From positions 202,924 to 266,923 of the IMG/VR virus record IMGVR_UViG_3300036772_000425: a stretch of 64,000 bases of DNA. One strand, written 5' to 3'. Both the position numbers and the translations under genes were made by a program. Shown piece after piece: positions 1-64,000 of the stretch. Origin of the DNA: a virus. Under the pieces are notes generated by a model. That model saw only the letters and a program-made list of their open reading frames with translations. It had not been told where the DNA came from and did not search any database. How positions within the stretch are numbered: the first letter of the stretch is position 1; each line of letters opens with the position of its first letter.

Positions 1-193
1 CACCCGGCAGGGAGCACCACCCGCAACCTTTCCGGGTAGCGTTCGTACTTGCTGGAAGACCAGCTGACGTGCCGGTACTCCTCCTTGATGTCCAGGAACT
101 GGTGCAGCCCCCTGTTCCGGCTCTCATCGTAGAGGGAGAACGTCCAGTCGGACGTGATCCGCAGCTGATCTCCGTTGGTGGGAACGTAGAGCC

Positions 194-442
194 TCACTCC
201 TGCACATCCTTCGAAGGGTTGACCTTCGTGCTGGCATGGTCAGGCCAGCGTTCGAGCACGTACGACTGCATTGAAGCGTGCATCTCCCTGACATCTGCCG
301 CCCATACCTGCTGCTCGGAGGTGCCGTAGGAGGCAAGCTTGGCTATGACCACGTGGGCATGGTCCGCCATCACCTCAGACAAGCAAGATCGTGGGTAGTT
401 CCGATGGCGCTTCCCGCACCGGGGGCAGGATCGGAGACTCAC
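194..442 (-). CDS. hypothetical small protein with CPRCG zinc-ribbon-like motif
   Basis: 82-aa ORF; CxxC motif near N-terminus; 4-nt overlap with downstream ORF. Confidence 0.3.
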   Translation of the reverse strand: MSLRSCPRCGKRHRNYPRSCLSEVMADHAHVVIAKLASYGTSEQQVWAADVREMHASMQSYVLERWPDHASTKVNPSKDVQE

Positions 443-630
443 CCGTCATCCCTGCCGTCGGCTCGGCCGCGACGGTAGCTCTGGTTGAAGGCTGCCTGCA
501 ACCGGAACAGGTCTGCACAGCTCAACTTGTGCAACACCTCCATCACCTTGTCGTCGAAGGCCTCACCTCCGCGGGTTTCATCTTCGATCGCAGAGATGAT
601 GGTGTCCTTCTTCGGATGATTTCCCAACAT
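439..630 (-). CDS. hypothetical protein
   Basis: 63-aa ORF with protein-like composition in dense minus-strand array. Confidence 0.3.
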   Translation of the reverse strand: MLGNHPKKDTIISAIEDETRGGEAFDDKVMEVLHKLSCADLFRLQAAFNQSYRRGRADGRDDG

Positions 631-633
631 GCC

Positions 634-918
634 CTACGGTACCTTCCGTGAGGCTGTCCTTGCACACTTCGGGCAGCGCCAACCCATCGGCGCCGTCAGG
701 GTGGGCCCATCGACGTTGATCCAACCCTGCTTCTTCAGGAAGGTCACGGTCTCCACCACGTCACCGTGACCCTCGTATTGGTAGGAGCACGCCCCGCAGG
801 TGCACCTGGTGTAGGGCTCCCAGCAGGTGCTGCAGTCCCATGTCTGCAGCCATCCACGGGCATCTCGAGAATTCGGGAACCCGGTGCTGTGGTGGTCTTC
901 GGTCGACGATTCATCCAT
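634..918 (-). CDS. Cys-rich hypothetical protein
   Basis: 94 aa; multiple Cys pairs (CTCGAC, CPKC). Confidence 0.4.
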   Translation of the reverse strand: MDESSTEDHHSTGFPNSRDARGWLQTWDCSTCWEPYTRCTCGACSYQYEGHGDVVETVTFLKKQGWINVDGPTLTAPMGWRCPKCARTASRKVP

Positions 919-1152
919 TGTCCTGTGACCTCCGGGCCCACGGAACCCCGAACCCGATGCTGAAGTTGAAGGGTCCGCACAGGAGCCAGAAGGTCTGTCC
1001 CTCGGACCGAATTCGGTACACGGTGAGCAGGCTACCCCGGCGCCAGCGCGTCAACTGCTGCACCCTGACCTTGTGAAGCACACCATGGATGGCCTCACCC
1101 GGGACGTCCACCGTGTCCCAGCGCCACGTCCACCATCGGTCGGGCTTCTGTT

Positions 1153-1383
1153 TCACCAGTTGGACCATACGACCTCCAGGAAGGGACCGAAGCACAGGTA
1201 CACCAACGACTTGTCGTAGGGCTCGATGTACCGGCCCCACAGCCAGCGCTTGCACTCCACGTCCACGTATCCGTGGGCCGTTTCCTTGCAAACGTCGCGG
1301 TGCTCCGGGTACACGCCCAGGTGGAAGCTGCGCTTCTGCGTATGGATGCTGAGCAGCGCACAGCAATTGATGGTCAGGTCCAT
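1153..1383 (-). CDS. hypothetical protein
   Basis: 76-aa ORF; the true frame across 911-1400 is ambiguous (an overlapping Arg/Pro-rich ORF was rejected). Confidence 0.3.
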   Translation of the reverse strand: MDLTINCCALLSIHTQKRSFHLGVYPEHRDVCKETAHGYVDVECKRWLWGRYIEPYDKSLVYLCFGPFLEVVWSNW

Positions 1384-1394
1384 GTGGGTTTGTC

Positions 1395-1808
1395 TCAGTC
1401 ACCCGAGTCGCATCGGGTCTCAATTTCGTAGACGTAGTACGGGAACGGTGAGGGCCTGTAGGCGTGGCAGGTGTACGGGTTGATCGCAGGGATCCGAACC
1501 GTGAGACCGTCAGGATCGACCTCGGAACACTGGACCATGTCGGTCCCGGAACAGGGTGAATTGCACAGGAGCTTCGCAGGCACGGGTGCGAGCTCACCGT
1601 TCTCTTGGACGAACTTCGCGGAAAATTCCTGGCCCATGCCCAGGGCCCCCGCCGCGAACAGATGCTCCAGATCCTGGATGCTCAAGGCTCGAGTCGAGGT
1701 CACCCTGCGGTATGACGCATGGTAGCACCGACCCAACGCTGCACCGCCCGTGTTCTCCACCAGGAGAGAGGGTCGGGTGTGTCGGTACACGTTCCGGTTC
1801 TCTGACAT
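1395..1808 (-). CDS. hypothetical protein
   Basis: internal Met start (MSENRNVY) chosen; the N-terminal extension in the track is Arg/His-rich and junk-like. Confidence 0.45.
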   Translation of the reverse strand: MSENRNVYRHTRPSLLVENTGGAALGRCYHASYRRVTSTRALSIQDLEHLFAAGALGMGQEFSAKFVQENGELAPVPAKLLCNSPCSGTDMVQCSEVDPDGLTVRIPAINPYTCHAYRPSPFPYYVYEIETRCDSGD

Positions 1809-1846
1809 GGTCCGATTATCGATCGGGCGGGTGACGCGTTGCACCG

Positions 1847-2200
1847 TCAGTACGGTCGACGCTTGTAGCGGCAGTTGATGACGTGGTCTGTGTTCTTCGT
1901 CTGGATCGACTTGATGTTGCACATCGGGATGTAGATCCCGCCGCCCACCGCGCAGGCACCCGTCTTGCCGGAGCTCTCCAACCATGTGGTGAAGTTCGTG
2001 TACCCCGAGTGCACCAGGTGGCCATCATCATCATCGACTTCATCGTAACCAGGACACGACCACCAGTAGTCTCCGTCGAAGGTTCGTTGGTACGTGGCAT
2101 CCTCTGTGGTGATCGTTGCCACCGTCCTGCCGACGTTGACGTCGATGTAGCGTGCAGGGGCGGGCTCGAACCACCCCTTGATGGTGCTCCAGACGCTCAT
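1847..2200 (-). CDS. hypothetical protein
   Basis: 117-aa ORF with protein-like composition. Confidence 0.45.
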   Translation of the reverse strand: MSVWSTIKGWFEPAPARYIDVNVGRTVATITTEDATYQRTFDGDYWWSCPGYDEVDDDDGHLVHSGYTNFTTWLESSGKTGACAVGGGIYIPMCNIKSIQTKNTDHVINCRYKRRPY

Positions 2201-2203
2201 GGA

Positions 2204-2752
2204 TCAGGTTTCCTTTCCGGTGAGACCGAAGAGCATGGTCTTCAACGATGCCTCGTCAGTGTCAGATTCCAACATGGGGAACCGCAGGTCGGTCAGCATC
2301 CGTCGTACCCCCTGGTCGACGCCGCGGGCCTCTTCTTCCGTCTGGTACCGTCCGGCCGCAACGTACTCCTTGGAGCGCTTCAGGAACACGTGCCTGTGAA
2401 CGTGCCCGTCCTCCGCCGCCTGCCGGTAGTACGCCAGGGTCAAGGTCCGGACCCCCTCTGACACGGAGAGAGGGCAGTACAGCTGGGCGTAGTACATCCC
2501 CATCAGCACCGGAGAGTCGGTGACGATCCAATCGACCTTCCCGTACAGCATGCTCTCACGACGTGACTGCTTGCCCAGCAAGTAGATCTGATCGTACGTT
2601 CCGACGTGGCGCTTCTCCCAAGCCCAATCCTTGACGTACTCCCTGACCAGCTCCACGTTCTTCCCCTGGGATTTCAGCAGGTAGTACAGGAAGGCCGCCG
2701 AGGTCGATTTCCCGGTGCCTGGGCCACCGTAGCAGTTGATGATCGTGGTCAT
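2204..2752 (-). CDS. P-loop NTPase, dNMP-kinase-like
   Basis: Walker A GGPGTGKST near the N-terminus; pattern resembles T4 gp1-type dNMP kinases; start set at MTTIIN. Confidence 0.55.
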   Translation of the reverse strand: MTTIINCYGGPGTGKSTSAAFLYYLLKSQGKNVELVREYVKDWAWEKRHVGTYDQIYLLGKQSRRESMLYGKVDWIVTDSPVLMGMYYAQLYCPLSVSEGVRTLTLAYYRQAAEDGHVHRHVFLKRSKEYVAAGRYQTEEEARGVDQGVRRMLTDLRFPMLESDTDEASLKTMLFGLTGKET

Positions 2753-2756
2753 GTTC

Positions 2757-3560
2757 TCAACCTTCCTCGAGGACAAGGTGGCGCTCGATGTAGGCACGGT
2801 CCTGGTTGAACAGCGGGATGTTCAGATGAGCCTCCCACCGCGGTCGTCGGACCGGCTCCGGATCTCCGGGCGCCCATCCCACAGCGGGTGGCTCTGAAAC
2901 GGTTCGGACGATACACGACCCGCGCCGGTACCGAGACGGTAGATCATTCCAGTTTTGGCCCTTCTGGAAGCACATCTCCTGCATCTCGGAACCGTTCTTT
3001 CCGTCGATCTCCTTGTGGGAGTGCAGGGACCGTGCCAGCATCTGGATCGAGTTCCTCGATGCATCCTTCTGTCGCCACAGGAAGTAGTTGCACACCTCCG
3101 ACTCAGGGAGGGTGAACGCTCTGGCATCGAACACAGCTGGCTTGACGTACACGCTGCTGTCGCTGTCGGGCACCTGCTCCCAACCCGTTTCGGCCCACAT
3201 CTTCCAGCTGTTGACGCTGAAGTACGCGGAGGCGGTGCCAGCGGCGATGCTCACCATCTTCTGGACCTGGTTGTCGAACCAGGACTGTGAGTGGAACGTC
3301 TTGTACCCGTGGACGAGCACAGAGATCTCATCCGATTGCGTGTACGCCAGCTGCGCTCCCTGGATCACATCGCACAGGCGCCGGGCGGTGCCGACCATGA
3401 GATCGCTGAACCGCTCGTCGAATGGCTTCTGGGCGCGTTGGGTGTACTGGCTGAACGCCTTCCCATCGACCCTGATGATGACGGGAGAACGTCCGGGCAG
3501 GACGTTCCTGAAGGCACGTTCGTACCCCTTCATCCGTTCGCTGAGCTCACTTTCGGACAT
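2757..3560 (-). CDS. Thg1-like protein (tRNA-His guanylyltransferase family, 3'-5' nucleotidyltransferase)
   Basis: IIRVDGKAFSQY and TQSDEISVLV blocks match Thg1 RLDGRNFH/GQSDEYSFVF; WRQKD block matches SWRQAD; start at internal Met, ATGA overlap with upstream gene. Confidence 0.8.
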   Translation of the reverse strand: MSESELSERMKGYERAFRNVLPGRSPVIIRVDGKAFSQYTQRAQKPFDERFSDLMVGTARRLCDVIQGAQLAYTQSDEISVLVHGYKTFHSQSWFDNQVQKMVSIAAGTASAYFSVNSWKMWAETGWEQVPDSDSSVYVKPAVFDARAFTLPESEVCNYFLWRQKDASRNSIQMLARSLHSHKEIDGKNGSEMQEMCFQKGQNWNDLPSRYRRGSCIVRTVSEPPAVGWAPGDPEPVRRPRWEAHLNIPLFNQDRAYIERHLVLEEG

Positions 3561-3946
3561 CAGTTCATCTCCTTCAGCTGCTTGGGTGTCACGACAGGGT
3601 CCACTTCTGAGGGTTGCACCAGCGGTGCATTCCCCATGCTCCAGGTGCATGCAGCGGAGGCGCTGACCACGATGCTCCAGAACCGACCGTCGATCCTGTT
3701 GATCACGTCGACCACCTCCGCCCTGATCCCGATCGCTGAGTACTCATTGCGCTCCATGTCGTTCCGCGGAGCACGGGTGATCGACATGGCGATGATGCAC
3801 GATGGTCCCTCGTTGTAGCGGGTGATCAACGCTCGTCCCAACGGACCGACCGTGTACCCTCGCCTGATCAGCTTGGCGACCAGGCGCTCCGCAACATCAT
3901 CGCTGTTCGCCACGATCCAGGCGTAGTACGTTTGAACATCAGCCAT
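3560..3946 (-). CDS. hypothetical protein
   Basis: 128 aa; translationally coupled (ATGA) to the Thg1-like gene. Confidence 0.5.
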   Translation of the reverse strand: MADVQTYYAWIVANSDDVAERLVAKLIRRGYTVGPLGRALITRYNEGPSCIIAMSITRAPRNDMERNEYSAIGIRAEVVDVINRIDGRFWSIVVSASAACTWSMGNAPLVQPSEVDPVVTPKQLKEMN

Positions 3947-3949
3947 GCA

Positions 3950-4237
3950 TCACCTCAATTCGCAACCATACTTGGCTGCGTTCTCTTTGACCTCGTCCAT
4001 GTCCTTCAGGTTCATGGCGATGAGACGATCGTCACGCCAGCTCCTGGACCCGTACAGGTGGTACTTCACCACGAGCGCAGAATTCGGATCTTGGTACACG
4101 GTTTGACCCACGTAGCAGTACGAGATCCTACCGTCAGCCGTCACAACCTTCATGATCGGGTACCCAATGGCCACCACCATCATCAGGATGAAAGCCATCA
4201 GACCGACGGCACGCACCTTTTCAGAGAAGGTTTCCAT
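3950..4237 (-). CDS. small membrane protein
   Basis: hydrophobic stretch LMAFILMMVVAIGYPIM predicts one TM helix. Confidence 0.5.
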   Translation of the reverse strand: METFSEKVRAVGLMAFILMMVVAIGYPIMKVVTADGRISYCYVGQTVYQDPNSALVVKYHLYGSRSWRDDRLIAMNLKDMDEVKENAAKYGCELR

Positions 4238-4270
4238 GGGTGAGCATCCTACAACGGATGCTCACGGTGG

Positions 4271-4519
4271 TCAAGTTGGCATCTTCTGCCAGACCTGCAG
4301 CGGGATCATCTTCAACGCGCTGAGGGCCATGCTGGCGGCTGCGAATGCATCCTGCAGCTCAGCATCATCCTTGATCTCACCCGATGCGACCATGCCCGCG
4401 ATCACCCCCTGGAGGCGCTCGCGGACGCGTTCCTTCTTCATGTAGCCCTTGGAGGCGCTGATCTTCTCAACCTTGGCCTCCAACAGCAGCGCGCGCAGCC
4501 GGCCCACAGAGATCTTCAT
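4271..4519 (-). CDS. hypothetical protein
   Basis: 82-aa ORF. Confidence 0.4.
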   Translation of the reverse strand: MKISVGRLRALLLEAKVEKISASKGYMKKERVRERLQGVIAGMVASGEIKDDAELQDAFAAASMALSALKMIPLQVWQKMPT

Positions 4520-4534
4520 GCTGCTACGTATGGT

Positions 4535-5056
4535 TCAGCTCAGGGTCGACGGAAGCTTAACGCTCTTGACCTTGGCCTTCATGAAGCCACCGTTACCGTC
4601 GGGCACGTCGACCATGGACGCTTCCTCTGCCTCGGAGGCCAGCTCGGCACCGAGCTCTGCCACCTCGCGTCTGACCATGGATCCGCCGCGCGGGGCCTGA
4701 CCAGGCCCCGCTGGCTTCTTGATGATGTCCAACGGGTCCTTTGCACGTGTCTCATGGCCCGTGGGGTACCATTGGCGCGCCTTCCCCACGGCCTGGTCGA
4801 TTCTCTGGCTGATGGCCTTCGTGGTCCTGTCGATGAGCACGGTGCGGACCTCGTCCGCTGATTCAAAGATCTCACCGTCAACATCGTGCAGGTCGAACAC
4901 CTTGCTCGGGTCCGAACCGCAGACACGGTACGTGGTGAGCTCGCCCTCCAGCGATTTCTCGACAGAGATCTTGACCACGTGCATCGGGTAGATCTGCGCC
5001 TCTTTTCGGAGGACCACGTACAGGATCTGTCCCAAGGAGTAGGAGCCGGTGTTCAC
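4535..5056 (-). CDS. hypothetical protein
   Basis: 173-aa ORF with protein-like composition. Confidence 0.5.
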   Translation of the reverse strand: MNTGSYSLGQILYVVLRKEAQIYPMHVVKISVEKSLEGELTTYRVCGSDPSKVFDLHDVDGEIFESADEVRTVLIDRTTKAISQRIDQAVGKARQWYPTGHETRAKDPLDIIKKPAGPGQAPRGGSMVRREVAELGAELASEAEEASMVDVPDGNGGFMKAKVKSVKLPSTLS

Positions 5057-5349
5057 TCGCCGCTCTCCGATCGTTCGATTCGGAACACGTCCAGCGGCGG
5101 TGACGAGGAGGCGGTGACCACGAAGTCAGGTGCACCGCCGTCCAACGGGATCCTTGCCTTCTTGCATAGGGAAGCCACGTTGGTCCACAGTTCCGCCTCT
5201 GCAGCGGAACGCTCCTCGAGACCAGCGAGCCCCTGGCTCAGGGTGCACCGTTCCTCACGAGGAAGGAGGACCGCCATGAGATCGCGGACATGGATCAGCT
5301 GCTCTCGGGTCAGCTCGAGGTGATGAAGCTTCTTCGGTTTGCTGGGCAT
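5053..5349 (-). CDS. hypothetical protein
   Basis: 98 aa; 4-nt overlap with downstream gene. Confidence 0.45.
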   Translation of the reverse strand: MPSKPKKLHHLELTREQLIHVRDLMAVLLPREERCTLSQGLAGLEERSAAEAELWTNVASLCKKARIPLDGGAPDFVVTASSSPPLDVFRIERSESGE

Positions 5350-5370
5350 ACCTGATCCTACTCCTTCCGC

Positions 5371-5661
5371 TCAGGAGAGTGCAGGATCCCGCAGTGCCTC
5401 CAGGAAGGTGTCGTACGCATCACGTCGTGCAACGTTCGACTCGATCTTCAGGACAGCGAGGGCCATCTTCAGCGTCTTCATGTCGAGACGATTCGAGTAC
5501 TCCTCGATGATCTCCTTCCGATCCTCCTTCAGGGTCTCGACCTCGTCGTCGACCCGTTGGATCTTCTCCGTGAATTCATGGACGAGCGCCTTGAGGGCGT
5601 TCAGCTCGTCGGGTTGCAGGTCAGCGATCGCAGGTGCTTCATTCTTGGATTTACGTGCCAT
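5371..5661 (-). CDS. DUF2312/GapR-like small DNA-binding protein (tentative)
   Basis: 96 aa; amphipathic helices with a pattern resembling Caulobacter GapR (EKIQRVDDEVETLKEDRKEI / LDMKTLKMALAVLK / DAYDTFLEAL). Confidence 0.45.
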   Translation of the reverse strand: MARKSKNEAPAIADLQPDELNALKALVHEFTEKIQRVDDEVETLKEDRKEIIEEYSNRLDMKTLKMALAVLKIESNVARRDAYDTFLEALRDPALS

Positions 5662-5701
5662 GTTGCAGAACGTACACCGCCGGTGCTACCATGTTCAGGT
5701 G

Positions 5702-6802
5702 CTACATGGCCTTGATCTTACCGATCGTGTCATGGTACGCCTGGACGTAGGGACTGCTGGTGGGCACCCCACCGTCAGTGGCCTGCTTCACCTGAGCCTC
5801 CAGGTTCTTCAGGTAGAATGATTTCATGCTCTCCTTGGTGCTCTTCAGGATCGCCTGTTCGAATTTCTGGCGGTCCTGCTGGGGCACCTGCTGCAGCTTG
5901 TCGAGCCCCTGGAGCTTCGCTTTTGTCTTGCTCTGCAGGTCCTGCAGTGTCCGAGCCGACATCACGGCCTTCGCTCGGTCCAGGACATCCTTCAGGCTGG
6001 CCTGCACGGCCGCTCGACCCTGCGATTCCATCTGTTTGACGAGCTGGTTGTCCTCGATCATGGCGTGCAGCTTCTTGCTGCTGAACAGCTTCGCCAGGTC
6101 GGCTCCCTCTGACCCACCCTCTGACGCTTCCCTGACCACACCTTCGTAGTAGTCGATACCGGCTCCGATGGGCCCGAGCTCGCCCTTCTTGTGATGGTAG
6201 TTGGCACGGCCGAAACCTCCGACATGACCGTGAGAACGGTGCTGATCGTGTCCCTGGTTGTGCCTGTTCTTGATCCGGTGCACCACATCGTCCGTGCGGC
6301 CACCCGTCAGGGTGCTCAGCATGCCCAACAGCGCATCCGGAGCCTTTCGTGCAAACCCGATGGTGAAAAAGGCTGCTGGTGCGTAGAAGAACGCGGCGAC
6401 AAGGACATCGTTGTCCAGGAAGGCGTCCCAGTTCGACTTGTAGACCTCTGAGTACTCCTGCTTGATCTTCTGCAGGGCGTGGCGCTCCTGGTCGAAGATC
6501 TGCTTGTAATCATCCCGCAGGATCGGGATGATTGTGGTGGCGATCGTCTCGAACGCGGTCCGGACCAACGTCTGCGCCTTGACGCTGAGCTCCTTGGTCT
6601 TTCCGATGGTGGTGTTGACGACATCGGCGAACGGCTTGATGAAGATGTTGTACAGATCGTTGCCCGATCCGTAGTGCACCCCGTAGGGGCTCATCGACAT
6701 GCCGGTTGAGATGAGATCGTAGGCTCCGTAGCCGCCATGATCACCCTCCTCCGACAGGAGGGTGCGCACGTACTCCTTCAGCAGCTCACGTTCTGACGGC
6801 AT
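5702..6802 (-). CDS. hypothetical protein (366 aa)
   Basis: long ORF with good composition and a His-rich internal segment. Confidence 0.55.
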   Translation of the reverse strand: MPSERELLKEYVRTLLSEEGDHGGYGAYDLISTGMSMSPYGVHYGSGNDLYNIFIKPFADVVNTTIGKTKELSVKAQTLVRTAFETIATTIIPILRDDYKQIFDQERHALQKIKQEYSEVYKSNWDAFLDNDVLVAAFFYAPAAFFTIGFARKAPDALLGMLSTLTGGRTDDVVHRIKNRHNQGHDQHRSHGHVGGFGRANYHHKKGELGPIGAGIDYYEGVVREASEGGSEGADLAKLFSSKKLHAMIEDNQLVKQMESQGRAAVQASLKDVLDRAKAVMSARTLQDLQSKTKAKLQGLDKLQQVPQQDRQKFEQAILKSTKESMKSFYLKNLEAQVKQATDGGVPTSSPYVQAYHDTIGKIKAM

Positions 6803-6814
6803 CGCTCCTAAGTA

Positions 6815-7240
6815 TCAGCCCAGCAACCGGAGGGCGCCCGCGATCAAGGTCCGTTGGTACGATACGATCTCCGGCAGTTGGGAGATCGGGAACCACCGTG
6901 CGTCGGCAACCTCGTTGTCAGGATCATCGTGCTTGGGCTCATGGTCACCCACCGGACGTGCGAGCCATGACATCACGGTCTTCACCTCGTGGCGGGAAGT
7001 GAATGTGACGGGCGGCAGCGCCTGGCCCAGCTCGATCAGGACACCTGTCTCCTCTTTGACCTCTCGCCGGGCTGTGTCCTCGAACGCCTCACCTGGGTTG
7101 ACGTGACCCTTGGGGATTCCCCAACGATCCCGTCCCTTGAACTGCTGAATCAGCAGGATCGCGGGTCCAGCCTCGGTCGCACGCCAGGTCACAGCACCGC
7201 ATGAGGTCACGCGGACGCGCTCCTTGTTCTTCGTCACCAT
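6815..7240 (-). CDS. NUDIX hydrolase
   Basis: Nudix box GHVNPGEAFEDTARREVKEETGV (GX5EX7REUXEEXGU). Confidence 0.8.
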   Translation of the reverse strand: MVTKNKERVRVTSCGAVTWRATEAGPAILLIQQFKGRDRWGIPKGHVNPGEAFEDTARREVKEETGVLIELGQALPPVTFTSRHEVKTVMSWLARPVGDHEPKHDDPDNEVADARWFPISQLPEIVSYQRTLIAGALRLLG

Positions 7241-7252
7241 GTTCCATACAAT
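7224..7252 (+). promoter_or_regulatory. sigma70-like promoter candidate (TTGTTC-N17-TACAAT) upstream of the NMNAT-like gene
   Basis: -35 TTGTTC at 7224-7229, 17-nt spacer, -10 TACAAT at 7247-7252; GGAGG RBS 10 nt before the ATG at 7281. Confidence 0.4.
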
Positions 7253-7280
7253 ACCCCTGGTCGCAGGAGGTGAGCAATTG

Positions 7281-7811
7281 ATGAAGATCGGTTTGATCGC
7301 TGGCGGTTACAAGCCCCTTCACCGGGGACATTTCTGCATGATCCAGATGGCTGCAGCAGAGTGCTCCACCGTCCGGGTGTTCGCATCGAAGAGCGACCGA
7401 TGCAGGAAGGGGGAGCGAAGCATCTCAGGCCACGACATGGTGATGCTATGGGACAGGACGTACCGCAACATCATGCCGTCCAACGTCCGGGTCACCTTCA
7501 GCGAACAATCACCGATCCGTGATGTTTGGGACGCGCTGGGCAACCCGGACGAGGGTTGCAGCTACACCGTGTACTCAGACCCGACAGACCTCACCCACAA
7601 CTTCCCGAACGACAGGTTGCTGCGGTACTGTCCGAAGCTCCTCGACGAGGGTCGTGTTCACCTCAAGGCAGTCGACCGCACCTCCACCGTCGACGTGAGC
7701 GGGACCATGATGCGCCGGCTCCTGGACGAGGGCGATCGGGTTGGGTTCACCGCCATGCTGCCCGACGGGGTCGACTGCGACCTGATCTGGAACACCCTGT
7801 TGGGCACCTGA
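7281..7811 (+). CDS. nucleotidyltransferase of the NMNAT/cytidylyltransferase superfamily
   Basis: (H/T)xGH motif GGYKPLHRGH near the N-terminus; SxT-like VSGTMMRRL near the C-terminus; start at MKIGLI with RBS. Confidence 0.7.
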   Translation: MKIGLIAGGYKPLHRGHFCMIQMAAAECSTVRVFASKSDRCRKGERSISGHDMVMLWDRTYRNIMPSNVRVTFSEQSPIRDVWDALGNPDEGCSYTVYSDPTDLTHNFPNDRLLRYCPKLLDEGRVHLKAVDRTSTVDVSGTMMRRLLDEGDRVGFTAMLPDGVDCDLIWNTLLGT

Positions 7812-8663
7812 CCGCAACAGGTTTTCAACGTACTCACGACGCAGCCGGTACTTGGGCTCGAACCGGGTGATGCTGTACAGCGAGAAGGCCAGGTCGTAGT
7901 CGGACGCAGGGACGTGGATGTACCCTGCGTCGACCGCGCAGAAGATCCCCACGTTGTACGCCCCCAGGACGACAGACGGCACCAGGGATTGTTGGATCTG
8001 GGATCGAAGGCTGGGATCGAAGGACACGTACACCTTGTTGACCGACACCTCACCCTCTTCCAGGAAGGACCAAGTTTCCGCTGACAGCTGATCCTCCGTC
8101 CATGTCCGGGCCAACGTTCTGAACAATCGTCCCCAGTGCTTTCTGCCTCCCTGCCGCGAGCTCAACAAGCACTCCTTGCCGACGAACTTGACCTCCCCAT
8201 ACGGGGTGTCGTTGTGGTCCAGCGTGGGGGTCGGATCCAAGCCTAAACGGATCCGGATCTCTCTTTCCCACCGACCCTCGTAGGCCATCACGGGTGCATG
8301 CGAGCAGTTCATCGTACGTTCTTCATTGCTGAAGATCCCGCCCAGCCTCGGATCACTTTCCCTGGTGTGGGCCACCAGGCCCACAAGCTCTTCCAGGTTG
8401 AAGCATTTCAACGCTTCGGGTTCAGCTGCCACCATGCCTGAACGTCTGCTCTCTAGGTCATCCAATGCTCGTTGGGCCCTTTCAAGTGACCTTTCATCCG
8501 CCCTTGTTGGGATCTGACGGCTCTTGGACCGACCTACGTTCATCTCCTGCTTGGAACCGATGGTGCGCGCTAGCCGTTCTACCTCGTCGTGGAGACGAAG
8601 GATCTCGGCATCCATCGGAACAATGACGGAGATGAACGCAGGGGCCTGCGTGAATTCATCCAT
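7575..8663 (-). CDS. hypothetical protein; 3' ~235 nt overlap convergent NMNAT gene
   Basis: ORF track 7575..8771; the start is set at the internal MDEFTQ; the C-terminal ~70 aa look like a low-complexity readthrough antisense to the NMNAT gene. Confidence 0.4.
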   Translation of the reverse strand: MDEFTQAPAFISVIVPMDAEILRLHDEVERLARTIGSKQEMNVGRSKSRQIPTRADERSLERAQRALDDLESRRSGMVAAEPEALKCFNLEELVGLVAHTRESDPRLGGIFSNEERTMNCSHAPVMAYEGRWEREIRIRLGLDPTPTLDHNDTPYGEVKFVGKECLLSSRQGGRKHWGRLFRTLARTWTEDQLSAETWSFLEEGEVSVNKVYVSFDPSLRSQIQQSLVPSVVLGAYNVGIFCAVDAGYIHVPASDYDLAFSLYSITRFEPKYRLRREYVENLLRSGAQQGVPDQVAVDPVGQHGGEPNPIALVQEPAHHGPAHVDGGGAVDCLEVNTTLVEELRTVPQQPVVREVVGEVCRV

Positions 8664-8721
8664 CTGTTCCTCCTGCGTGGGATGATCCCCACCCGCAGAA
8701 GGTACGATCCCGGATCCCGAA

Positions 8722-9918
8722 CTACATGCGAACAGTTCCCATCCGGGTCCGATCGTATCGTTGGATCCCAAGGATCTGATTGACAGGAGCGAAGCAACCG
8801 GTCAACTTGTAGGTTTGCCCCCGCCAGGGGAAGACCACCCCCTCGATCGAAGAGGTGATGCCACCGTAGTGTGTGAGATCATCGAGGTTATCGTGCAGCA
8901 GTTCGACCTGTTCCGGATCTGCATCTGCCTCGATCTGAGCAGCACAGGCTCTCACCGCATCATGCATCATCTGCAGGGAACGCTGGTGGGATACGACCAT
9001 GGGAGACCGAGCGAACGCGAGCGTATCGACAGCAAGCCGTTGGACGATACCCACGATGGGCCTACGAAGTATCTTGACCAGGAGTTCCGATCGTTCGACG
9101 AACTCACCGATCTTCCAGCTGAATTCCGGGCATTGCTGCTTGAGAAGCGTCAGGTTATGGTACCCGGGCAGCTTCAAGGCACGTGCGACGATGCGACACT
9201 GCATCCTGATCGGCAGGTGAAGCTCTTCAACGAACGGGACGAGGCGCATTCGCAGGTAGTCTGCGATGGTCGAATCCAGCCCAAGGTCTGAAACAGCAAG
9301 GGTGTGCTGCAGGGCACGTTGGAACGTAGGTAGGCATGAGTCCGGCCGAGCACTGAAGTTGATGGGAACCGGGCCCCTCACAGTCCACCCAGCTGCATCC
9401 AGCGTCCCTGGGCCCAGGATGGGATCGAGGGCATCGGGCCGGCAGCTGTCCTTGATCGCCTTCCCATCGACGACCCTGAAGCTAGAGCAGCCATGGATGA
9501 CCACGTGGTTGCCCACGTACCTCACCACGTTCGGGTTGTCCTCGCTGATGATCTCAGCGTTGTACCAGCGCTGTGCCTCACCGAAGGTCGACAGCAGGAG
9601 ATCGACGGAAGCCCGCCCGATCGCACCCTGCAGGGCACGGAAACCACCCACGAACGCAAGGATGACGTTCGGTTTGTTCGGGAACCTAGCCGCCAGCTCG
9701 GGCTCTCCCATCCCGCCGCGGACGATGTCTCCCAGGCCACGGGCCACCCGGAGACCGGCAACGGGATGCCAACTGAACGTCAGCGCCTGGCCGTCGAGCT
9801 TCTCTGTCGCTCCGGCCAGGCGACCACCGTGGATCGTCTCGGCAAGTTCGAGCAGGTCACGGAACCTGAGCTCATGATCCTCGTACAGGTGCTTGATGTG
9901 TCCGGCAGCTCCGCCCAT
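8722..9918 (-). CDS. ATP-dependent RNA ligase, Rnl1-like
   Basis: nucleotidyltransferase motif I EKLDGQAL (KxDG) about 40 aa from the N-terminus; size (398 aa) similar to T4 Rnl1. Confidence 0.55.
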   Translation of the reverse strand: MGGAAGHIKHLYEDHELRFRDLLELAETIHGGRLAGATEKLDGQALTFSWHPVAGLRVARGLGDIVRGGMGEPELAARFPNKPNVILAFVGGFRALQGAIGRASVDLLLSTFGEAQRWYNAEIISEDNPNVVRYVGNHVVIHGCSSFRVVDGKAIKDSCRPDALDPILGPGTLDAAGWTVRGPVPINFSARPDSCLPTFQRALQHTLAVSDLGLDSTIADYLRMRLVPFVEELHLPIRMQCRIVARALKLPGYHNLTLLKQQCPEFSWKIGEFVERSELLVKILRRPIVGIVQRLAVDTLAFARSPMVVSHQRSLQMMHDAVRACAAQIEADADPEQVELLHDNLDDLTHYGGITSSIEGVVFPWRGQTYKLTGCFAPVNQILGIQRYDRTRMGTVRM

Positions 9919-9960
9919 GCACTGTATGGTACTGGGCAGGGCGAACGGTCTACATGTACA

Positions 9961-10170
9961 TCACTCAACCTTGCTGACAGCAGAGTCCACTGCATGGTAC
10001 AGGAACGACCTGACATGAGCATCGTCCAGCAGTTGATCAGGCTCCAGGTTGAAGTGTTCCTTCATCAGGCGAACGATCTCAGGGGTGAGTTGAACATTCA
10101 ACACGGCACCGTTGTTCAACCTGATTGTGCGTTCCTCGCACGGACCCAAGATCGAAACCTGATCACTCAT
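9961..10170 (-). CDS. hypothetical protein
   Basis: 69-aa ORF. Confidence 0.4.
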   Translation of the reverse strand: MSDQVSILGPCEERTIRLNNGAVLNVQLTPEIVRLMKEHFNLEPDQLLDDAHVRSFLYHAVDSAVSKVE

Positions 10171-10205
10171 CGGATGACACTACTGCACGCAGGTGCAGAT
10201 GATCA

Positions 10206-10808
10206 TCAGCGCTTCTTCGGAATGATCGGCGACGGTGCCGACGTATCCTCAGCGGACGGTTTCTTCCCGCTATTGCCCGCCGGCGAGGACTTGATGACGT
10301 TCGGTTTCTTGTGAACGGTGTGAGGTTCGTTCGACTTGTCCATCTGGATGTCAGCGGGGTGCTTCCCGGGATCCTCGGCCTGCTGGCCGTTGATCTCGCC
10401 CGTCACGATCTGAGCAATGCCCTTGAGGAATGCCAGCAGCGCCACCTTCTCTGCCTTCGACAGGCTGCCGATGTACTCCTCCATCGCAGAGGCGACCGCA
10501 CTGTCCTTGAAGGAGCGACCGCTTCGGATCGAGTTGAGCTTGTCGACGATGTCCTTGGGTTTGATGTCACCCTGGGCCAGCTTCTCCTGCTCGTCGTCCA
10601 TCGTCTTGGAGCTGCCTTGGTCCTCCTCGGAGCCCTCAGGAGAATTCGAATCCTCCTGTGAGGTTGATACCAAGGAGTCCTGTTTCTCTTTTTCTGTGAG
10701 GGCCTTCCGGTGCAGGTGGCTCTTGATGCCCTCTGAGAAGACCTCATTCAGGAACTGGTTGACGCTGCGACCGGTGGACAACGTGATGACCCTCTCTGGT
10801 GATTTCAT
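10206..10808 (-). CDS. hypothetical acidic protein
   Basis: start at internal MKSPERV gives ATGA coupling to the upstream gene; the N-terminal extension is Pro/Gly junk. Confidence 0.45.
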   Translation of the reverse strand: MKSPERVITLSTGRSVNQFLNEVFSEGIKSHLHRKALTEKEKQDSLVSTSQEDSNSPEGSEEDQGSSKTMDDEQEKLAQGDIKPKDIVDKLNSIRSGRSFKDSAVASAMEEYIGSLSKAEKVALLAFLKGIAQIVTGEINGQQAEDPGKHPADIQMDKSNEPHTVHKKPNVIKSSPAGNSGKKPSAEDTSAPSPIIPKKR

Positions 10809-11317
10809 CGTGAAACTCCGATCCTTGTCCGGCCCATCGGGCGCTCCTGGTACTGTGCTGCCCTGATCCTGTGGGGGCTGTCGTTGGTGACCCGCAGAGC
10901 TGCGGGGCGCCGGCCCTCCTCCAAGATCCGATCCATGAACTTGCTGAAATCCCAACCCTCCTTCAGGGAGCTGGTGCACGTCGGGCACTCGCAATCGTTC
11001 GGGTGGTTCCGCGCGCCCGGTTCCACCAGCTCATCGGGCGGTCCGTCCTTCGCTGCCTCGCCCATCCGGATGGCCATCGCATCGTCCGGATCCGGACCCA
11101 TGGATCCCTCGCCGTACACGCACTCAGGTTCGCAAGGTTGCCCTGCGGGGGCACCGCATCCGGGACAAACATCCTCGTAGCACGAGCACTCTGCCGATCC
11201 GCATGTCGGACACCTGTCGTTCTCCCAACCGCACACGCTGCATTCAAGGTCCTCACCGCCCATGTGTGTATCGCACAGTGGGCAGTTGAACTCGCAGACA
11301 GATCCAAGGACGTTCAT
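10805..11317 (-). CDS. Cys-rich zinc-finger protein (multiple CxxC/CPxCG motifs)
   Basis: CPLC, CSVCG, CPTCG, CPGCG, CEPEC, CECPTC; reminiscent of DnaJ-type CxxCxG repeats. Confidence 0.5.
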   Translation of the reverse strand: MNVLGSVCEFNCPLCDTHMGGEDLECSVCGWENDRCPTCGSAECSCYEDVCPGCGAPAGQPCEPECVYGEGSMGPDPDDAMAIRMGEAAKDGPPDELVEPGARNHPNDCECPTCTSSLKEGWDFSKFMDRILEEGRRPAALRVTNDSPHRIRAAQYQERPMGRTRIGVSR

Positions 11318-11334
11318 AGACGTAATTAGGGGCC

Positions 11335-11715
11335 TCAGCGGCGGGGCGGCGAGAGGTGAAGTCCGAGGGTGCACATCTGATCCTGCGGATTGATCTCATC
11401 GATCCTTGCGGCGGTGACGGAGAAGGGTCCTGGGATCGGGATCAAGGTGAGCCCATGGTGGAGCTCGATCTTTCCGAAGATGACATTGTTCAGGTGCAGC
11501 AGGGCGAGAGCCTCGCTCAGTTCACATCGAAATTCGATCTCTGGGTTGGTACCCAGCAGGATGCCGCGCAGCACGCCGGTGAGCCCAGTGATCCGACCGG
11601 CCGTGATCATCTCAGCGACGACCGTGACGTACTTGTCGGCTTCCTGCTCAAGGAACTTTGTTGCTGCGTCCGCGTCCAGCTCCGGGATCTGTCCCCGCAG
11701 CGAATCGCTCATCAT
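11335..11715 (-). CDS. hypothetical protein
   Basis: start at internal Met to avoid overlap with the upstream gene. Confidence 0.4.
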   Translation of the reverse strand: MMSDSLRGQIPELDADAATKFLEQEADKYVTVVAEMITAGRITGLTGVLRGILLGTNPEIEFRCELSEALALLHLNNVIFGKIELHHGLTLIPIPGPFSVTAARIDEINPQDQMCTLGLHLSPPRR

Positions 11716-11728
11716 GATCTGACGCTGA

Positions 11729-12112
11729 TCATCCTTCGGATTGTGCTTCATCTCCATCTGCGGGATGGTACACCAAACCCCTGTACAGGATGTCAGCGTA
11801 CCGGGCGAGCTCACGATCCAGCTCTGAAACAACGTCTATGTCCTTGGTCTGCACCTTGAGCCCCACGGTGTCACCGTCCACGCTCAGGGTTGCACCATGG
11901 TGCTGCGCGGCCTCGTAGGCGAGCAGTTGGATGACGAAGTCATTTCGATCATCCATCCGTCTGAACCGAAAGACCTTGCACAGAGCACCACCCGCTTCGA
12001 GCCAACGTTCTGAAGGCAGGATGGGCACCCTGGGTTGCTTCGGGGTGATGGGTCGGGCGCTCGAACCGGAAGATTCAATGAGCCGTCGATGCAGGGCGAG
12101 CAAGCTGTTCAT
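11729..12112 (-). CDS. hypothetical protein
   Basis: 127-aa ORF. Confidence 0.45.
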   Translation of the reverse strand: MNSLLALHRRLIESSGSSARPITPKQPRVPILPSERWLEAGGALCKVFRFRRMDDRNDFVIQLLAYEAAQHHGATLSVDGDTVGLKVQTKDIDVVSELDRELARYADILYRGLVYHPADGDEAQSEG

Positions 12113-12882
12113 CCCAGCACCACCACTCCGCCCACCACCGCCTCGGCTGTGAAACTGGAACCGTGCGTGTAGATCCTTCTATCCCTGTCGATGATGGCGC
12201 TACCGCCCTTGAAGGACATGTCCCGCTCCTTGCCCACGCGGTTCGAAACGATCAGGTTCGCCCTGGTGTCCTCCACCAGCTCGATCCAGGCAGAATCAGG
12301 GTACCCATACGCAGCTCCCCAGTTTGTCAGCAAGGCGATGGTGTCCACGTCGCCCCGATTGTAGAATTTCTGTCCGGACCTGTAGAAGTTGTACGATTCC
12401 CGGTACTTGTTGCTGACGTCGCGGCACACCAGCACTCCCAACCTACCCGCAGGCGTGATGATGACCGGCGGTTGCGACTCCGACGGTTGGGCCCACATGT
12501 TGTCGCTGCCGTACAGGTTGTGTTTCTGCGCGTTCGCCTCCAGCCCACCGGGCCCGACGACTGCGGCACTGTTGTACAGCTTGCCTTCATGGAGCTCCAC
12601 ATAACCGAACACGATCCTACAATCGTGCTGCCGGGCCAGGTCGACGAAGGCCTGCGTCTGGTACCCACCTCGTGTCTGGGCAACTGTCATCGCCTCCTTG
12701 GGTGATTCGAACACGTAACCACCGGTGCATAGTTCGGGCAGCACGATGACACGAGCTCCCTTGACAGCAGCCTCGAACGTGAGCTGGAGCGCTGTCGCCA
12801 TGTTCTCACGAACCCGGAACAACCTGGGTTCGAACTGCACCGCGGCGACGATCGCCGCGGGCTCCACGAATGATCCGGGCAC
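12109..12882 (-). CDS. carbon-nitrogen hydrolase (nitrilase superfamily)
   Basis: VIVLPELCTGGY (Glu), catalytic Cys in LGVLVCRD, length 257 aa, typical CN_hydrolase layout. Confidence 0.7.
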   Translation of the reverse strand: MPGSFVEPAAIVAAVQFEPRLFRVRENMATALQLTFEAAVKGARVIVLPELCTGGYVFESPKEAMTVAQTRGGYQTQAFVDLARQHDCRIVFGYVELHEGKLYNSAAVVGPGGLEANAQKHNLYGSDNMWAQPSESQPPVIITPAGRLGVLVCRDVSNKYRESYNFYRSGQKFYNRGDVDTIALLTNWGAAYGYPDSAWIELVEDTRANLIVSNRVGKERDMSFKGGSAIIDRDRRIYTHGSSFTAEAVVGGVVVLG

Positions 12883-12886
12883 GGTC

Positions 12887-14038
12887 TCAACCCCTCAGGC
12901 GCAGGGTGGGTCGCCTGGACTCACCGAGGCCGAAATCGACGATGTCATCATCGTGGACTGTCTCGGGTTCCGCGCGGCGGCGCGCCGGTGCAGGTTCTTC
13001 ATCTCCCAATCCAAGGTCAACAACGTCGTCATCCACCACGCTCGACTCGGGCTCATCGTCTCCCATGTCCAGGTCGACAACGTCATCGTCATGGACCACA
13101 TCAAGGACCTCGCCGCCCTTGCGCGCACGTTTGATCGCGGTGTGCAGGAACTCGCGAAATCCGTCCAGATCACGCACGATGTCAGGATGATCCTTCATGA
13201 GCCTGACATCCGCGGCCGAGATCTCTCCAGACTTCGACAGGAACTTGATGTAGTCGTTCATGGCGGTCAACGTGAGGATCTCAGCGTCATCCTCGTCCAT
13301 GTCAGCCACGAACTTTGCCTTTTCAAGGGCCTTGTCGACGGCCGCCTTCGCGCCGGCAACAGACAGACCCATCTCCTTGGCGATGTCAGAGAATTGGCTG
13401 CCGCCCACGTCATCCATGCTACCCAAGGCAGTCGACTTGTACGTTCGTCCGGCGGGTTTGCTGGGCTCGGGTGCATCTGGGACCCCATCGCCCACTGCGG
13501 GCACGTCAGGGTTGGCGTCATCCTCCTTCGGGTTCTCGTAGTCCTTGATGGCCTTGCCCATGGAGCGCTTCAACCAGGCCTTGCTCTTATCAACGCGGTC
13601 CTGGTACTCCTTGCCGTGCACACCGAACGGGATCTTCGTCACGGGCGGAAGCTCCGCCTCCTGCAACATCCGCCTGATGCTGCGACGCAGTGCTTCCTCA
13701 ACCTGGCTGGTACCACCTTGTGCGGCCTTGGTCTTCATTTCCTTTTCCTTGTCCTCGGCTGCTCCAGCCTCGATGTTTGCCTTGACGATATCGTACAACT
13801 TCGCCATCTCAGAGTCGGGCAGGTTCTTGACCAGCTGCGAGACAGCCACCCCGAACTCCACCTTGCTTTGAGGGCTGAAGTTCGGGTTGATTGGGTCTGT
13901 TGCAGCGACCGACGGATCAACGTTTGAGTTGACCTCCGCAGGTTGATCATGGTTCGCTGACCACCCTGCGAAATCCTTGTTCCACAGGGCCTCATTGACC
14001 AGCTCCCTCAACGCCCTGTCGGTGACAGTCACCTTCAC
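12887..14038 (-). CDS. hypothetical protein with C-terminal acidic tandem repeats
   Basis: 383 aa; three imperfect VVDDDVVDLGLGDEEP repeats at the C-terminus. Confidence 0.55.
   Translation of the reverse strand: MKVTVTDRALRELVNEALWNKDFAGWSANHDQPAEVNSNVDPSVAATDPINPNFSPQSKVEFGVAVSQLVKNLPDSEMAKLYDIVKANIEAGAAEDKEKEMKTKAAQGGTSQVEEALRRSIRRMLQEAELPPVTKIPFGVHGKEYQDRVDKSKAWLKRSMGKAIKDYENPKEDDANPDVPAVGDGVPDAPEPSKPAGRTYKSTALGSMDDVGGSQFSDIAKEMGLSVAGAKAAVDKALEKAKFVADMDEDDAEILTLTAMNDYIKFLSKSGEISAADVRLMKDHPDIVRDLDGFREFLHTAIKRARKGGEVLDVVHDDDVVDLDMGDDEPESSVVDDDVVDLGLGDEEPAPARRRAEPETVHDDDIVDFGLGESRRPTLRLRG
12918..13100 (-). repeat. imperfect ~60-75-nt tandem repeats encoding acidic VxDDDVVDhGhGDEEP units
   Basis: DNA-level repeats gatgacgatgacgttgtcgacctgg / gatgacgacgttgttgaccttgg / gatgatgacatcgtcgatttcgg. 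Confidence 0.6.
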
Positions 14039-14041
14039 AGA

Positions 14042-14353
14042 TCAACCCTCCGCGCTCGGCGCGCCGGGTGCAGCGGAGGGTCCATTGTACTTTGCATCGG
14101 TCCAACGTCGACCGAAGTACAGTGTCAGGATCGGGACCAGGTAGGCTCCGCAGGCTGATACGTCGAAGGGCCTGATGTTCAGGCTGCCGATGTGATCAAT
14201 GATCGAGACGATGTACGCAAGCGTCGTCACCCAGAAGGCGATGAACACCATCGTCACCGTCACTGATCCGTAACCCTTGGCGTCCCGGATCCAGAACCAG
14301 GCTGGCTTGACCTCAGTCGGATCCGGATCGTTGCTGCTCGCTTGCTGGTCCAT
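14042..14353 (-). CDS. membrane protein (2 predicted TM helices)
   Basis: VTMVFIAFWVTTLAYIVSII and AYLVPILTLYF hydrophobic segments. Confidence 0.5.
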   Translation of the reverse strand: MDQQASSNDPDPTEVKPAWFWIRDAKGYGSVTVTMVFIAFWVTTLAYIVSIIDHIGSLNIRPFDVSACGAYLVPILTLYFGRRWTDAKYNGPSAAPGAPSAEG

Positions 14354-14400
14354 GTTTACCTCGAAGTCCTAAGGGACTACGGGTAAATAGCGATCAGCTG

Positions 14401-14877
14401 TCACTTTGTCGCGCGGGACACGGCGAAAACAGTCAGGACAGTCAGGACGATCCCGGCGGCGCCGCCGATCCCAAACCAAACGGGCGCGCTCAGACCGGAG
14501 GACTGCTGCTTGATCTGATCGTTCAGGATGCCGACCTGACGCTTGCCGTCGTCAACCTGGGCTTGCAGGATCCGCTTGTCAGCGGTGAACGTGGTTGTCA
14601 GGCTGTCGACCTGGTACTTCAGTTGAGCTCCGTCGAGCTGCGACTGGTGATTCACCGCAAGGTCCAGCTGGGCAGACCAGGTGTCCTTCTGCGAGATGAT
14701 CGACGCAGCAGCCTCGGGAGAAAGCAGGACACCGGTGAAGGGTGCAGGCTGCGATTTCTGCAATGGAGCAATGACAGGTGCCGGAGCGCTGGACACAGGA
14801 GGCACCTGAGCCCAACATAGGCTGGAACCCATAATCATGGATGCCATCAACAGACCAGAGATCGTTCGCTTCATCAT
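14401..14877 (-). CDS. exported/membrane-anchored protein (signal peptide plus C-terminal TM)
   Basis: start at MMKRTISGLLMASMIMGSSLCWAQV (signal-like); C-terminal VWFGIGGAAGIVLTVLTVFAV. Confidence 0.45.
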   Translation of the reverse strand: MMKRTISGLLMASMIMGSSLCWAQVPPVSSAPAPVIAPLQKSQPAPFTGVLLSPEAAASIISQKDTWSAQLDLAVNHQSQLDGAQLKYQVDSLTTTFTADKRILQAQVDDGKRQVGILNDQIKQQSSGLSAPVWFGIGGAAGIVLTVLTVFAVSRATK

Positions 14878-14911
14878 GGGATAGTACCCATATGAAGCAC
14901 CGTGTTTCAGT

Positions 14912-15289
14912 TCACCTGCTGACGGTGAATCCGTAACGGGATCCCAAGAGCGCAGCCATGCCCGCAGCATCGTTCCCGTACTGCTTGATGAGCTGCTTCT
15001 GCTCCGTTCCTTGACGTTCTTGGAGCTGCGCGGAGGCATCAGCATAGTCAGCCTCGATCTTTGAGTACGCAGCGTGAAGAGCGTCCAACTCCTGCTGGTG
15101 CTGTGCAACTTCGTCTGCCTGGGCTTGCTTGACCTCATCCAACTCCTGCTGGTGCGAAGCGTTGAGCTTCGCAAGCTCGTCAGCGCTGGTCGATTCCCTT
15201 TGATGAAAGGCTACCGCGGCGACGATGATGACAAGGACAACCAGAGCTGATTGCCAGTGCGCACGGAAGAAGTTCAAGACGCTTAGCAT
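14912..15289 (-). CDS. membrane-anchored coiled-coil protein (i-spanin-like topology)
   Basis: N-terminal TM ALVVLVIIVAAVAF followed by a Gln/Glu-rich coiled coil. Confidence 0.45.
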   Translation of the reverse strand: MLSVLNFFRAHWQSALVVLVIIVAAVAFHQRESTSADELAKLNASHQQELDEVKQAQADEVAQHQQELDALHAAYSKIEADYADASAQLQERQGTEQKQLIKQYGNDAAGMAALLGSRYGFTVSR

Positions 15290-15597
15290 CAGTTCGACTG
15301 CCCCTTACCCAATTTCTTCTGGAACGAGATCTCTGGCATGTTCGTGTCGGTGGCCGACTCACCCAGCCTACGAAGCAGGTTGGTCTGGTTGGCCCAGACC
15401 TGTTGGATCATCTGGTGATGGACCGCCTGGTTGTGGGCCAGGATCGCTAGATTGTTTCCGAAGCTATGCACGGACTCTGCCAGGCTCTTCACCGAGGCAG
15501 CCAGATCACGGAACGGTTTCGAGATCTCGATCGCCCGATCCTTCGCTTCCTTAAGCAGCCTCATCGCGTCTCCTGCGTTGGGATGGTAGAATTTCAT
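15289..15597 (-). CDS. hypothetical protein
   Basis: the start is uncertain; internal Met chosen. Confidence 0.35.
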   Translation of the reverse strand: MKFYHPNAGDAMRLLKEAKDRAIEISKPFRDLAASVKSLAESVHSFGNNLAILAHNQAVHHQMIQQVWANQTNLLRRLGESATDTNMPEISFQKKLGKGQSN

Positions 15598-15904
15598 CTG
15601 GATCTTTGATGAGATCGTACAACCTATCAGAGTCCAGTTCACCCAGCATCTTTGCCTTTGGCCTGTCGGGACCGGGCACGAGGCCCACGCTCATGAGCTC
15701 CGTCTTGACCCTGTCCTTGATCATCCTGTTCAGGATGGCAATGGCCGTCGGGTTCCCCTCTCCGACCAACCGAGCGAACTCCTCGAAAGCATCCTGCATG
15801 GTCAAACCCTGGTTGACCAGGTTCAGCTTGAAGCGCTTGTGCGTATCATGATCGAGCTTGATGTGGACGCCCTTCGCCCGGTTGTTGATGTGCTTGATGG
15901 GCAC
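15551..15904 (-). CDS. ribbon-helix-helix (Arc/MetJ/CopG-like) DNA-binding protein
   Basis: N-terminal VHIKLDHDTHKRFKLNLVNQGLTMQDAFEEFARLV fits a beta-strand plus two helices RHH pattern. Confidence 0.45.
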   Translation of the reverse strand: MPIKHINNRAKGVHIKLDHDTHKRFKLNLVNQGLTMQDAFEEFARLVGEGNPTAIAILNRMIKDRVKTELMSVGLVPGPDRPKAKMLGELDSDRLYDLIKDPDEILPSQRRRRDEAA

Positions 15905-15910
15905 TGGTGA

Positions 15911-16531
15911 TCATGCCGGTCCGGCCGGCCCTCCAGGTTCGGCGCTGCCCTGTGCACGATCGGCGGGCGGTGCCTTGAACTTGTCTGCCGCCACGTCGGA
16001 GGAACCTTCGCCCGCCTCCATCCCATGATCATCGCGCAGGGTGCTCTCGAACGCATCAAGCACATCATCGCTGTACGTTTTGGCCAGGAAGCTCTTGGCT
16101 CGACGGATCAACGTGCTCCTGATCTCCAGGAGGCTATCGTAGTTCTGGATCAGGCGCACCACATCATTGCCGAACTTCTCCACGTCGATGGAGTCGAGCC
16201 CCGGTTTGGTGGTGTCATCTCCGGTCATGGCTGCGGCGCCCGGCGCCGCATCCCCAGGATCGGGCGGAGCGTCATCGTCTCCTGCCTCCAGGATCAGGTG
16301 ACCCTTCACCAGGTCACGCCAGTCCAGTGCTTCCATCTGATCGACTGATGCTTCAGGACCAGCACCGTCGGATTTCTTCGAGTCAGTTTCGTACTGTCCC
16401 AAGTAGCGATCGACCTGTGAGTCCAGGCTGTCGCCGCTGGCACCTGATTCATGGGCGAGCGAATCATCCTCCTCACGGAGGAGACGTGCCAAAGGTCCTT
16501 CTGTGAAGAGTTCTGTCAGACGTCGCATCAC
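15911..16531 (-). CDS. acidic hypothetical protein
   Basis: 206 aa; Asp/Glu-rich. Confidence 0.45.
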   Translation of the reverse strand: MMRRLTELFTEGPLARLLREEDDSLAHESGASGDSLDSQVDRYLGQYETDSKKSDGAGPEASVDQMEALDWRDLVKGHLILEAGDDDAPPDPGDAAPGAAAMTGDDTTKPGLDSIDVEKFGNDVVRLIQNYDSLLEIRSTLIRRAKSFLAKTYSDDVLDAFESTLRDDHGMEAGEGSSDVAADKFKAPPADRAQGSAEPGGPAGPA

Positions 16532-17244
16532 TTCACCGCCTCATGAATGGACTCAGCCTTCTTGAAGCGCTCAGAGATCACATCCCAGTTGAGTTCACGC
16601 ATCATAGCGACCAGGTATGACTTCTTGTCTGTCAGGTAGTCCTTTACGTAGGCATGTTCGTGCATGTCAATGACGATCAGGGGTTGGAGACCGACCATGA
16701 CGTCCTGGCTGTGGTTGCTGACGAAGGTGTTGACGTATCGCTTCAGGAAGGCGCTGTACCCGCACACGGCCCACCCGGTACCGCACGCCATCGCACAGCC
16801 CATGAAATCAGCCTGCCAATCGGCGAAGGTGCCGAAGTCACGTTCCAAGCGAAGGTACGGCAGAGAGTCCATGTACACTTCAGAGTGCGGATCAAAGCAG
16901 TTGGAGAAGTACAGCTCGTGAAGCCACACCGCGTTCATGTTGAATGTTTCATCGAGCTTCAGGCTCCTGTACGAGCTGTGCTTGCTGTCGGCCTCGGCAC
17001 GCTGAGCAGTGTCCAGCTCTGCAGAGACCCGATTCAAGGTCTCCAGGTATCCCTTGTACAGTGCACTGTGGGCGTCCTTCGTCTTTTGCGAGACGAACTC
17101 GCTGACCTGGTTGTACGGTTTCGGTTCCGCTACGTAGGATTCCTCCAAGAGTTCCTGGCGCAATGGCCCCAAGGATCGCTTGACGATGGCCTCCACGTCC
17201 ACGTCGGACAGCAGACCTCTCGATGCCTTCTTCGTCGTTCCCAT
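16528..17244 (-). CDS. Fe/Mn superoxide dismutase-like protein
   Basis: VIDMHEHAYVKDYLTDKKSYL matches the SOD DVWEHAYYLxYxNxRxxY motif; WLHELYF matches NHxxYW; all four putative metal ligands are present. Confidence 0.7.
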   Translation of the reverse strand: MGTTKKASRGLLSDVDVEAIVKRSLGPLRQELLEESYVAEPKPYNQVSEFVSQKTKDAHSALYKGYLETLNRVSAELDTAQRAEADSKHSSYRSLKLDETFNMNAVWLHELYFSNCFDPHSEVYMDSLPYLRLERDFGTFADWQADFMGCAMACGTGWAVCGYSAFLKRYVNTFVSNHSQDVMVGLQPLIVIDMHEHAYVKDYLTDKKSYLVAMMRELNWDVISERFKKAESIHEAVK

Positions 17245-17294
17245 GCTGAGTACCTATCAGACACACGCCCGTTACGGTTCGATCGTATACCTAC

Positions 17295-17582
17295 ATGAGG
17301 ATGACGACAGAGCTTCTAGCCCGGTACATCGCTGAGGTGGTGATGACCCAGAACATCGTCCGCAAGGATCCAGAAGGATCCGGGAAGTTGATGATCCGGA
17401 AGCTGGTGACGTACACCAAGGGTTCATCCAGGTTCGCACCCGGTGAGGACGTCGATACCGACCTGCGGCCCGACGGTTCCGTGAAGGTGGACGACCTGGA
17501 AACCTGGAAGCCTGAGTTCGAGAAAACCCTACGTGGCTCGACGGCAGGCACGACCCGCCGGCGGCGCCGCAAGCTTGCCTGA
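17295..17582 (+). CDS. hypothetical protein (plus-strand)
   Basis: 95 aa with charged protein-like composition; the overlapping minus ORF 17291..17659 is Arg/Ser junk. Confidence 0.35.
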   Translation: MRMTTELLARYIAEVVMTQNIVRKDPEGSGKLMIRKLVTYTKGSSRFAPGEDVDTDLRPDGSVKVDDLETWKPEFEKTLRGSTAGTTRRRRRKLA

Positions 17583-17828
17583 GCGGCGGACCACCCGCAA
17601 GGTTCCTTCCGCCCGACAAGCGTCCTGATGATGGACGCCCCAGCGAGCGTTACCGTCAAAGACGACGAGCAGGGTCGGACCCCACCAGTCCGTGGCGTCG
17701 ACGATCAATCCGTTGTCCCGAACTTCCAGGACAACCTGCGTGAATTCACCGCGACCCCATGTCACGACGTCGCCCACCCGGAACTTCTTCTGCTCACGTT
17801 TGAGCTCAGCCTTCGTCATGTTTCGCAT
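17529..17828 (-). CDS. hypothetical protein
   Basis: the N-terminal 60 aa (MTKAELKREQKKFRVGDVVTWGRGEF...) are protein-like; the C-terminus may be readthrough. Confidence 0.4.
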   Translation of the reverse strand: MRNMTKAELKREQKKFRVGDVVTWGRGEFTQVVLEVRDNGLIVDATDWWGPTLLVVFDGNARWGVHHQDACRAEGTLRVVRRSGKLAAPPAGRACRRAT

Positions 17829-17839
17829 GCTGTCTCCTG

Positions 17840-18121
17840 TCAGTCCAACCGGTACTCTTCCTCGAAGGAAGGACCGTCGACCAGAAATTGGTCACCCTCT
17901 GGCGTCATCAGGATGATGTCTTGCGTTCCGACTGACGCGACGGTGTAGCGGAGGTTGCTCTTCTTGTGCTTCACCTTCAGACCGGGCGAGAGGACAGGTT
18001 CCTCCTCCTTTCCGATCTTCGATGACATCACCATGTCGATCTGCTCGGCAAGGATGGCCTGCCGCGCGCGCCACTCTTCACGCATGATCCTGATGATGTC
18101 TGATTCCTGAAGGGTTCTCAT
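17840..18121 (-). CDS. hypothetical protein
   Basis: start at internal MRTLQESD. Confidence 0.4.
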   Translation of the reverse strand: MRTLQESDIIRIMREEWRARQAILAEQIDMVMSSKIGKEEEPVLSPGLKVKHKKSNLRYTVASVGTQDIILMTPEGDQFLVDGPSFEEEYRLD

Positions 18122-18132
18122 CCTCGTAACTA

Positions 18133-18570
18133 TCACAAAAATTCCAACTCGACCGCGTCCAGCAGGCACAGGACCTCAACACCGGTCGATCGAAGAAGCT
18201 CGATCGGTGCAGGATCCCTGTACAGTTGGTCGTACACCACCCTGGTGATGTCCGCGTTGATGATCAACTTGGAGCACATCAGGCACGGGCTGTGCGTGAT
18301 GTACATGTGTTTCAGCTTGGGAAAACTGAAGTCGCACTTGACCAGCGCGTTCGTTTCAGCATGGATGTAACCGGATTTTCCAGGTTCCTCAGAATCAGGT
18401 ACGTGCGGACCACCCTTGTAGTTCCCATTGTACCCAATCGCAAGCACCGCCGTGTTGTCAGCCGGCACGACCAGGGCGCCCACCTGCAGGCGCCTGTCGT
18501 AGCTTCTGCCTGCAATGACGTGTGCCATTGACATCCAGGTCTGTGCCCAACCCTGCCGCCGTTGGTTCAT
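18133..18570 (-). CDS. dCMP deaminase (cytidine/deoxycytidylate deaminase family)
   Basis: zinc-binding HAETNAL and HSPCLMCSKLI (HxE...PCxxC). Confidence 0.8.
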   Translation of the reverse strand: MNQRRQGWAQTWMSMAHVIAGRSYDRRLQVGALVVPADNTAVLAIGYNGNYKGGPHVPDSEEPGKSGYIHAETNALVKCDFSFPKLKHMYITHSPCLMCSKLIINADITRVVYDQLYRDPAPIELLRSTGVEVLCLLDAVELEFL

Positions 18571-19700
18571 GCCCCCACCAGTCCCTGGAACAATTCCAGC
18601 TCCCTACGCTCCAGTTCCATACCGAGCTCCTTGCCCGAGAACCCGAGAGCCAACAGTGGGTCACCCCTGACAGGGTCCATGTCCATGTACTCTCCGAGCG
18701 CCATGATGTTCGGATCAAGTGAGATACCGCAACCGATGACGTACTCCAGGACCTCGGAGTCCGTCAGGCCTGATGACCTGATCCGTTTCCGGAGCCGGCT
18801 GGGCTCGGAACCGTCGAACCGGGAGAGCTCCAGCAGAGCCATGGTGCTACGAACCTCTCGATCGCTGTACTTCATGCTACGGAGGATCCGATCGACCTTC
18901 ACCGGATCGTTCGTAGACAGCAGGCCGGCAAGGAAGACGGGCACGCTGCGTGACATCACCGGGGGGTTGGTCCACAGGCCTGGGATGACACGTGCCCACA
19001 AATTGTGGTCCGTCATCAGATCACAGAACAGTTCGGGGCTCTGTGCGGTCGCCAGGGTCCGGATCAGTTCATCATGGATCCTTTCGGACGAGATCCCATC
19101 CAGGTCATGCGAGAGCAGGGCCCGTGATGTCGCAGGGTCCACCTGCCAACCGAACCGTGCGGCGAACCGGATCGCCCTGAGGACCCGAAGCTTGTCCTCA
19201 CGGAACCTCTCCTGTGGGTCCCCCACGGCCCGAAGGATCCCTGCTCGGATGTCGCTCAACCCGCCCACCAGGTCCACCACCTCTCGGGTTCGGATGTCGT
19301 AGAAGAGCGCATTGCAGGTCAGATCCCGACGTTGAACGTCCTCCACGATGGTCGCGAATCGGACCGTCGGGTGTCGACCTAACGACAGATCCTCTCGGAA
19401 GGTGGCGATCTCTACGTGCTCCGTCGCACCGGGCAATTCAGTGGCGATCACACCGAAGGCAGCGCCGACCTCCATCACCGGGTGACCGAGGGACGAAACG
19501 ATCGCCTTCACATCGTGGGGTGCAGCATCGGTAGCGAGATCAAGATCCTTCGGCACCAAGCCCAGCACAGCATCGCGAACGGCACCCCCAACCACGTACA
19601 GGGAAGAACCCCGTGAACTGAAGGCAGCCGCGAGCTCATCGAGAGATTCTGGCAGGGCGATCTGAAGGGATTGACGTTCCATTTCAGCAGACACTACCAC
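18567..19700 (-). CDS. tRNA nucleotidyltransferase (CCA-adding enzyme), head domain only
   Basis: GGAVRDAVLGLVPKDLDLATDA and RRDLTCNALFYD motifs of class II CCA/poly(A) polymerases; 377 aa, no HD domain. Confidence 0.85.
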   Translation of the reverse strand: MVVSAEMERQSLQIALPESLDELAAAFSSRGSSLYVVGGAVRDAVLGLVPKDLDLATDAAPHDVKAIVSSLGHPVMEVGAAFGVIATELPGATEHVEIATFREDLSLGRHPTVRFATIVEDVQRRDLTCNALFYDIRTREVVDLVGGLSDIRAGILRAVGDPQERFREDKLRVLRAIRFAARFGWQVDPATSRALLSHDLDGISSERIHDELIRTLATAQSPELFCDLMTDHNLWARVIPGLWTNPPVMSRSVPVFLAGLLSTNDPVKVDRILRSMKYSDREVRSTMALLELSRFDGSEPSRLRKRIRSSGLTDSEVLEYVIGCGISLDPNIMALGEYMDMDPVRGDPLLALGFSGKELGMELERRELELFQGLVGA

Positions 19701-19716
19701 AGTAGCGACCGCCGTT

Positions 19717-20301
19717 TCACTTGGGATGATCGAGACGATTGTTCATGGAGATGTGGTGAGCGAAGCACCGCGGTTCGTACATGTCCTCGCCGCCCACCTC
19801 GATCCCGCTCTCAACCTCTGCACCCGTCACATGCTTCTTGTGAGTGTAGTGAGCATCATTGCTGCATTCGGTGCACACGGCTGAACACTTCTTGATCGCA
19901 GTTGCGTAAGGAAGGATCTTCTCAACCTCCTTGAAGGGCTTGCCGCTGTAGTCGAGTTCCAACGAAGAAACGACCACGCTGGTGCCGGCACGGTACAACC
20001 AGATCAGCACTTCAGCGATCCCTGGGATCATGAAAGCCTCATCGACCGCGACGAGATGAGGTTGTTCATCAAGCACGGTCAACGTGGTCAGGACATCAGA
20101 TCCAGTCTTCACGTTGACAGCAGGCCAACGCCAGCCCGAATGCGACACCACCTCATCCACGCTGTACCGAACATCAACGCAAGGCTTGAAAAGCACGGCC
20201 CGACGACGCTGGAACTTGTTACGCTCCAGTTCAGAGAGCGTCATGGTCGTCTTCCCAGACCACATCGGTCCTGTAAACACTTTGAACGTGGGATTCTGCA
20301 T
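19717..20301 (-). CDS. tdk: thymidine kinase
   Basis: FTGPMWSGKTT P-loop, VAVDEAF, C-terminal CxxC...C zinc ribbon; start at MQNPTFKV with ATGA overlap. Confidence 0.85.
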   Translation of the reverse strand: MQNPTFKVFTGPMWSGKTTMTLSELERNKFQRRRAVLFKPCVDVRYSVDEVVSHSGWRWPAVNVKTGSDVLTTLTVLDEQPHLVAVDEAFMIPGIAEVLIWLYRAGTSVVVSSLELDYSGKPFKEVEKILPYATAIKKCSAVCTECSNDAHYTHKKHVTGAEVESGIEVGGEDMYEPRCFAHHISMNNRLDHPK

Positions 20302-20870
20302 CAGCCCTCCTTTTCGGGTTCTAGTTGGACCACGTGAAACGGTTTCCTGACTCCGGCACAGTACTCTGCAGCGGCTGACAAGGCCATGTGGATCCGTTCG
20401 ATGGGGCCCATGGTTGCATCCTTGGTCGCGAACATAGCACCCAATGCGAAAGGGGCTCCGCATCCCACCGCAGCAAAATTCTCTAGAGGACAGCCGACCT
20501 GGTAGTCCGACTGGATCACGTACACATTCCCGTTGAAGCCTATCAGGAGCTCGGCGTCATGGAGCTCAAGTTCGTTCTCCTTCGTCATGGCGCCCTTGTC
20601 GCGCTGCAGGTTCCTAATAGCATCAACGAAGTCAGTGACCATGTACGCCATGTCATCCTTCTTCGAAGGCTGATCAGGGACCGAGAACCCATACTTCAGC
20701 AGCTGGCCGACCCTGAAACTTCCTGAGTAACCGATCACCGCCTCGTCGCCGGGGGTGATGAACACCTTCTCGTCAGAGTACAAGCAGATCCCAAGAGAAA
20801 CATCCACAGCGGCGCTGTCGCCGCCCATGTAGACGGTACCCTCGTGTTCAAGTGCCACGATGCAGGTCAC
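20301..20870 (-). CDS. HslV/proteasome-beta-like Ntn hydrolase (copy 1)
   Basis: N-terminus [20 protein letters not shown] matches HslV [30 protein letters not shown] matches AIGSGGPYA. Confidence 0.7.
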   Translation of the reverse strand: [189 protein letters not shown]

Positions 20871-20876
20871 GGGAGT

Positions 20877-21458
20877 TCAGTTCCAGGGACGGCGCTTGCT
20901 CTCGACGGTGATGATCACGAAGGGCGGTGCACACGCAGCGTTCGCCGTAGATGCATCGAGAGCGGTGAGAAGGCGCTTGCGAGGGTTGCTGATGTTCCGG
21001 GTGGCCCTCAAGGAGCCCAAGGCTAGCTGGCCACCCGAACCGGTGGAATCGAACCCGTCGGCGCTCTGGATCAGCTGGAAGTTTCCTTGCAGCTTGTAGA
21101 GCTTGCCACGGTACCCGAGCAGCATCTCCCCTTCGAACCTGACACCTGAACCTCCGCCGAACGGGTTCTTGTTCTCACCTGCAGCGTCCAGGTCCACCAA
21201 GCCCTTTCGGATCGCAGGGACAAGCTCGCTGACAAGGAAGTCCCGATCGTTGATCCCACCCACCTGGAACGGGAGATGGATGCTGTGCGCAAGGGCGTCC
21301 ATTACCTTCGGTGATCCGCAGACCCCGAAACCGATATCGTCCCTGCGAAACACCTTCGGATCCTTGATGATGGTGCGGTTCAAGGCTCCGTCGGTCCCGG
21401 CCGAATCAGCACCCAACCACACGGTGTCACCCTTCACGAGACCAACGATGCAGGTCAT
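20877..21458 (-). CDS. HslV/proteasome-beta-like Ntn hydrolase (copy 2)
   Basis: N-terminus MTCIVGLVKGDTVWLGADSAG; DSTGSGGQLALGS block; paralogous to the adjacent gene. Confidence 0.7.
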   Translation of the reverse strand: MTCIVGLVKGDTVWLGADSAGTDGALNRTIIKDPKVFRRDDIGFGVCGSPKVMDALAHSIHLPFQVGGINDRDFLVSELVPAIRKGLVDLDAAGENKNPFGGGSGVRFEGEMLLGYRGKLYKLQGNFQLIQSADGFDSTGSGGQLALGSLRATRNISNPRKRLLTALDASTANAACAPPFVIITVESKRRPWN

Positions 21459-21470
21459 GTTCTATTCCTT

Positions 21471-21674
21471 TCAATCGTTCCAGTCAGATTGGGACAGGTT
21501 GGTGAGGAGCGAATCATCCTCACCCTTTCCTTCACAGATGCTGTAATTGTACAACCCACCCATAACTTCGAGCAGGATGAACTCCAGGTTGACGGTGCTC
21601 AAAGAGTCCAACTTGGAGCGTATGGCTGCCAGCGTCGCTGCCCTGCTCACCGTCAATGTAGAGTACGCGCTCAT
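21471..21674 (-). CDS. hypothetical protein
   Basis: 67-aa ORF. Confidence 0.35.
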   Translation of the reverse strand: MSAYSTLTVSRAATLAAIRSKLDSLSTVNLEFILLEVMGGLYNYSICEGKGEDDSLLTNLSQSDWND

Positions 21675-22432
21675 TCCTTCAGAAGGTACGGTGAATTCGG
21701 GTACAGTTCACGGTACTGTGCTTTGGTGATCGCATGGTGACCGGTGCGCCAGTAGTGATCCACCAGGAAGAAATGCCGCTCGTACACGTGGAGAGAGCTA
21801 ACCTGCCAGTGAACGTTGCCCACCGAAACGTTCAAATCCTTCGCAAGGCGGGTGAGGACTGTCCTCTGCCACGCAAGGTCGTTCTTGAACCCTAGGACAG
21901 CATCGTTGCTGCGCATCTGCACCACAGCATGGAGCGCACCACCCCTGATCAGGTACCCAACGGCGTTGGTGCACATGAAGTCGCTGCGCCCATCCAGGTT
22001 GTACTCTGCCCACATGGTGGGCCTGTTGTAGATCGCCTGGGCGCGCCGGCTCTCTGGGTTCAACCGGAGCTCAGCGAGGACATGCTCGTACTGAGAGTGG
22101 TTCTCAGGGCTGTACATGACCCATCCGTAGTTCGAATTGATGGTACCGTCCGTGCTGGCGATGGACTTCCAGACTGCAGGGATGTTCCCGGTGAGGTCAT
22201 TGACATTCCTGGACTGGGAATCGTACCAGGCTTCCTCACGTGCCACGTAATCCCAATCAACGAAGCCGAAGAGGGCGTCATCGTCCGTCAGGAAAGCAGC
22301 ACCGATGATTTCCAGTGTCCTGGACCCGACCAACTTCACCATCGCAGCCTCCCGATTGACAGCGGTGAAACCACCGGTGGCAAGGAGCCTGCAGAATTCG
22401 TTTCTGATGTCGTTTGAGCCGAGGATCCTCAT
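21671..22432 (-). CDS. thymidylate-synthase (ThyA)-family enzyme, probably a pyrimidine hydroxymethylase
   Basis: RRAQAIYNRP...FMCTNAVGY...VVQMRSNDAVLGFKNDLA aligns to ThyA RRIIVSAWN...PCHAFFQFY...LYQRSCDVFLGLPFNIAS; catalytic Cys and Q/D conserved; a separate ThyX is also present in the window. Confidence 0.7.
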   Translation of the reverse strand: MRILGSNDIRNEFCRLLATGGFTAVNREAAMVKLVGSRTLEIIGAAFLTDDDALFGFVDWDYVAREEAWYDSQSRNVNDLTGNIPAVWKSIASTDGTINSNYGWVMYSPENHSQYEHVLAELRLNPESRRAQAIYNRPTMWAEYNLDGRSDFMCTNAVGYLIRGGALHAVVQMRSNDAVLGFKNDLAWQRTVLTRLAKDLNVSVGNVHWQVSSLHVYERHFFLVDHYWRTGHHAITKAQYRELYPNSPYLLKE

Positions 22433-22644
22433 TCCTGTTCCGGCTCGACGGTATCAGCATCATCGTCAGTGGTTCCTGGAACTGCTGTCTCCGGTTGCTG
22501 CTGGTGTTCCAGGTCGTAGACACGAGCCTTCAGATCATCGATGTCAGTCCGGGTTCGGGCTTCCTGACCCGAACAGTCGAACGCAGCGCCTGCGCTCAGG
22601 AGGATGATACAAGTCCACATCATGAAACGTTCGGTTGAACCCAT
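22429..22644 (-). CDS. small secreted protein (signal peptide)
   Basis: MMWTCIILLSAGAAFDCSG N-terminus. Confidence 0.35.
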   Translation of the reverse strand: MGSTERFMMWTCIILLSAGAAFDCSGQEARTRTDIDDLKARVYDLEHQQQPETAVPGTTDDDADTVEPEQE

Positions 22645-22662
22645 CTTCTTTTTTTCCTTCCA

Positions 22663-23679
22663 TCACAGCCTCAGCTTCATCTTCTGAATGTTGGGCCAGC
22701 TTCGTTCGTACCACTCGACGGTACGATCGAGACCCTCCCAAAAACTGACCCGCGGACTGTACCCCAGCCGTTGCTGGATGTTCGTGATATCAGCACAGGT
22801 GTGCATCACATCGCCCGCCCTCCAGGGAGCGTCCGTCCGGGCGGCGTTTGGGTACCGCTTCATCAGTTCATCCATGATCTGCATGTTGCTGACGCTGCTT
22901 CCGCACGCTACGTTGAACCGTGCGGCCTCCAACGGTTCAACGTGCTCGGCCGCGGCGATGCATGCATCCACCACGTTGCCCACGTAGCACATGTCACGGG
23001 TCTGCTCCCCCGTCCCGTCGCTGCGCATCGGACGCCCCTGGTGGATGGCTGTCAACCATGCTGAAACAGCGGTAGAGTACGGGCTGTCACCCAGCTGGTT
23101 CTCGCCGAACACGTTGAAGAATCTCATGCACGCGGAGTCCAACCCGTAGAGCCTCCAGTACATCATGAGGTAGTCCTCAATGATGGATTTCTGCAGGGCG
23201 TAGGGTGACTTCGGATCCTTCGGATGCGATTCAGGAGTGGGTAGTGCGTCAGCACCACCGTACACGGAACTGCTGGAGGCGAAGATGACACGTGTCCGCG
23301 TGCCGCGGCACGCTTCCAGCAGGCTCAACGTCCTTGTCACGTTGGTGTCATTGGTCTCAACAGGATGTTCCACGGAGTAGCTGACCCTGGGCAGGGCCGC
23401 CAGGTGGAACACCGTGTCGTACGTGCCGGTCCTGATCCGGCGCCGTGGGGATCCGGTTGCAAAATCGCACTTGAAGAAGGTGGGACCAGCAGGAAACCGA
23501 TGCCCGGTCCAGTGCTCAGTGGTTGCCACGTCAGGTTGGATCAGCTGGCCCGGCAAGAACTCCCGGTGCCCGTTCGACAGGTCGTCGACCACATCGACTG
23601 ACCAACCCTTCTCGAAACATCGCTTGGCCAGGTTGCTCCCGATGAACCCAGCACCACCGGTGATCAGGACCACCCTCAT
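22663..23679 (-). CDS. NAD-dependent nucleotide-sugar epimerase/dehydratase (SDR)
   Basis: VLITGGAGFIGSNL Rossmann motif; YALQK (YxxxK) catalytic motif. Confidence 0.8.
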   Translation of the reverse strand: MRVVLITGGAGFIGSNLAKRCFEKGWSVDVVDDLSNGHREFLPGQLIQPDVATTEHWTGHRFPAGPTFFKCDFATGSPRRRIRTGTYDTVFHLAALPRVSYSVEHPVETNDTNVTRTLSLLEACRGTRTRVIFASSSSVYGGADALPTPESHPKDPKSPYALQKSIIEDYLMMYWRLYGLDSACMRFFNVFGENQLGDSPYSTAVSAWLTAIHQGRPMRSDGTGEQTRDMCYVGNVVDACIAAAEHVEPLEAARFNVACGSSVSNMQIMDELMKRYPNAARTDAPWRAGDVMHTCADITNIQQRLGYSPRVSFWEGLDRTVEWYERSWPNIQKMKLRL

Positions 23680-25013
23680 GATGGGTTCTCCTCGTTGGTC
23701 AGCAGGTCCATCTGCTTCATGGCGTAACGTGTCGTGGATTCGTACGAACAGCGCTCCCGGACCACGCGCAGCAGGTGAGCGTGCCAGATCGCAAGTCCCC
23801 GAGCATCACCATGATCGATGACATCGAGCATGTGACCCAACCTCTCGACCACGTTCGACCAGTCGGGCTTGACCACGAATGGGTACCCGCCGGCCTCTCG
23901 TGCAATGCTCGAATATTCATTGACATCCAACCACAGAGGTTTACAGCCCAACTCAATGCATTCTCGAGAGGCGGTACCACCGTACGTATCCTGATCATAG
24001 AGGCCGACCGCGATGTGACTGTTGCGCGCGACGAACTTGAACTCGTCCCTGGTCAACGAATCTGGGACCAGGTTCACGTACCCGTTCGGCCCACACATCT
24101 GCTCGAGCTCCTGGTTTGAGAACTTCTGGCTCGGGTTGCCGCATACCACCACGAAGTCCTGGTAGGTTTTCCTGAGCTCCGGGAGGATCTCGAACACGAA
24201 CTTCCCGCAGTTGGTGTAGTCGCTCGACCGTCCCATGCCACCGATCCTGTTCGGCACGAAGATCACCGTCCTTTTCCGGACCTTCTGCCGCCATTCAGCC
24301 TCCGTGAATCGCAGCTTATGCATGTCGATAGGCGCAGTGATCTCCTCCCGAGAGTACCCGTCATCCCAGGGCATCGACCGGTTTCGAACCGACATGACGA
24401 TGCCCTGCCTGTACACCTTCCTCATCTCAACAAAGAACTCTTCCATGGCGGACGCGCACTGCCAGAAGTTGAAATCCGCCTTGATCGCAGCTTCACATTG
24501 GCCCAACCACAAGGAGGCTTCTGCCGGGAACTTGGGGCAGGACGGCACGTCCACGAAGTGCGAATGTACGTAGAACTGGGGCCTGTACCCACCCTGCAGC
24601 ATGAACAGGGCCTTGAAGTTCCGCAGGTGCATCGGATCGTTGATGTAAACAGCATCGTACCTGCGTGCCGGATCGGCTCGATGCGTGCCGAGGTTGAGGC
24701 TGTGATGGCCGATGCCCTGGTAGTCAAAATCGTACCGGGTTGCCAACGCGTTGGGTTGGATCCAGTGCTCCAGGTACCGAACCCTGCCCGATTCGAACAG
24801 GTCTGGGTTGACATCATGTGGCGGGGTGACGACCTGGGTCTGACCGTCCAGGTTGAGACACGGACCCATGATGTCAACCTCCAACTCCGGACGAAGCTTC
24901 AGCATCTGCCGGATGCGGCCGGTGCACATCTGCCACCCAGAGTCGCATTCCAGGATGAATTTTCCGGAAGGGGTGTAGTTCGAGAGCTGCGGTTGGACCA
25001 ACAGTCGCGTCAT
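23676..25013 (-). CDS. GT-B fold glycosyltransferase (GT1/GT4-like)
   Basis: 445 aa; C-terminal domain ASRECIELGCKPLWLDV resembles the GT4 EX7E region. Confidence 0.6.
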   Translation of the reverse strand: MTRLLVQPQLSNYTPSGKFILECDSGWQMCTGRIRQMLKLRPELEVDIMGPCLNLDGQTQVVTPPHDVNPDLFESGRVRYLEHWIQPNALATRYDFDYQGIGHHSLNLGTHRADPARRYDAVYINDPMHLRNFKALFMLQGGYRPQFYVHSHFVDVPSCPKFPAEASLWLGQCEAAIKADFNFWQCASAMEEFFVEMRKVYRQGIVMSVRNRSMPWDDGYSREEITAPIDMHKLRFTEAEWRQKVRKRTVIFVPNRIGGMGRSSDYTNCGKFVFEILPELRKTYQDFVVVCGNPSQKFSNQELEQMCGPNGYVNLVPDSLTRDEFKFVARNSHIAVGLYDQDTYGGTASRECIELGCKPLWLDVNEYSSIAREAGGYPFVVKPDWSNVVERLGHMLDVIDHGDARGLAIWHAHLLRVVRERCSYESTTRYAMKQMDLLTNEENPS

Positions 25014-25246
25014 CGTGACCTTTCCTTCGTTCGATCCCGAACGACCTCCTGCAACCGTTCCAGCATCGCAGGCTTCAACCTTACCATCACCCGATCCAGC
25101 AGTTCAGGTTCATCGATCACCCTCTGCAGCAGGACATCATCGAACTCGTGCCACGAGGAATCCCAGAAATGGGCATCCTCATCGATCCCAGACTCAACCA
25201 GGGCCATGATTGCCCAGCACACCGGATCGAGCTCTTCATCCGTCAT
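25010..25246 (-). CDS. hypothetical protein
   Basis: 78 aa; ATGA coupling. Confidence 0.4.
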   Translation of the reverse strand: MTDEELDPVCWAIMALVESGIDEDAHFWDSSWHEFDDVLLQRVIDEPELLDRVMVRLKPAMLERLQEVVRDRTKERSR

Positions 25247-25500
25247 GACTGCACCTTCCGCTTCAGCACCACTACGATAGATTCTGTGAACCCGCTCGAC
25301 AGGTACCAGTCACGTGTCTCCACGACAGTGACCACGTCAACGACAGTGAAACGATTGTCGAAGCTACGACCTGTCTCCGTGTGCCTGACAACGGTCTCTC
25401 CGATCCTGGGCACGTGCTTGCAGCCTGCCGTGAACTCAAGCCAATCTCGGCGGGGAGCCGCCGGATCGTTATCCTCACCGACGAACTTGACATTGATCAT
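25243..25500 (-). CDS. hypothetical protein
   Basis: 85-aa ORF. Confidence 0.4.
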   Translation of the reverse strand: MINVKFVGEDNDPAAPRRDWLEFTAGCKHVPRIGETVVRHTETGRSFDNRFTVVDVVTVVETRDWYLSSGFTESIVVVLKRKVQS

Positions 25501-25549
25501 GTTTCATGGTATCTCCTGCTATGACGGGCTACATGCACCTAGTTATGCA

Positions 25550-26146
25550 ATGCTGATCACGATGGAACGACTCAAGAACCTGGTGGCTGAGGGTTTCCGG
25601 ACACGTGTCATCGATATGTCCTCCAAGAAGGCCGACGATTACGACAAGATGCAAGGGTCGATCTCAAAGGGACAAAAGGCTCAGGAGTCCGCCACGGACG
25701 ACGAGATCGAGGGTCTCAGGACCATGCCAGAGTTCGAGGATGTGGATTCCTTCATGGAGCAGAAGCTCGAGGACGATGATTACTCGTACACCTGGGTCGA
25801 GCTGCAAGCCCTTGCACGTAATCGAGCTGAACTTCGCCTGCTGGCTCCCGTTGCCGTCGCCAGCAAGCAGGACATCGATGCTGTCAGGAAGCAGTTGGAG
25901 GTTGATTTCGGCCTCAAGTTCATCCCCCGTGAACCTCGAAAGGAACTCCGCGGGTTCAGCAGCAACCCGAACGGCACCCATCCGTTCGCCGGATCGGGCG
26001 GTGGAGGCACCGGCTTCAGCTCTGACATGACAGGCGGTGGTGGGTTCACCAGCTACGGCGGCGGCCCAGGAGCCATGGGTTCCGGGAAAGTTTGGGATCC
26101 CAAGGACAAGAAGAACCTGCCGATGGGCGCCAAACGCAAGAGCTGA
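25550..26146 (+). CDS. hypothetical protein with Gly-rich C-terminus (plus strand)
   Basis: start at MLITMERL; acidic N-terminal region; GSGGGGTGF...GGGGFTSYGGG tail. Confidence 0.45.
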   Translation: MLITMERLKNLVAEGFRTRVIDMSSKKADDYDKMQGSISKGQKAQESATDDEIEGLRTMPEFEDVDSFMEQKLEDDDYSYTWVELQALARNRAELRLLAPVAVASKQDIDAVRKQLEVDFGLKFIPREPRKELRGFSSNPNGTHPFAGSGGGGTGFSSDMTGGGGFTSYGGGPGAMGSGKVWDPKDKKNLPMGAKRKS

Positions 26147-26149
26147 TCC

Positions 26150-26716
26150 CTACAGTGACGCCCTAAGCCAGTCGGTACATGCCCTTGCATGCGCGATCGA
26201 TTCCACGATATCGGCATGGGCTCGATGCGCTTCACCCTTGGAGAACTGGGCCATGCCCAGGCTCTGGCAGTACAGTTTGATGGAACTGACATCGTAGTGC
26301 CGGTGCGATAGCGACCGAGCGAAGAGCGGGAAGTGCACATCGATGAAGGCATGGTCGAAGTGGATGCTCGACCCAGCAAGGATGAATCTTTCATCCTTGT
26401 CGTCTGAGAACGGGAAGCGCTGGCCAAGCTCCGCGTCCACCACGTAGGCAGGAACACCGTGCTCACATTCCTTGAAAAGTTCGTTCTTGGTGTGCATGTC
26501 CACGATGCATGGCTCCAGCGCCGCCCACTGCACCTCGTTGTGCCCACGTTCGTTGCACGTCATCGGGTTGGGTGGGAAGTACAGGGTTGACTCGTAGACG
26601 AACTGAACGTTGAACGGATCGTGCAGCTCTGCCACCGCACATGAGACCTCGAGCACGCGGTGCTTCGTCGGATCCAACCCAGTCGTTTCCAAGTCCAACC
26701 AAACCAGTTTCGGCAT
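26150..26716 (-). CDS. DEDDh 3'-5' exonuclease (oligoribonuclease/RNase T-like)
   Basis: Exo I WLDLETTGLD; Exo III HRAHADI; ~188 aa as for Orn. Confidence 0.75.
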   Translation of the reverse strand: MPKLVWLDLETTGLDPTKHRVLEVSCAVAELHDPFNVQFVYESTLYFPPNPMTCNERGHNEVQWAALEPCIVDMHTKNELFKECEHGVPAYVVDAELGQRFPFSDDKDERFILAGSSIHFDHAFIDVHFPLFARSLSHRHYDVSSIKLYCQSLGMAQFSKGEAHRAHADIVESIAHARACTDWLRASL

Positions 26717-26720
26717 GAGT

Positions 26721-27164
26721 TCAGTCCTTCTTCTTGATCAGTTGACGGATCTTGATCACAGAATCGGCTGACATGCGCCAACCCTCCTTCAACCATGAAC
26801 TGCCGTGCAGGAACACCCCTCCGTCCAAGAGCCAGAGGAAGTAGCAGCACTCATGCAAGGTCATTGCCACGTGCCCGTCAGTGTAGATGAGAGCATGGTC
26901 ATGGTCTGCATAGGAATCATCCCACTCAGGGAGTTCAACCTTTTCTCCGAAGTACTCCACCATGACTGGGAACATGTACGTCGGATGGTCTCCGTGCTCA
27001 TGTTCCAACAGTAACCCATCACGAGTGATGCTCCGGATCGGAAGGCCGTTCGGGCAATGGATCCGCCCTCCGTCGGCGATCGCCTTGTTGATCTGGCAGT
27101 CTGAGTTGCTGCAGAAGTTGTGGTACTCGCTGGTTTCCTTCCCGCACCAGATGCACATCTTCAT
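26721..27164 (-). CDS. zinc-finger-containing hypothetical protein
   Basis: N-terminal CIWCGK...CSNSDC; start at internal Met with ATGA coupling to the methyltransferase gene. Confidence 0.45.
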   Translation of the reverse strand: MKMCIWCGKETSEYHNFCSNSDCQINKAIADGGRIHCPNGLPIRSITRDGLLLEHEHGDHPTYMFPVMVEYFGEKVELPEWDDSYADHDHALIYTDGHVAMTLHECCYFLWLLDGGVFLHGSSWLKEGWRMSADSVIKIRQLIKKKD

Positions 27165-27787
27165 CAATGACCTCGCCAGTAGACACGGGTGTTGCGTTGG
27201 TAGAAGTCGGCCCAAGGCCTTCCTTGCAACAGAGCGGTGGGAGCCAGCATGACATGCCTGACCAGGTCTGACATGGCATCATGGACCACGTACCCGATCT
27301 CAACCATCTTTGCGATCACCTCATCCACCTCCTGGCAGTTCGGATGGGTCTCACCTGGCATCGGTTGCTGGCCGGGCCGCGCAGCGCTCAGGATCACCCA
27401 CTTCGGCTCCAGATCCCGGATCAGTTCGAAGAACCTGTGATCGTGCTCCACGGGCCAGTGCTCCAGCATCTCCAGGCTGAAAAGCAGGTCAACGTCTTGC
27501 AGGACAAGCGGGAGAAGCGGTTTCAGACCGCTGATCGTGGTCAGGTCGACACGCTGGAATTTGTGTTCTGGGATGACAAGCTGCTCCTTCGTCAAGGAGC
27601 AGCCATCGAACCCCATGCAAGGGACGCCCAGTTCGACCCAGCGTTTCAGGAAGTGCCCAGGTCCACACCCGAGCTCCACCACGGAATCCGGGGCTAACTT
27701 CTGGTCCAACATGTCAGCCAGCTGCTGACGGAAGTGGTGGGAGTACTTCAGACCACCGGCGTATGAAGCATGATCGTACGTCGTCAC
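27164..27787 (-). CDS. class I SAM-dependent methyltransferase
   Basis: motif I VVELGCGPGHF; motif post-II LLFSLEMLEH. Confidence 0.7.
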   Translation of the reverse strand: MTTYDHASYAGGLKYSHHFRQQLADMLDQKLAPDSVVELGCGPGHFLKRWVELGVPCMGFDGCSLTKEQLVIPEHKFQRVDLTTISGLKPLLPLVLQDVDLLFSLEMLEHWPVEHDHRFFELIRDLEPKWVILSAARPGQQPMPGETHPNCQEVDEVIAKMVEIGYVVHDAMSDLVRHVMLAPTALLQGRPWADFYQRNTRVYWRGH

Positions 27788-28320
27788 TTGATGAACTCCA
27801 TGATCTCAGAGACCTCCCTGTCAAGATCCTCATCGTCCACGTTCAGCTTCAACGTCCTGCACCTCGTGACGTTGTCAACGAAGTCGAAGTACTCATCGTG
27901 GATGGCGTCCAGGACGTGCGAGTCGATACGAGGATCAAGGTCGTCACTGATGCCGAGGTAGCTCGAGCGATGGCACAGCACGATCACCGCCCCGAGAGAG
28001 GCCCACATCTCGTCCATGTGCTTGATGATCTGCTGATCGGTTTTCCGACCGAGGACCTTCGAGTACACCCGTTCGCAGGGAAAACCTCGGTCGAAGATGA
28101 CGCTGTGCCCCGTCTGCTTCAGGACATCGAAGACCCGTGGGTCCGCGTACCTCATCTGGTTCAGGAAGGCTTCTCGCCTGGAGACCCTGCACGACAGGAA
28201 GGTGTCGTGCTCGCTCGATGCCTTGAAGTACGGGATCCCGGAGCGTCCGGCTAGTTCCTGACCGATCTCAGTTTTCCCGCAACGATCAGGACCACACAAG
28301 AACACGATGCGCTGCATCAT
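27784..28320 (-). CDS. P-loop kinase (dNMP/nucleoside kinase-like)
   Basis: Walker A LCGPDRCGKTE at the N-terminus; 178 aa. Confidence 0.55.
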   Translation of the reverse strand: MMQRIVFLCGPDRCGKTEIGQELAGRSGIPYFKASSEHDTFLSCRVSRREAFLNQMRYADPRVFDVLKQTGHSVIFDRGFPCERVYSKVLGRKTDQQIIKHMDEMWASLGAVIVLCHRSSYLGISDDLDPRIDSHVLDAIHDEYFDFVDNVTRCRTLKLNVDDEDLDREVSEIMEFIK

Positions 28321-28326
28321 GCAACC

Positions 28327-28575
28327 CTACACCCTGGACGAGGGGTCTTCAACCTGGCGCCGTTCCTCCAGGAGATCACGTTCCCGTTCGCGGTACACCG
28401 CGTCCCAAGTATGCCCATGGAGCTTCCTGATCCGCGCGGTGGCCTCGGGCCCGATGGCATCCCTGATCTTCCGGAGGATGGCGTCCCTTGGCGGGCCCAT
28501 CCCATCGTAGTTGTTGATGCAGGCCAGGATGTACTCCAGCTCAGGGTCCTCGAACCGTACCCCGTCCTGGTTCAC
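28327..28575 (-). CDS. hypothetical protein
   Basis: 82-aa ORF. Confidence 0.4.
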   Translation of the reverse strand: MNQDGVRFEDPELEYILACINNYDGMGPPRDAILRKIRDAIGPEATARIRKLHGHTWDAVYRERERDLLEERRQVEDPSSRV

Positions 28576-28925
28576 GGTGCACCTGAAAAGGTGCCATCGG
28601 AGGGCCCAGCAACGGTCTCCATCTCATTGAACATCAGATCGGCGATCTCCCTGGCCTGTTGCGCTGCAGACTCTGCTAAACGCCAACGCTCCAACCTGAT
28701 GAGGTTCTGTGGGCTGTTCCGGGCGAACAGCCATCCGTAGTTCGTGTTGAAATTCTCACCGGTTGACTTGACGGTGAAATGCAGCTGGGAGCTGCCTCCC
28801 AGGATGGTCTCTGAGAGGTTCTTCTGCATCCCGCCAACCGGGGCGTAGTGCAGGTTGATGACGACGGTGCCGGCGCGGATTTTGACACGCTCGTGCCCGG
28901 CGTACACAACGCTCTTCCTGATCAT
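28572..28925 (-). CDS. hypothetical protein
   Basis: start at internal MIRKSVVYAG. Confidence 0.4.
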   Translation of the reverse strand: MIRKSVVYAGHERVKIRAGTVVINLHYAPVGGMQKNLSETILGGSSQLHFTVKSTGENFNTNYGWLFARNSPQNLIRLERWRLAESAAQQAREIADLMFNEMETVAGPSDGTFSGAP

Positions 28926-29030
28926 GATGTACTCTTCATTCCGATCGGCCGGTTCTTTCAAGCTACCCTCTCCTTCTTGGCCCACAGTTGGCCCACCGAC
29001 AATTGGTGGGTATGGGATGTGGAAGCCCCT

Positions 29031-30395
29031 TCATGCGATCAACTTCACCTTCCAGAGGCCGGTCGACACCCCGAAATCATCCTTCTTGACCTCCGCCACG
29101 TAGAGCCGGAAGGGTTCCAGGAGCTCCTTCGCAGTCCATACGCTCAACCGGATCGGCTTTCCGATCGGCCCTGTGACAAAGACCTGGACGTAGTCCTTGC
29201 CTGCCTTCGACCTCTTCTTCAGGCCCGCCACCGGCTCTCCGCCCTTCTTCACGGTCGCCAACACCGTGACGAACCACACCACGTCAGTCTCACCGAGCTC
29301 CAGATCCTCGATGGATCCTACGCCCTTGTTGTCCATGCGCCCGAAGATCTCCGGATCGAACATGGTGGTGACGTCCGCGGTGCCGAAGAGCTCTGACTGG
29401 AACCCAGCGAGTTCACGTTGGGTCCATTCCTCCGAAAAATCATCACGAAGACCGCGGGCCAGGCCGTACAGGTTCTTCCTGCCCTCATGCCGATCCTTTG
29501 TGGGTGATCGCTTGATCATGGCACCGTGGTCGCGGACACGTTCGACCATCTCGGTGGATCCCTTCCTGCGTGGGACCTCCTCCGTGTACGAACCCATCAT
29601 GACCTCGTACATGTGACGGTAGCTGCCGAACAATCGATCATCACCGACGCAGTTCAGGCTGTCGAAGGCCCGGATCTTGATCAGGGCTTCCATCGCTTTC
29701 CTGTTGAGCTTGCTGGGGCGCCAGCTACCGTCCTCCGCGTACAGGAGAGCCTCAAGGTCAGAGAACGGACGGTTTGCCACGATCTCCTCGACAGCCGCCT
29801 CGCCGATCCCCTTGACCGTCGTCATGCTGGGCATCATCCGTTTCCCTGGCAGGATGGTCCAGCTCACGGTGGCATGGTTGATGTCGATGGGCACGATCTG
29901 GTATCCCAAGGAACGTGCCTCGCCGAACGCCTTCGCTCGATGGATGGGAGTGTGCGACATGGACTCCATGTATGCGCACAACCACTGTTCCTCGTAGTAC
30001 GTCAGGAGCCAAGAGCACCAGAAGCTGTCGATGGCATACGCCACCGCATGGCTCTTGTTGAAACCGTAACCTGCAAAGTACAGGATCTTGTCGAAGAGGT
30101 TGCTGGCCACGGCCTCCGTGTACCCATTGGTGATGGCGCCCTGGATGAAAGGATCCCGAATCTCCTTCTTTGCCTTCTCGGCAGCGGCTCCCACCAACTT
30201 CATGATGGCGCGACGGACCTCGTCGCACTTGTCCTTCGGGAACCCGGCGACCTTCTCGGCAAGTTCCATCACCTGCTCCTGAAAAATTATACAGTTATGC
30301 ACCAGAAGGTTATTTGCGAAGAAGTTGTGGTTCTTCTTGACCTGGATGTCGTACACCGGTTGGGCCGGTTTCCGCACGATCGACCGGATCTTCAT
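29031..30395 (-). CDS. dnaE: DNA polymerase III alpha subunit C-terminal fragment (DnaE-C) preceded by a split-intein C-fragment
   Basis: begins MKIRSIVRKPAQPVYDIQVKKNHNFFANNLLVHN|C (an Npu DnaE IntC-like VYDIGVERDHNFALKNGFIASN|C); the extein contains AGYGFNKSHAVAYA, the hallmark of DnaE. Confidence 0.85.
   Translation of the reverse strand: MKIRSIVRKPAQPVYDIQVKKNHNFFANNLLVHNCIIFQEQVMELAEKVAGFPKDKCDEVRRAIMKLVGAAAEKAKKEIRDPFIQGAITNGYTEAVASNLFDKILYFAGYGFNKSHAVAYAIDSFWCSWLLTYYEEQWLCAYMESMSHTPIHRAKAFGEARSLGYQIVPIDINHATVSWTILPGKRMMPSMTTVKGIGEAAVEEIVANRPFSDLEALLYAEDGSWRPSKLNRKAMEALIKIRAFDSLNCVGDDRLFGSYRHMYEVMMGSYTEEVPRRKGSTEMVERVRDHGAMIKRSPTKDRHEGRKNLYGLARGLRDDFSEEWTQRELAGFQSELFGTADVTTMFDPEIFGRMDNKGVGSIEDLELGETDVVWFVTVLATVKKGGEPVAGLKKRSKAGKDYVQVFVTGPIGKPIRLSVWTAKELLEPFRLYVAEVKKDDFGVSTGLWKVKLIA
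30294..30395 (-). mobile_element. split intein C-terminal fragment (IntC, 34 aa) of DnaE
   Basis: blocks F/G with terminal HN followed by the +1 Cys at 30291-30293. Confidence 0.8.
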
Positions 30396-30415
30396 GGGCG
30401 CAACGGTCTGCATGC

Positions 30416-31153
30416 CTACATTTTCCTCAATTTGCTGGGATAGTTCACTGCCTCGGACGCCCATACCCGATGGACGGTGTACCCGAGCGCCTCGCCAGCC
30501 CTCGTGAACGACAGGTCGATCCTGAACTGTCGTTTCATCTTGGGGGTGAGCTGGTGCATGTCAGGGTTGCCGTGCCAGTAGTCCCCGTCGAACTCCACGA
30601 TGAGCTTGATGGACGGGACGCAGAAGTCGAACTCATGGTTGATGGTGTCAACACGGAACCGATGGATGACCTCGTCACCGTGGATCGCCTCCAACACGCT
30701 CTTGAACGCGAGCTCAGCCTCCGAGTTCCGCTTCCGAGGTTTCTGCGTCTCGAGCCCTTTGCTGATCTTTCGAGAGTGTTCATCGAAGAAACCGGCCTCA
30801 TGTGAGCGCAGGTGCCATGTCAAACCGCGGTGTCGTTTGAAGATCCGACCGCACTGGTCGCAGGCCACGTCAGTCGCCTCATCGTTCGAACTGCAGTAGG
30901 ATCTGTGGGAACGCAGTGCCGTGTTGGAACAGAAGTCCTTCTTGCAAACATCGCACCGGTACTCACCCTCCTTCCGGACGTTCTCCCGCAGTTTCGCGAT
31001 CCTCAATTTCTCCAGGTGTTCATCGGTGAACTTTCGACCCTTGTATGTTCGGCGGCGCCATTCCGACAGGTGTTCGATGCAGCATGCGACAGACCGCACG
31101 TTGCGTGTCACGTACTGCTTGTCGCAGATAAGACACGTTCTGTTCAATTTCAT
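30416..31153 (-). CDS. C2H2 zinc-finger protein with C-terminal Vsr/DUF559-like endonuclease domain (putative free-standing homing endonuclease)
   Basis: two C2H2 fingers (CDVCKKDFCSNTALRSHRSYC; CDQCGRIFKRHRGLTWHLRSH); C-terminal IVEFDGDYWHG...D..R...L...GY.V.RVW matches the DUF559/Vsr-like fold signature; 20 nt upstream of IntC. Confidence 0.6.
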   Translation of the reverse strand: MKLNRTCLICDKQYVTRNVRSVACCIEHLSEWRRRTYKGRKFTDEHLEKLRIAKLRENVRKEGEYRCDVCKKDFCSNTALRSHRSYCSSNDEATDVACDQCGRIFKRHRGLTWHLRSHEAGFFDEHSRKISKGLETQKPRKRNSEAELAFKSVLEAIHGDEVIHRFRVDTINHEFDFCVPSIKLIVEFDGDYWHGNPDMHQLTPKMKRQFRIDLSFTRAGEALGYTVHRVWASEAVNYPSKLRKM

Positions 31154-31188
31154 CTTCCAGTAGCCTTTCCTGGAAGATAGGTATCAGC

Positions 31189-32268
31189 ATGAGCGCCCTT
31201 GAGAAGGTTTCATACAAATTTGTGCAGTATGCAAAATCCTGCATCAGGCAGAACACAGAGGCTGCACTGCGTGATATGCGGATCCCATTGAACCCAGCTC
31301 AGTGGGATCAACTGGCGCCCATCATCTCAGCCTCGATCGATGAAGCTTACGCTCATGCATTTCCCGAACTAGACTCACTGATGCGATCGCCCGATAGCAT
31401 CGATCCAGAGACGTTCGACATCCCTGATGGTTTGATCGAATTCGCTGGTAAGATGACATCGCAGGCGAAGCGTAAGACTGCGGCCTTCACCATCGTTCGC
31501 AACGAATCCTTCTTCCTGGAACTGTGGTGCCGGTACTACGCTCGTGAGTTCGGAGCGAGCAACCTGTACATCCTGGACAACAGCACGTCAGACGGTAGCG
31601 TCGAAAGGATCAAGGTTCGATGGCCCGACATCAACATCGTCCTCGTGCCCAGTGTCGAAGCCATGCGATGGGCCTGGTGTACCAGCATCGTACGATGCTT
31701 CCAGAAGATCTGCCTGAAGGGTTACGATGTCGTGGTGTTCTCAGACGCTGATGAGTACCTGGTACCGGATGACGGACATGGACTGCGGGCCTACGTTGAA
31801 CGATTCCGAAATTCAGATCTGTCGTACGTTCGGGCCACCGGTTGGGGGGTGGTGCAGCAACTGGACACCGAGGGTTCGATCACCTCGCACGAACAGGTTC
31901 TTACTGATCGACGAAAGGCCTGGCGCACGAGGGCCTACGACAAGACATTGATCAGCAAGGTTCCCTTGGATTGGGCTAAAGGCAGTCACACCATTCGCAT
32001 CAACGGTGCGAAGATGACAGGTGATCCGTGCGATCCGACACTGTCGCTGGTTCACCTGCGTGACCTGGACGTTGCTATGTTCCACGAACGCTGCTTGAAG
32101 CTTGCTGCGCTGAACCCAGCCGGGCTACCTTTGGCGCACCACGGTTCTATCGACCTTCGTCAGATCGAGGAGTACTTTCGCACGCTGAAAGCCCCTTGGA
32201 ATCCACTGGCGATCCATTACGAAGGATCGCCAGTGGATGTTCCAGAGACCTGGCGCGCATCAATCTAG
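31189..32268 (+). CDS. GT-A-like glycosyltransferase family protein (DxD)
   Basis: FTIVRNESFFLELWCRYY...ILDNSTSDGS...VVFSDADEY pattern typical of GT-A nucleotide-diphospho-sugar transferases; plus strand between the dnaE halves. Confidence 0.45.
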   Translation: MSALEKVSYKFVQYAKSCIRQNTEAALRDMRIPLNPAQWDQLAPIISASIDEAYAHAFPELDSLMRSPDSIDPETFDIPDGLIEFAGKMTSQAKRKTAAFTIVRNESFFLELWCRYYAREFGASNLYILDNSTSDGSVERIKVRWPDINIVLVPSVEAMRWAWCTSIVRCFQKICLKGYDVVVFSDADEYLVPDDGHGLRAYVERFRNSDLSYVRATGWGVVQQLDTEGSITSHEQVLTDRRKAWRTRAYDKTLISKVPLDWAKGSHTIRINGAKMTGDPCDPTLSLVHLRDLDVAMFHERCLKLAALNPAGLPLAHHGSIDLRQIEEYFRTLKAPWNPLAIHYEGSPVDVPETWRASI

Positions 32269-33150
32269 GATGAAGGTGCGCACAACTCCGACAGTTCCGT
32301 TCTGCACGCCGCTTCCGCCAGCAACGGCGATCGAACCGCTGTTTTGCAACACGTTCGCCGTCACGATCAGGATAAGACCTCCGGCACCCCCGCCGCCCCA
32401 CCCGTTGGGATCGTTCTGTCCACCGTTTGCATGGATCGACCCGCCGCTTGCAACGATCAGATCGTGAGCGATAAGGGCAATCACGCCGCCACCACCACCG
32501 CCTGAACCTTGCGCTCCGGATCCACCACCCGCTCCACCGGTGATGGGCAAACTTGAACCCGCAGATGCGTGGACAAGATCTTGGACGGCGACAGGTACAA
32601 CATCTCCCATGGATGTCATGTTCCAGAATGGAACGTAGCTACCACCGTGGAACGACGTTCCGGAACCATCGCCACCTCGAGCGTTGGCTCCTAGCACACC
32701 GTTTGTTGATGCAACACCATCGGAATTCGATCCACCGGTGCTTCCACCGCCCAATGTGCCAGCTGGGCCACCCACGCCGCCAGGACCAGGATTTCCACCT
32801 CCGCCGTTCGAACCATTTCCGCCGTCGCAGGCGACAGTACCGCTGATGGTGCACAGGTTCTGAACGAAGATCCGATAACCGTTGCTGAACAGGGTTTGAC
32901 CCGATTGAACAGTCAACGTCGAATAGTACATGTCCCGCGACAGCGTAGTGCTACCTGAAATCACAACGCTACCATCACTACCGTTTCCGTAGGACGATGT
33001 TGAGTTTGAGTTCCCTTCGATCAACACCGACCCGTTGGACTGGCTCGTGATGCTGACACCGCTACCGGCGATCAGGTAAGACGAGCCGTCAACCAGTTGT
33101 GTAAGGGACCCAGAAATACCGCCCAGTGAATCGACAATGAATGTTTTCAT
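32260..33150 (-). CDS. Gly/Ser-rich beta-helix-like repeat protein (possible fibre or structural protein)
   Basis: 296 aa dominated by GGxGxxG, NGS and SGS repeats; lies immediately downstream of dnaE-N/IntN. Confidence 0.45.
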   Translation of the reverse strand: MKTFIVDSLGGISGSLTQLVDGSSYLIAGSGVSITSQSNGSVLIEGNSNSTSSYGNGSDGSVVISGSTTLSRDMYYSTLTVQSGQTLFSNGYRIFVQNLCTISGTVACDGGNGSNGGGGNPGPGGVGGPAGTLGGGSTGGSNSDGVASTNGVLGANARGGDGSGTSFHGGSYVPFWNMTSMGDVVPVAVQDLVHASAGSSLPITGGAGGGSGAQGSGGGGGGVIALIAHDLIVASGGSIHANGGQNDPNGWGGGGAGGLILIVTANVLQNSGSIAVAGGSGVQNGTVGVVRTFILD

Positions 33151-33171
33151 GTCGATAAGTATCGAGTCGGC

Positions 33172-35985
33172 TCAGTCGGCGATGCGAGTGATCGAATCCG
33201 TGTCCAGAAGTTGCCCTGCCTCGACCCACCCACGTTGGGTCATCACCAGGTGATCCTCGGTCAGTTCCAGGGTGGTCCCGTCATCCATCGTGAGCTCGAT
33301 GATGTCACGAACACCGTTGCAGACCACGGCGACCACTTCGTCCATCTCCACTTGACCCGTGGATTCATTGTAGGACGGAAGCTTGGTACCCACCATGTTC
33401 CGGTCCACGATTTCTTTGATGGGCACCTCGCCCATCTCAGTCATCACCCGGGTGTCACCCGTCAGGCAGGAATTGGTCTTCGCCAGGATCTTGTTGATCC
33501 GGACGTCGCCCCATTCGATCTCCTCCCCGTTGTTCTTTGCCTTCAGGTACAGCTTGTCGACGTTGGCCGCAAGGGGTCCAGGTCGGTAGATGGAGGTCAG
33601 GGTTGCGATGTCGACGATGCTGGTGGGCTTCGCCTTGACGAACAGCTTCTGAGCTCCGGCAGACGTCAGCTGGAAGATGCCTGCCCATCGGGCCTGAGCG
33701 TAGACCTCGTAGGGTCGTTGGTCCATGAAGTCAATGACATCAGGGGCCAGGTGTTGCTCGTACCAACCTCGGATGTCGTCGAAGGTGGGTTTCGGGTTGC
33801 CGCCCTTGATCAGGATCAGCTCGATGGTGCGCTCGATGAGCCGCATGGTCTCCAGGCCCAGCAAGTCGTACTTGATGAACTCACCGATCTTCTCCAGGTG
33901 CTTGGCATTCAGCCCTTCCACCCACGGTGATTGTGGCTCACGCTCGCCACCCTTTCCCTTGGAGGTGACCAGCGGCATCTTGCTGGGCAGGTCGTCTGCG
34001 ATGAGAACCCCACCAGCGTGGCGTCCCAGGGAACGATTCTGCTTGAACAGGGTGTTGATGGATTCTGCAACCTGCGGGTGCCTGTCAATGAAACCCTTGA
34101 ACGATGGGCTGACGGGCTTGTCGCAGTCGGGTGAACAACCGGTGCACACCGATTTCAACCTCTTGTTGACAAGATCCTCGCACAGGAAGCCGACAGCGTC
34201 GGCGTACATCAGGTTGAACAGGTTCTTGTCGTCTCCCTGCCGGGAGATCGCCCTACGAACCTCGTCCTCCACCGTGCGGGTGGCTGCATTGACCTCCTCG
34301 AATGGAACACCGTAGAACTTGCCGAGATCCTTCACCAGCGACTTCAGCTTGAAGTTGTTGTAGTTGGAGATCGGGACGACGTTCTCCCATCCGAAGAACT
34401 TCCGGAGCTCGTTGAGCACCTTGTCACGGTCCGCAAGGTCCGTATCGATGTCAGGGGCGCCCTTGCGGTACACGCTGAGGAAACGAGCGAAGGGAAGGTC
34501 CCACTTGAGAGGATCGAGGTCGGTGATGAAGAGGACGTAGGCCACCAACGAACCACCGCCGGAACCACGAGCGGGGCCGACAAGGCACACCTTGCGCGCC
34601 AGCTCCATGATCTTCTGGTACGAGATGAAGTACACCTCGTTCTTCATCTGCTTGATGACCCCCAGTTCCTCCTTGAGCCGAGCGATGTAGTCCTGCTTGT
34701 CATGCAGGCCGCGGCGCAGCATGCCAGCCTTGCACAGGTTGACAAGGTGGTTGAAGCTCGGAGTCCCCTCCGGGATCAATTTCTTGGTCGGGAACTTCGG
34801 GCTTCGATCGGGCGGTACCTCACCGATCACCCTGTGAGCGATGTCATGGGTACGCTCCACCGCGTCCCGGATCACATCATCCCGGTACCAGCCGGTGCCG
34901 TCCTTGCTCTTCAGGTACTCGTCCCAGATCTGGGCAGCGTTCTTCGGATAGAGTTCGCACTTGAGCTCATCCTTGGAACGAGGGAGGCTGTCGGGCTTGA
35001 TCTCGTAGCCCATCCAACCCAGCTTCTTGTAGAGTTCGCGTTCCTTCCACAGCTCGGGTCGAGCGTAGTGGGAGTCAGCGGTGACGACCAGCTGCTGGTT
35101 GAGCCCATTGCGCTCGGTGAACTCCATGATCGCACGGTTGACCAGGTTCTGGGCCGACAACCGGTTGAACTGCAGCTCCAGGTAGTAGTTCCCCTCGCCG
35201 ACAGCGTCGACCATCTGCTGGTAGACGTTGCCCACCGCGGCGACGCACCGGTCCAGAAGATTTGGATCGTCCAGGAGAGCGGCGTTGAGGTCGTCGAACT
35301 TGTGCTTCTGCAGTTCCTGGAACATTGCGAAGGCGGGGGCGCCGCCGATGCAGGCGCTGGTCACCACCACGTTCCGATCCTTACCGGCTTCCTTTAACAT
35401 CGAGAAATCGATGCGAGGGAACTTGTAGAACCCGTTCAGGTACCCCTTCGCCGTTGCGGCGAAGATGGAAAGGAGACCCTGTTGGTTCTTGGGCAGCAGG
35501 ACCAGGTGGTGTCGACGGTTGACCGGGTTGAAGTGCTTGGTCGATTTGGTCTCATCCTCGTTCTCGATGGTCAGAGCGTTGGAAAGCTCCAAATCCTCGG
35601 TCTCATCGTCACCGTCGACAGTGGCGATCACCTTGGTTTGCATGAATTCCTGCTCCTTACGGAGCTTCTTGGCCTCTGCCTTGTCCTGCTTCGCACGTTC
35701 TGCACGGGCCATGTCCTGGCGCCAGATGTCGAGATCAGGATGGTAGTACGCTTCGATGCCCGGGATGTACTTGAAAGGCTTGTCCTTGTTGGACTTCGTC
35801 CAGTCCTCCACCCAAAGTTGGGCCCAGGCATAGGAATTCATGCTGCCATGTTCCGTGATGGCCATCGCATCCATTCCATTTTCGATGGCAAAGCGGAAAT
35901 GTTCATCGGGATATCCCAAGCCATCGAACGCGCTGAACCCAGTGTGAGAATGAAGGCCAACAAACCGCTGCGGAGCATCAGGCAT
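33172..35985 (-). CDS. dnaE: DNA polymerase III alpha subunit N-terminal fragment (DnaE-N) ending in a split-intein N-fragment
   Basis: PHP domain RFVGLHSHTGFSAFDG at the N-terminus; ends ...NS|CLTGDTRV...TEDHLVMTQRGWVEAGQLLDTDSITRIAD* (an Npu DnaE IntN-like CLSYETEI...KDHKFMTVDGQ). Confidence 0.85.
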   Translation of the reverse strand: MPDAPQRFVGLHSHTGFSAFDGLGYPDEHFRFAIENGMDAMAITEHGSMNSYAWAQLWVEDWTKSNKDKPFKYIPGIEAYYHPDLDIWRQDMARAERAKQDKAEAKKLRKEQEFMQTKVIATVDGDDETEDLELSNALTIENEDETKSTKHFNPVNRRHHLVLLPKNQQGLLSIFAATAKGYLNGFYKFPRIDFSMLKEAGKDRNVVVTSACIGGAPAFAMFQELQKHKFDDLNAALLDDPNLLDRCVAAVGNVYQQMVDAVGEGNYYLELQFNRLSAQNLVNRAIMEFTERNGLNQQLVVTADSHYARPELWKERELYKKLGWMGYEIKPDSLPRSKDELKCELYPKNAAQIWDEYLKSKDGTGWYRDDVIRDAVERTHDIAHRVIGEVPPDRSPKFPTKKLIPEGTPSFNHLVNLCKAGMLRRGLHDKQDYIARLKEELGVIKQMKNEVYFISYQKIMELARKVCLVGPARGSGGGSLVAYVLFITDLDPLKWDLPFARFLSVYRKGAPDIDTDLADRDKVLNELRKFFGWENVVPISNYNNFKLKSLVKDLGKFYGVPFEEVNAATRTVEDEVRRAISRQGDDKNLFNLMYADAVGFLCEDLVNKRLKSVCTGCSPDCDKPVSPSFKGFIDRHPQVAESINTLFKQNRSLGRHAGGVLIADDLPSKMPLVTSKGKGGEREPQSPWVEGLNAKHLEKIGEFIKYDLLGLETMRLIERTIELILIKGGNPKPTFDDIRGWYEQHLAPDVIDFMDQRPYEVYAQARWAGIFQLTSAGAQKLFVKAKPTSIVDIATLTSIYRPGPLAANVDKLYLKAKNNGEEIEWGDVRINKILAKTNSCLTGDTRVMTEMGEVPIKEIVDRNMVGTKLPSYNESTGQVEMDEVVAVVCNGVRDIIELTMDDGTTLELTEDHLVMTQRGWVEAGQLLDTDSITRIAD
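33175..33468 (-). mobile_element. split intein N-terminal fragment (IntN, 98 aa) of DnaE
   Basis: block A CLTGDTRV (Cys1 codon 33466-33468) and block B TEDHLVMT; terminated by a stop codon, with no contiguous C-terminal intein part. Confidence 0.8.
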
Positions 35986-35999
35986 AGAACACCCTACCA

Positions 36000-36569
36000 C
36001 TAAAGGTTGGCCCATTTCACAAGATACGCTTGAGCGTTCAAAACGAAGTCCCGATCTTCAACAACTGCCAGCTTCAAATTGCAATTTCGACACAACAATC
36101 CTCTGATCCTACCTGAGTTGTGATCATGATCGACTGCAGCGGAGTTCACATCGAAAGCTGATTTGCAGATCTCGCAAAGAAAATCCTGTGAGATCAGTTT
36201 GTCCCTGAACTCAGAATGACAAATCCCATAGTTCTTGATCCGACGAATGTCAGAACTCGTTGAAACGCACTCATCACAGTAAAGCTGGCTGCTGGAATTC
36301 AGCTTGAAGTTTTTCTTGCAGTGCTTGCAGCACTTGTCCTTCAAAGATCGATTACGTACAGCTTCGACAAGCTGCGGAGTTCTAACTTGTCTTTCACGTA
36401 CTAGTCCAAAACGATGGATAGCGTACTGAATCTGTCCTTGCGTCACCGTGAGACCGAGCGTCTCCAAACGATTCCCGATGATCGATGCCGACAATTTGTC
36501 AAGCATGTACCAAGCAACGATCTCTTGACGAAAGGCATCAAGTTTGATTTGAACTGCATTCATCTTCAA
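36000..36569 (-). CDS. Endonuclease VII (T4 gp49)-family HNH-like nuclease with N-terminal HTH-like domain; probable homing endonuclease
   Basis: AVDHDHNSGRIRGLLCRNCN hallmark plus CKHCKK upstream; the gene lies in a ~43% GC island. Confidence 0.65.
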   Translation of the reverse strand: MKMNAVQIKLDAFRQEIVAWYMLDKLSASIIGNRLETLGLTVTQGQIQYAIHRFGLVRERQVRTPQLVEAVRNRSLKDKCCKHCKKNFKLNSSSQLYCDECVSTSSDIRRIKNYGICHSEFRDKLISQDFLCEICKSAFDVNSAAVDHDHNSGRIRGLLCRNCNLKLAVVEDRDFVLNAQAYLVKWANL

Positions 36570-36572
36570 ACT

Positions 36573-37532
36573 TCACTTGCACACCTTCCTGAAGTACTCG
36601 ATCGACAGGTCCAGCCCTTCTTCGAGCTGTACCCTGGCATCCCAACCCATGTAGGCTCGAGCCAATGAGGTGTCCGGGCGGCGCTGCAGCGGATCATCGC
36701 ACGGCAACGACCTGAACGTGATACCAACACCGAAGCGCTTGGCGACATTTTGGGCCAGCTCAAGGATCGTGAACTCGTTCGGATTGCCCATGTTCACCGG
36801 TCCGCCCGGATTCTTGGGTAGTTCACCCAAGGCCACGATGCCCCTGATCAGGTCGTCTACGTAGCAGAAGGAACGTGTCTGCGATCCGTCCCCGTAGACC
36901 GTGAGATCCTGGCCCCTGATGCCCTGGCAGATGAAGTTGCTGATCACTCGACCATCGTCGGGGTCCATGTTGGGACCGTAGGTGTTGAAGATCCTGACGA
37001 GCCGAGCGTCTGTTCCGTGCTTGTGAAGGTAGTCGTAGCACAGTGACTCAGCGGCGCGCTTCCCTTCATCGTAGCACGAACGTGGACCGTAGCTGTTGAC
37101 GCTGCCGCGGTACGCCTCAGCCTGTGGGATCAGTTCAGGGTCACCGTACACCTCAGAGGTCGATGCATGGACGATCCTGGCGCCCCTGTCGCCAGCAAAG
37201 TCCAGGATGTTCTTGGTGCCTACCACGCACGTCATCAACGTTTCGATCGGGATCCTCTGGTAGATGGGCGGCGAGGCCGGACACGCGAAGTTGTACGCGA
37301 CGTCAAGGCATCGGATCTTCTTCAAGGATCTCTGCCATCCTGTACTGGCAGAGATGTCGCCCTCTACCATGGTGAAGTTCGGATGTTCGCACAGGGCACG
37401 GTAGTGCGCGCTGCTACGGGTCGATGAACAGAAGTTGTCGATTCCAAAGACAAGATCTCCCTGGACAAGGTGATGCATCGACAGGTGCGATCCGAGGAAC
37501 CCAGCGGCGCCGGTGACCAGCACCCGCATCAT
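36573..37532 (-). CDS. UDP-glucuronate decarboxylase/UDP-xylose synthase-like SDR (NAD-dependent epimerase/dehydratase)
   Basis: VLVTGAAGFLGSHL; SEVYGDP; YDEGK (YxxxK); C-terminal QRRPDTSLARAYMGW typical of the UXS/ArnA-like subfamily. Confidence 0.75.
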   Translation of the reverse strand: MMRVLVTGAAGFLGSHLSMHHLVQGDLVFGIDNFCSSTRSSAHYRALCEHPNFTMVEGDISASTGWQRSLKKIRCLDVAYNFACPASPPIYQRIPIETLMTCVVGTKNILDFAGDRGARIVHASTSEVYGDPELIPQAEAYRGSVNSYGPRSCYDEGKRAAESLCYDYLHKHGTDARLVRIFNTYGPNMDPDDGRVISNFICQGIRGQDLTVYGDGSQTRSFCYVDDLIRGIVALGELPKNPGGPVNMGNPNEFTILELAQNVAKRFGVGITFRSLPCDDPLQRRPDTSLARAYMGWDARVQLEEGLDLSIEYFRKVCK

Positions 37533-37858
37533 CGATCGCTCCCTTGTTCATCCTGAACTTCAGCAGTTCTGATGAAAGACGCCAGGAGCTGCTGCGACAT
37601 CTCAGCCGGATCGAAGCTCAGTGTTTCACCGAACCAGAAGTTGAAGGTCTGCTTCACCACGCCTTGGGCGATGTCGAGCCGTTGTCCCTGATCGGAACAC
37701 ATGTGAAGCACCCCCTCGTTGAACCTGCTCAGGATGCTGAGGGCCTCGTGCATGTACTCATGGGGCTCCGGGCGGTCGATTGCCATCGGGTTCCTCTCGA
37801 GCAGGATCCTGTTGATGTCGACGAGCGCCTCGACCAGTGTCCATCGACGATTCTCCAT
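37529..37858 (-). CDS. hypothetical protein
   Basis: 109-aa ORF. Confidence 0.4.
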   Translation of the reverse strand: MENRRWTLVEALVDINRILLERNPMAIDRPEPHEYMHEALSILSRFNEGVLHMCSDQGQRLDIAQGVVKQTFNFWFGETLSFDPAEMSQQLLASFIRTAEVQDEQGSDR

Positions 37859-37896
37859 GGCATGATTCTACAGAACCCGACGTGCTATTTACAGCC

Positions 37897-38043
37897 ATGC
37901 GCAGCAAGTTGAACGAGGCCGAACTCGATGCATACCGGAGAATTCTGACCGAACGTTTCGGTGAGCCGTTGCAGTCCCACCAACCTGACGAACCGGAAGG
38001 TGAGATCTCGCCAACACATCAGGAAGAACAGGAGCGACCCTAG
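37897..38043 (+). CDS. small hypothetical protein (plus strand)
   Basis: 48 aa from the internal Met; acidic; low confidence. Confidence 0.2.
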   Translation: MRSKLNEAELDAYRRILTERFGEPLQSHQPDEPEGEISPTHQEEQERP

Positions 38044-38106
38044 AACGAGCTCGGGCGACCGTTCCCGATCGCCCGACCTTTCCAGGGTGACCCTTAGGTC
38101 ACCCGA

Positions 38107-38952
38107 TCATTCAGGTTCCCAAACCTGAGCGTGGTCGCTGTCCGACTTCTTCACGCGCATCTTGTCACCCTCAGGTGCCACTGCCGCCTGCTCGCCGGGC
38201 TTGAACTTGCTGTCGCGTGGGCCAACGTAGACCTTTCCCTTGACGCGGGTCACGACAGGCGACGCCCATCGCTTCCCACCCGGGTAGATCTTGTACGTTT
38301 CCTTGCTTCGACCGCCGGCAGTGGCCGCAGTGGCCGCAGCCTTCTCAGCACGGACCGCGCCCTTGGTGGTCAAGTCAAGGATGGTGTCAACGACGAGCTC
38401 GGTGATGGCCTCGTTGGAGAGACCAGCCTGCGAGGCCAACCGTTCAGCCCGTGGGTCGTACTTCTTCAACGCATCCAGGAACTGCGGCGCGGCCTCTGCG
38501 GCCATCGCTGCATCGATCCCAGGGGAGGTTTTGACCATTTCCCGAGCGAACCTGCGCATGTAGTACATCACGTACTCCTTCGCACGTTCAGGAGACATCC
38601 GACCGCTGCCTGGAGCACGGGCTGCCGCAGGAGCCGTCGACAGGCCCGGGAGGTCCACGGTGTCTGAACCAGAGTCTTGCGGTTCGAGCGCGCCCTTGCC
38701 GACCAGGAAATTCGCTGACTTGTCTGGGATGAACTTCTGACCCTTCATCACGGCAAGGATCACGTCCTCAGACGCCCCAGCACCGGCGAGGATGTCAAAG
38801 ATCTTGTCACGATCACCCGACCAGACGGTCTTCCTCTTCTTGTCATCTGACACGGAGGTCAGCCTGATTGTCTGAGGCAGCGACGCGAACTCTGCGCTCG
38901 CAGGAGCAACCTCATTGATGATCTTCCGAAGTTCTGCCAGTTTGATCTTCAT
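38107..38952 (-). CDS. hypothetical protein
   Basis: start at internal MKIKLAELRK; Ala-rich middle region. Confidence 0.45.
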   Translation of the reverse strand: MKIKLAELRKIINEVAPASAEFASLPQTIRLTSVSDDKKRKTVWSGDRDKIFDILAGAGASEDVILAVMKGQKFIPDKSANFLVGKGALEPQDSGSDTVDLPGLSTAPAAARAPGSGRMSPERAKEYVMYYMRRFAREMVKTSPGIDAAMAAEAAPQFLDALKKYDPRAERLASQAGLSNEAITELVVDTILDLTTKGAVRAEKAAATAATAGGRSKETYKIYPGGKRWASPVVTRVKGKVYVGPRDSKFKPGEQAAVAPEGDKMRVKKSDSDHAQVWEPE

Positions 38953-38954
38953 CT

Positions 38955-39527
38955 TCAAAGCCCCAGGGGTGCGGTCGAGCACCTCCTCTTCAACAGGTAG
39001 ATATGCTTTTCGTGTGTGTCGCACACCGATTGCAGCATGTTCTCGATGCCGTCTGTCATGGTACCCTGCTCACGCAGGCGAGCAAAGACGGATGACATAA
39101 CCTTCAGGAAGTTCCATTCAGCACAGAGGCTTGCCTTCGCCAGGTCCGATGCCTGTGGGACCGTCTGCGGCGAACCACAATCGTTCGACAGCCGAAGGAG
39201 CTGGGAGATCTGCAGCTGCAGGTTGACGTTGGCGTCAGAACCGTAGCCGACAGCCTTCTCAGCAACCTCATCGATTTCCTCGACGATGGTGCTGTAGAGG
39301 CCCTCGAACAGCTTGTGATCCGAATAGAAATTATCACCCCTGGAGATCCAGTGATGCGTCTGGTGCAGCATCGCAAGGTAACGAAGATGCACCAGGACGA
39401 TTGAGAGCTCTACGTAGCTCGTCTCGCCCCACGAGGCTGACAGGTTGTCAACGTGGAGCTCCAGGTGAGGTTGGCTGGGCGCCTCGCTCTCCTTGTCCAC
39501 CCTGATCCATTCGTTAAGTGACCTCAC
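38955..39527 (-). CDS. Dps/ferritin-like protein
   Basis: VLVHLRYLAMLHQTHHWISRGDNFYSDHKLFEGLYSTIVEEIDEVAEKAVGYG matches the Dps ferroxidase-site helix pattern (HxxHW...G..F...H..FE...D.IAER). Confidence 0.6.
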   Translation of the reverse strand: MRSLNEWIRVDKESEAPSQPHLELHVDNLSASWGETSYVELSIVLVHLRYLAMLHQTHHWISRGDNFYSDHKLFEGLYSTIVEEIDEVAEKAVGYGSDANVNLQLQISQLLRLSNDCGSPQTVPQASDLAKASLCAEWNFLKVMSSVFARLREQGTMTDGIENMLQSVCDTHEKHIYLLKRRCSTAPLGL

Positions 39528-39534
39528 GGTGTGC

Positions 39535-40701
39535 TCACTTCAGGTAGCAGGTGAAACCGATCTTGTTGACATCGGATGGGTGAGTGGTCCATTCCAGCTG
39601 CAACGGTTCACCCTGGATGTTCTGCCGGCGCGTCCATGCCTCACAGAAGGAGTTCAGGGCACGTTCATCGATTGAACGAAAACCGAAGGCATGCGGCAGC
39701 GTCCCGACCACGGGAACCATCGTCTGGCGAGCGTTGCCCTCACCCAGGCGGTACTTCCTGATGCTCATCGGCAGCATACCCTCCTTGATCTGGAAGAGCG
39801 TTGTGGCTGACTGGACGAACTGTTCGTTCGACATGCCGGCTGAAACAAGCTTGGTGACCGGGTCAACATCCTCCATGACGGTCGTGCTGATCACTCCCTC
39901 GTCCAGCTGTTCCTGCTCCTCGGAGCGCGCGAGCCACTTCAGGGTTTCGCGTAGGGCATTCCGTTCCATCGCCATGTCCTCCTTCTCCTTGATCAGTTCC
40001 TTGATGTTCTTCAACAGACGCGCCTCGTCTACCTTGACGCCCGAGGTTGCTCGGGTCGAGGAGCAGAAACGGTGCACCGCCAGCTCTTCCCAAGCGTACT
40101 CGATGTTCTGCCCGTACTCGTGCATGAACCTCATGGCCTGATCGCGGTACCACGTCTCACCCAGTTCCGGGCCGGGTTGCGTCCGGGCCACATCGCCCAT
40201 CCGCTTTGCGCCCTTGATCGGATCGATGCCCATCGGCTGGACCTTGGGCTTTGGAACCCCAGCCTCGTGCAGCCGGCGCTGGCGGAAGGTGCTCTGCAGC
40301 TGATCATCGTCAGGGTGACGTTTGATCATCTCCCGCAAGGAGAGCAACGGGATCCTCTTGCCCACCGTTGCCCTGACGTCCGGGTCAGGGTCGTTGGACA
40401 TGCGCTGGAGGAATCTTTCTGGGCAGATCCTGGCCGCCAGCTTCCTGACCTCAGGATCCTTGTGATCCAACCAGGGTGCTGAGACCCTCGGGTTCCAGGC
40501 CAGCGACCCAGATTTCCCGGTTCGATCGAGGACGTCCAACCGATCGTTGGCAGCGGTTGCCACGTACTGCAGGTTCTGTCCTTCGGTCACGATGACAGGC
40601 CCAAGGACCCGACCGAGTTCGACCTTGAGGTCAAGCACCGCTCGTTCGTACGTGACCGTTCGATCGACGAGCTTCTGCAGGTGGTTCAGCTTCAGGTGCA
40701 T
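39535..40701 (-). CDS. hypothetical protein with HEAT/PBS-like repeats
   Basis: 388 aa; repeated DPxVRxxxxxR segments. Confidence 0.5.
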   Translation of the reverse strand: MHLKLNHLQKLVDRTVTYERAVLDLKVELGRVLGPVIVTEGQNLQYVATAANDRLDVLDRTGKSGSLAWNPRVSAPWLDHKDPEVRKLAARICPERFLQRMSNDPDPDVRATVGKRIPLLSLREMIKRHPDDDQLQSTFRQRRLHEAGVPKPKVQPMGIDPIKGAKRMGDVARTQPGPELGETWYRDQAMRFMHEYGQNIEYAWEELAVHRFCSSTRATSGVKVDEARLLKNIKELIKEKEDMAMERNALRETLKWLARSEEQEQLDEGVISTTVMEDVDPVTKLVSAGMSNEQFVQSATTLFQIKEGMLPMSIRKYRLGEGNARQTMVPVVGTLPHAFGFRSIDERALNSFCEAWTRRQNIQGEPLQLEWTTHPSDVNKIGFTCYLK

Positions 40702-40899
40702 CTCGAGATGGGCTCCTGAGCTCTAAGTATCGGAGCCTCGGCAGACGAGCGCAACCTACATCAGACGTTCTCGATCGGGAACCAATCTTCCACATCCGGA
40801 TCCCACGTGGCGACCTCGAGCTGCGGCATCTCGGAGAACGCAACACGAAGTTCAGAACCGATCCTGAACCAGGTCGAGTGCGACAGGATCGCGATCGGA

Positions 40900-41142
40900 T
40901 CATCCGCGAACGGGTAATCGGTACATGTCGGGCACGACCTCGGCCCAAGCGTCTGCTGCGCCCGGGAACTGAGAGTTCACCTGTCCGGTCGACAGCTCCG
41001 AGTTGATGTCCTCTACCTTACCGATCTTGAACTGCTGCCGGCCCGAACCCCTGACCTGCCGTAGCATCCCAGTCGGAGCGCTGCTCACCTCGTCCAACGC
41101 CTCCGAGATCATCCGGCGCACGTGACCCAAGCTGATCCTCAT
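40900..41142 (-). CDS. hypothetical small protein (possibly the 5' part of a frameshifted gene)
   Basis: 80-aa ORF; the adjacent frame continues protein-like for ~50 codons without a start. Confidence 0.3.
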   Translation of the reverse strand: MRISLGHVRRMISEALDEVSSAPTGMLRQVRGSGRQQFKIGKVEDINSELSTGQVNSQFPGAADAWAEVVPDMYRLPVRG

Positions 41143-41295
41143 GCTCTAGGTATTGCTCTGTCTGCTCCTGGATGTCAACGGGTGATTGGCGCCGGGCCCA
41201 CCCTGCCCGGTATGCCTTCGCGAACCTCCGGGAGGTAGTGCCCGACAGGTGACGGGTGGGTTGGACCCTGCAACCCGGAGGTCCGCGGTGCAATT

Positions 41296-41850
41296 TCATT
41301 CTTGTGCGCTCTGCGGGATGAATGTTGCCCAAGAATCGTGCCAGCAATCTGACTTTGCCGCATCCCAGAAGTGCAACGACGTGGGCAGAGCAGGCTTCCG
41401 GATCAGGGTCATCCCAGCCTCCTCAGGAGTGTGGTTCGCCTTCTTCTTGTTGCAAGGTTTGCATGCAGCGACGCAGTTCAACCAGCTGGTCGGCCCACCG
41501 CGCGAGGAGGGCATGATGTGTTCGATCTCGATGTTGTGCCAGTGCAGCTTGGTCCCGCAGTACTGGCACTTCCAACCATCACGGTTGAAGAGAACCTTTT
41601 TTCGGAACTTTGGTGACTTCCACTTCTTGTGGACGAACTTCCTGAGCCGCAGGGTCGCTGGGACCATGACAGAAGCGTTGGGGGAGACAAAAGCCTCGTC
41701 CCAGTACGCTGGCTCTCCGGTCTGGAAGTCGTTGACAACCTCTGCTCGGATCTTGCCGTTGACGTCCGGCATCAGCAGGCGCACGGCCCGCCAGTCAGTG
41801 ATGAAGTGGAGTGGGGTCCAGTCAGCATTCAGCAGCAGGGCACGGAACAC
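41296..41850 (-). CDS. HNH endonuclease
   Basis: DGWKCQYCG...HNIEIEHIMPSSRGG...NCVAACKPCN classic HNH/zinc-finger motif. Confidence 0.8.
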   Translation of the reverse strand: MFRALLLNADWTPLHFITDWRAVRLLMPDVNGKIRAEVVNDFQTGEPAYWDEAFVSPNASVMVPATLRLRKFVHKKWKSPKFRKKVLFNRDGWKCQYCGTKLHWHNIEIEHIMPSSRGGPTSWLNCVAACKPCNKKKANHTPEEAGMTLIRKPALPTSLHFWDAAKSDCWHDSWATFIPQSAQE

Positions 41851-41975
41851 GGCACGATCCTTTCAATGTCTAGTTTACCACCCAGGAACCCATGTTGCAC
41901 CCGCCCTCACCAGGGCGCAAACAATTCGAAGACCTGTGACTGTAAGTAACCCCATCGAGCGACCCATGAATTGTT

Positions 41976-42851
41976 CTATGCAGCACCGATGCTGGCAGGC
42001 ATCCTGCGCCGGATCTCCTGCATGGCCCAATCGTACTGGACGGGGGAGCCCAACTGGGTCGACATCTCAAGGAGGCGTTCCCCTGTCAGGTGACCCAGGA
42101 TCGACATCAGGCTGCGTTCCGCGCAACGTTTCTGCGGTAGGATCAGCATCCGCTGCAACGCATTGAGCCCGCCCTCCTCCGGAAGCACCTGATTGATCCT
42201 GTGAAACCTGCGAAGCTCCAGAGCGCCGTTCACGATGGGCAACAGGTACTCCGCGACGAGCGGAGTCACCGATTCGTACCCACGGTGTTCCATCCACCTG
42301 ACGAACCGGTTGATCGTCTGCTCAGATTGCCAACTGTGAACGTGCAGCACCTTCCCCTCTTCCAGGGACCTGAGGTGCTGAGGGTAGGTGATGGTGTCGA
42401 GGTCAAGGCCGACCATGGCGTTGTAGATGTCGAACCGTCGCAGCTGTTCCACCATCGGATTGAAAAAACCGGTGATCACCTGCACACGGTAACCGGCGAT
42501 GCGGGTCTGCATGGCAAGGTTGCTGATTTTCCATGTCAGCTTACCTCGAGCGATGATGTCCAGCAAGGCTGCATCGTTCAGGAAGTTTTGTTCCTGTTCC
42601 CTGTTTGGGAACCACAGGTCGATGTCTCCTGAGGAGGTATGGGAGATCAGGTAGTGGTCGAGGGCATCAGCGAGCTTCATACCGTGCCTACCGCAACCGA
42701 ACTCTGAACGTGCCACCTGCGTACCGAAACCTCCGGCAATGTAGCCACCGTGTTGGAAACAGATCAGCATCGTCTCCCGTAGGGCATTCGAGAGGTCTGC
42801 GGCGGCGAACCAGTCTGACGGTGCTGTGATGAACTCTACATCCTCAACCAT
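41976..42851 (-). CDS. hypothetical protein (possible Pol-beta-like nucleotidyltransferase motif)
   Basis: GGYIAGGFGT ... SGDIDLWF; the motif spacing is atypical, so assignment is tentative. Confidence 0.4.
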   Translation of the reverse strand: MVEDVEFITAPSDWFAAADLSNALRETMLICFQHGGYIAGGFGTQVARSEFGCGRHGMKLADALDHYLISHTSSGDIDLWFPNREQEQNFLNDAALLDIIARGKLTWKISNLAMQTRIAGYRVQVITGFFNPMVEQLRRFDIYNAMVGLDLDTITYPQHLRSLEEGKVLHVHSWQSEQTINRFVRWMEHRGYESVTPLVAEYLLPIVNGALELRRFHRINQVLPEEGGLNALQRMLILPQKRCAERSLMSILGHLTGERLLEMSTQLGSPVQYDWAMQEIRRRMPASIGAA

Positions 42852-43131
42852 CGACCGAACCCACCAGCCTGGTTCGCAAGGTCTCCAGGATGACGTTCGA
42901 CGAATTCAGGGAGCTCACCGAGGACTGCATCCTTCGCATGAGCTGGGCACGCTTCTCGATCGACAGCTTCCTTGAGCCCGGTCGAGCGAGCTGCGCCTTC
43001 AGGCGTTCGAGCCGGACGGTCTCGTAGTTGACCAACTTCTCTTGAGATTCGAGATGGTACCTCAGCATCTCTGGGCTGAGGGAGATCTCCTTCTCCGTGT
43101 CAGTAGCGAACTTTGGCTGATCACGTTGCAT
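42844..43131 (-). CDS. hypothetical protein
   Basis: 95-aa ORF. Confidence 0.4.
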   Translation of the reverse strand: MQRDQPKFATDTEKEISLSPEMLRYHLESQEKLVNYETVRLERLKAQLARPGSRKLSIEKRAQLMRRMQSSVSSLNSSNVILETLRTRLVGSVDG

Positions 43132-43161
43132 GGGTTCACAGTACCCAGCACCGTACGGGGT

Positions 43162-43929
43162 TTACACGGCCAGGCGCTTTAGCATGGTCCCAAATGTCAG
43201 TTCATCGCTCTCAATGACCACGAAGCGGCGGCCGAGGCGCCGGGCCGCGAGGGCGGTGGTGCCGGAACCGGCGAACGGATCGACCACGTATTCACCGGGG
43301 GTTGTGTGCACCTCGATGGGCACCTCGATCACACGCTGTGCCTTCTGTGCAGGGTGCACCTTCCCCTGCATCATTTCGGTGATGTCTGACCAGACGTTGG
43401 TCCGGCGGTAGTGCTCGCTCTTGGCCGGGTACTGCGCCTTGAAACCAGAGTAGCCCCTCTTCGCCTCCAGCAGCGGAACCTGGAACTTCCGAGGTTTCTT
43501 TGCGTTGCCCTTGACCAGGTAGGCACACTCTTCGCGCGTCCACAGGTAGTTGTTCTGCACCCCGTACGCACGTTTCTTTGCCCATGTGATCAGGTTGGCG
43601 AGCTCGAGCCTCCCTGCGTCCTCCACGTCCACCAGGTACCGGAGGAAGGGTCTGAAACCCGGCTTGCCCACCCCGCCCCACACGTAGAAGGCACCACCGT
43701 CGACAAGGCATGCTTCAGCCCAGGACCTGGTCCAGCCCACCATCCAGGATGCGAATTCCCGATCCGGACCATCGACACGATCCCAGGCAGATCTGAGGAC
43801 ATTCCCGTACGGTGGATCTGCAACGATGAGTGGGACCTGTCCCACCAGGTCCCTCACCGCATTGATGGTGCTGGGTTGGGTGGAATCTGCACAGACGGCA
43901 AAGCCGTCCGTGAGCTCCACGACCCTCAC
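43162..43929 (-). CDS. DNA methyltransferase, beta-class amino-MTase (N6-adenine or N4-cytosine)
   Basis: motif IV DPPY precedes motif I VVDPFAGSGTT. Confidence 0.8.
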   Translation of the reverse strand: MRVVELTDGFAVCADSTQPSTINAVRDLVGQVPLIVADPPYGNVLRSAWDRVDGPDREFASWMVGWTRSWAEACLVDGGAFYVWGGVGKPGFRPFLRYLVDVEDAGRLELANLITWAKKRAYGVQNNYLWTREECAYLVKGNAKKPRKFQVPLLEAKRGYSGFKAQYPAKSEHYRRTNVWSDITEMMQGKVHPAQKAQRVIEVPIEVHTTPGEYVVDPFAGSGTTALAARRLGRRFVVIESDELTFGTMLKRLAV

Positions 43930-44738
43930 TGGACCTCGATCAGACCTTGCACCGTGGGTGCGTTGTACTCGGCCGCACCCACGTTGACCTGCAGGTTGTC
44001 CCTGATCTTCGCGCTGAAACGTCCATGGGTGTGCCCAGCAAGGACGGTGAACGTGTTGTTCGGGAACACCCGAGATGCATCCAGGAGCATGTCACCCATC
44101 AGCTTGCTGGTGAACCAGGGTTGCGCTCCGTCGTCTCCCACCTTTCCTTGGTAGATGTGTGACTCCTTGAACGGAGGGTAGTGGGTCAGAATGATGATGT
44201 TCCGGTGGTAGCGGACTGCCTGCTTGATGCCATTTTGGACATGGGTCACACCTTCATGTGCCAGCTTTCGGGCCAGGCTGACGATGGTCGCTTTGTTCCC
44301 GTTGACCTCCTTGAAATCATGGATCGCGTTCCAATCAGTCATGGAGAAGTTGCTGTTCTGCCAGTCACCGTAGCATGCATCGTACCAACCGTCGTGGCCC
44401 ACGACTGCCGTGGCCGGAGACAACCCGTAGTACGGCATGGTCGGCATGTAGCGCAGGAACTGGCTCATGTTGCTGAGTTCCTTCATCGATTTCCGCATGG
44501 CCTCCACACCGGAACCGTAGTAGTCATGGTTCCCAAGGACGAAGTAGATGGGTCGTTGGACCACCTTCTCGATCTGTGAGAGGTGCAGGACCAGGTTCTT
44601 TGCCGTTGAGATGTCACCTGTCAGGAAGATCCCGGTCGGATCACCCTGCTTCAGGGACTCCGCGAAGTTGAGGAAGGCCTGCGGGTTGTTGTTCAAGAAA
44701 TCGAGATGAGTGTCTGTAGCCCATGCATAGCGTGCCAT
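43926..44738 (-). CDS. calcineurin-like metallophosphoesterase
   Basis: DTHLD, GDISTA, GNHDYY, GHTH motifs; ATGA-coupled to the DNA methyltransferase gene. Confidence 0.75.
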   Translation of the reverse strand: MARYAWATDTHLDFLNNNPQAFLNFAESLKQGDPTGIFLTGDISTAKNLVLHLSQIEKVVQRPIYFVLGNHDYYGSGVEAMRKSMKELSNMSQFLRYMPTMPYYGLSPATAVVGHDGWYDACYGDWQNSNFSMTDWNAIHDFKEVNGNKATIVSLARKLAHEGVTHVQNGIKQAVRYHRNIIILTHYPPFKESHIYQGKVGDDGAQPWFTSKLMGDMLLDASRVFPNNTFTVLAGHTHGRFSAKIRDNLQVNVGAAEYNAPTVQGLIEVQ

Positions 44739-44769
44739 CCTGACATGGTACGCTACGGGTGCAGCACGT

Positions 44770-45342
44770 TCAATCTCGGTACTCCAAGATGTCGTTCTGA
44801 TGGGCGGTGTACGCCCTTCTCATGAACTCATGCAAGGCATCGTTGGATCCGAGTCCGTACTTCTGCAGAAGATGATCCGACGCGTCGGTGAGCGCGGGAG
44901 AATCATGCAACAGTTCAGGATGATCTGCGCCGACAATGATGGCACGTTTCACATCGGGACACATGGAGATCATCTGACAGTGAACCTTCCGGTACCAGAT
45001 CGCATCATGCATCATGCAGCTCTGTGAAAAAACATCCGGAGCTAGGATCTCTCCTGCCTGCACCAGTGCCAGCAGTGATGGGCTGTGTATCCGATCGTAG
45101 AACTGCACTCCTCGTGAACGACGTCGTTCACGATCGACCAACCATGCCCACTTCTGCTGGACCAAGCTGGGGTGAGCCAGGGTGCAGTACACCCTGACCT
45201 GGTCGAACTTGATCTTGTGCTGTTCAACCTTGATGGTTGACACCCATGGGTTGCCCTGCCCGTTGTTCTCAGGACATGGGTACTGCAATCGGGCACCGAT
45301 GAACGATGCAGCGCAGTGAGCTGGGCTCGCCTGCTCTTTCAT
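44770..45342 (-). CDS. hypothetical protein
   Basis: 190-aa ORF. Confidence 0.45.
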   Translation of the reverse strand: MKEQASPAHCAASFIGARLQYPCPENNGQGNPWVSTIKVEQHKIKFDQVRVYCTLAHPSLVQQKWAWLVDRERRRSRGVQFYDRIHSPSLLALVQAGEILAPDVFSQSCMMHDAIWYRKVHCQMISMCPDVKRAIIVGADHPELLHDSPALTDASDHLLQKYGLGSNDALHEFMRRAYTAHQNDILEYRD

Positions 45343-45593
45343 TCATAGCTCGGTTCAGAGTATTCCATGTGTTCTTTGCACGTACGCCGGTACGCTTCAA
45401 TGAAAGACTCAGCGTCGCTGGGCCTTGCCGGAAGATCCAAGATCATCTCAGGGCCCACCTTGGGCCTGTAGGTGCACTTGACCACGTACGGATGCTCGGA
45501 GCTCCTCTCGAAATGGTGTTGACCTGAATCAACCTTGATGATCTTCCCTTGCACAACGATCAATCCCAAGCTCATTCGAACATCCTCTGCCAT
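45339..45593 (-). CDS. hypothetical protein
   Basis: 84-aa ORF. Confidence 0.4.
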   Translation of the reverse strand: MAEDVRMSLGLIVVQGKIIKVDSGQHHFERSSEHPYVVKCTYRPKVGPEMILDLPARPSDAESFIEAYRRTCKEHMEYSEPSYE

Positions 45594-46393
45594 GCTCCGG
45601 GTTCAAGTCGATTCTGGACGATGGAGCGATCGTGCCAGTGCGTCTCAGTGTCCAGGATCTTGTTGGTGAAGCTGTCCCGCACCAGCTTGTACCGTCCCTT
45701 CACCTCCCCCTTCTCTTCCCACTTCAGGTACAGACCCTCCATGTCGAAGGAAGGATCGGTCTGTTTGATGACCTCGGAGACGGTGCGTGATAGGCCCGCG
45801 TTGATCGCTGCGGTGGTCAGGTTGTCGAGCCGGTGCCAGTCCTGTCCCGACCGTGCGCTGGTGAAGAAGCTTCTGACAAGGAACGACTGCACCTCCTTCA
45901 AGGAATCGAACTTCCCCTCGCTCAGGACGTGCACGGGGACAACAGGAATCCCCTGGAGGAGCACGCGGCGGGCTGGCGTGCTCAGGAAGGTGGACGTCTC
46001 AGTATCGAGGATGTCGAACTCCATGAAGTAGTGCGGCAGCATGTCGTAGAAGACGGTATGCTTGGCGAAGAGGTTCTCTCCGTACATCACGTACCGTGAC
46101 CCAAGGGCACAGAAGAATTCTGTCTGGCGTGCCGCTGACCACTGTTTCAACCACTCGAACTGTTTTTCTCGAGGTCCTCCATGGAGGTAGTGACCTCGAG
46201 ACTGCAGCAGTAGCTCACCGTCGGACGTGAAGGAGATGCCGCAGTTGGCACCGTCCATTTTCTCCTCGATGACCAGGTGCTTACCCCTGAGCTCCGACCA
46301 GGGCACAGTCTCCATGTCGTGGTCGCCATGTTGGAGCCGTGAGCCTCGGATGTGCTGCGTCCGAGGGTACTTCCGGATGTCAGGATGCATCAT
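45572..46393 (-). CDS. RNA ligase, Rnl2-like (KxDGxN nucleotidyltransferase)
   Basis: motif I VIEEKMDGANCGISF; start at internal MMHPDIRKYP. Confidence 0.55.
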   Translation of the reverse strand: MMHPDIRKYPRTQHIRGSRLQHGDHDMETVPWSELRGKHLVIEEKMDGANCGISFTSDGELLLQSRGHYLHGGPREKQFEWLKQWSAARQTEFFCALGSRYVMYGENLFAKHTVFYDMLPHYFMEFDILDTETSTFLSTPARRVLLQGIPVVPVHVLSEGKFDSLKEVQSFLVRSFFTSARSGQDWHRLDNLTTAAINAGLSRTVSEVIKQTDPSFDMEGLYLKWEEKGEVKGRYKLVRDSFTNKILDTETHWHDRSIVQNRLEPGAWQRMFE

Positions 46394-46769
46394 GCTGTCG
46401 CTTTCGAGCGTGTTCCAGGCTTTCCTCCAACCGCCTGATCTCAGCCTCCGATTCGAGGCGGCGGCGGGCCAAGAACCGTGCATGCTCATCCTCCCGCATC
46501 TTCAGGGTTCGAGCCCTGTTCTTCAGGAAGCGAGGGGTGTGTTGGATGTTCCGGACAACAGAGATCTCGAGTTCCACGACCTCAGGCCACGGGCCGTTGT
46601 CCTTACACGTCTGCGAGATCTCCAGGAGCCTTCGATCGAGCTCTTTCTCAGAGAGGTAGATGCGGGCGCCGGCGACGGTGTCAGACCATTCCGGATCGGG
46701 GTGTCCGGCGAAGCTGGAACGTTGAGGTTTCAGGTAGCGATCCTGCAGGGTGATGGCGTAGCCTCTCAT
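46380..46769 (-). CDS. hypothetical protein
   Basis: 129-aa ORF. Confidence 0.4.
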   Translation of the reverse strand: MRGYAITLQDRYLKPQRSSFAGHPDPEWSDTVAGARIYLSEKELDRRLLEISQTCKDNGPWPEVVELEISVVRNIQHTPRFLKNRARTLKMREDEHARFLARRRLESEAEIRRLEESLEHARKRQHDAS

Positions 46770-47494
46770 GGTGACTGTTCTCCGGACATTTCGTGCAGGA
46801 TGCTGTCGACTGTCCTGTCGGGCCTTGCCGCGTCCCTGATCGGTCGACCGACCACCAGAAGATCAGCACCATCAGATACGGCGCTCGAGGGTGTGCCGAC
46901 CCGGCATTGATCAAGCCTTTCTGTGTTCGCCTGCCTGATCCCAGGCACCATCATGAACGGCACCTCGCAGGCTGGGAAATTCATCCTCAGGAACCTGAGC
47001 TCCTTCGCTGAACACACGATCCCATGCACCCCGCAGCCATGGGCATGCTTCGCACGTGAAAGCACGATGGAATTGACGAAATCGCGCTGCGGAACATTGA
47101 TGCCCAGGTCGATGAAATCGCTCGCGTCCATGGAGGTCAGCACCGTCACGGCGAGCAACTTGGTCCGATAACCCTCCGTTGCCCTGACGGCGGCGTGCAG
47201 CGCCGCGCGCTGCTGTGAATGCAATGTCATGAAATCTACGCCCATGTCGCAACCGACCTTCACGGCACGGGCGACCGTCTCTGGAATGTCATGGATCTTC
47301 AGATCAAGGACAACCGGCAGTTCAAAACCTCGCGAGAAACTGTGCACGGCGGCACCGCCTGCCGACATGAAAAGTTCCAATCCGACCTTCACCGCGCCCA
47401 GCCGATCGTACAGACGATTGTGCTCAATGAACCTTTCTGCCTGCACCAGCTCCGGGAAATCGAGCGCAAAACACAGCTTGTTCCGAAGGGCCAT
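46766..47494 (-). CDS. pyrF: orotidine-5'-phosphate decarboxylase
   Basis: LDLKIHDIPETV (OMPdecase DxKxHDIPNT signature); C-terminal LLVVGRPI. Confidence 0.75.
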   Translation of the reverse strand: MALRNKLCFALDFPELVQAERFIEHNRLYDRLGAVKVGLELFMSAGGAAVHSFSRGFELPVVLDLKIHDIPETVARAVKVGCDMGVDFMTLHSQQRAALHAAVRATEGYRTKLLAVTVLTSMDASDFIDLGINVPQRDFVNSIVLSRAKHAHGCGVHGIVCSAKELRFLRMNFPACEVPFMMVPGIRQANTERLDQCRVGTPSSAVSDGADLLVVGRPIRDAARPDRTVDSILHEMSGEQSP

Positions 47495-47740
47495 TCAATC
47501 CTCCGTTGGTACCAGCCGCGTCAGCCAGATGAGCATCACGTCCTCGATCGAACATGCGAAACCCAACGCGGTCACGTCACCGGCAACATCCTGTACGATC
47601 CTCCTGATCTGCAGGTGCTGGTTCAGGTCAAAGCAGATCGGAGAGCGCTTCAGGTGTTCATCCAACCGTTCGATGACGCAAAAATTGCGTGCGAGCGTCG
47701 CCGACAACTGCTTCAACGTTCTGACGGCGGGAGACAGCAT
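47495..47740 (-). CDS. hypothetical protein
   Basis: 81-aa ORF. Confidence 0.35.
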   Translation of the reverse strand: MLSPAVRTLKQLSATLARNFCVIERLDEHLKRSPICFDLNQHLQIRRIVQDVAGDVTALGFACSIEDVMLIWLTRLVPTED

Positions 47741-48333
47741 CAGACACCTTGCCCACGGGAATGGATGGCTGCACAGGCCTCATCCCAGTCCTTGATCCTG
47801 ACGATCTTGGTCCCGGCGAGGTCGACCGACCTGTTGTACGGAGCGTCCCACAGCAGTGTCAAGGCATTCGGGTGTTCAGCGCGCCACTTGAAGCAGTTCT
47901 CGTCCGCGTCATCGATCAGGACGTCTCCCTTGACGAAGTGCTTGCTCTCTGCGTGGACGATCCTGGCCTTTGGGATCCCGAAGTGCTTGTCCAACCACAT
48001 GGTCCGTTCGTAGGCCCAATGTGGTGCTGTCATGGGTGAGGTGACGATGATAACATCGCCAATGGCTTCCAGACGCCGAACGCCCTCCTGCGCTCCCTCG
48101 TACATGGGAAAGTTGATGCACCAACCGCTCTTGGTCTGCTCTTCCTTCATCAGAGGCTTCAGATGGCCCTTACCGACCACCTTGAAGAGGTCCCAATGCG
48201 TTACCTGATCGTGGGTGTGACGATCACCGGTGTGACGTTCGATCAGGTCGAAGCATGCGGTGCAGAAGTCTGCGATGACCCCATCGCAGTCCAGCAGGAT
48301 ACGCGGTTTGCTCATGCTCACATCATCAACCAC
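47740..48333 (-). CDS. HAD-family 5'(3')-deoxyribonucleotidase (NT5C-like)
   Basis: HAD motif I LLDCDGVIADF; size and pattern consistent with the NT5C family. Confidence 0.65.
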   Translation of the reverse strand: MVDDVSMSKPRILLDCDGVIADFCTACFDLIERHTGDRHTHDQVTHWDLFKVVGKGHLKPLMKEEQTKSGWCINFPMYEGAQEGVRRLEAIGDVIIVTSPMTAPHWAYERTMWLDKHFGIPKARIVHAESKHFVKGDVLIDDADENCFKWRAEHPNALTLLWDAPYNRSVDLAGTKIVRIKDWDEACAAIHSRGQGV

Positions 48334-48453
48334 AGATCAACGTTCTACATCAGGTCGGTTGTCGACGAGTCAACGCAAACAACATGCCCAATGCCATCAC
48401 CGGCAGCAGCATCAGCAGGCCGATGAAGGCGAGCTTTTCATCATCAGACATTT

Positions 48454-48714
48454 TCATTCGTCATCCTTTCGTTTCCTGACATTGCAGATCTGGCCGGTCC
48501 TTGGGTCGATGACAAGTGTCACCTGGAAGACATCATCACACAGACGCTCCTCGTCACCCTCGGTGAAGGCTTCAGCCTCTGCTTCCGTGTTGAAGAACAA
48601 CACGTTGGCGCTGCCGTCTCCTTGGCTTCGAACGTAGACCCAAGGTTTGATGAAGATGACAGTTGGATCTGCGATGGGCTTGTTCTTTTTCATCTCAGAA
48701 CGCACCTGGGGCAA
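48454..48714 (-). CDS. hypothetical protein
   Basis: 86-aa ORF. Confidence 0.35.
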   Translation of the reverse strand: MPQVRSEMKKNKPIADPTVIFIKPWVYVRSQGDGSANVLFFNTEAEAEAFTEGDEERLCDDVFQVTLVIDPRTGQICNVRKRKDDE

Positions 48715-49702
48715 CCTGAAAGCACGTCAGACCGATCGATCGCCAGAAGTCGACGACCTGGTTCCGATCGTCCAGGACGAAGAGGACATGGTACTTGCCC
48801 GCCACGTACCTGTCGAACAGTTCCTGCTTGATGACAGCGTCCTTGCGTTGGTCGAGCTTCTCCGGGTCGGGAGCCGTCTCCCCACGCATGTGAAGCTCGT
48901 ATTCGATCGGTCCAAGAACGACGGCAGGAGCAGGCCCACCCGGATTGAGCGGACGGATTTCTGGCACGCAGTACATCTCGATGAAGCGCTGCGTTTCGGG
49001 ACGGTACTTCTGATCACGGCCCGACATGAAGATGATCTTCGTGCCCTGCTCGTGCATCGCCAGGACAGCACGGATGACGGCCCAGTTGGGCAGGTCCTTC
49101 AGGTCGCAGTCTGTTGCATCGTACGGTGTACGGTCACCGATGATCGCCAGGGTCCCGTCGAGGTCGCACATGATTGCCTTGGGCAGCGTCTCGTCCTGGA
49201 CCACGACCTTGAATGCATCGGGCCTGGGCTCGTAGTACGTTTCCTTGTCGTTCAGGCGCCGACCCTTGTCGAGGCCCGCTCCGCGGGCCATGTCCAGGAT
49301 CACCTTCTCCCCGACATGTGCGAAACCAGTTCGATTTGAATCACGTTCGATCGCCGTCTTGGTGTCGACGTTGACAGCCTTCTCGATCACCTTGACGTCC
49401 CCGTACCCGGCCGCCGCGGCATGGAGCTTCTTCAGGGTCTGCGGGACCAGGTGGGTGTCATCAAGGATGACATCGTACCCAGAGTCGAAGGCCTGCCGCA
49501 TCAGGGCCTCCTTCATGGCCCGCATCAGCTCCTCACGGGAGTTGTCACGGGCATGCGGGTTGTTGCCCGGACCCACCACCATCCCACGCAGATCATCACG
49601 GTTGATACGGATCCAACGCTTGGGTTCCTTCCGCACCAGGTCGGCGGCAAGTGTCGACTTTCCGCTGCCCGGGAGTCCCTTGAAAATCATGAGAGTGCGC
49701 AC
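48695..49702 (-). CDS. pnkp: polynucleotide kinase/3'-phosphatase (T4 Pnkp-like)
   Basis: N-terminal P-loop MIFKGLPGSGKST; C-terminal HAD phosphatase IMCDLDGTLA (DxDGT) at about residue 167. Confidence 0.85.
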   Translation of the reverse strand: MRTLMIFKGLPGSGKSTLAADLVRKEPKRWIRINRDDLRGMVVGPGNNPHARDNSREELMRAMKEALMRQAFDSGYDVILDDTHLVPQTLKKLHAAAAGYGDVKVIEKAVNVDTKTAIERDSNRTGFAHVGEKVILDMARGAGLDKGRRLNDKETYYEPRPDAFKVVVQDETLPKAIMCDLDGTLAIIGDRTPYDATDCDLKDLPNWAVIRAVLAMHEQGTKIIFMSGRDQKYRPETQRFIEMYCVPEIRPLNPGGPAPAVVLGPIEYELHMRGETAPDPEKLDQRKDAVIKQELFDRYVAGKYHVLFVLDDRNQVVDFWRSIGLTCFQVAPGAF

Positions 49703-49706
49703 TTGG

Positions 49707-50171
49707 TCATCCCTTCTTCAACCGAACAACATTCTCCTGAGCGACACGAAGGGTCAGCTCAGCATCCTCGAGCTCACGGGTAGCACGGAGGAGTCGTTTT
49801 TCCTCCTCCTTCCGCAGGCGTTTCTCCTGGAATTTGCGCCGATGATCGGCCTGGTCGATGACATTGACCTGCGAGACAACGAACTCCACCAGGCTCGCAG
49901 TGCCACCCAACTGGGTGCACCGTGACTGTGCTGGACCGCGCTTCGTCCAGACCTTTGCATCTTCGATTGCATCGACCCACCCGGAGGTGCGGCGGGCTGC
50001 GTACGTCTGGTACCAGCGGGTTGCCCTGTAGTTCAGGTTCTCTGCCACCGCGTAGAACCTGAACGCCACCTCGCTCTCACGAGCAGCAGCTCCATGTTCA
50101 AAATGGCAGCTGCACGTGCAACCCTCGTAACCGCAGTTCTCCTGGCAGCATCCGTAGCACCTGGTCCGCAT
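49707..50171 (-). CDS. Cys-rich N-terminus / coiled-coil hypothetical protein
   Basis: CYGCCQENCGYEGCTCSC then a Lys/Glu-rich helix. Confidence 0.45.
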   Translation of the reverse strand: MRTRCYGCCQENCGYEGCTCSCHFEHGAAARESEVAFRFYAVAENLNYRATRWYQTYAARRTSGWVDAIEDAKVWTKRGPAQSRCTQLGGTASLVEFVVSQVNVIDQADHRRKFQEKRLRKEEEKRLLRATRELEDAELTLRVAQENVVRLKKG

Positions 50172-50204
50172 GCACAGGACCCTACCCCTCGGATCAGCTG
50201 TTTT

Positions 50205-50783
50205 TCACTGCCTGCGGTACGACCCGAACACCTTGTCCCAACCGTAGAAGACGATCCCATAGTTGCTCTTCAGGTCACGGTGATGGACGAAGTGAGCTTC
50301 TCGAATGTTCCGGAACCAGGCGAAGCACTCCAACGGGTGGCCGATGACATGGGTGGCATCGTGCACGTAATCATTGATAATTCCGAACGCCCCCAGCATG
50401 ATGACGAACAGGGCAAGTTCCCCCCAACCGCAGCCCAGGTAGCTCAGGAAGACGGAGCCGGCCAGGACAAAGGTGATCATACCGGGTAGGAAGAGGAACG
50501 TGCCCGTCTGGTACCATCGGGCCTTCCGGTAGGATTTCGACAGGAGATCGTTGGGCGGGTACCGCTGGAGATGATGCTCCATATGCCCGCGGAAACCGGG
50601 TCCGGACCATCGCTGGTGGATGACCCAGTGGATCGTGTGTCCCAGGAAGGAAGCTGCGATGAGGGAACCCAAGAAAACCAGGATGAAAAGCACGATCACC
50701 TTCCCTTCAGCATGCGAGCCACGTTGCTCTTGAACCTCATGACTGTCGAGCTCACCGAGCCCCAGTCCGTGTACCGTTGCCAC
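50205..50783 (-). CDS. fatty-acid hydroxylase/sterol desaturase superfamily membrane di-iron enzyme
   Basis: His boxes HTIHWVIHQ, HMEHH and HFVHHRD plus TM segments; the first ~30 codons may not be real (overlap with the upstream gene). Confidence 0.6.
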   Translation of the reverse strand: MATVHGLGLGELDSHEVQEQRGSHAEGKVIVLFILVFLGSLIAASFLGHTIHWVIHQRWSGPGFRGHMEHHLQRYPPNDLLSKSYRKARWYQTGTFLFLPGMITFVLAGSVFLSYLGCGWGELALFVIMLGAFGIINDYVHDATHVIGHPLECFAWFRNIREAHFVHHRDLKSNYGIVFYGWDKVFGSYRRQ

Positions 50784-51217
50784 GATGCAGGCCAGTGCAT
50801 GTTGTTTGCCCGATCGCTGATGTCAACCAGCCCCTGCGTGAGCAGTTGGATCGATTCCTCAAAGGCCGCGGCGTTGCCCTGCACGAACCTGGTCAGCTCG
50901 TTCCAGGCTGGATCACCCGGGTAGGTCGAGGCGATCACGGACAGGATCCCTTCGTTGGGACCCCATCCTTCCTCTCCGAAGGCCAGAGGAGCAGCTAGGC
51001 GCATCCTCTTCTGGTTCATCAGACCGTCAGGGATCGCCTGCAGCAGGATCAGCTCCTTGTTGACAACTTCTTCCTGAGAATCCTGCTGGGCCAGCGTCGC
51101 CGGTACCTCGTCCACGACACCGGCGATCTTTGCGGCAAGGTCAGCCGACCTCTTCCGGCTGAAGCGATCGCTCGCATCTATGACAGCCTCCCGGAGGTAC
51201 GACCGAAGCAGCAGCAT
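50696..51217 (-). CDS. hypothetical protein
   Basis: 173-aa ORF. Confidence 0.4.
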   Translation of the reverse strand: MLLLRSYLREAVIDASDRFSRKRSADLAAKIAGVVDEVPATLAQQDSQEEVVNKELILLQAIPDGLMNQKRMRLAAPLAFGEEGWGPNEGILSVIASTYPGDPAWNELTRFVQGNAAAFEESIQLLTQGLVDISDRANNMHWPASWQRYTDWGSVSSTVMRFKSNVARMLKGR

Positions 51218-51225
51218 GCTAGTAA

Positions 51226-52173
51226 CTAGCCGTGGAGCCGCAGGTACCGTTCCGTGATGTCGACCAGGAAGTTATCGAGCTTCGGTCGGTCAGGCTCCTT
51301 ACGTAAGGTGGAGGTTTTGTACAATTCATCGCACTCACGCTCGACCAGTTCAGCCTCCTCGACCAGGCTGTCGTAGCTACGACGTCCCTCCCTGACGTCC
51401 ATCAGATCTTCTCGATCTGGGCGTTTGACGATGACACGATGTTGGACCAGGATCTCGCGGCACATCCGCATCAGCCGCAGGAGGTGCATGCCATGCTTCA
51501 CATCGTAACCGAACTTTGCCTCGAGCTCAGCACGGGCAGGGTTACGGGTCTTCTTCCAGTTGATGTACTGGTCGTGCTGGGTCTTTGCAGCCTGGTACTG
51601 CTTCTCCCGGGTGAACAGGGTCAACACGTCCTTCGGAAGTTCGATGTCCATCCCATCACGGACAGCTGCCTCGAACGCACCCAGTTCTGACTGCGACACC
51701 TTGGAGACCTCGCTCAACCCGTAGGTCTTACGTGACGGTGCTTCCTTCGGCGGATCCAGCAACCAGGATCGATGCGTCTTGATCCGTTTCAGTTGGGCAT
51801 GAGCGTACCCGGAGAAGGTGAACTTGGCCTTGCGTGACAAGAAATCATCCTTGATGGCCCTGAGCTCTTCGCCGAACGGATCGATCCGGAGCACGTCCTC
51901 CTGGGCCACGTGCAGGACCTCGATGATGTTTGGATTGCAGTCAGCAGCAAGGGCGACGAACTTCCTCAACGCGTAGGTGACGCTGTCGACCCCGTCCGTC
52001 TTGGAGCCCATGTGTTCATGCTGCTCGAAGTTGTTGAGGAATCCAAGGTAGCATTGCCTGGGTGGGATGCACACCCCCTTGAAATCCTCATCGGATGCAG
52101 GGGTGTTCAGTCCGTACGCATGGGATCCGTGCCTGACGTACAACACGGTCCGTGATTCGATGTCGAAATTCAT
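51226..52173 (-). CDS. Pol-beta superfamily nucleotidyltransferase (PF10127/RlaP-like)
   Basis: YVRHGSHAYGLNTPASDEDFKGVCIPP = GS...[DE]h[DE]h motif near the N-terminus. Confidence 0.55.
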   Translation of the reverse strand: MNFDIESRTVLYVRHGSHAYGLNTPASDEDFKGVCIPPRQCYLGFLNNFEQHEHMGSKTDGVDSVTYALRKFVALAADCNPNIIEVLHVAQEDVLRIDPFGEELRAIKDDFLSRKAKFTFSGYAHAQLKRIKTHRSWLLDPPKEAPSRKTYGLSEVSKVSQSELGAFEAAVRDGMDIELPKDVLTLFTREKQYQAAKTQHDQYINWKKTRNPARAELEAKFGYDVKHGMHLLRLMRMCREILVQHRVIVKRPDREDLMDVREGRRSYDSLVEEAELVERECDELYKTSTLRKEPDRPKLDNFLVDITERYLRLHG

Positions 52174-52256
52174 GTAATCCTCGTCCTGGACCCGATCGCA
52201 GGTGCAGGACAGATGCCAGTGTAGGCCACGTCAGACGGAAGTTGCAACCAACGGCA

Positions 52257-52766
52257 TCAATGAGGTTGCGTCAACCCGACAACGGGTACCTGAATGAACC
52301 CGTCTTCCGGATTGCTCACGAGGAACCGGACGACCAGCACGCCAGAGTCCAGTGTCGCCTCGGCAGATCGTACGTCGAATTCAGGTCCCAGGTAGTACAG
52401 CTCGGGCAGCGCACAAGGTAGACCGTCGGCGCGTGTGGCCTTGACATGCAACCGCCGGCCCAGAATGGTCAGGCTGCAATCTTCCGGACGAACCCCGGGC
52501 AGGTCGGTGGCCAACGTCAGATCGTTGGCGAAAGATGTGACGCTCGGTCGCCGGTGCCAAGCGTTGGGCACGGTAAGGACCAAACGTGACGATGCGGTCG
52601 TTGCCCGCTCGATCACGGGCCAGTTGATTGTCATGGGATCAGGGTTGATGGTGATCCGGGTCGGTGCGCTGGGAAACCTGTGTGGGAAATCACCCACCTG
52701 GATCGCAGGGTCGATCTTCAGGATGTTGTTCTGCACTTGGATCCCACGATGTTCCACGGTGTTCAT
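52257..52766 (-). CDS. small heat-shock protein (Hsp20/alpha-crystallin family)
   Basis: ATDLPGVRPEDCSLTILGRRLHVKATR ... FDVRSAEATLDSGVLVVRF fits the alpha-crystallin domain consensus. Confidence 0.55.
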   Translation of the reverse strand: MNTVEHRGIQVQNNILKIDPAIQVGDFPHRFPSAPTRITINPDPMTINWPVIERATTASSRLVLTVPNAWHRRPSVTSFANDLTLATDLPGVRPEDCSLTILGRRLHVKATRADGLPCALPELYYLGPEFDVRSAEATLDSGVLVVRFLVSNPEDGFIQVPVVGLTQPH

Positions 52767-52767
52767 C

Positions 52768-53136
52768 TCAGTACCCGCTCTCGATCCGTTGACGGTTGAT
52801 CTCGCCCTTGCGCAGGTAGGCATCGACCAGTTCTTCCATGGTGATGCCAGAGGCAATCACAAGCTCGAAGTAGAGGTGCAGGGCATCGACCAGCTCTTCC
52901 TTGTAGGCCTCCCTGTCCAACTCTGGGATCTCAGTCGCCCGATGCGACTTGCTGTTTTTGAGGTGCTGTCCAGCCTCGAACAGTTCTTCCATCAGGTGAT
53001 TCCTGATGTCCTTGAGGAACTGTTGACCCTGCTTGGAACTCAGGTCAGTCGGGAATTCCGGGAACCCTCTCTTCTCCCGAAGAAGGTGCATGAATTCTTC
53101 CTGCTGAACCCAGAGACTGCGTAGGTCGTTCTTCAT
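52768..53136 (-). CDS. MazG-like nucleotide pyrophosphohydrolase
   Basis: LMEELFEAGQHL and EELVDALHLYFELV (EExxE...E...D all-alpha NTP-PPase pattern); 122 aa. Confidence 0.65.
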   Translation of the reverse strand: MKNDLRSLWVQQEEFMHLLREKRGFPEFPTDLSSKQGQQFLKDIRNHLMEELFEAGQHLKNSKSHRATEIPELDREAYKEELVDALHLYFELVIASGITMEELVDAYLRKGEINRQRIESGY

Positions 53137-53222
53137 TCTTCAAGCTCTTCCATCAGGGTTTCAAGTCCTCTCCCGTCAAGAAGAACAGGGAGATGACCAG
53201 GACAGACAAGATAACGACAGCG

Positions 53223-53495
53223 TCAGTCACGCTCACTGGACCCGCCCGGGACAATGAACCGGTTCCCGGTCTGGGAGGCCTGCAGTTCACGTGCCTGCTG
53301 CAACATCTTCTCGTGCATGCTGGTGACCTGCAATCGGTAACCAGCAGAGAGCACCAGGGTGCTCTGATCATCCGGATCGGATACAACCCTGATCTGGCGA
53401 AGGAGGTCCGCACAGTCCACGCCCGTCAGCATGGCCTCCTGCACGATCTGGACAACCCTGTGCCACACGCTGTCGGAGAACTTCAGTTCGTTCAT
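53223..53495 (-). CDS. hypothetical protein
   Basis: 90-aa ORF. Confidence 0.4.
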   Translation of the reverse strand: MNELKFSDSVWHRVVQIVQEAMLTGVDCADLLRQIRVVSDPDDQSTLVLSAGYRLQVTSMHEKMLQQARELQASQTGNRFIVPGGSSERD

Positions 53496-54139
53496 GGGAA
53501 AACACTACTCCCTTCGGAAGGATTTGGATCCAGCAGATCCTGGATCGAAGTTGCGATATCGCGGCCGTCGATACCATCTCCCAGCACGGTCCAACCAGCG
53601 ATCTGCCGACGACCGAAGAGTTCCAGTCGATCTACGTCAGGGAACATCTTCTCCAGGCGACGCTGGAGCGTGGGTGGTTTGACGCTGTGGCCCAGGTTGA
53701 GGTCGAAGGCTACGCTACGTTGGGCCTTGTTCTTTAGCTTCTTGTAGATGCTCCTACCTGATGTGCAGATCAAGGCGATCTCATGGCTTTGCCTGAAGAG
53801 GCGACCCATCCCGACCCGAGTACCGTTGTTCCAGTCCTGTTCGAGGTGGTGGTTCTTTTTCACCTTCGCCCACACGAAGATCTGTTTCATCCGGAAACCC
53901 CAGGCTCGGGTCACCATCAGACCATCCTCGAGCATGCTACCAGGGATCCAGAGCGCCAACAGGCAGCCGGCCGGATCGGCGAGCTCCTTGACCGGAAGGT
54001 TGGCGACCTGTGCCGCTGTCATGGTCCGGTACTGGGATTCGGCAGAGCGCTTGACCTTGCGGCGCATGGCCTTGAGCCCATCGTCAAAACCCCACGGCGG
54101 ATCGGCCACGATGATCTGGTACGTCATGGTCGAGCCCAC
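53492..54139 (-). CDS. MT-A70-family DNA N6-adenine methyltransferase
   Basis: IIVADPPWGF (DPPW) catalytic motif. Confidence 0.8.
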   Translation of the reverse strand: MGSTMTYQIIVADPPWGFDDGLKAMRRKVKRSAESQYRTMTAAQVANLPVKELADPAGCLLALWIPGSMLEDGLMVTRAWGFRMKQIFVWAKVKKNHHLEQDWNNGTRVGMGRLFRQSHEIALICTSGRSIYKKLKNKAQRSVAFDLNLGHSVKPPTLQRRLEKMFPDVDRLELFGRRQIAGWTVLGDGIDGRDIATSIQDLLDPNPSEGSSVFP

Positions 54140-54732
54140 AGGATGCCATGGTCGTGCAGGAGACCGACGATGTCTTCATGGACCTCCTGCACGGATCCTG
54201 AATTGTCGACTGCGATGTGATGAGGTAGGCCCACGCACTGACGATACTCGTCATGCACCCTGAACTGCAGGTCAGCGTCAGCCTCGTAGCTATCGTCCGC
54301 GGCGCCAGGCCTTGCGTAGGTGCTTCCTTGCAGGATCACCGTCAGATCCGGATCCAGGGTGAGGGCTCGGATCAGCTCGTTCAACCACTGACTGATCCCC
54401 TCGCACTTTCCGTAAACGTACCCTGAAAGTGACCAACGATCGAGGACGACAAGTTGGTTGTTCCTGAGCAGCTCCGGCAACCTGAAGAACGTGAAGTACG
54501 TTCTGTTGGCGAACTGTAGGAGCTGGAATGCATTGGGTCGGCGGCGGGCCTCACCCGACTCCAGCATGGCATAGATCATCTTCCGGGCCCGAGGGTGGGA
54601 TTCTTTCGTCGGTTCGACCCTCACCACCCTGATCCCTCTCCTCACCAGTGCGTCAACCAGGAGGCGGCTCTGGGTTCCCTTCCCAGATCGATCCGGACCT
54701 TCAATCACGATCAGCTTGCCCATCATCATCAC
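54124..54732 (-). CDS. tmk: thymidylate kinase
   Basis: LIVIEGPDRSGKGTQ P-loop typical of Tmk. Confidence 0.8.
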   Translation of the reverse strand: MMMMGKLIVIEGPDRSGKGTQSRLLVDALVRRGIRVVRVEPTKESHPRARKMIYAMLESGEARRRPNAFQLLQFANRTYFTFFRLPELLRNNQLVVLDRWSLSGYVYGKCEGISQWLNELIRALTLDPDLTVILQGSTYARPGAADDSYEADADLQFRVHDEYRQCVGLPHHIAVDNSGSVQEVHEDIVGLLHDHGILWARP

Positions 54733-55727
54733 ACCCTCATGTCCCTCACTGAGGACGTTACGCGGCCGAAATTCTCCTCGTCAGCGACGAGCTTACGACC
54801 CTGGATCCAACCATTGTAGTTCCCGCTGTAGTACGTCTCTTCCACCTTCACCACCCTGTCTGTACCGTCCGCGCCGAGGCACGCCTCTGACCAGGTACGG
54901 ATCTCTGGGAACATGTTGACCCGATGCAGTTTGAAACCACTTGCGAAGGTGACGTTATACTGCTTGGTGCACTGCAATTCCAGGTCGTTCATCGGACGAG
55001 CAACGTGCTCAAGCGGACTCATGTGACCGCTCTTCAGCAACCTATCGCACAGTTCGATGTCAGCCCTCGGATCACGGATCCCTTCGTGGGTCAGGTAGGA
55101 GACCCTGCAGCAACGTCCGGCACTGATCTTGACGATCTGAGGGATGGTGAAACCGCCAGCGACGAGTTCGGCCGTGTCCTGGACGAGGGGCAAGTGCCAA
55201 CCCTCATCGTCCAGTTCCATTGGGATGCTGCTATCGTAGGCTTCCCACATGATCTCAGTTGGTATCTGGATCTCCGGCTGCGCCTCAGCACTGCGGCGAA
55301 GGGCGAAGTAGTTGTCCCAATCTGTCGCTGAAACGATGATGGTGTGCCACAACCACGGTTCCAGCAACCGGTTCGCGAGCTGCTTGTGAACCCCGACAGC
55401 GGCAAGCTGCCGCGCAGCATCAACTGACGCTGATTTTGCGGTCAACCAGTGATGTCGGGCCACCATGTCAGCTGCGGGATCCAGCGATTCAGTGGCCTGC
55501 ATCCCTGGTTTGTTCTTACCGAAGGCATGCGGGACGAACGGATCCACCTCGACCGCTGCGATACGCTTCTCAACCGGGATGGCACGTGATGATGCGCTGT
55601 TACGTGAGAACATCCTGTGGGTGTTGAACTCGCTCAACACCATCCTGGGCATGGTGACCACCATGGTCGTCAACCGGTGACCGAGAGAGGTTACACTGTC
55701 ACAGAGAATTTGCGCACTGTACGCCAT
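54729..55727 (-). CDS. thyX: flavin-dependent thymidylate synthase ThyX
   Basis: RHR-like HRMFSRNSASSRA (RHRxxSxxxxSxR) and SGHMSPLEH motifs. Confidence 0.85.
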   Translation of the reverse strand: MAYSAQILCDSVTSLGHRLTTMVVTMPRMVLSEFNTHRMFSRNSASSRAIPVEKRIAAVEVDPFVPHAFGKNKPGMQATESLDPAADMVARHHWLTAKSASVDAARQLAAVGVHKQLANRLLEPWLWHTIIVSATDWDNYFALRRSAEAQPEIQIPTEIMWEAYDSSIPMELDDEGWHLPLVQDTAELVAGGFTIPQIVKISAGRCCRVSYLTHEGIRDPRADIELCDRLLKSGHMSPLEHVARPMNDLELQCTKQYNVTFASGFKLHRVNMFPEIRTWSEACLGADGTDRVVKVEETYYSGNYNGWIQGRKLVADEENFGRVTSSVRDMRV

Positions 55728-55863
55728 GGGCTATTTCTACTCTGGGCCGTACCCACTGAACACATGATCCTTCATCGAGCGGCATTCAAGAATTCGAGAA
55801 CAGATGACATGTAACCACCAACTGTCATGAGCAAGTTATCTCGTGAGCCTCACGAGTCTCCGT

Positions 55864-56553
55864 TTAGCTCTTCTTTTTGACAATCTGAACACGTGCGGAG
55901 CTTCCTTGGATGAGGTACTCCTGTTCAGTTGGTCGGAACGATTTTCCGATGATCAGTTCGTAGAGGGCGTTGAACCATTCTGAGGTTCGTTCGGGTGGGG
56001 CTAAAACAGGTTTGATTCCCTTGCCGTTGACGAGCTTGATGATGAGACCGATCTTGCCCTTGCTTTTTCCTGAGAACCCATGTGTCGGTTTCTCGGTCAG
56101 TGACCAGGAGGAGAAACTGTGGTTTCGAGTGATCTCAAGGGTGAACTCGTCACCTTCTTCGTGCTCAGCCAAAGAGCTATCGTCTGGGACCTTGAACCCT
56201 CGGAAACATCCCACAGCATCGGAAGGGTCGAGATCCATGACCTCACTCAATTCCTTGCGGTAAGACGCAAGCAAACGAGCCATCGTTTGACCCGAATACC
56301 ATCGACGCATCGAATGAAGGATCTCAAACAAGCCTTCAGGCGTTGTCTTTTTGACGAACTTTAACGCTTTAGCCCTGTGCGGGCTATCCCAGGATTCGAT
56401 CAACTCCATGTCTTCGATGTTCGCCTTGCTTCGGGCTGGCATCGGATCATTGCTTCTGATCTTGAGTTCGTTTACTGGTTCACCGAACACATGTTCACAG
56501 GTGCATTCGAGTTGCAACATCTTCAGAACATCATCGTAGACGTTCATGGGCAT
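55864..56553 (-). CDS. hypothetical protein in low-GC island; candidate R-S-E ADP-ribosyltransferase
   Basis: ~48% GC against a ~60% background; FRGF (Arg), FSSWSL (STS-like) and EQEYLI (ExE-hydrophobic) at ART-compatible spacing. Confidence 0.35.
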   Translation of the reverse strand: MPMNVYDDVLKMLQLECTCEHVFGEPVNELKIRSNDPMPARSKANIEDMELIESWDSPHRAKALKFVKKTTPEGLFEILHSMRRWYSGQTMARLLASYRKELSEVMDLDPSDAVGCFRGFKVPDDSSLAEHEEGDEFTLEITRNHSFSSWSLTEKPTHGFSGKSKGKIGLIIKLVNGKGIKPVLAPPERTSEWFNALYELIIGKSFRPTEQEYLIQGSSARVQIVKKKS

Positions 56554-56565
56554 TTCTCGGTTGAA

Positions 56566-56919
56566 TCAAACCTGCCTGATGAACGAGAAGAGCTCGTTCT
56601 CCAGCTGGGCGTACACTTTCTCTTCGAGCTCATCGCACACCTGTGTCATGGCAGAGATGGCCTCGGCACGGTCCATCCCGGTCTGGCTCTTGTTGATCAA
56701 CACGTAACCGGTGATCTTGCTGCGGATCTGCTCGACGAAGTCTGAAACAGATTGCCGCAGCTCCCACTCCGGCACCCCGTGAAGGTACTCCTCATCAAGG
56801 ACCTCAGCGGGCTTCCTGTTCACGTGGTCTCCAACTGCTGCAGGACATCCGAGATGTTCTGGTGGGAATCGCTCAGCATCCCGTAGACGATGTCGCCCAA
56901 ACCCGGGTTGGATTCGCAC
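56566..56919 (-). CDS. hypothetical protein (start uncertain)
   Basis: the C-terminal 70 aa are protein-like; overlaps the next ORF. Confidence 0.3.
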   Translation of the reverse strand: MRIQPGFGRHRLRDAERFPPEHLGCPAAVGDHVNRKPAEVLDEEYLHGVPEWELRQSVSDFVEQIRSKITGYVLINKSQTGMDRAEAISAMTQVCDELEEKVYAQLENELFSFIRQV

Positions 56920-57068
56920 GCGGCCAGTGCACGGCGTAGGGCACCCTCTGCTGCATGCAGATCGTTGATCAGCACAGACTGATCGCCTTCCTGCTGCGTC
57001 ATCGCCTCACTGAGGAGTTTTCGAAGCTTCCCTTGTGTGATCCGAATCATGCTGTATGTACCCAACAC
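56820..57068 (-). CDS. hypothetical protein
   Basis: 82-aa ORF. Confidence 0.35.
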   Translation of the reverse strand: MLGTYSMIRITQGKLRKLLSEAMTQQEGDQSVLINDLHAAEGALRRALAACESNPGLGDIVYGMLSDSHQNISDVLQQLETT

Positions 57069-57119
57069 AGCGAGGATTCGTTGGCGTCCGACGCCAAGAT
57101 TGTCAGATTCCGATGAAGA

Positions 57120-59621
57120 TCACCCGCATTTCGATGATCCGCAGGCCGCACAGCTTTCGCATCCCTGCTGGTACTGCAGGTTGCTGCTGCCACATTCACC
57201 ACACGTCTTGGTCGAGGTGACCTTGGTGCCGTCCTGCACGTAGTTCTTGCTGAGCGTCCTGGCGATCACGGCAGAGAACGAGGTGATGTCGCTGTTCTTG
57301 TCCTTCCGAAGCTGCTCGACAAGGTACTGGACTGGAACACCGTGACGCAGTGCCAACGAGATGGTTCGAGTGAACGATCCGTGCACCGGGTTGTCAAACA
57401 GGTTGACAACGTCCTTGAAGACCATGCTATCGTCGTCGCCGATCGGGATCCGGAGGTTGTAGGTCGCGACGCCGTCCTTGTTCTTCCCGTTCTTGATCAG
57501 GATGCCCCCCTTCACCTTCCGGGGCAGATCAACGTGCTCCTGCAACCCAGCGAAGAGCTCATAGGGCCGACCGTCCAGGAGCCCAACGAGCACCAGGTAC
57601 TGTTGGCCCTGCACGCTGGCTCGGTGAACATCGCACTGGAGTTCCTTGGGTCGCGAGGGGGCGTGGTGATCCACCACTGAATCACGTCGATCTGACGGTA
57701 CCGCGTCCGCAGAGATCAGCACACCGTCCCTGCATTTGTCCCTGTACACGGTGACGCCCTTGATCCCGAGCTTCCAGGCTCGGAGGTACACCTCTGACAC
57801 GAGCTCCCGAGTGGCAGTTTCCGGTAGGTTGATGGTCTTGGAGATCGAGTGCTCTGTCCAACGCTGCGCGGCAGCCAGCAGGTCGACGGAGGCAAGCCAA
57901 TCAACATCGTTGCTGGTTGCACCCCAGTACGGGCTCAGGCCGATGTCCGTGAGTCCGGTCACATCCATCCACTGCTTCACTCCGGGATGGAAAACATCGT
58001 ACTCCTGCCATCGATCTCCCAGCTGATCCACCGTGTCGATGCGAGCACCTGAATCGATCTCATCCTGCGTCAGCTTCTTGCGGCGCTTGTAGTGGAGCAG
58101 GTACGCCGGTTCCACCCCGCTGGTGGTCCTTGTAAGGACTGAGACGGAGCCGGCTGGTGCCGTTGTCGTCAATGCGATGTTTCGACGTCCGTGTTTCCGA
58201 AAATCCTGGTTGGTCTTCTCGGAACTGACAGCGGCCAGCCTCTCTGCGAACGGATGATCCTTGTAACGCTTCGGCTCCCATGCTGGGAAAGCTCCACGCT
58301 CCTTCGCCATGTTGACGCTGCTGGCGTGTGCACTGACAGCGAGCGCTCGGTACACGCTCTCCACGAGGTCGATGGACGCCGGATCTCCGTACCGAAAACC
58401 CATAGCTGCGACAGCGTCCCCCACCGCGGTCAGTCCGGTACCCGTCCGTCGACCTGAACTGCACGCGTTCATGACCTTGCACCACAGCGAGATCTCACGG
58501 GATTTTTCTGATTCAGGTTCGGGATCTGAGATCACCTTGTCCAGGATCTTCTGGATTGCCTCCAGTTCCAGATCCACCAGGTCGTCCATCAGCCTCTGTG
58601 CCTTCTCAACATCCGACTTGAACGCATCGAAATCGAAGCTAGCTGTCGCCGTGAAAGGATGCACCACGTAGTTCAGCACGTTGATCAGCAGCAACCTGCA
58701 TGAATCGTAGGGCGACAGGGGCAGCTCGGCGCACGGGTTGGTGCAGACCGTCCGAAATCCCTTGTAAGCGAACACGTCGGCCATCGAATCACGGATCACG
58801 GTATCCCAGAACAGGACGCCCGGTTCTGCATCACGCCAGGCGGCATTGATGATCAGATCCCAGACTGTACGTGCTCTGACGGTACGCCGGACAGTGGCTT
58901 CTGCCGGTGTTGCTGTAACGGGCCATCGCAGGTCGAAGTCTGCGTCGGCGACGACGGCTTCCATGAACTCGTCGTTGATTCGGGTGGAAACATTGGCTCC
59001 CGTCACCTTCTTCCGGTCCATCTTTGCGTCAATGAACAGTTCGATGTCAGGGTGCCTGACGTCCAAAGTTTCCATCAGGGCTCCACGGCGGCCGCCTTGC
59101 GCGACCTCACGGGTGGTGTTCGAGTACCGCTCCATGAAGATCGGGATACCATCGGCTGTCCTGGCAGCGTTCTTGACAGGTTGGGTCCGTGAACGGATGT
59201 TGCTGAGGTCCACCCCCACGCCGCCGCGGCGCTTCTGGATCTGCAGGATCTCTTCATCAGCACGGGCAATTGATCCATACGAGTCCATGGGTGCTTCGAT
59301 GATGAAGCAGTTGCTCAACGATTGGTACTGGTGTTCATTGCCGATCCCTGACATCGGAGATCCCTGTGGGATGATCCTCCGGAACCCGTCGAGCAGCTCG
59401 AAGATCTGCTCTTCGTCCAACGGGTTCGGATACTTCGCTTCGATCCTAGCGAACTCCCGTGACAGCCTGCGGTGCATGTCCACGGGAGTTGATTCCACGA
59501 TGTTACCATCCGAATCCCGGAGGGCGTACTTGCTGACGAACACGTCAGCAGCGAGTTCATCACCGTCGAAGTATGACAATGAGGCGGCACGGGCCTCATC
59601 GTATGTGTACGATTTCATCAT
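57120..59621 (-). CDS. nrdJ: class II (adenosylcobalamin-dependent) ribonucleotide reductase
   Basis: 833 aa; NPCAEL active-site Cys-x-Glu; C-terminal CGECGSS...CESCAACGSSKC zinc ribbon; no NrdB-like partner in the window. Confidence 0.8.
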   Translation of the reverse strand: MMKSYTYDEARAASLSYFDGDELAADVFVSKYALRDSDGNIVESTPVDMHRRLSREFARIEAKYPNPLDEEQIFELLDGFRRIIPQGSPMSGIGNEHQYQSLSNCFIIEAPMDSYGSIARADEEILQIQKRRGGVGVDLSNIRSRTQPVKNAARTADGIPIFMERYSNTTREVAQGGRRGALMETLDVRHPDIELFIDAKMDRKKVTGANVSTRINDEFMEAVVADADFDLRWPVTATPAEATVRRTVRARTVWDLIINAAWRDAEPGVLFWDTVIRDSMADVFAYKGFRTVCTNPCAELPLSPYDSCRLLLINVLNYVVHPFTATASFDFDAFKSDVEKAQRLMDDLVDLELEAIQKILDKVISDPEPESEKSREISLWCKVMNACSSGRRTGTGLTAVGDAVAAMGFRYGDPASIDLVESVYRALAVSAHASSVNMAKERGAFPAWEPKRYKDHPFAERLAAVSSEKTNQDFRKHGRRNIALTTTAPAGSVSVLTRTTSGVEPAYLLHYKRRKKLTQDEIDSGARIDTVDQLGDRWQEYDVFHPGVKQWMDVTGLTDIGLSPYWGATSNDVDWLASVDLLAAAQRWTEHSISKTINLPETATRELVSEVYLRAWKLGIKGVTVYRDKCRDGVLISADAVPSDRRDSVVDHHAPSRPKELQCDVHRASVQGQQYLVLVGLLDGRPYELFAGLQEHVDLPRKVKGGILIKNGKNKDGVATYNLRIPIGDDDSMVFKDVVNLFDNPVHGSFTRTISLALRHGVPVQYLVEQLRKDKNSDITSFSAVIARTLSKNYVQDGTKVTSTKTCGECGSSNLQYQQGCESCAACGSSKCG

Positions 59622-59676
59622 GTTTTCTCTGAATCGGCTGCTGTCACAGAGGGGCAGGGGGCTCGTTCAAGTCTAC

Positions 59677-61107
59677 CTATTCTACCTGGGAGGTCGGTCC
59701 TTGTGTTCCGGGAATAGACTCGCCGTGCATTTCCTTGAGCTTCTGCCGCAGCATCTTCTTCATCTCATTCTCGTCGTCCTTGACAGCCTCTGACATCCCA
59801 CCGGCATTTCCGACGATCAGGAACTTGCTGCGCGCAGTGTCGATGCTGACAGGGTAGACAAGCCCATCCCGACCGGCCCTGTTCTTCGCGATGTACAGCC
59901 GACCGTAGCCGGAAGATTTCTCATGCGAACGACGAGAAACGCTGAGGACCACGTCGGCCTCCATGGCCTTGCCGTACGCCTCGCTCATGTTGCTGAGGTC
60001 CACGATCTCGGCCCCTGAACCTTCCTTGTTCGATTGGGAGGCTGTCCAGATCGGGATCTTCTTTTCCATCGCGAACCCGCGAAGTTCACGGTAGATCAAC
60101 TGAAGCTCGTGACGCAAGGAGTCGTACTGCCGGCTCGACCGCATGATGTCAGCGTAATCAACAATGATCAACTGCGGCTGGAAACCCTTGATGTCCAGAC
60201 GTTCGATGTGGGCCCTGAAGGTGTAGATGGAGGCAGTGCTGGGCGGGAATTCCTTGATGATGAGTCGGCCGAGGCGCTGCGACTTGTAGCTGTCGATGAC
60301 CTGTTCCTTCTTGTCGATGACGTCGCTGGAATCCACATCACACAGGTTGGAATCGTACCTGAGACCTACCGCAGCCTCCGATAGTTCCAGGGTGTAGTGC
60401 AGCACGTTGAGGCCGTTCCGGAGCGCCGCAGCGCCCAGCATTGTCAGGAAGTGGCTCTTGCCAACGCCTGTTGCTGCAACGATGACACCCAGTTCACCGC
60501 CGCCGAGACCTCCCTTCAGGATCTCCTTACGATCGAGCTCCTCCAACCCGGTGGCGACCGCGGCACGTTGCAACCTGGTGAACCTGCTCTCGTAGTCCTC
60601 GAAGAATTCGTGGCCAAGGCTGGGGGTGGTGCCGACAGTCACCGCCTTCTTCACGGTCTCCACGATCTGTTCGTACTTCTCGGCTTGCATCTGGTCGACC
60701 GCGTCCGACAGGGCCTGCTTCAGGGCCTGCTTCCGGCAGAAGTCCAGAGATTTTTCCTTGACGTACTGAAGATCACCAGGATCAGGATTTGCTCTCATCC
60801 GCTGCAGGTAATCGACGATCTGATCGCGGAGGATCGCATCGGTTCCAACCTTCAATTCATCACGGATGATCGTGATGAGCAACTGCAGGGTCGGAAAGAC
60901 CTTGTACTTCTTCGCGTGGGAGAAATAGCGATCGGCGAGGAAAGACAGGTACTTCAGCTCGAAGTAGTTCGCATCGAACACCTCGGTCATCTGCTCGGCC
61001 CAGGCCCGATCGGACAGGAGCGCCTGGACGACCTTCTCCTGGAAGGATTTTCCGTACTGTCCGAACGCCTGCCCTGCGGCAACCTGCTTCAACTGTTCAT
61101 TCATCAA
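59677..61107 (-). CDS. DnaB-family replicative DNA helicase
   Basis: Walker A GELGVIVAATGVGKSHFL; RecA-like C-terminal domain; N-terminal DnaB-like helical domain. Confidence 0.85.
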   Translation of the reverse strand: MMNEQLKQVAAGQAFGQYGKSFQEKVVQALLSDRAWAEQMTEVFDANYFELKYLSFLADRYFSHAKKYKVFPTLQLLITIIRDELKVGTDAILRDQIVDYLQRMRANPDPGDLQYVKEKSLDFCRKQALKQALSDAVDQMQAEKYEQIVETVKKAVTVGTTPSLGHEFFEDYESRFTRLQRAAVATGLEELDRKEILKGGLGGGELGVIVAATGVGKSHFLTMLGAAALRNGLNVLHYTLELSEAAVGLRYDSNLCDVDSSDVIDKKEQVIDSYKSQRLGRLIIKEFPPSTASIYTFRAHIERLDIKGFQPQLIIVDYADIMRSSRQYDSLRHELQLIYRELRGFAMEKKIPIWTASQSNKEGSGAEIVDLSNMSEAYGKAMEADVVLSVSRRSHEKSSGYGRLYIAKNRAGRDGLVYPVSIDTARSKFLIVGNAGGMSEAVKDDENEMKKMLRQKLKEMHGESIPGTQGPTSQVE

Positions 61108-62087
61108 CCGTTTCCTCCGAACTGCAATCCATCGATGCAGTGAAATGCGTAGTAGAAATCCTCAGTGTCAAAATCGTTGACGCCCTCCTTGATCAGGAGC
61201 TGCACCAGCTTCGGCCTGTTCGCCCTGGGAACATGGTCACGGACGCGTTGCTCGTTCAGGATCCGTTGCTGAGCGGGAACCATGTTCCCATCAAGGTACA
61301 CCAGCTGCCAGTTCCTCTTCACCTCATCCGTGTGCTCCACGATCCTGCTGTAGTACCTGGACTCATCGGCATGCGATGCAGCGTAGTTCAACACGTCCTG
61401 CAGCAGGACCTGATCGGTGAGGCCCATGAACGGGAACAGCTTGGACACCGTCTTGAAACCGATACCCTTGATGCCGGGCACATTGTCCCCCGGATCACCG
61501 CACAGGGCCTTTGCAAGGGCAAAGTGCTGGGCCTGCACTCGGAACTCCTCCATCACGGTTTCTTCTGTGATGAATGTTTTCTTGTGTAGGCCGTAGATCC
61601 GAGTGTTCTTGTCCAACAGCTGGTACAAATCCTTGTCGGAGGTGACGATCACCTTGTTCCGGTTGCGGAAGATCCCCCGTGACAGGAAAGCAACCAGATC
61701 ATCTCCCTCACAGTCTGACGCGTACAGCTGGCATGCAGGGGTGCATTTCAGCATTGCGATCAACGCGAGCAGTTGGTGCTTCCGGTTCTCCTCCGAATCT
61801 GGGATATCATCCTCGTAGAACCGGTTCAGCTTCCCGGGTGCCCTGTTCAGCTTGTAGTCCGCCAGCAACGTCCTCCGTCTCGATGATCCTCCGCCTTCCC
61901 AGCAGACATAGATCGCCGAGGGTTGGATCTCCTGAGTGAGACGTCGCATGGTCTTCATGAATCCGATGCATCCGCCCATCTGGTAACCGTGCACTGACAT
62001 GGTCGGGTAGGCGCAGTACGCCCTGACGAACGCATTCATGCCATCAAAGATGAGAACTGGGCGACATTGGTCTTCTGTGGTTGTCAT
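61104..62087 (-). CDS. 5'-3' exonuclease / flap endonuclease (Pol I 5'-exo, FEN family)
   Basis: PVLIFDGMNAFVRAY, GDDLVAFL, SDKDLYQLL, H3TH GIKGIGFKTVSKL. Confidence 0.8.
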   Translation of the reverse strand: MTTTEDQCRPVLIFDGMNAFVRAYCAYPTMSVHGYQMGGCIGFMKTMRRLTQEIQPSAIYVCWEGGGSSRRRTLLADYKLNRAPGKLNRFYEDDIPDSEENRKHQLLALIAMLKCTPACQLYASDCEGDDLVAFLSRGIFRNRNKVIVTSDKDLYQLLDKNTRIYGLHKKTFITEETVMEEFRVQAQHFALAKALCGDPGDNVPGIKGIGFKTVSKLFPFMGLTDQVLLQDVLNYAASHADESRYYSRIVEHTDEVKRNWQLVYLDGNMVPAQQRILNEQRVRDHVPRANRPKLVQLLIKEGVNDFDTEDFYYAFHCIDGLQFGGNG

Positions 62088-62156
62088 GGTCTGGATCCAC
62101 CGTAACCTACCCATCCCATGCACCAAGATCAAGCACTGCGGCCTCATACTTAGGTC

Positions 62157-62927
62157 ATGGACTCCACCCAGCTGCTGAGAAGCTACGTTTCCCTGTTGGT
62201 CGAAAAGGTGAGGTCAAAGAAGGGAACCTCCAAGGGAGCTTGGGGCGACAGGTTCAGCATGCAGAAATTCAAGTCCTTGGGCAGCTCCCAGGAGATGCTC
62301 GAGTACGCGGACAACTTCCTGGACAGGATGGGCCAAGGATCCGCAAGGGCGGCGTACGTGTACTCGAGCAGGTTTGCGCTCAAGGTTGCCCTGAACGACA
62401 AGGGCACTGCTCAAAACCAGGCTGAGGTGGATGTCTACACGAACCCACAGACAAAGCACGTCGTGACAGGGATCCACGGATCTGACCCAGAGTACAGGTG
62501 GATCATCTCAGATCTGGTTGAACCGATGCGCAGCGCTCAGGAGTTCGAGCAGTTGACTGGGATCAAGTGGACACGCTACATGGAATACATCACCAACGCG
62601 ATCAAGCACGGGACCAACGACCCGGGTGCACCGCCGTTCGTGAAGTCTGTCATCCAAACTATCAGGTCGAACAGCCTGGGCCGGGGAGACCTGGCGAGCG
62701 ATGATTCATACGAGCATTACGGGAAAACTCCCGACGGAAGGGTCGTGATCCTGGACTACGGGTTCACCAGGGAGGTCTTCGACAAGCACTACTCCACATC
62801 CTCGGAGAAGACCAAGGCTGAGAACCCGAAGACAGCTCAGAAAACTCGGGTTGAGAAACCCAAGTCTCCCGAAAAACAGCAGGACGACGCAAGAACAGCG
62901 GTCGAACCGGCGGCGCGGCGCCGCTAG
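62157..62927 (+). CDS. protein-kinase-like fold protein (tentative), plus strand
   Basis: GQGSARAAYVY...ALKV (GxGxxA...AxK-like) and VVILDYGFT (DFG-like) motifs. Confidence 0.4.
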   Translation: MDSTQLLRSYVSLLVEKVRSKKGTSKGAWGDRFSMQKFKSLGSSQEMLEYADNFLDRMGQGSARAAYVYSSRFALKVALNDKGTAQNQAEVDVYTNPQTKHVVTGIHGSDPEYRWIISDLVEPMRSAQEFEQLTGIKWTRYMEYITNAIKHGTNDPGAPPFVKSVIQTIRSNSLGRGDLASDDSYEHYGKTPDGRVVILDYGFTREVFDKHYSTSSEKTKAENPKTAQKTRVEKPKSPEKQQDDARTAVEPAARRR

Positions 62928-63199
62928 GCTGCGTGTTCTGGTCCGTCCAAGTTGGGCACCTCGGGCAGATCGTCCGGACTGGGCGGCGGAGTCCTCATCA
63001 GGACCACGAGATCCTCCACGAGGGCTGGTACGGGGCGATCCAGGTCTGAATCATCGATGTTGAACCTCTGGTAGGTGTCCCCCAACATCAGCGTCAGGAC
63101 AAGAACGTTCCCCTCGATCGTCAGGTTGTGACGCTGGCCCGACCTGGGCGATGGGAAACGGTGGCGACACAGCTCCAGCAGTTCTTTCGCGTTCTTCAT
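62924..63199 (-). CDS. hypothetical protein
   Basis: 91-aa ORF. Confidence 0.4.
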
Positions 63200-63636
63200 G
63201 ATCTCTCTCCTGTCGAACCAAAACCACTTCCACCACGATCTGTGAGGGTGAGCGCATCAACTTCCATGAAATGTGCACGGGCCACCGGAGCGAACACCAA
63301 CTGCGCGATGCGATCGCCCACCTCGACCCTGCGTTGGGAGGGTCCGTGATTGATCAGAATCACCTTGATCTCTCCCCGGTAGTCCGAATCGATGGACCCG
63401 GGAGAGTTGATGACCGTGATACCGTGTTTCAACGCAAGACCAGAGCGGGGCCTGACCTGGCACTCGTAGCCATCAGGAACCTCCAGAAAAAGTCCGGTAC
63501 TGACAGCTGCAGTACTCCCAGGTGGCAGTTCCAAACTTTCTCTGGCGGTCACGTCGCAGCCCACAGAACCGCTGGTCATGTAACGTGGGACGGGCACATC
63601 AGGGTGCGAGCGCTTGAACCTGACGAAGCAGTTCAT
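63196..63636 (-). CDS. dut: dUTPase
   Basis: motif 3 [15 protein letters not shown]; motif 5 [10 protein letters not shown]. Confidence 0.85.
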
Positions 63637-63971
63637 GATGCTTCTTCAGCGTCGCCGTCGTCGACGGGGGTCTCACCCTCAACGTGCTTCTCACCCGATC
63701 CGATGATGTACGTGGCATCGATGATCCTGTCCACGAAGGGCTTGTACATCGGATCTTTCATCACCTCATCGAAGGCGCTCTTGTAGAACTTCTTCTCAAC
63801 CAGCACCTCCCCCGTCGTCTCATCATTGACAGTCAGCATCCTCCATGCAGAGGTGCCAGAGATGCAGGCGTTGACCTTGACAACGTTTCCCTTCGGATCC
63901 GTGTAGTCGAAGAGGACCTTGTTCTCTGAGCAGTACGATCGAACCTCGTCGAAGATGTACTCGTGCTCCAC
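63633..63971 (-). CDS. hypothetical protein
   Basis: 112-aa ORF near the window edge. Confidence 0.4.
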
Positions 63972-64000
63972 GATCCCCCTGCCGAAGATGATGTCGAACT

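Follow-up and report, generated by a model that had tools for sequence, protein, structure and literature searches.

Jumbo phages are known to carry an RNA repair complement that has been read as a counter to tRNA-cleaving immunity, comprising Rnl1, Rnl2 and RtcB ligases, PNK-HAD proteins, RlaP, a CCA-adding enzyme and, sporadically, Thg1, together with calcineurin-like or HD phosphatases (Iyer, Anantharaman, Krishnan, Burroughs & Aravind 2021, Viruses 13:63, section 3.4.9; PMC7824862). Phage T4 sets a two-domain Pnkp and the ATP-dependent RNA ligase Rnl1 against PrrC, and the bacterial Pnkp/Hen1 and Pnkp1-Rnl-Hen1 systems (Capnocytophaga 4XRP, Clostridium thermocellum Pnkp) combine a kinase, a calcineurin-type phosphoesterase and a ligase.

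The window analysed here, a stretch of 64,000 nucleotides, shares with the jumbo-phage complement both its parts list and its proposed purpose. Its source contig is 168.7 kb long, and a 340 kb contig with identical proteins is on record; the genome spans at least 340 kb, and about 83 kb was readable. The best explanation, to which we give a probability of about 0.65 as a whole, is that the source is an uncultured jumbo phage, that the window is its nucleotide-metabolism and replication region, and that the repair genes are a jumbo-phage RNA/tRNA end-repair complement made of a conserved core and variable, apparently accessory genes. The set is fairly complete and of a kind already catalogued for jumbo phages. 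The phage’s DnaE shares at most 26% identity with any phage record, i.e. it has no close cultured relative. Its replisome is phage-encoded (DnaE, DnaB, RecA and two 5'-3' exonucleases), and genes for nucleotide salvage (TK, dCMP deaminase, ThyA, ThyX, dUTPases and NT5C) are abundant in the window.

The original prediction of an end-repair toolkit is confirmed as an observation, in gene presence, family or fold membership and catalytic motifs, and partly supported as an interpretation. Its six ORFs all lie on the minus strand at unchanged coordinates, with slightly different start codons in some, and all six superfamilies stand; the list omitted RlaP, a metallophosphoesterase and an NMNAT-like gene on the plus strand. 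RtcB, PTH2, 2H and KptA were not seen in the part read. Four genes at 43.9–52.2 kb form the core:

51226..52173, minus strand: RlaP (PF10127), a Pol-beta-family nucleotidyltransferase, first gene of the module
48695..49690, minus strand: T4-type Pnkp, a polynucleotide 5'-kinase/3'-phosphatase for end healing, with P-loop kinase (AAA_33) and HAD phosphatase (HAD_PNKP) domains
45572..46393, minus strand: ATP-dependent RNA ligase of the PF09414 family (1.3e-29), 273 aa
43926..44738, minus strand: calcineurin-like metallophosphoesterase (Metallophos 1.2e-10; TIGR03729 2.5e-13), fourth module member

The toolkit had been described as dispersed. Its core is not, because this gene order is kept in five related IMG/VR viral contigs (L116–L119 and L131), in one of which (L119) the module is compacted to 4.6 kb with a Pnkp-ligase gap of 32 nt. 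RlaP, Pnkp, the PF09414 ligase and the metallophosphoesterase are thus a conserved heal-and-seal module. RlaP (Pfam E 9.1e-22, 78 bits against a cutoff of 23; phrog_388 7.6e-69) is 63–74% identical in the five contigs. Members of its family add 1–2 nt to damaged RNA 3' ends, and RlaP is required for over-damaged tRNA to recover aminoacylation (PMC12776372). The assignment of a T4-type Pnkp held, with the gene caller placing the start at 49690 instead of 49702: the protein matches AAA_33 (1.2e-17), HAD_PNKP (2.6e-44) and phrog_505 (7e-77), the motifs GLPGSGKS (GxxGSGKS) and DLDGT (DxDGT) are aligned and conserved, and orthologues are 78–82% identical in four IMG/VR contigs. The metallophosphoesterase, a candidate 2',3'-cyclic or 3'-phosphate esterase, is conserved 3' of the ligase in L116, L117, L119 and L131 at 51–58% identity.

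The ligase had been predicted to be Rnl2-like. It is indeed an RNA ligase, but consists of the nucleotidyltransferase domain only, lacking the C-terminal domain of Rnl2-type enzymes, and Rnl2 membership falls. Motifs I (K45), III (E106), IIIa, IV (E219-G220) and V (K236) are invariant across 32 homologues. The AF2 model (pLDDT 87.6) retrieved REL1, Rnl3, Rnl5 and T4 Rnl2 by Foldseek at E values of 1e-7 to 1e-6, with weaker matches to Rnl1 (1e-4) and DNA ligases (1e-3 or worse). We prefer the start at 46393 to the caller’s 46315, since homologues of 260–275 aa cover 97–100% of the 273 aa version.

The heal-then-seal logic is common to this module and T4. However, both ligases of the window fall outside the Rnl1 family, RlaP and the metallophosphoesterase are added as conserved partners, and the genes are syntenic, unlike T4 pseT and rnlA. 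The best PDB match to the Pnkp is bacterial Pnkp1 (4XRP, 9.4e-41; T4 Pnkp 1LTQ, 1.1e-27), and the bacterial combination of kinase, phosphoesterase and ligase is mirrored here. In contrast to those systems, the activities sit on separate polypeptides, no Hen1 methyltransferase was detected, and the kinase carries a fused HAD phosphatase, like that of T4.

Outside the core, four further genes are considered together:

2757..3560, minus strand: bacterial-type Thg1-like protein (TLP; PF04446), a predicted templated 3'-5' polymerase for tRNA 5'-end repair
2204..2752, minus strand: AAA_28 P-loop kinase-like protein (2.1e-10), 4 nt downstream of Thg1
18567..19682, minus strand: class II tRNA nucleotidyltransferase/poly(A) polymerase family enzyme (PolyA_pol 6.9e-28 plus PolyA_pol_RNAbd)
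26150..26716, minus strand: oligoribonuclease-like DEDDh 3'-5' exonuclease (NF003765)

The Thg1-like protein (267 aa, the gene caller agreeing) was identified correctly: it matches PF04446 at 7.9e-29 (100.7 bits, cutoff 29.2) and phrog_4717 at 3.6e-82, and its best PDB match is Bacillus thuringiensis BtTLP (4KGK), to which the protein is about 45% identical along its entire length, with the catalytic RVDG and SDEIS motifs aligned and conserved and the Thg1 carboxylates present. TLPs repair 5'-truncated tRNAs in a templated manner (PMC4820378, PMC3701042), and BtTLP does so by 3'-5' addition (PMC3701042); the window’s protein, which is phage-encoded, is a candidate for the same activity. Phage Thg1 had been called uncommon. 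It occurs in 163 of 50,697 records, which bears this out, but it is routinely annotated. Beside Thg1, no AAA_28 homologue was found in 23 related loci, and Thg1 is not annotated between the NUDIX and 5'-3' exonuclease genes of a syntenic relative (L010). The gene appears to be accessory.

The class II enzyme, whose start the caller places at 19682 instead of 19700, carries the motifs GGAVRD, DLD, RRD and EDKLR. That it adds CCA, as originally predicted, is probable, but it could also be a poly(A) polymerase; sequence scores do not separate the two (TIGR02692 CCA 7.6e-50 versus pcnB 4.5e-48; E. coli poly(A) polymerase about 1e-30 versus CCA-adding enzymes 7e-29 in the PDB). The exonuclease belongs to the Orn/REXO2 family as predicted, with DEDDh motifs, an NCBIfam NF003765 Orn match of 1.1e-21 (77 bits, cutoff 106) against 9e-4 for DnaQ, and Orn/REXO2 entries as 24 of 24 PDB matches. 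None of the loci inspected links it to the rest of the toolkit.

Might these enzymes serve tRNA maturation instead of repair? The Thg1-like and CCA-type proteins would then finish phage tRNAs, adding G-1 to tRNA-His and CCA where genes lack it, and so support translation where phage codon usage differs from that of the host. Large size and many tRNA genes are typical of phages with Thg1 (RsoM2USA has 44 tRNAs plus Thg1); of 80 viral loci, 19 have a tRNA gene no more than 10 kb from the ligase/HIGH-nucleotidyltransferase gene described below (5 of them no more than 1 kb away); and a tRNA-Asn gene stands about 470 nt upstream of a Thg1 gene in L130. Nevertheless, neither the window nor the roughly 83 kb of contig read contains a tRNA gene, and none was found closer than 3 kb to Thg1 in 23 related loci, although an array could sit in the remaining 85 kb or so of the contig (250 kb or more in a genome of 340 kb or more). 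Furthermore, the Thg1-like protein resembles the bacterial TLP 4KGK (1.5e-55) far more than the eukaryotic Thg1 enzymes that add G-1 (1e-8 to 1e-12), and TLPs prefer templated repair. Thg1 also neighbours RlaP, an enzyme of damaged RNA, in two viral contigs (L108 and L111), and Pnkp, RlaP and the ligases would be left unexplained. We regard maturation as unlikely.

The second ligase lies in a block of its own:

8722..9918, minus strand: second RNA-ligase-fold nucleotidyltransferase, 398 aa, of an unannotated family
7575..8663, minus strand: conserved protein between the ligase-like and NMNAT-like genes, with a homologue in L010 and no family or PDB match
7281..7811, plus strand: NMNAT-like HIGH-superfamily nucleotidyltransferase, an uncalled gene; the new ligase module is usually fused to such a domain
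6815..7240, minus strand: NUDIX hydrolase (1.4e-22), adjoining the NMNAT-like gene
5702..6802, minus strand: conserved protein of 366 aa that accompanies the ligase/NMNAT/NUDIX block in relatives, with no family or PDB match

The 398 aa protein has the predicted RNA-ligase fold and a motif I lysine, but its placement in Rnl1 was rejected, as it is no nearer to Rnl1 than to Rnl2, Rnl3, Rnl5 or Trl1. It matches no Pfam, PHROG or NCBIfam model, has a helical insert of about 150–200 aa between motifs IIIa and IV and lacks an OB domain. It belongs to a widespread viral family not yet recognised in databases as a ligase, in which fusion to an NMNAT-like domain is usual (same ORF in 44 of 80 IMG/VR loci). 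A ligase outside Rnl1 and Rnl2 paired with an NMNAT-like enzyme sets this phage apart from the catalogued jumbo-phage complement. Compared with the fungal and plant ligase-kinase-CPDase fusion Trl1, the family differs in domain order, in its HIGH/NMNAT-like domain in place of the 2H cyclic phosphodiesterase and in the helical insert, and in the window the partner domains are separate genes.

The NMNAT-like gene matches the sequence that follows the ligase module in the protein P0184 (E 3e-29) and an opposite-strand gene at the same position in L010 (37% identity, E 5e-38; motifs HRGH and SGTMMR). Its profile retrieves archaeal NMNAT (6e-8), then NadR and PPAT, as well as phrog_3462 NMNAT (5.6e-8) and the 352 aa NMN adenylyltransferase entry 2QJT, which we take to be a NadM-Nudix enzyme. 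The NUDIX gene, conserved beside the block in L010, L014 and L017, and its NMNAT-like neighbour resemble a split NadM-Nudix arrangement; unlike it, the genes are separate and in opposite orientation, the nucleotidyltransferase is divergent (6e-8 at best) and in most viruses it is fused to the ligase module instead of Nudix. The protein at 7575..8663 is 33% identical (E 8e-44) to a 277 aa L010 gene product, the homology stopping at residue 287; its final 75 or so codons, absent from that counterpart, overlap the NMNAT-like gene. Homologues of the 366 aa protein are 35–41% identical in L014, L016 and L017 (tblastn).

It is conceivable, if quite improbable, that the 398 aa protein instead seals nicks during DNA replication or repair; it might then use NAD+, which its NMNAT-like partner would regenerate from NMN. 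The roughly 83 kb examined showed no DNA ligase despite the phage-encoded replisome, a homologue sits among gp32, UvsW, DNA polymerase B and RNR genes in T4-like marine phages, and the NMNAT fusion is consistent with an NAD+/NMN cycle. Both ligases retain the motif I lysine and resolve as RNA ligases, not as DNA ligases or capping enzymes.

Genomic linkage bears on whether the accessory genes belong with the core. L108 has RlaP, CCA and Thg1 as three successive genes, and in L111 a distance of 1.2 kb separates RlaP from Thg1. The new ligase module is fused, in P0283, P0265, P0214 and P0261, to domains with which the class II enzyme shares 36–41% identity (E about 1e-65), while other relatives attach a Pnk-type kinase, HD or NMNAT-like domain to the module. 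Because the four-gene module is syntenic in five viral contigs and several other genes are fused or adjacent elsewhere, the set is more than chance, and this independent linkage (the core, the L108 adjacency, the CCA-type and Pnk-kinase fusions) supports cooperation in RNA end repair. In the more distant relatives that were sampled, Thg1, the CCA-type enzyme and the second ligase block are variable and were not found near one another; no CCA gene lies within 10 kb in L014, L016 or L017, and Pnkp, Thg1 and the PF09414 ligase never lie within 10 kb of the new ligase (80 loci). For this reason, cooperation of the accessory genes with the core is something we infer.

One could argue instead that only the core is a functional unit and that the others were acquired independently. 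The class II enzyme would then act in RNA turnover as a poly(A) polymerase, Orn would salvage nucleotides from degraded host RNA, and the ligase-like/NMNAT-like/NUDIX block would be devoted to salvaging NAD+, or to NAD-linked reactions that counter defences depleting NAD. The accessory genes are indeed spaced by 7–20 kb of nucleotide-metabolism genes and variable among relatives, the class II enzyme scores equally as a poly(A) polymerase, salvage enzymes are plentiful and the NMNAT-like/NUDIX pair recalls NadM-Nudix, assigned to NAD+ salvage by Iyer et al. (PMC7824862). Yet CCA-type, Pnk-kinase and HD domains share polypeptides with the ligase module, and RlaP, CCA and Thg1 adjoin in another virus, which makes unrelated activities hard to reconcile. 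We consider independent acquisition possible but doubtful.

Under the preferred end-repair reading, ribotoxin-type cleavage would leave 2',3'-cyclic phosphate or 3'-phosphate and 5'-OH ends, which Pnkp, possibly aided by the metallophosphoesterase, would convert to 3'-OH and 5'-phosphate. RlaP would replace one or two missing 3' nucleotides, and the PF09414 ligase would seal the break via a lysyl-AMP intermediate on K45. Templated 3'-5' synthesis by the Thg1-like protein would restore nucleotides of the 5' acceptor stem, and the class II nucleotidyltransferase would restore the 3' CCA end, while the second ligase-fold enzyme would act with the NMNAT-like nucleotidyltransferase and the NUDIX hydrolase. 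The Orn-like exonuclease, a candidate member of the pathway at most, would most likely recycle short RNA fragments.

With tRNAs as the presumed substrates, such a pathway may serve counter-defence. This matches the jumbo-phage model of Iyer et al. 2021 (PMC7824862), so the concept put forward for this window was already known. The commonest partner of the second ligase is an NMNAT-like domain, which suggests NAD-related chemistry for which a simple repair model has no explanation. The new ligase family with its NMNAT-like fusion is a more novel lead than the repair-kit concept itself.

The repair genes of this window are best read as the RNA/tRNA end-repair complement of a jumbo phage, in which a conserved heal-and-seal module is joined by accessory end-restoring enzymes. 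Iyer et al. (2021) described the same complement in jumbo phages and proposed that it counters tRNA-cleaving immunity. Thus, the concept is already known, and the present case is another example, from an uncultured lineage. Gene-by-gene sequence evidence showed that all six open reading frames of the original prediction are real and correctly placed; RlaP, a calcineurin-like phosphoesterase and the NMNAT-like gene at 7281..7811 had been overlooked. The genes concerned are:

2757..3560, Thg1-like protein (TLP)
7281..7811 (+), NMNAT-like HIGH NTase
8722..9918 (−), 398 aa ligase-fold protein, here also called the second ligase
18567..19682, class II nucleotidyltransferase of CCA type
26150..26716, Orn-like DEDDh exonuclease
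43926..44738, calcineurin-like phosphoesterase
46393 (best start), PF09414 RNA ligase, 273 aa
48695..49690, Pnkp
51226..52173, RlaP (PF10127, 78.4 bits against a cutoff of 23)

In this phage lineage, RlaP, Pnkp, the PF09414 RNA ligase and the metallophosphoesterase clearly constitute a single conserved module. Close relatives were read 8 kb either side of Pnkp, and the four genes kept this order in five related viral contigs, in which Pnkp is 60–82% identical; RlaP lies upstream of Pnkp and the RNA ligase in five relatives. The module is squeezed into 4.6 kb in the viral locus L119, and the window's own copy is broken up by FA_hydroxylase, NT5C and OMP decarboxylase genes. Members of the RlaP family add one to two nucleotides to damaged RNA 3′ ends (PMC12776372). 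Pnkp has the T4-type architecture that was anticipated, with an N-terminal P-loop kinase and a C-terminal HAD phosphatase in a single protein (AAA_33 at residues 4–140, and HAD_PNKP). Its GLPGSGKS and CDLDGT motifs align to 4XRP and 1LTQ, and it matches both Pnkp1 of the Pnkp1-Rnl-Hen1 complex and T4 Pnkp.

The ligase of the module scores 104 bits against the PF09414 cutoff of 27, and all of its ligase motifs are invariant. The start at 46393 is preferred because homologues of 260–275 aa span 97–100% of the resulting protein. The label 'Rnl2-like' is correct as to the PF09414 domain with its intact motifs, but not as to the Rnl2-specific C-terminal domain, which is absent since the protein stops ~35 residues past motif V. 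In Rnl2, that domain is needed for nick sealing. Foldseek searches with the AF2 model returned REL1, Rnl3 (represented by Pab1020 and MthRnl), Rnl5 (NgrRnl) and T4 Rnl2 at 8e-8 to 5e-6, values that do not separate them; the Rnl2/Rnl3/Rnl5 types (~1e-7) fit better than Rnl1 (1e-4) or DNA ligases (≥1e-3).

As for the accessory enzymes, the Thg1-like identity stands, with a PF04446 score of 100.7 bits against a cutoff of 29.2 (E 7.9e-29). By its sequence, the protein belongs to the bacterial TLP clade, which would add nucleotides to tRNA in the 3′–5′ direction, and is not a G-1-adding eukaryotic Thg1: its identity to TLP 4KGK of Bacillus thuringiensis is 45% (E 1.5e-55), whereas Candida, yeast and human Thg1 are far weaker (E 1e-12 to 1e-8). 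The catalytic carboxylates are present, RVDGKAF and QSDEIS aligning with IDGAHF and QSDEIS of 4KGK. A phage-encoded Thg1 is indeed uncommon (163 of 50,697 records), yet it is widely annotated. In the related viral locus L010, no Thg1 is annotated where synteny would place it. Alternative-frame tblastn matches within the gene are overlapping-frame artefacts of its GC-rich sequence. Two AAA_28 (NadR-kinase-like) P-loop proteins are encoded at 2204..2752 (−) and 27784..28320 (−), the former beginning 4 nt past the Thg1 stop; this kinase was dropped as a Thg1 partner because the pairing is not kept in 23 other Thg1 loci.

The class II nucleotidyltransferase was predicted to be a CCA-adding enzyme. 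Its class is well supported, with a PolyA_pol score of 98 bits and head-domain motifs A, B and D (GGAVRD, KDLDLA, RRDLTCN, REDKLR). Its specificity is a different matter, for poly(A) polymerases and CCA-adding enzymes score equally: TIGR02692 at 7.6e-50 versus pcnB at 4.5e-48 in NCBIfam, all far under the equivalog cutoffs, and poly(A) polymerase at 1e-30 versus CCA enzyme at 7e-29 in the PDB. CCA addition is thus a plausible activity rather than a proven one. The C-terminal 130 residues gave no match, and an exact-peptide scan of IMG/VR found no close relative. In the relatives L014, L016 and L017, no CCA gene lies within 10 kb of the second ligase.

The main rival explanation, which keeps some probability because the part of the genome read amounts to ~83 kb, is that Thg1 and the CCA-type enzyme serve the maturation of phage-encoded tRNAs. 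No tRNA gene occurs in those ~83 kb, window included, which are about half of the source contig and a smaller share if the genome is ≥340 kb; in 23 related loci, no tRNA lies closer to Thg1 than 3 kb. For the end-repair reading, co-occurrence was evaluated from gene neighbourhoods and fusions. RlaP-, CCA- and Thg1-like genes follow directly on one another, all on one strand, in L108 675..3798 (IMGVR_UViG_3300010998_000001, 155 kb), RlaP lies 1.2 kb from Thg1 in L111, and CCA-type and kinase domains occur fused to the second ligase. These adjacency and fusion links support treating Thg1, the CCA-type enzyme, RlaP and the ligases as one pathway. Thg1, the CCA-type enzyme and the ligase-like block (the 398 aa protein, the NMNAT-like gene and a NUDIX gene) are variable across the sample of more distant relatives.

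Two of the loci compared are worth describing in their own right. The L108 trio makes up a compact 'nucleotide-restoring' set in an unrelated viral contig. In L130 5640..8222 (IMGVR_UViG_3300005265_000022), genes for tRNA-Asn, a Thg1-like protein and a Pnk-like kinase lie within 2.6 kb of one another.

The sixth predicted enzyme is Orn-like, as had been proposed, although its 77.1 bits fall below the NCBIfam equivalog cutoff of 106, so that it can be called an Orn-like exonuclease but not an equivalog. A DnaQ-type proofreading subunit had been suspected, given the PHROGs name 'DNA polymerase exonuclease subunit' and a position three genes from the split DnaE. This reading was rejected: the Orn model NF003765 matches at E 1.1e-21 over positions 7–170 of 189, versus 9e-4 for DnaQ, and all 24 of 24 PDB matches are Orn/REXO2, with the DEDDh motifs present. 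In the loci examined, Orn has no adjacency or fusion link to the other repair genes.

Regarding the genomic setting, the window is the reverse complement of ~84,480–148,479 in the Logan metagenome contig SRR11832861_66505 (168,718 bp). Two of its proteins are identical in sequence to entries from a 340,433 bp JGI contig, and the genome is therefore jumbo-sized. No near-identical genome was found among GenBank phages, and the DnaE search gave at most 26% identity to any phage record. The region, of ~58% GC and with nearly every gene on the minus strand, is a replication and nucleotide-metabolism block. It contains a split DnaE, DnaB, RecA, RNR, ThyA, ThyX, TK, dCMP deaminase and dUTPases, together with DNA methyltransferases, homing endonucleases and a phage lysozyme. 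The DnaE-type polymerase lies in two minus-strand parts, one of 937 aa (33172..36015; PHP, pol3 alpha and finger) and one of 460 aa (29031..30464; weak Intein_splicing, finger and HHH_6). The interval between them, 30416..33150, holds three genes, including a plus-strand glycosyltransferase (31189..32268); DnaE may be split or intein-associated. Nucleotide metabolism is redundant in that ThyA accompanies ThyX and there are two genes of dUTPase type, as well as a pair of NAD-dependent epimerase/dehydratase genes beside MT-A70 and N6/N4 methyltransferases. This redundancy (21671..22432, 54729..55727, 52768..53136, 63196..63636, 22663..23679 and 36573..37532) may hint at modified DNA or sugar chemistry. 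A weak precomputed match to the anti-Gabija protein Gad2 (PF26128) at 41976..42851 (−) was absent from a fresh Pfam scan at E ≤0.01 and was discarded.

In the original prediction, the 398 aa protein had been labelled 'Rnl1-like'. It matches no Pfam, PHROG or NCBIfam model, Rnl1 models included, and a search of PDB sequences gave no match even at E 10. Residues E39, K40, D42, G43, E122, E359, G360 and K371 are invariant among 14 sequences of its family, and E-K40-x-D-G, E122, E359-G360-x-V-F and K371 represent ligase motifs I, III, IV and V. The 56 multidomain members show no variation in motifs IV and V and keep motif I to at least 90%. The protein has a ligase adenylyltransferase fold of the RNA-ligase type, in which a helical insert separates motifs IIIa and IV and an OB domain is lacking. 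Neither a structure nearer to Rnl1 nor a C-terminal helical tRNA-binding domain past motif V was found. On the strength of the motifs, the insert and the missing OB domain, the protein is an RNA-ligase-fold enzyme outside Rnl1, one that would form a lysyl-AMP adduct, with ATP or NAD+ as nucleotide donor, and seal RNA.

Its family is large. A profile search retrieved at least 2,396 representative clusters at 50% identity, 1,259 of them at E ≤1e-30, and at least 589 viral contigs in IMG/VR encode a relative. Two thirds of the best representatives are multidomain. The fusion partner is a cytidylyltransferase-like HIGH NTase in 14 of 56; others are Pnk-type kinases (AAA_33/Zeta_toxin) and CCA-type PolyA_pol, once with an HD domain. 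The window's own CCA-type enzyme is 36–41% identical to the PolyA_pol domains so fused. BFVD and GenBank name the fusion proteins only 'cytidyltransferase-like'. One of them is from a cultured phage, Microcystis phage Mel-JY01 (L011 3287..5206; PP395634.1 11243..13162), whose 639 aa fusion of HIGH-NTase and ligase module is annotated only as 'cytidylyltransferase like protein'. Within the literature searched, nothing was found on the ligase/cytidylyltransferase/kinase fusion or Mel-JY01. A further, more remote relative appears to be present in the cultured cyanophage S-PM2, as a 591 aa protein under the same label with a weaker BFVD structural match (E 4.8e-5, TM 0.44).

Other observations were made around this family. 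In L022, L031, L034, L035 and L049, the ligase/HIGH-NTase fusion is followed by tRNA genes on its own strand at a distance of up to 1 kb; as a raw count, 19 of 80 loci have tRNAs within 10 kb of the ligase/HIGH-NTase gene. The window also encodes, at 62157..62927 (+), a 256 aa protein of unknown function (phrog_4301), which shares homology (E 5e-26) with the N-terminal domain joined to the second ligase in P0217, a relative's protein. The P0217 fusion is a third Rosetta-stone link.

The partner gene at 7281..7811 (+) was not called by the gene caller, owing to a longer convergent minus-strand ORF (7575..8663) that overlaps it by ~237 nt (7575..7811). The relative's orthologue lacks any equivalent of the last ~75 codons of that ORF, and this tail may thus be a chance antisense extension. 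Two conserved neighbours of unknown function, of 362 and 366 aa, matched neither a family model nor a PDB entry. The partner itself, an NMNAT-like HIGH NTase, carries HRGH and SGTMMR motifs. Profiles of archaeal NMNAT, NadR and PPAT match it, as does phrog_3462, and it is 37% identical to a gene that occupies the corresponding place, on the opposite strand, of a syntenic relative. In the window and in L010, L014, L016 and L017, the NMNAT-like gene is separate, oppositely oriented and adjoins a NUDIX gene. Elsewhere, a single ORF holds the NMNAT-like domain and the ligase module (44 of 80 IMG/VR loci), and such fusion is the usual form of the second-ligase family.

The classical model does not account for this tight coupling of ligase and NMNAT, which makes up the most novel lead of the analysis. 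One proposal, to which we would give somewhat short of even odds, is that the 398 aa protein founds an unrecognised viral RNA-ligase-fold family whose fusions, often extended by a Pnk-type kinase, a CCA-type nucleotidyltransferase or an HD domain, are self-contained heal-and-seal enzymes with a new cofactor logic. If so, the ligase could be one that seals RNA with NAD+ and has the resulting NMN re-adenylylated in place, in which case repair would continue while host defences deplete NAD+. Alternatively, the partner could furnish a local NAD+ supply for 2′-phosphate removal.

Large phages presumably carry RNA-repair enzymes to survive tRNA-cleaving abortive-infection systems. We infer that the present set would likewise act on tRNA, with its modules cooperating, for the purpose of counter-defence. 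What is added here is the synteny showing the core to be a module and the adjacency and fusion links among Thg1, the CCA-type enzyme, RlaP and the ligases. The second ligase is the more valuable lead, being a member of a large, virus-rich family that the domain libraries searched do not recognise and that is nearly always coupled to an NMNAT-like enzyme. Its characterisation would correct the annotation of many viral proteins, and could reveal a new class of RNA ligase and connect RNA repair with NAD+ metabolism, both of them major fronts in the conflict between phage and host.

Follow-up and report, generated by a model that had tools for sequence, protein, structure and literature searches.

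A conserved, co-translated pair of predicted proteasome-β-like threonine hydrolases in a nucleotide-metabolism operon of an uncultured large phage

Two adjacent genes in an uncultured phage genome encode paralogous proteins, here called A and B, that by sequence and by structural modeling are proteasome-β-like N-terminal-threonine (Thr-Ntn) hydrolases, each with the complete catalytic set of that fold. The two genes are tightly co-translated, their products carry opposite charges, and both copies are conserved across a clade of large phages. The evidence moderately favors a reading in which A and B form an ATP-independent ring peptidase with two subunit types, resembling the Betaproteobacteria proteasome homolog (BPH; PDB 5ovs, 5ovt, 5ovu; Fuchs et al., 2018, PMC5777263) and expressed with a nucleotide-metabolism operon. 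The DNA analyzed is a stretch of 64 kb (the window, IMG/VR record IMGVR_UViG_3300036772_000425), and the genes of the pair and its surroundings are listed in Table 1.

Table 1. The A/B gene pair and neighboring genes, with positions counted from the first nucleotide of the window
Feature	Position	Strand	Match or remark
dCMP deaminase	18133..18570	minus	Pfam dCMP_cyt_deam_1, 4.7e-19; downstream block
CCA-adding enzyme	18567..19700	minus	Pfam PolyA_pol, 6.9e-28; downstream block
Thymidine kinase (TK)	19717..20301	minus	Pfam TK, 1.5e-34; directly downstream of A
Paralog A	20301..20870	minus	189 aa, GTG start; predicted proteasome-β-like Thr-Ntn hydrolase
Paralog B	20877..21458	minus	193 aa, ATG start; predicted proteasome-β-like Thr-Ntn hydrolase
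67-aa ORF	21471..21674	minus	Between the ThyA-like gene and B; no family match
ThyA-family protein	21671..22432	minus	Pfam Thymidylat_synt, 1.5e-16; upstream of B
NAD-dependent epimerase/dehydratase	22663..23679	minus	Pfam Epimerase, 8.7e-50; upstream block
445-aa protein	23676..25013	minus	Upstream block; no family match

The tandem minus-strand reading frames at 20301–21458 both begin with MTCIV and align with 31% identity over 195 columns (BLASTP, E 1e-25), in agreement with the initial annotation, which was made from the letters of the window and had described them as paralogs. The GTG start of A is backed by an MTCIV N-terminus in 98% of its orthologs. By contrast, the automated database call for A (P0001) begins at Met15 and so omits Thr1, the presumed nucleophile, which means that such genes can be mis-annotated in databases.

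Both AF2 monomer models (pLDDT 95.4 for A and 92.8 for B) adopt a proteasome-β fold with four helices, the αββα Ntn sandwich expected of the T1 superfamily (S1–S11, H1–H4). Foldseek ranks BPH first, HslV second and 20S β subunits third for both, with probability 1.00; the top match, 5ovs, is reached with a TM of 0.80 (E 8e-13) for A, for which HslV gives about 0.7, and with a TM of 0.74 for B. A family profile compared with PDB sequences likewise matches BPH (8.8e-9) and HslV (4e-7), and PHROG 1040, the “peptidase HslV family,” is matched by A at 3e-23 and by B at 1.3e-15. The Pfam Proteasome model (PF00227) scores A at 13.8 bits, below its gathering score of 22.4, and B has no match in either Pfam or NCBIfam, although a precomputed PF00227 match is present in some orthologs. 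Since the PF00227 threshold is missed, membership in the superfamily rests on the PHROG, profile and fold evidence. The NCBIfam HslV equivalogs NF003964 and TIGR03692 give A 23.4 and 21.5 bits against cut-offs of 137 and 158, and the two proteins are therefore not HslV orthologs, being nearer to BPH and to the homologs of AAH type that phages and bacteria carry (Fuchs et al., 2021, PMC8665760). Thus the earlier label “HslV/proteasome-β-like” stands as regards the Thr-Ntn class, which fold, catalytic residues and profiles bear out, and needs amending as regards the nearest structure, which is BPH and not HslV. No non-proteolytic Ntn family competes with this assignment, as class II amidotransferases, acylases and the like are missing from the Pfam, NCBIfam, PDB and Foldseek results. 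The superfamily type of about 140 residues that is devoid of H2 was also considered, and is excluded by the lengths of the two proteins (189 and 193 aa) and by the presence of H2 in both (residues 73–92 in A and 71–89 in B).

In both proteins the first residue after the initiating Met is Thr, with Cys at position 2, as in BPH. T1, D17, K34, the oxyanion G46 and the GxG motif are kept in 96–100% of about 120 A orthologs, and T1, C2, D17, K34, G44 and G139-S-G141 in 96–100% of 121 B orthologs. The check on the Thr1, Lys33 and Asp17 equivalents that had been proposed for each copy thus comes out positive, and the idea that the pair combines an active with an inactive subunit has to be given up, as both clades keep the full catalytic set. 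The position equivalent to Ser129 is Ser in 116 of 121 B orthologs and mostly Cys in A (Cys in 85 and Ser in 24 of 121). A GSGG-like segment, formerly ascribed to both copies, is found in B (STGSGGQ), the corresponding segment of A being VGCGAP. When mapped through the alignment and the AF2 secondary structure, the predicted pore loop between H2 and S7 measures 15 aa in A and 18 aa in B, with a net charge of about −3 in each; that of B is Gly-rich and net-acidic (DAAGENKNPFGGGSGVRFEGE). Invariant residues specific to one or the other paralog group in helix H1 and, by the same mapping, near the predicted S1 pocket. The label “peptidase” is read solely from this active-site architecture. Literature searches for experimental work on HslV-like or proteasome-like phage proteins returned only annotation-level mentions, and proteolytic activity has been demonstrated for no phage member and no AAH-type protein.

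In 12 of 15 pairs, the stop codon of B and the start codon of A are separated by −4 to +6 nt, which establishes the tight co-translation of the two genes. Their products differ consistently in charge: the pI averages 5.1 ± 0.8 among A proteins (n = 91) and 8.2 ± 1.0 among B proteins (n = 121), with values of 4.6 and 9.1 in this phage, and all 12 IMG/VR pairs combine an acidic A with a basic B. The mean pI of single-copy relatives is 6.6 ± 1.6. Due to these coupled codons and opposite charges, an A + B hetero-oligomer is plausible. An obligate pair is ruled out by genomes that hold one copy: B occurs singly in the same genomic slot in three relatives (L178, L192, L193) and in two further genomes of the clade (L183, L188), and A occurs singly in that slot in one (L018). 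Co-assembly is therefore not required, and the hetero-oligomeric ring proposed at the outset survives as a plausible, not an obligatory, arrangement.

The same genomes lend some weight to a less likely alternative, in which A and B do not co-assemble and instead form separate homo-oligomeric barrels with different substrate preferences, that is, two enzymes in one operon. HslV and BPH are both homo-oligomers (PMC5777263), the gene is single-copy in 80 of 80 bacterial loci and in almost every viral relative that does not belong to the clade with the pair, and A and B differ at predicted S1-lining positions. What argues against two independent particles is the codon coupling together with the strict, clade-wide opposition of net charge, both of which are typical of the subunits of one complex.

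On the favored reading of a two-subunit ring peptidase, the host methionine aminopeptidase would remove Met1 and expose Thr1 as the nucleophile. Thr1, Asp17 and Lys34 would form the catalytic triad and the conserved Gly the oxyanion hole, and Ser (B) or Cys (A) would occupy the Ser129 position. The subunits would build double-ring barrels, in which the long acidic pore loops may gate access as in BPH, and the particle would cut peptides or unfolded polypeptides without ATP early in infection, in its metabolic phase. The acidic and basic subunits would most likely co-assemble into mixed or stacked rings, creating two kinds of active site, and each would probably also be functional alone.

Over 570 viral contigs, about 200 genomes of cultured phages (T5-like phages included) and more than 200 bacterial loci carry relatives of the pair. 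Cultured phage Eps7, for example, has a single homolog (AGC_0103), and a copy identical to B stands on a JGI contig of 340 kb. A scan of a genome collection with an A-only alignment gave bacterial relatives of A at 40–48% identity in Azospirillum, Rhizobium, Streptomyces, Actinoplanes, Frankia and Paenibacillus. A 114-aa protein beside the homolog of Vibrio phage R16F, named “nucleophile aminohydrolase,” is by its sequence not an Ntn domain. The phage analyzed here is itself remote from cultured phages: a search for near-identical DNA among them gave no match, and its DnaE shares no more than 26% identity with that of any of them. Within its clade, A and B are about as conserved as the neighboring TK and dCMP deaminase. 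In a neighbor-joining (NJ) tree, B forms a clade of its own outside the radiation of A and the single-copy relatives (87% bootstrap), and A nests among the bacterial relatives. B is equally far from A (1.40) and from the single-copy relatives (1.41), so that a recent duplication of A into B within this lineage is unsupported; as these are distance-method values, fast evolution of B may also be compatible with them. BPH is distant from all A, B and single-copy sequences (about 2.4–2.7), and A and B are, judged on sequence, probably a sister family to BPH rather than BPH itself.

The pair lies between TK and the ThyA-family gene, a placement already recorded and now confirmed by Pfam matches, with the addition that the 67-aa ORF also intervenes. 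The start of TK overlaps the stop codon of A by 1 nt (TGATG), and TK and the ThyA-like gene belong to the same operon as A and B. The order ThyA-like gene, B, A, TK, CCA-adding enzyme and dCMP deaminase is kept in relatives on contigs of 90–370 kb, where the epimerase and the 445-aa protein make up the upstream portion of the conserved syntenic block. The 67-aa ORF has no counterpart in one such relative (L005) and is probably not part of the A/B system. The ThyA-family protein scores far under the cut-offs of the NCBIfam ThyA equivalogs and is possibly a pyrimidine hydroxymethylase. Nucleotide-metabolism genes (counted as ThyA, DHFR, dCMP or cytidine deaminase, TK, NrdD and MazG) lie within about 3 kb of the gene in 8 of 14 lineages of large lytic phages and in this clade. 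In the wider family they are neighbors in only 2/73 and 2/42 viral loci and 1/80 bacterial loci, and a tie to nucleotide metabolism thus holds in many large lytic phages but fails as a family-wide rule.

It is unlikely, though worth stating, that the acidic and basic subunits make up an unfoldase-free viral particle with a specific job tied to the co-transcribed pyrimidine-dNTP module. If this were true, the job could be the removal of a host enzyme or defense protein that competes for nucleotides, or the processing of a phage enzyme.

The same neighborhood could be taken to suggest that A and B are not proteases, which we regard as quite improbable. They would then act as a connectase-like ligase or transpeptidase, or as an amidohydrolase on a metabolite or in a DNA-base modification linked to the pyrimidine genes; the block with the ThyA-like gene, the epimerase and the 445-aa protein resembles a base-modification module, and the proximity to nucleotide-metabolism genes in large lytic phages fits as well. 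BPH showed no activity toward standard peptides or casein (PMC5777263), and connectase, of the same superfamily, is a ligase, showing that such activity is possible on this fold (PMC8665760). Yet the active site and the strand predicted to bind the substrate follow the pattern of peptide-binding proteasomes, A and B possess the helices H1 and H2 that are missing from connectase, and the association with nucleotide metabolism is lost in the wider family. Clustering of the flanking ORFs revealed lineage-specific neighbors only and no universal neighbor or partner gene, and the gene is also carried by T5-like phages. These phages are not known to hypermodify their DNA.

The absence of a nearby AAA+ unfoldase, noted in the initial annotation, holds for the whole window (the full genome may be as long as about 340 kb), setting aside one short plus-strand Walker-A ORF at 47229..47795. 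The other Walker-A ORFs of the window are two small kinase-like proteins, TK, PNKP and DnaB, and the large unassigned ORFs match no AAA+ family. About 20 syntenic loci of relatives contain no AAA+ unfoldase either. This could mean that the phage subunits dock on host HslU (or ClpX), replace host HslV and redirect ATP-dependent degradation, as the public name “HslVU peptidase subunit” and the HslV-like fold might imply, but the prospect is slim. The scores lie far beneath the HslV equivalog cut-offs, and structure and profile are nearer to BPH, in which the HslU-interface residues are lost. In addition, the pore loops of A and B are long and acidic, in contrast to the short, basic, HslU-responsive loop of HslV (PMC5777263), and close relatives occur in Actinobacteria, which are absent from the HslV listing in Table 1 of PMC8665760.

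A prohead protease acting in virion maturation deserves hardly any credence. Maturation proteases are common among phage peptidases, and a protein of about 570 aa (present in 23 loci in the flanking-ORF clustering), by its N-terminal sequence a possible large terminase, is found close to the single-copy homolog in some small loci of prophage-like character. But no structural genes flank the pair in the window, the operon is of an early, metabolic type (nucleotide metabolism and tRNA repair), bacterial chromosomes carry single homologs in ordinary surroundings, such as 17 Azospirillum loci, and the proteasome-like fold is not known among prohead proteases.

Phages commonly carry proteasome-like genes unaccompanied by an ATPase. 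The occurrence of the family in phages and the absence of an AAA+ partner were already described in 2021 (PMC8665760), and tandem “HslV family” genes have already been annotated in cultured phages; what the conserved pair adds to this known family is modest, a new twist that refines a known puzzle and by itself opens no long-standing question. Translationally coupled, charge-complementary copies that are both catalytically intact by prediction offer a natural entry point for biochemistry, and the pair could reveal whether any virus makes a minimal proteasome-like barrel of hetero-oligomeric build.

Among known systems, A and B fall into the branch of compact proteins that have no propeptide and work independently of an unfoldase; their structure is BPH-like and their sequence AAH-like. 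In BPH, removal of Met exposes Thr1, which forms an adduct with epoxomicin (PMC5777263). A and B resemble BPH in beginning with MTC and having no propeptide, in the Thr1/Asp17/Lys triad and the oxyanion Gly, and in the long acidic pore loop and the lack of a partner unfoldase. However, sequence identity to A and B is only 17–24%, and BPH is the product of one gene, assembled as a homo-tetradecamer, whereas the present system, known from genes and monomer models, comprises two diverged, co-translated paralogs of opposite charge. BPH is also a cellular gene of stress-regulated operons, in contrast to a phage pair in a nucleotide-metabolism operon.

The AAH-type homologs, which have no known function and for which no AAA+ partner has been found (Fuchs et al., 2021, PMC8665760), resemble A by description: they are compact proteins of about 190 aa with H1–H4, without S12 and H5, and with conserved catalytic residues. 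They are reported from Caudoviricetes, α-proteobacteria, Actinobacteria and Firmicutes, exactly the groups that supply the relatives of A at 40–48% identity. This fit concerns A, since B falls outside the A-plus-single-copy radiation. The AAH work dealt with single genes and reported no telling neighborhood; in this phage, A is coupled to another paralog, which is basic.

HslV (ClpQ) shares the fold (TM 0.6–0.7), the Thr1 exposed after Met removal, the G-S-G motif and the name used in public annotation, but A and B fail its curated models, no HslU is encoded in the window, and the pore loops differ in length and charge. Aeromonas phage 2L372D carries tandem “peptidase HslV family” genes, gp210 and gp211, both with an N-terminal Thr and without HslU. 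Its second gene, however, encodes a protein of another type, HslV/PPH-like (MTTIA), which is extended at the C-terminus by a long acidic stretch and is unrelated to B (E 0.02), and both of its proteins are acidic, unlike the acidic A and basic B. Salmonella jumbo phage pSal-SNUABM-04 also has two HslV genes without HslU, placed at separate loci (PMC7823757). Finally, in 20S proteasomes with two β-type subunits (Sulfolobus acidocaldarius, 6z46) duplicated subunits do co-assemble in one barrel; those particles have α rings, propeptides and AAA+ partners and share 15–18% identity with A and B, whose own co-assembly is predicted from gene coupling and charge.

Genes A and B, two adjacent minus-strand ORFs encoding proteasome-beta-like Thr-Ntn hydrolases, are paralogs with 31% identity over 195 columns (pairwise sequence comparison, E 1e-25), and 6 nt separate the B stop codon from the GTG of A. 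The tandem MTCIV pair described in the initial annotation is thereby confirmed. Its placement between thymidine kinase (TK) and a ThyA-family gene stands in part: the TK ATG overlaps the A stop (TGATG) and the ThyA-family gene lies upstream of B, but a 67-aa ORF intervenes on that side. A does begin at its GTG, since the MTCIV N-terminus is found in 98% of 120 A orthologs. The stored gene call for A on the same contig (P0001, 175 aa) begins at Met15 instead and therefore loses the Thr1 nucleophile; similar truncation may leave further family members in databases without a visible active site.

Features of the window and of compared loci
Feature	Positions	Strand	Remarks
B	20877..21458	-	ATG start, 193 aa, begins MTCIV
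A	20301..20870	-	GTG start, 189 aa, begins MTCIV
Start of A absent from P0001	20829..20870	-	
TK	19717..20301	-	Pfam TK 1.5e-34
ThyA-family gene	21671..22432	-	
Conserved block	21671..25013	-	445-aa protein, NAD-dependent sugar epimerase/dehydratase, divergent ThyA-family protein
Grouped with conserved block	54124..55727	-	
Second epimerase	36573..37532		
tRNA repair kit	2757..3650, 18567..19700, 45572..46489, 48695..49702	-	
Split DnaE region	29031..36015	-	PHP/polymerase core at 33172..36015
Second DnaE piece	29031..30464		
Zinc-finger-like ORF	30416..31153		between DnaE pieces
Fe/Mn superoxide dismutase C-terminal-domain protein	16528..17244	-	
Small kinase-like Walker-A protein	2204..2797		
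Small kinase-like Walker-A protein	27784..28320		
Short Walker-A ORF	47229..47795	+	left out of AAA+ check
Xoo-sp13 (L009)	2797..4079		
SCTP-2 (L248)	2129..3567		
2L372D (L244)	3001..4454		gp210 + gp211
R16F (L247)	3001..3989		
L189	3424..7164		
L040	5001..6220		

The Pfam Proteasome profile scores A at 13.8 bits, under its gathering score of 22.4, and the NCBIfam HslV equivalogs reach 23 and 21 bits (cut-offs 137 and 158); B matches neither. PHROG 1040 ('peptidase HslV family') matches A and B (3e-23 and 1.3e-15), and against PDB sequences the family profile ranks the Betaproteobacteria proteasome homolog (BPH; 5ovu, 8.8e-9) above HslV (4e-7 and weaker) and 20S beta subunits. AlphaFold monomer predictions from ~95-sequence alignments (pLDDT 95.4 for A, 92.8 for B) each contain two β-sheets and four helices (H1-H4), and Foldseek places Thiobacillus BPH first in the PDB for both paralogs (TM 0.80 and 0.74), followed by HslV (TM ~0.65-0.73) and proteasome beta subunits. 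No other Ntn family, and hence none of the non-proteolytic ones considered in the initial annotation, appears among the sequence-model, profile or Foldseek results. The catalytic set, consisting of Thr1, Asp17, Lys34 (the Lys33 equivalent), the oxyanion Gly (G46 in A, G44 in B) and the G-x-G motif, is conserved in 96-100% of ~120 orthologs per paralog. Profile, fold and residues thus uphold the proteasome-beta/HslV-like assignment and the presence of the Thr1, Asp17 and Lys33 equivalents in each copy. Because this set is kept, both proteins appear capable of catalysis, unlike an alpha-type dead subunit, which speaks against the suggestion of one active and one inactive partner. By alignment, the Ser129-equivalent is Ser in 116/121 B orthologs and mostly Cys in A (85/121).

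Database clusters number 1603 for A and 529 for B. Relatives occur on >570 IMG/VR contigs, in ~200 cultured phages (T5-like Epseptimavirus, E. coli jumbo phages, and Vibrio, Aeromonas, Geobacillus, Moorella and Methanothermobacter viruses among them) and at 227 bacterial loci. The best 80 of these 227, with identity ≤48%, belong mostly to alpha-proteobacteria (Azospirillum, Rhizobium, Mesorhizobium), Actinobacteria (Streptomyces, Actinoplanes, Frankia), Firmicutes and Dehalococcoidia; all 80 are single copy, as are nearly all viral relatives beyond the pair-bearing clade. Only one clade of uncultured phages (contigs of 90-370 kb) has the B-A tandem; there, synteny of the whole block persists to ~45% identity of A, in the order unassigned 445-aa protein, epimerase, ThyA-like, B, A, TK, CCA-adding enzyme, dCMP deaminase. 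The source contig measures 168.7 kb, and an identical copy of the B protein is also encoded on a contig of 340 kb. The B-type group is sharply bounded, with 21 IMG/VR loci at ≥45% identity to B and the next best at ≤37%: 14 carry the tandem, one has three copies, one is cut by a contig end, and five have B without A, in three cases within the ThyA-like/TK slot. Locus L018 holds A only, in that slot. Across the clade, A and B show roughly the same degree of conservation as TK and dCMP deaminase beside them.

A bootstrapped, distance-based NJ tree with BPH as root recovers B as monophyletic (87% support), outside the radiation that unites A with single-copy proteins of viruses and bacteria and with homologs from cultured phages; mean distances are 1.40 (A-B), 1.41 (B to single-copy) and 0.90 (A to single-copy). 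On this topology and these distances A is an ordinary subunit like AAH, one of the group I proteasome-like homologs and present in phages and bacteria, and B would be either an old or a fast-evolving paralog. Gene duplication recurs in phages, since a relative from the pair-bearing clade (L189) has three copies (A-like, B, A-like) and an unrelated viral contig (L040) two adjoining A-like copies, both basic (pI 9.1 and 9.5).

The B stop lies -4 to +6 nt from the A start in 12/15 pairs, with overlapping codons in several, which implies translational coupling. The paralogs are oppositely charged clade-wide (A pI 5.11±0.78, n=91; B pI 8.22±0.99, n=121; single-copy relatives, mean 6.6±1.6), and in 12/12 IMG/VR pairs checked A has a pI of 4.6-5.5 and B of 6.9-9.5. 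Clade-specific invariant residues concentrate in H1 (A S50-F-R-x-G-Q-L...Y59; B P49-K-V-M-D-A...H57) and also occur, by alignment, at S1-pocket-lining positions. Spacing, charge and these residues favour co-assembly, and A and B probably form a hetero-oligomer. Met removal would expose Thr1 of both, the subunits would form double-ring barrels, and these would cut peptides or unfolded chains independently of ATP, with A and B probably sharing mixed or stacked rings of two specificities. Taken whole, such an ATP-independent double-ring Thr peptidase is the best explanation, held with slightly better than even confidence. B-only and A-only genomes argue against obligatory co-assembly, and separate homo-oligomers of A and B are a less probable reading that deserves serious weight.

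BPH, in which Met removal exposes Thr1 and epoxomicin forms a classical Thr1 adduct, is inert on standard substrates (PMC5777263), so even the word peptidase is drawn from architecture for A and B. A non-proteolytic ligase or amidase role is nevertheless unlikely. The likeness to BPH includes the almost invariant Cys2, common to both, and the absent propeptide. It extends to the pore loop (H2 to S7, mapped by alignment), 15 aa in A and 18 aa in B with a net charge of about -3 in each clade: these loops are long and acidic, as in BPH, and differ from the short, basic, HslU-responsive loop of HslV (PMC5777263; PMC8665760). That A and B hijack host HslU is judged less likely still. The absence of a nearby AAA+ unfoldase, claimed in the initial annotation, holds within the 64 kb window: none was found among its Walker-A ORFs (the two small kinase-like proteins, TK, PNKP and DnaB, with the short ORF at 47229..47795 left out), and ten further large ORFs gave no AAA+ match. 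The syntenic loci of relatives likewise yielded none.

As a one-strand stretch of early or metabolic genes from a large phage, the window carries DnaE split by an intein, DnaB and a FEN-type exonuclease; ribonucleotide reductase and ThyX are assigned from sequence features, and thymidylate kinase, as a putative call, from a P-loop at the N-terminus. A virion-maturation role, raised earlier, is very improbable, because no structural genes lie nearby in the window and homologs occupy ordinary bacterial chromosomal contexts. Among 14 lineages of large lytic cultured phages, nucleotide-metabolism genes lie within ~3 kb of the single-copy homolog in eight, a count made without a rigorous null model: ThyA and DHFR (Eps7, Geobacillus E3), dCMP deaminase (Xoo-sp13, SCTP-2), cytidine deaminase (SP27), NrdD (PhiF1), TK (Vibrio henriette) and MazG (Ochrobactrum OC). 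In Xanthomonas phage Xoo-sp13 and Salicola phage SCTP-2, unrelated jumbo phages, the deaminase directly precedes the single gene, and in Xoo-sp13 the two abut, an echo of the dCMP deaminase 2 kb downstream of the B-A pair. The pair-bearing clade shows this association too. As a family-wide rule it was rejected, with such neighbours at 2/73 and 2/42 viral and 1/80 bacterial loci, and no neighbour proved universal when flanking ORFs were clustered; the setting is accordingly taken to mean expression alongside the early metabolic module and is not counted as evidence of nucleotide-directed chemistry.

The conserved block upstream of B, whose 445-aa protein has no Pfam, PHROG or NCBIfam match, looks like a pyrimidine hydroxymethylase and sugar-transfer module, and is thus a candidate DNA base hypermodification system; ThyX and thymidylate kinase also seem to be encoded in the window. 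The complete tRNA repair kit (Thg1-like 3'-5' polymerase, CCA-adding enzyme, RNA ligase, polynucleotide kinase-phosphatase, PNKP) may counter host anticodon nucleases. The second DnaE piece opens with the C-terminal splicing domain of an intein, ahead of finger and HHH domains, and three ORFs separate the pieces; either a split intein or an invaded one could account for this. In two distant relatives (L095, L096) the superoxide dismutase protein occupies the same place within the syntenic block.

Unfoldase-less proteasome homologs are already known as a kind in phages and bacteria (PMC8665760), and PHROG 1040 documents them as well. AAH was defined by Fuchs, Alva and Lupas (2021), who recorded it in phages, saw no AAA+ partner and no informative gene context, and left its function open (PMC8665760); by distribution and compact architecture, the A/B family fits AAH. 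No description was found of a conserved, translationally coupled pair such as this, in which an acidic AAH-like subunit is joined by a basic paralog from a clade of its own. The pair, which would not surprise a specialist, offers a tractable way into an unsolved family. 'HslV genes without HslU' were remarked for a Salmonella jumbo phage, whose two such genes, by contrast, lie at separate loci (PMC7823757). In Vibrio phage R16F the homolog adjoins a 114-aa acidic protein annotated as aminohydrolase, in which no Ntn domain was found by sequence. The cultured Aeromonas phage 2L372D carries a tandem, gp210 and gp211, both annotated 'peptidase HslV family'; however, gp211 (294 aa, MTTIA-type, with a long acidic C-terminal extension) is unrelated to B, and this tandem is an independent pairing of two different proteasome-like genes.

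Follow-up and report, generated by a model that had tools for sequence, protein, structure and literature searches.

In phage T4, the beta-gt gene adjoins gene 42, which encodes the dCMP hydroxymethylase gp42. The product specificity of ThyA homologues has been assigned to positions 143, 169 and 177 (Lee et al. 2026, NAR, PMC13326640): N177D leads to dCMP specificity, an acidic residue at L143 gives access to water and hence a hydroxymethyl instead of a methyl product, and D169N is the mark of the RB69-type 5-hydroxy-dCMP synthases, whereas Asp169 indicates the 5-hydroxymethyl (5hm) type. Both Asp substitutions are also carried by MilA (PMC13326640). Concerning the sugar, adjacent pairs of a glycosyltransferase (GT) and a sugar epimerase glycosylate 5-hydroxymethylcytosine (5hmC) experimentally, the GT being dependent on the epimerase, and 'subclass II' GT-epimerase pairs yield Hex-, HexNAc- or HexA-5hmC (bioRxiv 10.1101/2023.12.21.572611).

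Here, a window of 64,000 nt from an uncultured phage (contig of ~340 kb, 58% GC) was analysed, in which a ThyA homologue adjoins sugar genes. The explanation put forward as a whole, i.e., a gp42-type hydroxymethylase and a 5hmC pathway with decoration by a transferase of the GT-B fold, is considered quite likely.

The ThyA homologue and its genomic setting

According to the ORF list, the ThyA homologue runs from ATG to stop; its third-position GC (0.74) is in line with the remaining minus-strand genes and its translation contains SDFMCTNAVGY and AVLGFKNDLAWQ. The closest structures in a phmmer search of the PDB were those of T4 dCMP hydroxymethylase (1b49, E 2.3e-72; also 6l18 and 6a9a). ThyA formed the next class with a best E of only 1.4e-11, and MilA (PDB 5b6d) was detectable at E 5.9e-9. 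Using tblastn, gp42 of Tevenvirinae was ~50% identical across 86-92% of the length; identity to the RB69-type enzyme is ~25%. The protein scored 60.8 bits with Pfam PF00303 (Thymidylat_synt, cut-off 24.3) and stayed far under all cut-offs of the NCBIfam ThyA equivalog models (best 51.5 bits vs 327). In databases it goes by the name 'thymidylate synthase'.

Judged by these comparisons, the ORF is a real gene and a clear T4 gp42 orthologue, and the predicted dCMP hydroxymethylase (dCH) is an ordinary enzyme of a known kind with textbook T-even biochemistry. The family computed is that of the T4 gp42-type deoxycytidylate 5-hydroxymethyltransferase, from which we infer the activity. The first-pass annotation had suggested a dCMP hydroxymethylase for DNA hypermodification based on an Asn-to-Asp change; with T4 gp42 as the best PDB match and agreement at all three specificity positions, this was supported more strongly than expected. 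It had further described the ThyA homologue as highly divergent, which is correct with respect to ThyA and incorrect in the sense of an orphan, given the identity to T-even gp42.

No megablast match was found for 6 kb around dCH among 50,697 GenBank phage records. The phage polymerase is of the DnaE type and at most 26% identical to that of any GenBank phage, and the first 100 kb of T4 were matched by dCH and only five other ORFs of the window; the earlier statement that this is not a T4-like genome agrees with all three results. The tRNA scan detected none within the window. Genomes of the dCH clade assemble readily from shotgun metagenomes, i.e., the DNA is at least sequenceable, which was counted against a modified-DNA pathway. 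Palindromes are not avoided in the window, a weak hint that is consistent with global DNA protection.

On the minus strand, the genes of a nucleotide-kinase-like protein, the GT-B protein, SDR1 (UDP-sugar 4-epimerase-like), dCH, thymidine kinase (TK) and dCMP deaminase follow each other in this order and are tightly packed (Table 1). Overlaps of 4 bp between GT-B and SDR1, a 71-aa ORF and dCH, and dCH and a 67-aa ORF indicate operon-like packing; the scan for promoters and terminators from 17.5 to 29 kb gave no signal beyond shuffled controls. The only match of the 71-aa ORF was HTH_39, which was weak (E 0.028). Small ORFs are present at its position in relatives. Several long plus-strand ORFs obtained by greedy picking (e.g. 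12725-13927, 25148-26146, 41186-42166 and 52435-53124) were rejected due to low third-position GC or missing matches. At least some of the greedy plus-strand ORFs were antisense artefacts, and ORF 52435-53124 had masked real minus-strand genes for a gp56-like and an Hsp20-like protein.

Table 1. Coordinates and main evidence for the features discussed (bit scores are given with the respective Pfam cut-off).
Feature	Position	Strand	Evidence and remarks
Second P-loop nucleotide-kinase-like protein	2204..2797	-	Probable start 2752; Pfam AAA_28 41.1 bits (cut-off 27); phrog_2107 'thymidylate kinase' 3.8e-12
dCMP deaminase, 145 aa	18133..18570	-	Pfam dCMP_cyt_deam_1 4.7e-19; syntenic in relatives
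Thymidine kinase (TK)	19717..20301	-	Pfam TK 3.4e-34; 194-aa gene on Logan contig
Predicted dCMP hydroxymethylase (5hm-dCMP synthase), T4 gp42 orthologue (dCH), 253 aa	21671..22432	-	PDB, tblastn, PF00303, signature D143/C146/D169/D177
71-aa ORF	22429..22644	-	Stop overlaps dCH start by 4 bp; also called as gene on Logan contig
NDP-sugar 4-epimerase-like extended SDR (SDR1), 338 aa	22663..23679	-	Pfam Epimerase 8.7e-50
GT-B-fold glycosyltransferase, unclassified family, 445 aa	23676..25013	-	Predicted structure; stop overlaps SDR1 start by 4 bp
Class I SAM-methyltransferase-like protein, 207 aa, weak assignment	27164..27787	-	Pfam Methyltransf_23, _25 and _11, all under gathering cut-offs
Nucleoside/nucleotide kinase-like P-loop protein, 178 aa, candidate 5hm-dCMP kinase	27784..28320	-	phrog_761 'thymidylate kinase'; Pfam AAA_28 under cut-off
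GT2-like (GT-A) glycosyltransferase, 359 aa	31189..32268	+	Pfam Glyco_tranf_2_4 38.7 bits (cut-off 27.5); gene on Logan contig too
UDP-glucuronate decarboxylase (UDP-xylose synthase, UXS), 319 aa, accessory nucleotide-sugar enzyme	36573..37532	-	PDB human UXS1 E 1.2e-89
All-alpha NTP pyrophosphatase (dUTPase_2 / T4 gp56-like), 122 aa, candidate dCTPase/dUTPase	52768..53136	-	PF08761 31.2 bits (cut-off 22.9)
Thymidylate kinase, 202 aa	54124..54732	-	Pfam Thymidylate_kin 3.2e-18
ThyX-family flavin-dependent thymidylate synthase, 332 aa	54729..55727	-	Pfam Thy1 45.8 bits (cut-off 24.8)

Most neighbours named in the first-pass annotation were found again, namely ThyX, dCMP deaminase, two SDR enzymes, two P-loop kinase-like proteins and, for the MazG-like pyrophosphatase, a MazG-superfamily protein; several of the genes listed are conserved partners in relatives. 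The proposed SAM methyltransferase gave sub-threshold Pfam matches only, and counterparts 26-34% identical to it adjoin the kinase gene in some relatives. The AF2 model of the kinase-like protein of the cluster (pLDDT 86) had YorR, deoxyadenosine kinases and thymidylate kinases as top Foldseek matches, which is a generic dNK/TMPK fold match (E ~5e-6) with the substrate not fixed by the fold; phmmer against the PDB gave merely P-loop-level matches to AAA+ proteins. Among syntenic relatives, this protein is 60-64% conserved. When T4 gp1, a-gt, b-gt, dam, dexA, gp42 and gp56 were compared to the window using tblastn, gp42 and the C-terminus of gp56 alone were matched; a homologue of the gp1 dNMP kinase was not detected (best E 1.1), and a-gt, b-gt, dam and dexA gave nothing significant. 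The C-terminal 61 aa of gp56 align to the pyrophosphatase with 30% identity (E 1.6e-4), and EExxE and EExxD motifs are present in its sequence. Its gene, 60-79% conserved in 21 IMG/VR loci (6/21 on GT-B-carrying contigs), belongs to the conserved core of these contigs; the protein could be a dUTPase only.

Sugar genes and conservation of the locus

Searches with the GT-B protein gave nothing significant in Pfam, PHROGs, NCBIfam, the PDB (phmmer) or the PDB searched with a 35-sequence profile (hmmsearch). Neither the protein nor the 35 family members matched any Pfam model (PF09198 included), and tblastn did not find it in the GenBank phage collection (50,697 records), whereas 389 metagenomic homologues were obtained. 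QTMAN_N matches in four family members were weak (E 0.1) and were not taken as evidence. The AF2 model (pLDDT 90.2, pTM 0.88) had GlgM, OtsA, glycogen synthase, BshA and LmbT as top Foldseek matches in the PDB (E 4e-12 to 1e-9). PDB matches at E ≤ 0.001 numbered 264, and the best 50 of them are, with few exceptions, glycosyltransferases of the GT-B fold (TM ~0.6-0.7). Accordingly modelled, the protein is predicted with high confidence to have a GT-B fold with two Rossmann-like domains; it was the predicted structure alone which bore out the GT-B glycosyltransferase of the first pass. Its PDB neighbours include 3mbo, 8ixp, 7fg9, 8x3q and 2gej, some of which are listed as top matches for phage glycosyl- and arabinosyltransferases in DNA-modification clusters (Lee et al., PMC13326640).

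For SDR1, the best PDB matches were the UDP-HexNAc 4-epimerases WbgU and WbpP (1e-46 to 1e-41), and the best NCBIfam models were TviC and GalE, both under cut-off. The pairing of the GT-B protein with a sugar 4-epimerase suggests a donor other than UDP-glucose. True UXS orthologues (58-63% identity) are located near GT-B in only 2/32 relatives; another relative, L008, has a UDP-galactopyranose mutase. The GT2-like gene is situated within an insertion splitting dnaE and its role in the pathway is uncertain.

The order kinase, GT-B, SDR1, dCH, TK and dCMP deaminase recurs in three metagenomic loci (L004, L008, L010) and in 32 IMG/VR loci. An SDR1 orthologue is present in 30 of these 32 GT-B loci, and the kinase-like gene is found upstream of GT-B in 30 as well. 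All 30 ThyA homologues adjoining GT-B have the 5hm signature, 14 of merely 27-35% identity among them. The 30 loci belong to one phage lineage and hence are not independent events. On an independent 238-kb contig (L009), a dCH of 59% identity is near a true T4 beta-GT homologue, and this locus also encodes a guanylate-kinase-like protein and a pyrophosphatase of the PRA-PH type.

An alternative which we regard as unlikely accepts a true 5hm-dCMP synthase and 5hmC in the DNA and assigns GT-B, SDR1, UXS and GT2 to another glycan role (virion protein or host surface), so that the DNA would contain bare 5hmC or another derivative. The GT-B protein has no sequence link to known DNA glycosyltransferases (comparison of its profile with T4 alpha-GT and beta-GT gave no relation, hhalign probability 0.4), and the best viral structural neighbours of its model are Arthrobacter-phage glycosyltransferases with undefined acceptor, both of which would suit such a role; GT-epimerase pairs acting on 5hmC, on the other hand, are documented by experiment. 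Furthermore, the adjacency stems from one lineage whose synteny extends just as well to many unrelated neighbours (TK, SOD, Ntn hydrolases), and the conserved gene order may have been inherited with the genome as a whole and not reflect a joint function. Against this, a hydroxymethylase gene beside a GT gene occurs independently in T4 and L009, and every GT-B locus reaching far enough has a ThyA homologue with the 5hm signature, the deeply divergent subfamily included. In addition, translation of GT-B and SDR1 is coupled, and the pair is located directly upstream of dCH in a block of nucleotide-metabolism and replication genes, not in a structural module. From the gene context, T4 and the published GT-epimerase pairs, we infer glycosylation of the DNA, with 5hmC as the putative acceptor; a cytosine decorated with a sugar and not yet characterised is probably present in this phage.

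Active-site signature and product specificity

The signature was computed from a MAFFT alignment of dCH with verified E. coli ThyA, T4 gp42 and an RB69-type enzyme. Both HMMER against the PDB and MAFFT align the FMCTN Cys with E. coli C146 / T4 C148 and the GFKND Asp with E. coli N177 / T4 D179; these two columns are also the ones altered in the mutant PDB chains 6l18 (D179N) and 6a9a (C148S). The corresponding T4 motifs are DFMCTN and GFRND. Thus, the catalytic Cys read from FMCTN in the first pass was correctly located, and the specificity residue, checked against T4 gp42, E. coli ThyA and the RB69-type enzyme, is Asp and not Asn at N177. Of the 'Q/D pair' believed to be kept, D169 is retained, but Q165 is replaced by Met, as in T4.

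Position L143 (E. coli ThyA numbering) is Asp as in T4 and invariant in 120 relatives; position 169 is a T4-like Asp (RSND), invariant in the same 120 relatives and in the 30 GT-B-linked homologues. The combination D143/C146/D169/D177 is kept in 120/120 nearest database relatives. Eighteen of the 21 scored active-site columns are identical between dCH and T4 gp42, including D143, C146, D169, D177, R126, R127, R166, S167, H207 and Y209. In ThyA, His207 and Tyr209 contact the 3'-OH of the deoxyribose. T4 Lys28 is not conserved and is Leu or Ile in the dCH clade (Leu in the window protein). At all three published positions (L143D, D169 kept, N177D), dCH equals T4 gp42 and neither ThyA nor the RB69 type.

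These columns bear on what else the enzyme might be. An RB69 gp48-type flavin-dependent 5-hydroxy-dCMP synthase, whose product 5-hydroxycytosine would later be glycosylated via an ether link, would share N177D and the acidic residue at 143; such enzymes have long been annotated as dCMP hydroxymethylases and adjoin GT-B arabinosyltransferases and sugar-nucleotide genes. This identity is very improbable, since D169N, which the RB69-type control shows in the same alignment, is absent from the window protein and from all relatives scored at this position; in addition, W80 and G173 are the same as in T4 and differ in the RB69-type enzyme, and overall identity is half that to T4 gp42. Still more improbable is a second thymidylate synthase or an SPO1 gp29-like dUMP hydroxymethylase, either acting on dUMP: membership in Pfam Thymidylat_synt and the database name would fit, but the dUMP-specifying Asn177 and Leu143 are both changed to Asp, the protein, like T4 gp42, lacks the C-terminal segment with which ThyA closes over the folate, the ThyA equivalog scores are far too low and ThyX is already encoded in the genome. 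Least probable of all is a MilA-like CMP (ribonucleotide) hydroxymethylase for small molecules of the nucleoside-antibiotic type, not DNA, because the match to 5b6d, despite both shared Asp substitutions, is >60 orders of magnitude weaker than that to T4 gp42, the context is a phage block of replication and dNTP metabolism, and dCH has the His207 and Tyr209 of ThyA and gp42. Hence, 5-hydroxy-dCMP synthase, ThyA, dUMP hydroxymethylase and MilA were rejected as identities of dCH based on signature, scores and context. With the gp42-type assignment, the dCH clade is a test, in an independent lineage, of the recently proposed three-residue code (143/169/177) for predicting the products of ThyA homologues.

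Proposed pathway and comparison with known systems

In the gp42-type reaction proposed, the catalytic Cys of dCH would attack dCMP at C6, N3/N4 of the cytosine would be read by the Asp aligned with ThyA-N177 and the one-carbon unit would be taken from methylene-tetrahydrofolate. Due to the acidic residue replacing ThyA-L143, water would reach the exocyclic methylene, giving 5hm-dCMP and not a 5-methyl nucleotide. The pathway would start with the gp56-like pyrophosphatase, which would convert dCTP (and dUTP) to the monophosphate. After formation of 5hm-dCMP by the hydroxymethylase, the conserved nucleotide-kinase-like protein and the host NDP kinase would produce 5hm-dCTP for incorporation by the phage DnaE-type replicase. 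Post-replication, the neighbouring GT-B protein would decorate 5hmC using an NDP-sugar from the co-transcribed 4-epimerase-like SDR1 and, in this genome, perhaps also from UXS. In a parallel branch, dCMP deaminase, ThyX and dTMP kinase would lead to dTTP.

A pre-replicative 5hmC pathway of this kind appears to be core and conserved in a lineage of uncultured, very large phages that is widespread and has no GenBank relative; in this lineage, an orphan GT-B family with a sugar epimerase as partner would take the place of the T4 glucosyltransferases. Should the DNA contain glycosylated 5hmC, this would explain part of the restriction and CRISPR resistance of these phages, bias their recovery in some sequencing chemistries, extend the known DNA glycosyltransferases by one family and the modified bases possibly by one member, and offer new reagents for 5hmC labelling. 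Tentatively, and with somewhat more doubt than trust, we extend this to the uncultured clade (contigs to ~370 kb, DnaE-type): its members might make 5hmC pre-replicatively and attach a non-glucose sugar (e.g. Gal/GalNAc or a UDP-xylose-derived pentose) by an unrecognised GT-B family which needs the co-transcribed 4-epimerase, the sugar varying by sublineage (UXS here, the mutase in L008). This would amount to a new branch of glycosyl-5hmC chemistry together with the new transferase family.

Compared to T4, the hydroxymethylase itself is the closest counterpart: gp42 (PDB 1b49, 1b5d, 1b5e, 6a9b) and dCH have 246 and 253 aa, respectively, and the ~50% identity extends over nearly the full length. 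Cys148, Asp179, Asp145, Asp171, Glu60, Arg123/124, Arg168, Ser169, His216 and Tyr218 of gp42 are shared, whereas Lys28 is Leu in dCH. The surrounding genomes differ, T4 having the gp43 polymerase and obtaining dTMP via Td, the dCH phage having a DnaE-type polymerase and ThyX; for T4 gp1 kinase, alpha-GT and beta-GT, the window contains no homologue of any. The T4 alpha- and beta-glucosyltransferases have the same overall two-Rossmann GT-B fold and the same place beside the hydroxymethylase gene as the 445-aa protein, but there is no sequence or profile similarity, and the structural neighbours of the latter are GT4-, GT5- and GT20-like retaining enzymes.

In the 'subclass II' pairs (bioRxiv 10.1101/2023.12.21.572611), the GT adjoins a sugar-epimerase gene, as GT-B and SDR1 do. 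However, 5hmC is formed there post-replication by a C5-methyltransferase and a TET-like dioxygenase, whereas formation by a ThyA homologue pre-replication is proposed here. Moreover, only the GTs of subclass III are assigned the GT-B fold in the preprint, those of subclass II presumably being GT-A, and the window GT is GT-B.

In the arabinosylation clusters of the 5-hydroxy-dCMP synthases RB69 gp48 and DLP3 gp80 (PMC13326640), too, a ThyA homologue with N177D and an acidic position 143 is accompanied by genes for GT-B transferases, a nucleotide kinase resembling thymidylate kinase, a dCTPase and NDP-sugar biosynthesis. Their ThyA homologues have Asn169, in contrast to Asp169 of dCH with its ~25% identity to the RB69 type, and their sugar genes are an arabinose-5-phosphate isomerase and a GlmU-like gene, whereas the window encodes a 4-epimerase and UXS.

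Family and predicted product of the hydroxymethylase

The hydroxymethylase ORF (dCH) has a third-position GC of 0.74, as in other minus-strand genes (window GC 58%), and its translation contains both motifs of the first-pass annotation, SDFMCTN and LGFKNDLA. It matched Pfam Thymidylat_synt (60.8 bits, cut-off 24.3) and phrog_160 'thymidylate synthase' (3.6e-46). Among all PDB sequences, the top three matches were T4 deoxycytidylate hydroxymethylase itself (1b49, E 2.3e-72) and mutant forms of it (6l18, 1.2e-71; 6a9a, 3.7e-70), with dCH residues 28-241 aligned; the top true thymidylate synthase gave 1.4e-11 and the CMP hydroxymethylase MilA 5.9e-9. A tblastn search of 50,697 phage records recovered Tevenvirinae gp42 genes (~50% identity, 86-92% of the protein covered), and direct comparison with T4 gp42 gave 50% identity over 224 residues. 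Based on the PDB and tblastn matches, dCH is therefore an ordinary gp42 orthologue, divergent from ThyA. The earlier description as a highly divergent ThyA holds for the distance from ThyA, but not within the gp42 family.

Product specificity was read from a published residue code, numbered as in E. coli ThyA, in which N177D confers dCMP specificity, L143D/E a non-methyl product and D169N marks 5-hydroxy synthases (PMC13326640). The same work showed that RB69 gp48 and DLP3 gp80, called phage 'dCMP hydroxymethylases', in fact produce 5-hydroxy-dCMP (2026, PMC13326640). E. coli ThyA (reference PDB 1aob, identical at all 264 residues), T4 gp42, the RB69-type enzyme of phage CAU_ECP01, dCH and its 120 nearest database relatives were aligned. 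dCH has D143, C146, D169 and D177, invariant in 120/120 relatives; the RB69-type control has E143, C146, N169 and D177. The Asn/Asp specificity position, when scored against T4 gp42 and ThyA, is thus Asp and not Asn, as had been proposed. Further positions identical to T4 are E58, W80, Y94, R126, R127, T147, M165, R166, S167, N168, G173, N176, H207 and Y209. Lys28, replaced by Leu, is the sole T4 substrate-contact residue lost. By the published code, dCH is classified as a 5-hydroxymethyl-dCMP synthase.

A 5-hydroxy-dCMP synthase was rejected, since D169 is kept where the RB69-type control has N169. ThyA or a dUMP hydroxymethylase is excluded by D143 and D177. By every criterion accessible to sequence comparison, dCH belongs to the gp42 family; by the criteria for ThyA and for the 5-hydroxy synthases it does not belong there.

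Gene cluster and candidate pathway enzymes

On the minus strand, the 445-aa GT-B ORF is followed by SDR1, a 71-aa ORF, dCH and a 67-aa ORF, and further downstream by two Ntn-hydrolase-like genes, thymidine kinase, CCA-adding enzyme and dCMP deaminase. The cluster is tightly packed, with 4-bp overlaps between GT-B ORF and SDR1, 71-aa ORF and dCH, and dCH and 67-aa ORF. No promoter-like or terminator-like signals above chance were found in it. The Ntn-hydrolase-like genes are tandem paralogues starting MTCIV... (Thr/Cys directly after Met), which resemble Ntn-hydrolase or proteasome-beta/HslV-like proteins and also directly follow dCH in relatives; PF00227 matched faintly, in L008 only.

The 445-aa protein had no sequence match in Pfam, PHROG, NCBIfam or PDB and no tblastn hit in GenBank phages, and profile comparison did not link it to T4 alpha- or beta-GT; 389 metagenomic homologues (56-73% identity) were found. 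An AlphaFold model built from 35 homologues was confident (pLDDT 90.2, pTM 0.88), and among the 50 best PDB matches listed by Foldseek almost all were GT-B glycosyltransferases (GlgM, OtsA, glycogen synthase, HepE, LmbT, BshA, PglA, PimA; E 4e-12 to 1e-8). Pfam QTMAN_N, the N-terminal domain of tRNA-queuosine mannosyltransferase, a GT-B enzyme glycosylating a nucleic-acid base, appeared in 4/35 family members at E 0.1, far under significance and a lead only. The Foldseek-matched PDB entries 3mbo, 8ixp, 7fg9, 8x3q and 2gej are also top matches of Lee et al. for phage glycosyl-/arabinosyltransferases in DNA-modification clusters (PMC13326640). This overlap of model matches is consistent with, but not specific for, a role on DNA.

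The top PDB matches of SDR1 were the UDP-HexNAc 4-epimerases WbgU and WbpP (1e-46 to 1e-41), and its nearest NCBIfam models TviC and GalE, under their cut-offs. It carries SSSS...YxxxK, which we take to set it apart from 4,6-dehydratases with TDE, and is assigned by similarity as a 4-epimerase-type extended SDR. SDR2 matched human UXS1 (1.2e-89), an unambiguous sequence assignment as UDP-glucuronate decarboxylase (UDP-xylose synthase, UXS); none of the window genes was recognised as a UDP-glucose dehydrogenase. The kinase-like product was modelled as a nucleoside/nucleotide kinase (pLDDT 86), with SPbeta YorR, deoxyadenosine kinases and thymidylate kinases as top Foldseek matches; the window has no gp1 homologue. 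A 122-aa ORF, previously masked by a spurious plus-strand ORF, encodes a dUTPase_2-family all-alpha NTP pyrophosphatase (31.2 bits, cut-off 22.9) whose C-terminus is 30% identical to T4 gp56 dCTPase/dUTPase.

Coordinates of features in the window and in two other contigs
Feature	Coordinates	Strand	Remark
dCH	21671-22432	-	ATG to stop, 253 aa
GT-B protein	23676-25013	-	
SDR1	22663-23679	-	
SDR2 (UXS)	36573-37532	-	
UXS and adjoining Endonuclease VII-type gene	36000-37532	-	just downstream of dnaE N-terminal half
Kinase-like gene	27784-28320	-	
gp56-like pyrophosphatase	52768-53136	-	
ThyX	54729-55727	-	
MTCIV... paralogues	20301-20870; 20877-21458	-	
Split DnaE/Pol III alpha gene	29031-36015	-	
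DnaE N-terminal part	33172-36015	-	ends in intein N-fragment (CLTGDTRVM...)
DnaE C-terminal part	29031-30464	-	starts with ~36-aa intein C-fragment (MKIRSIVRK...LLVHN/CIIFQEQ)
Separation of DnaE halves	30416-33150		
Thg1-like 3'-5' polymerase	2757-3650	-	
CCA-adding/poly(A) polymerase	18567-19700	-	
RNA ligase	45572-46489	-	
Polynucleotide kinase-phosphatase	48695-49702	-	
RlaP nucleotidyltransferase	51226-52173	-	
DNA methyltransferases (N6_N4_Mtase family; MT-A70/Dam-like)	43162-43929; 53492-54139	-	
Auxiliary genes	16528-17244; 50205-50783; 52257-52856	-	
GLF gene, L008	13704-14810		
beta-GT homologue, L009	13851-14978		

Relatives and genome setting

Three metagenomic relatives (L004, from a 369-kb contig, L008 and L010; dCH identity 63-69%) share the order kinase-like ... 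GT-B, SDR1, dCH, two Ntn genes, TK, CCA, dCMP deaminase, SOD. Scanning IMG/VR with the GT-B alignment yielded 32 loci, on contigs of at most 369 kb. In 30/32, GT-B has a ThyA-family gene downstream (the remaining two contigs stop before it); SDR1 and the kinase-like gene each occur in 30/32 and a true UXS orthologue in 2/32. Given its rarity near GT-B, UXS is apparently an accessory sugar-nucleotide gene, possibly a mobile one. D143/C146/D169/D177 is present in 30/30 GT-B-linked ThyA homologues, which fall into two classes, one 48-69% and one 27-35% identical to dCH. The latter comprises longer proteins (269-360 aa) at the same site beside GT-B (L011, L013, L017, L018, L023, L025, L027, L030, L034, L035, L037, L040-L042). 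Across 21 IMG/VR loci, conservation of the gp56-like gene is 60-79%; 6 of these loci are on contigs also carrying a GT-B locus. All of the loci compared here, L004, L008 and L010 included, come from a single lineage that keeps unrelated neighbours in synteny as well, so the counts do not represent independent events.

An identical dCH protein is recorded on a 340,433-bp contig and on a 168.7-kb Logan contig; megablast against the phage collection gave no match. The window also encodes a DnaB/gp41-like helicase, class II-like ribonucleotide reductase, FEN nuclease, ThyX, dTMP kinase, MT-A70 methylase, N6/N4 DNA methylase, thymidine kinase, dCMP deaminase, CCA/poly(A) polymerase, SOD, Thg1, a NUDIX protein, RNA ligase, PNKP and RlaP. 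Its polymerase is DnaE-type and ≤26% identical to any GenBank phage. Only six window ORFs, including dCH, match the first 100 kb of T4, and the genome was correctly described as not T4-like.

The DnaE gene is split by three genes (a C2H2-zinc-finger/DUF559 endonuclease, an opposite-strand GT2-like gene and a 296-aa unknown) and is intact in L004 and L008 (single 1263-aa protein). The arrangement suggests a naturally split DnaE intein that acts by trans-splicing, here in a phage. Thg1, CCA, RNA ligase, PNKP and RlaP form a full RNA/tRNA repair toolkit; no tRNA genes were found in the window. Auxiliary genes unusual in phages encode an Fe/Mn superoxide dismutase, a fatty-acid-hydroxylase-family membrane protein and a weak Hsp20-like match (E 0.01, under cut-off). 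The 64 kb contain 749 GATC sites, with a Markov observed/expected ratio of 1.03, and the excess therefore stems from composition and codon usage. Neither 4-mer nor 6-mer palindromes are avoided in the window (6-mer mean z +0.43), which agrees weakly with global protection of the DNA.

Proposed pathway and known systems

In the proposed pathway, the gp56-like pyrophosphatase would return dCTP/dCDP to dCMP, which the gp42 orthologue, assigned by family and active site, would convert with CH2-THF and water to 5hm-dCMP. This nucleotide may then be phosphorylated by the kinase-like protein, with host NDP kinase, for incorporation by the DnaE-type replicase. The GT-B enzyme would glycosylate 5hmC in DNA using an NDP-sugar from SDR1, possibly with UXS in this genome; dTTP would be made in parallel by dCMP deaminase, ThyX and dTMP kinase. 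The gp42 family and the D143/D169/D177 signature support the original proposal of a hydroxymethylase for modified DNA, and dCH probably supplies 5hm-dCMP for this. Glycosylation by the adjacent GT-B enzyme is slightly favoured.

The enzyme kind is already known. Its setting, a widespread, wholly uncultured lineage of very large phages, is less ordinary, and no hydroxymethylase pathway in huge/jumbo phages was found in the literature searched. An orphan GT-B family and a sugar epimerase would here stand in for T-even glucosyltransferases, and accessory nucleotide-sugar genes (UXS, GLF) differ among sublineages. L008 carries a UDP-galactopyranose mutase (GLF) gene within the syntenic block.

In T4, beta-gt adjoins gene 42. 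L009, an unrelated 238-kb contig of other architecture, carries a dCH of 59% identity in the vicinity of a true beta-GT homologue (PF09198; E 6e-38 and 27.5% identity against T4 beta-GT), together with a guanylate-kinase-like gene, PRA-PH pyrophosphatase, CofD and NTP_transf_3. With GLF in L008 and beta-GT in L009, sugar chemistry around the dCH clade seems to vary. A general survey of GT-B genes associated with ThyA-like genes in metaviromes exists, and adjoining GT and epimerase genes were shown experimentally to glycosylate 5hmC, the GT needing its partner epimerase (bioRxiv 10.1101/2023.12.21.572611). By analogy, T4, L009 and these GT-epimerase pairs lend independent support to a link between dCH and DNA glycosyltransferases.
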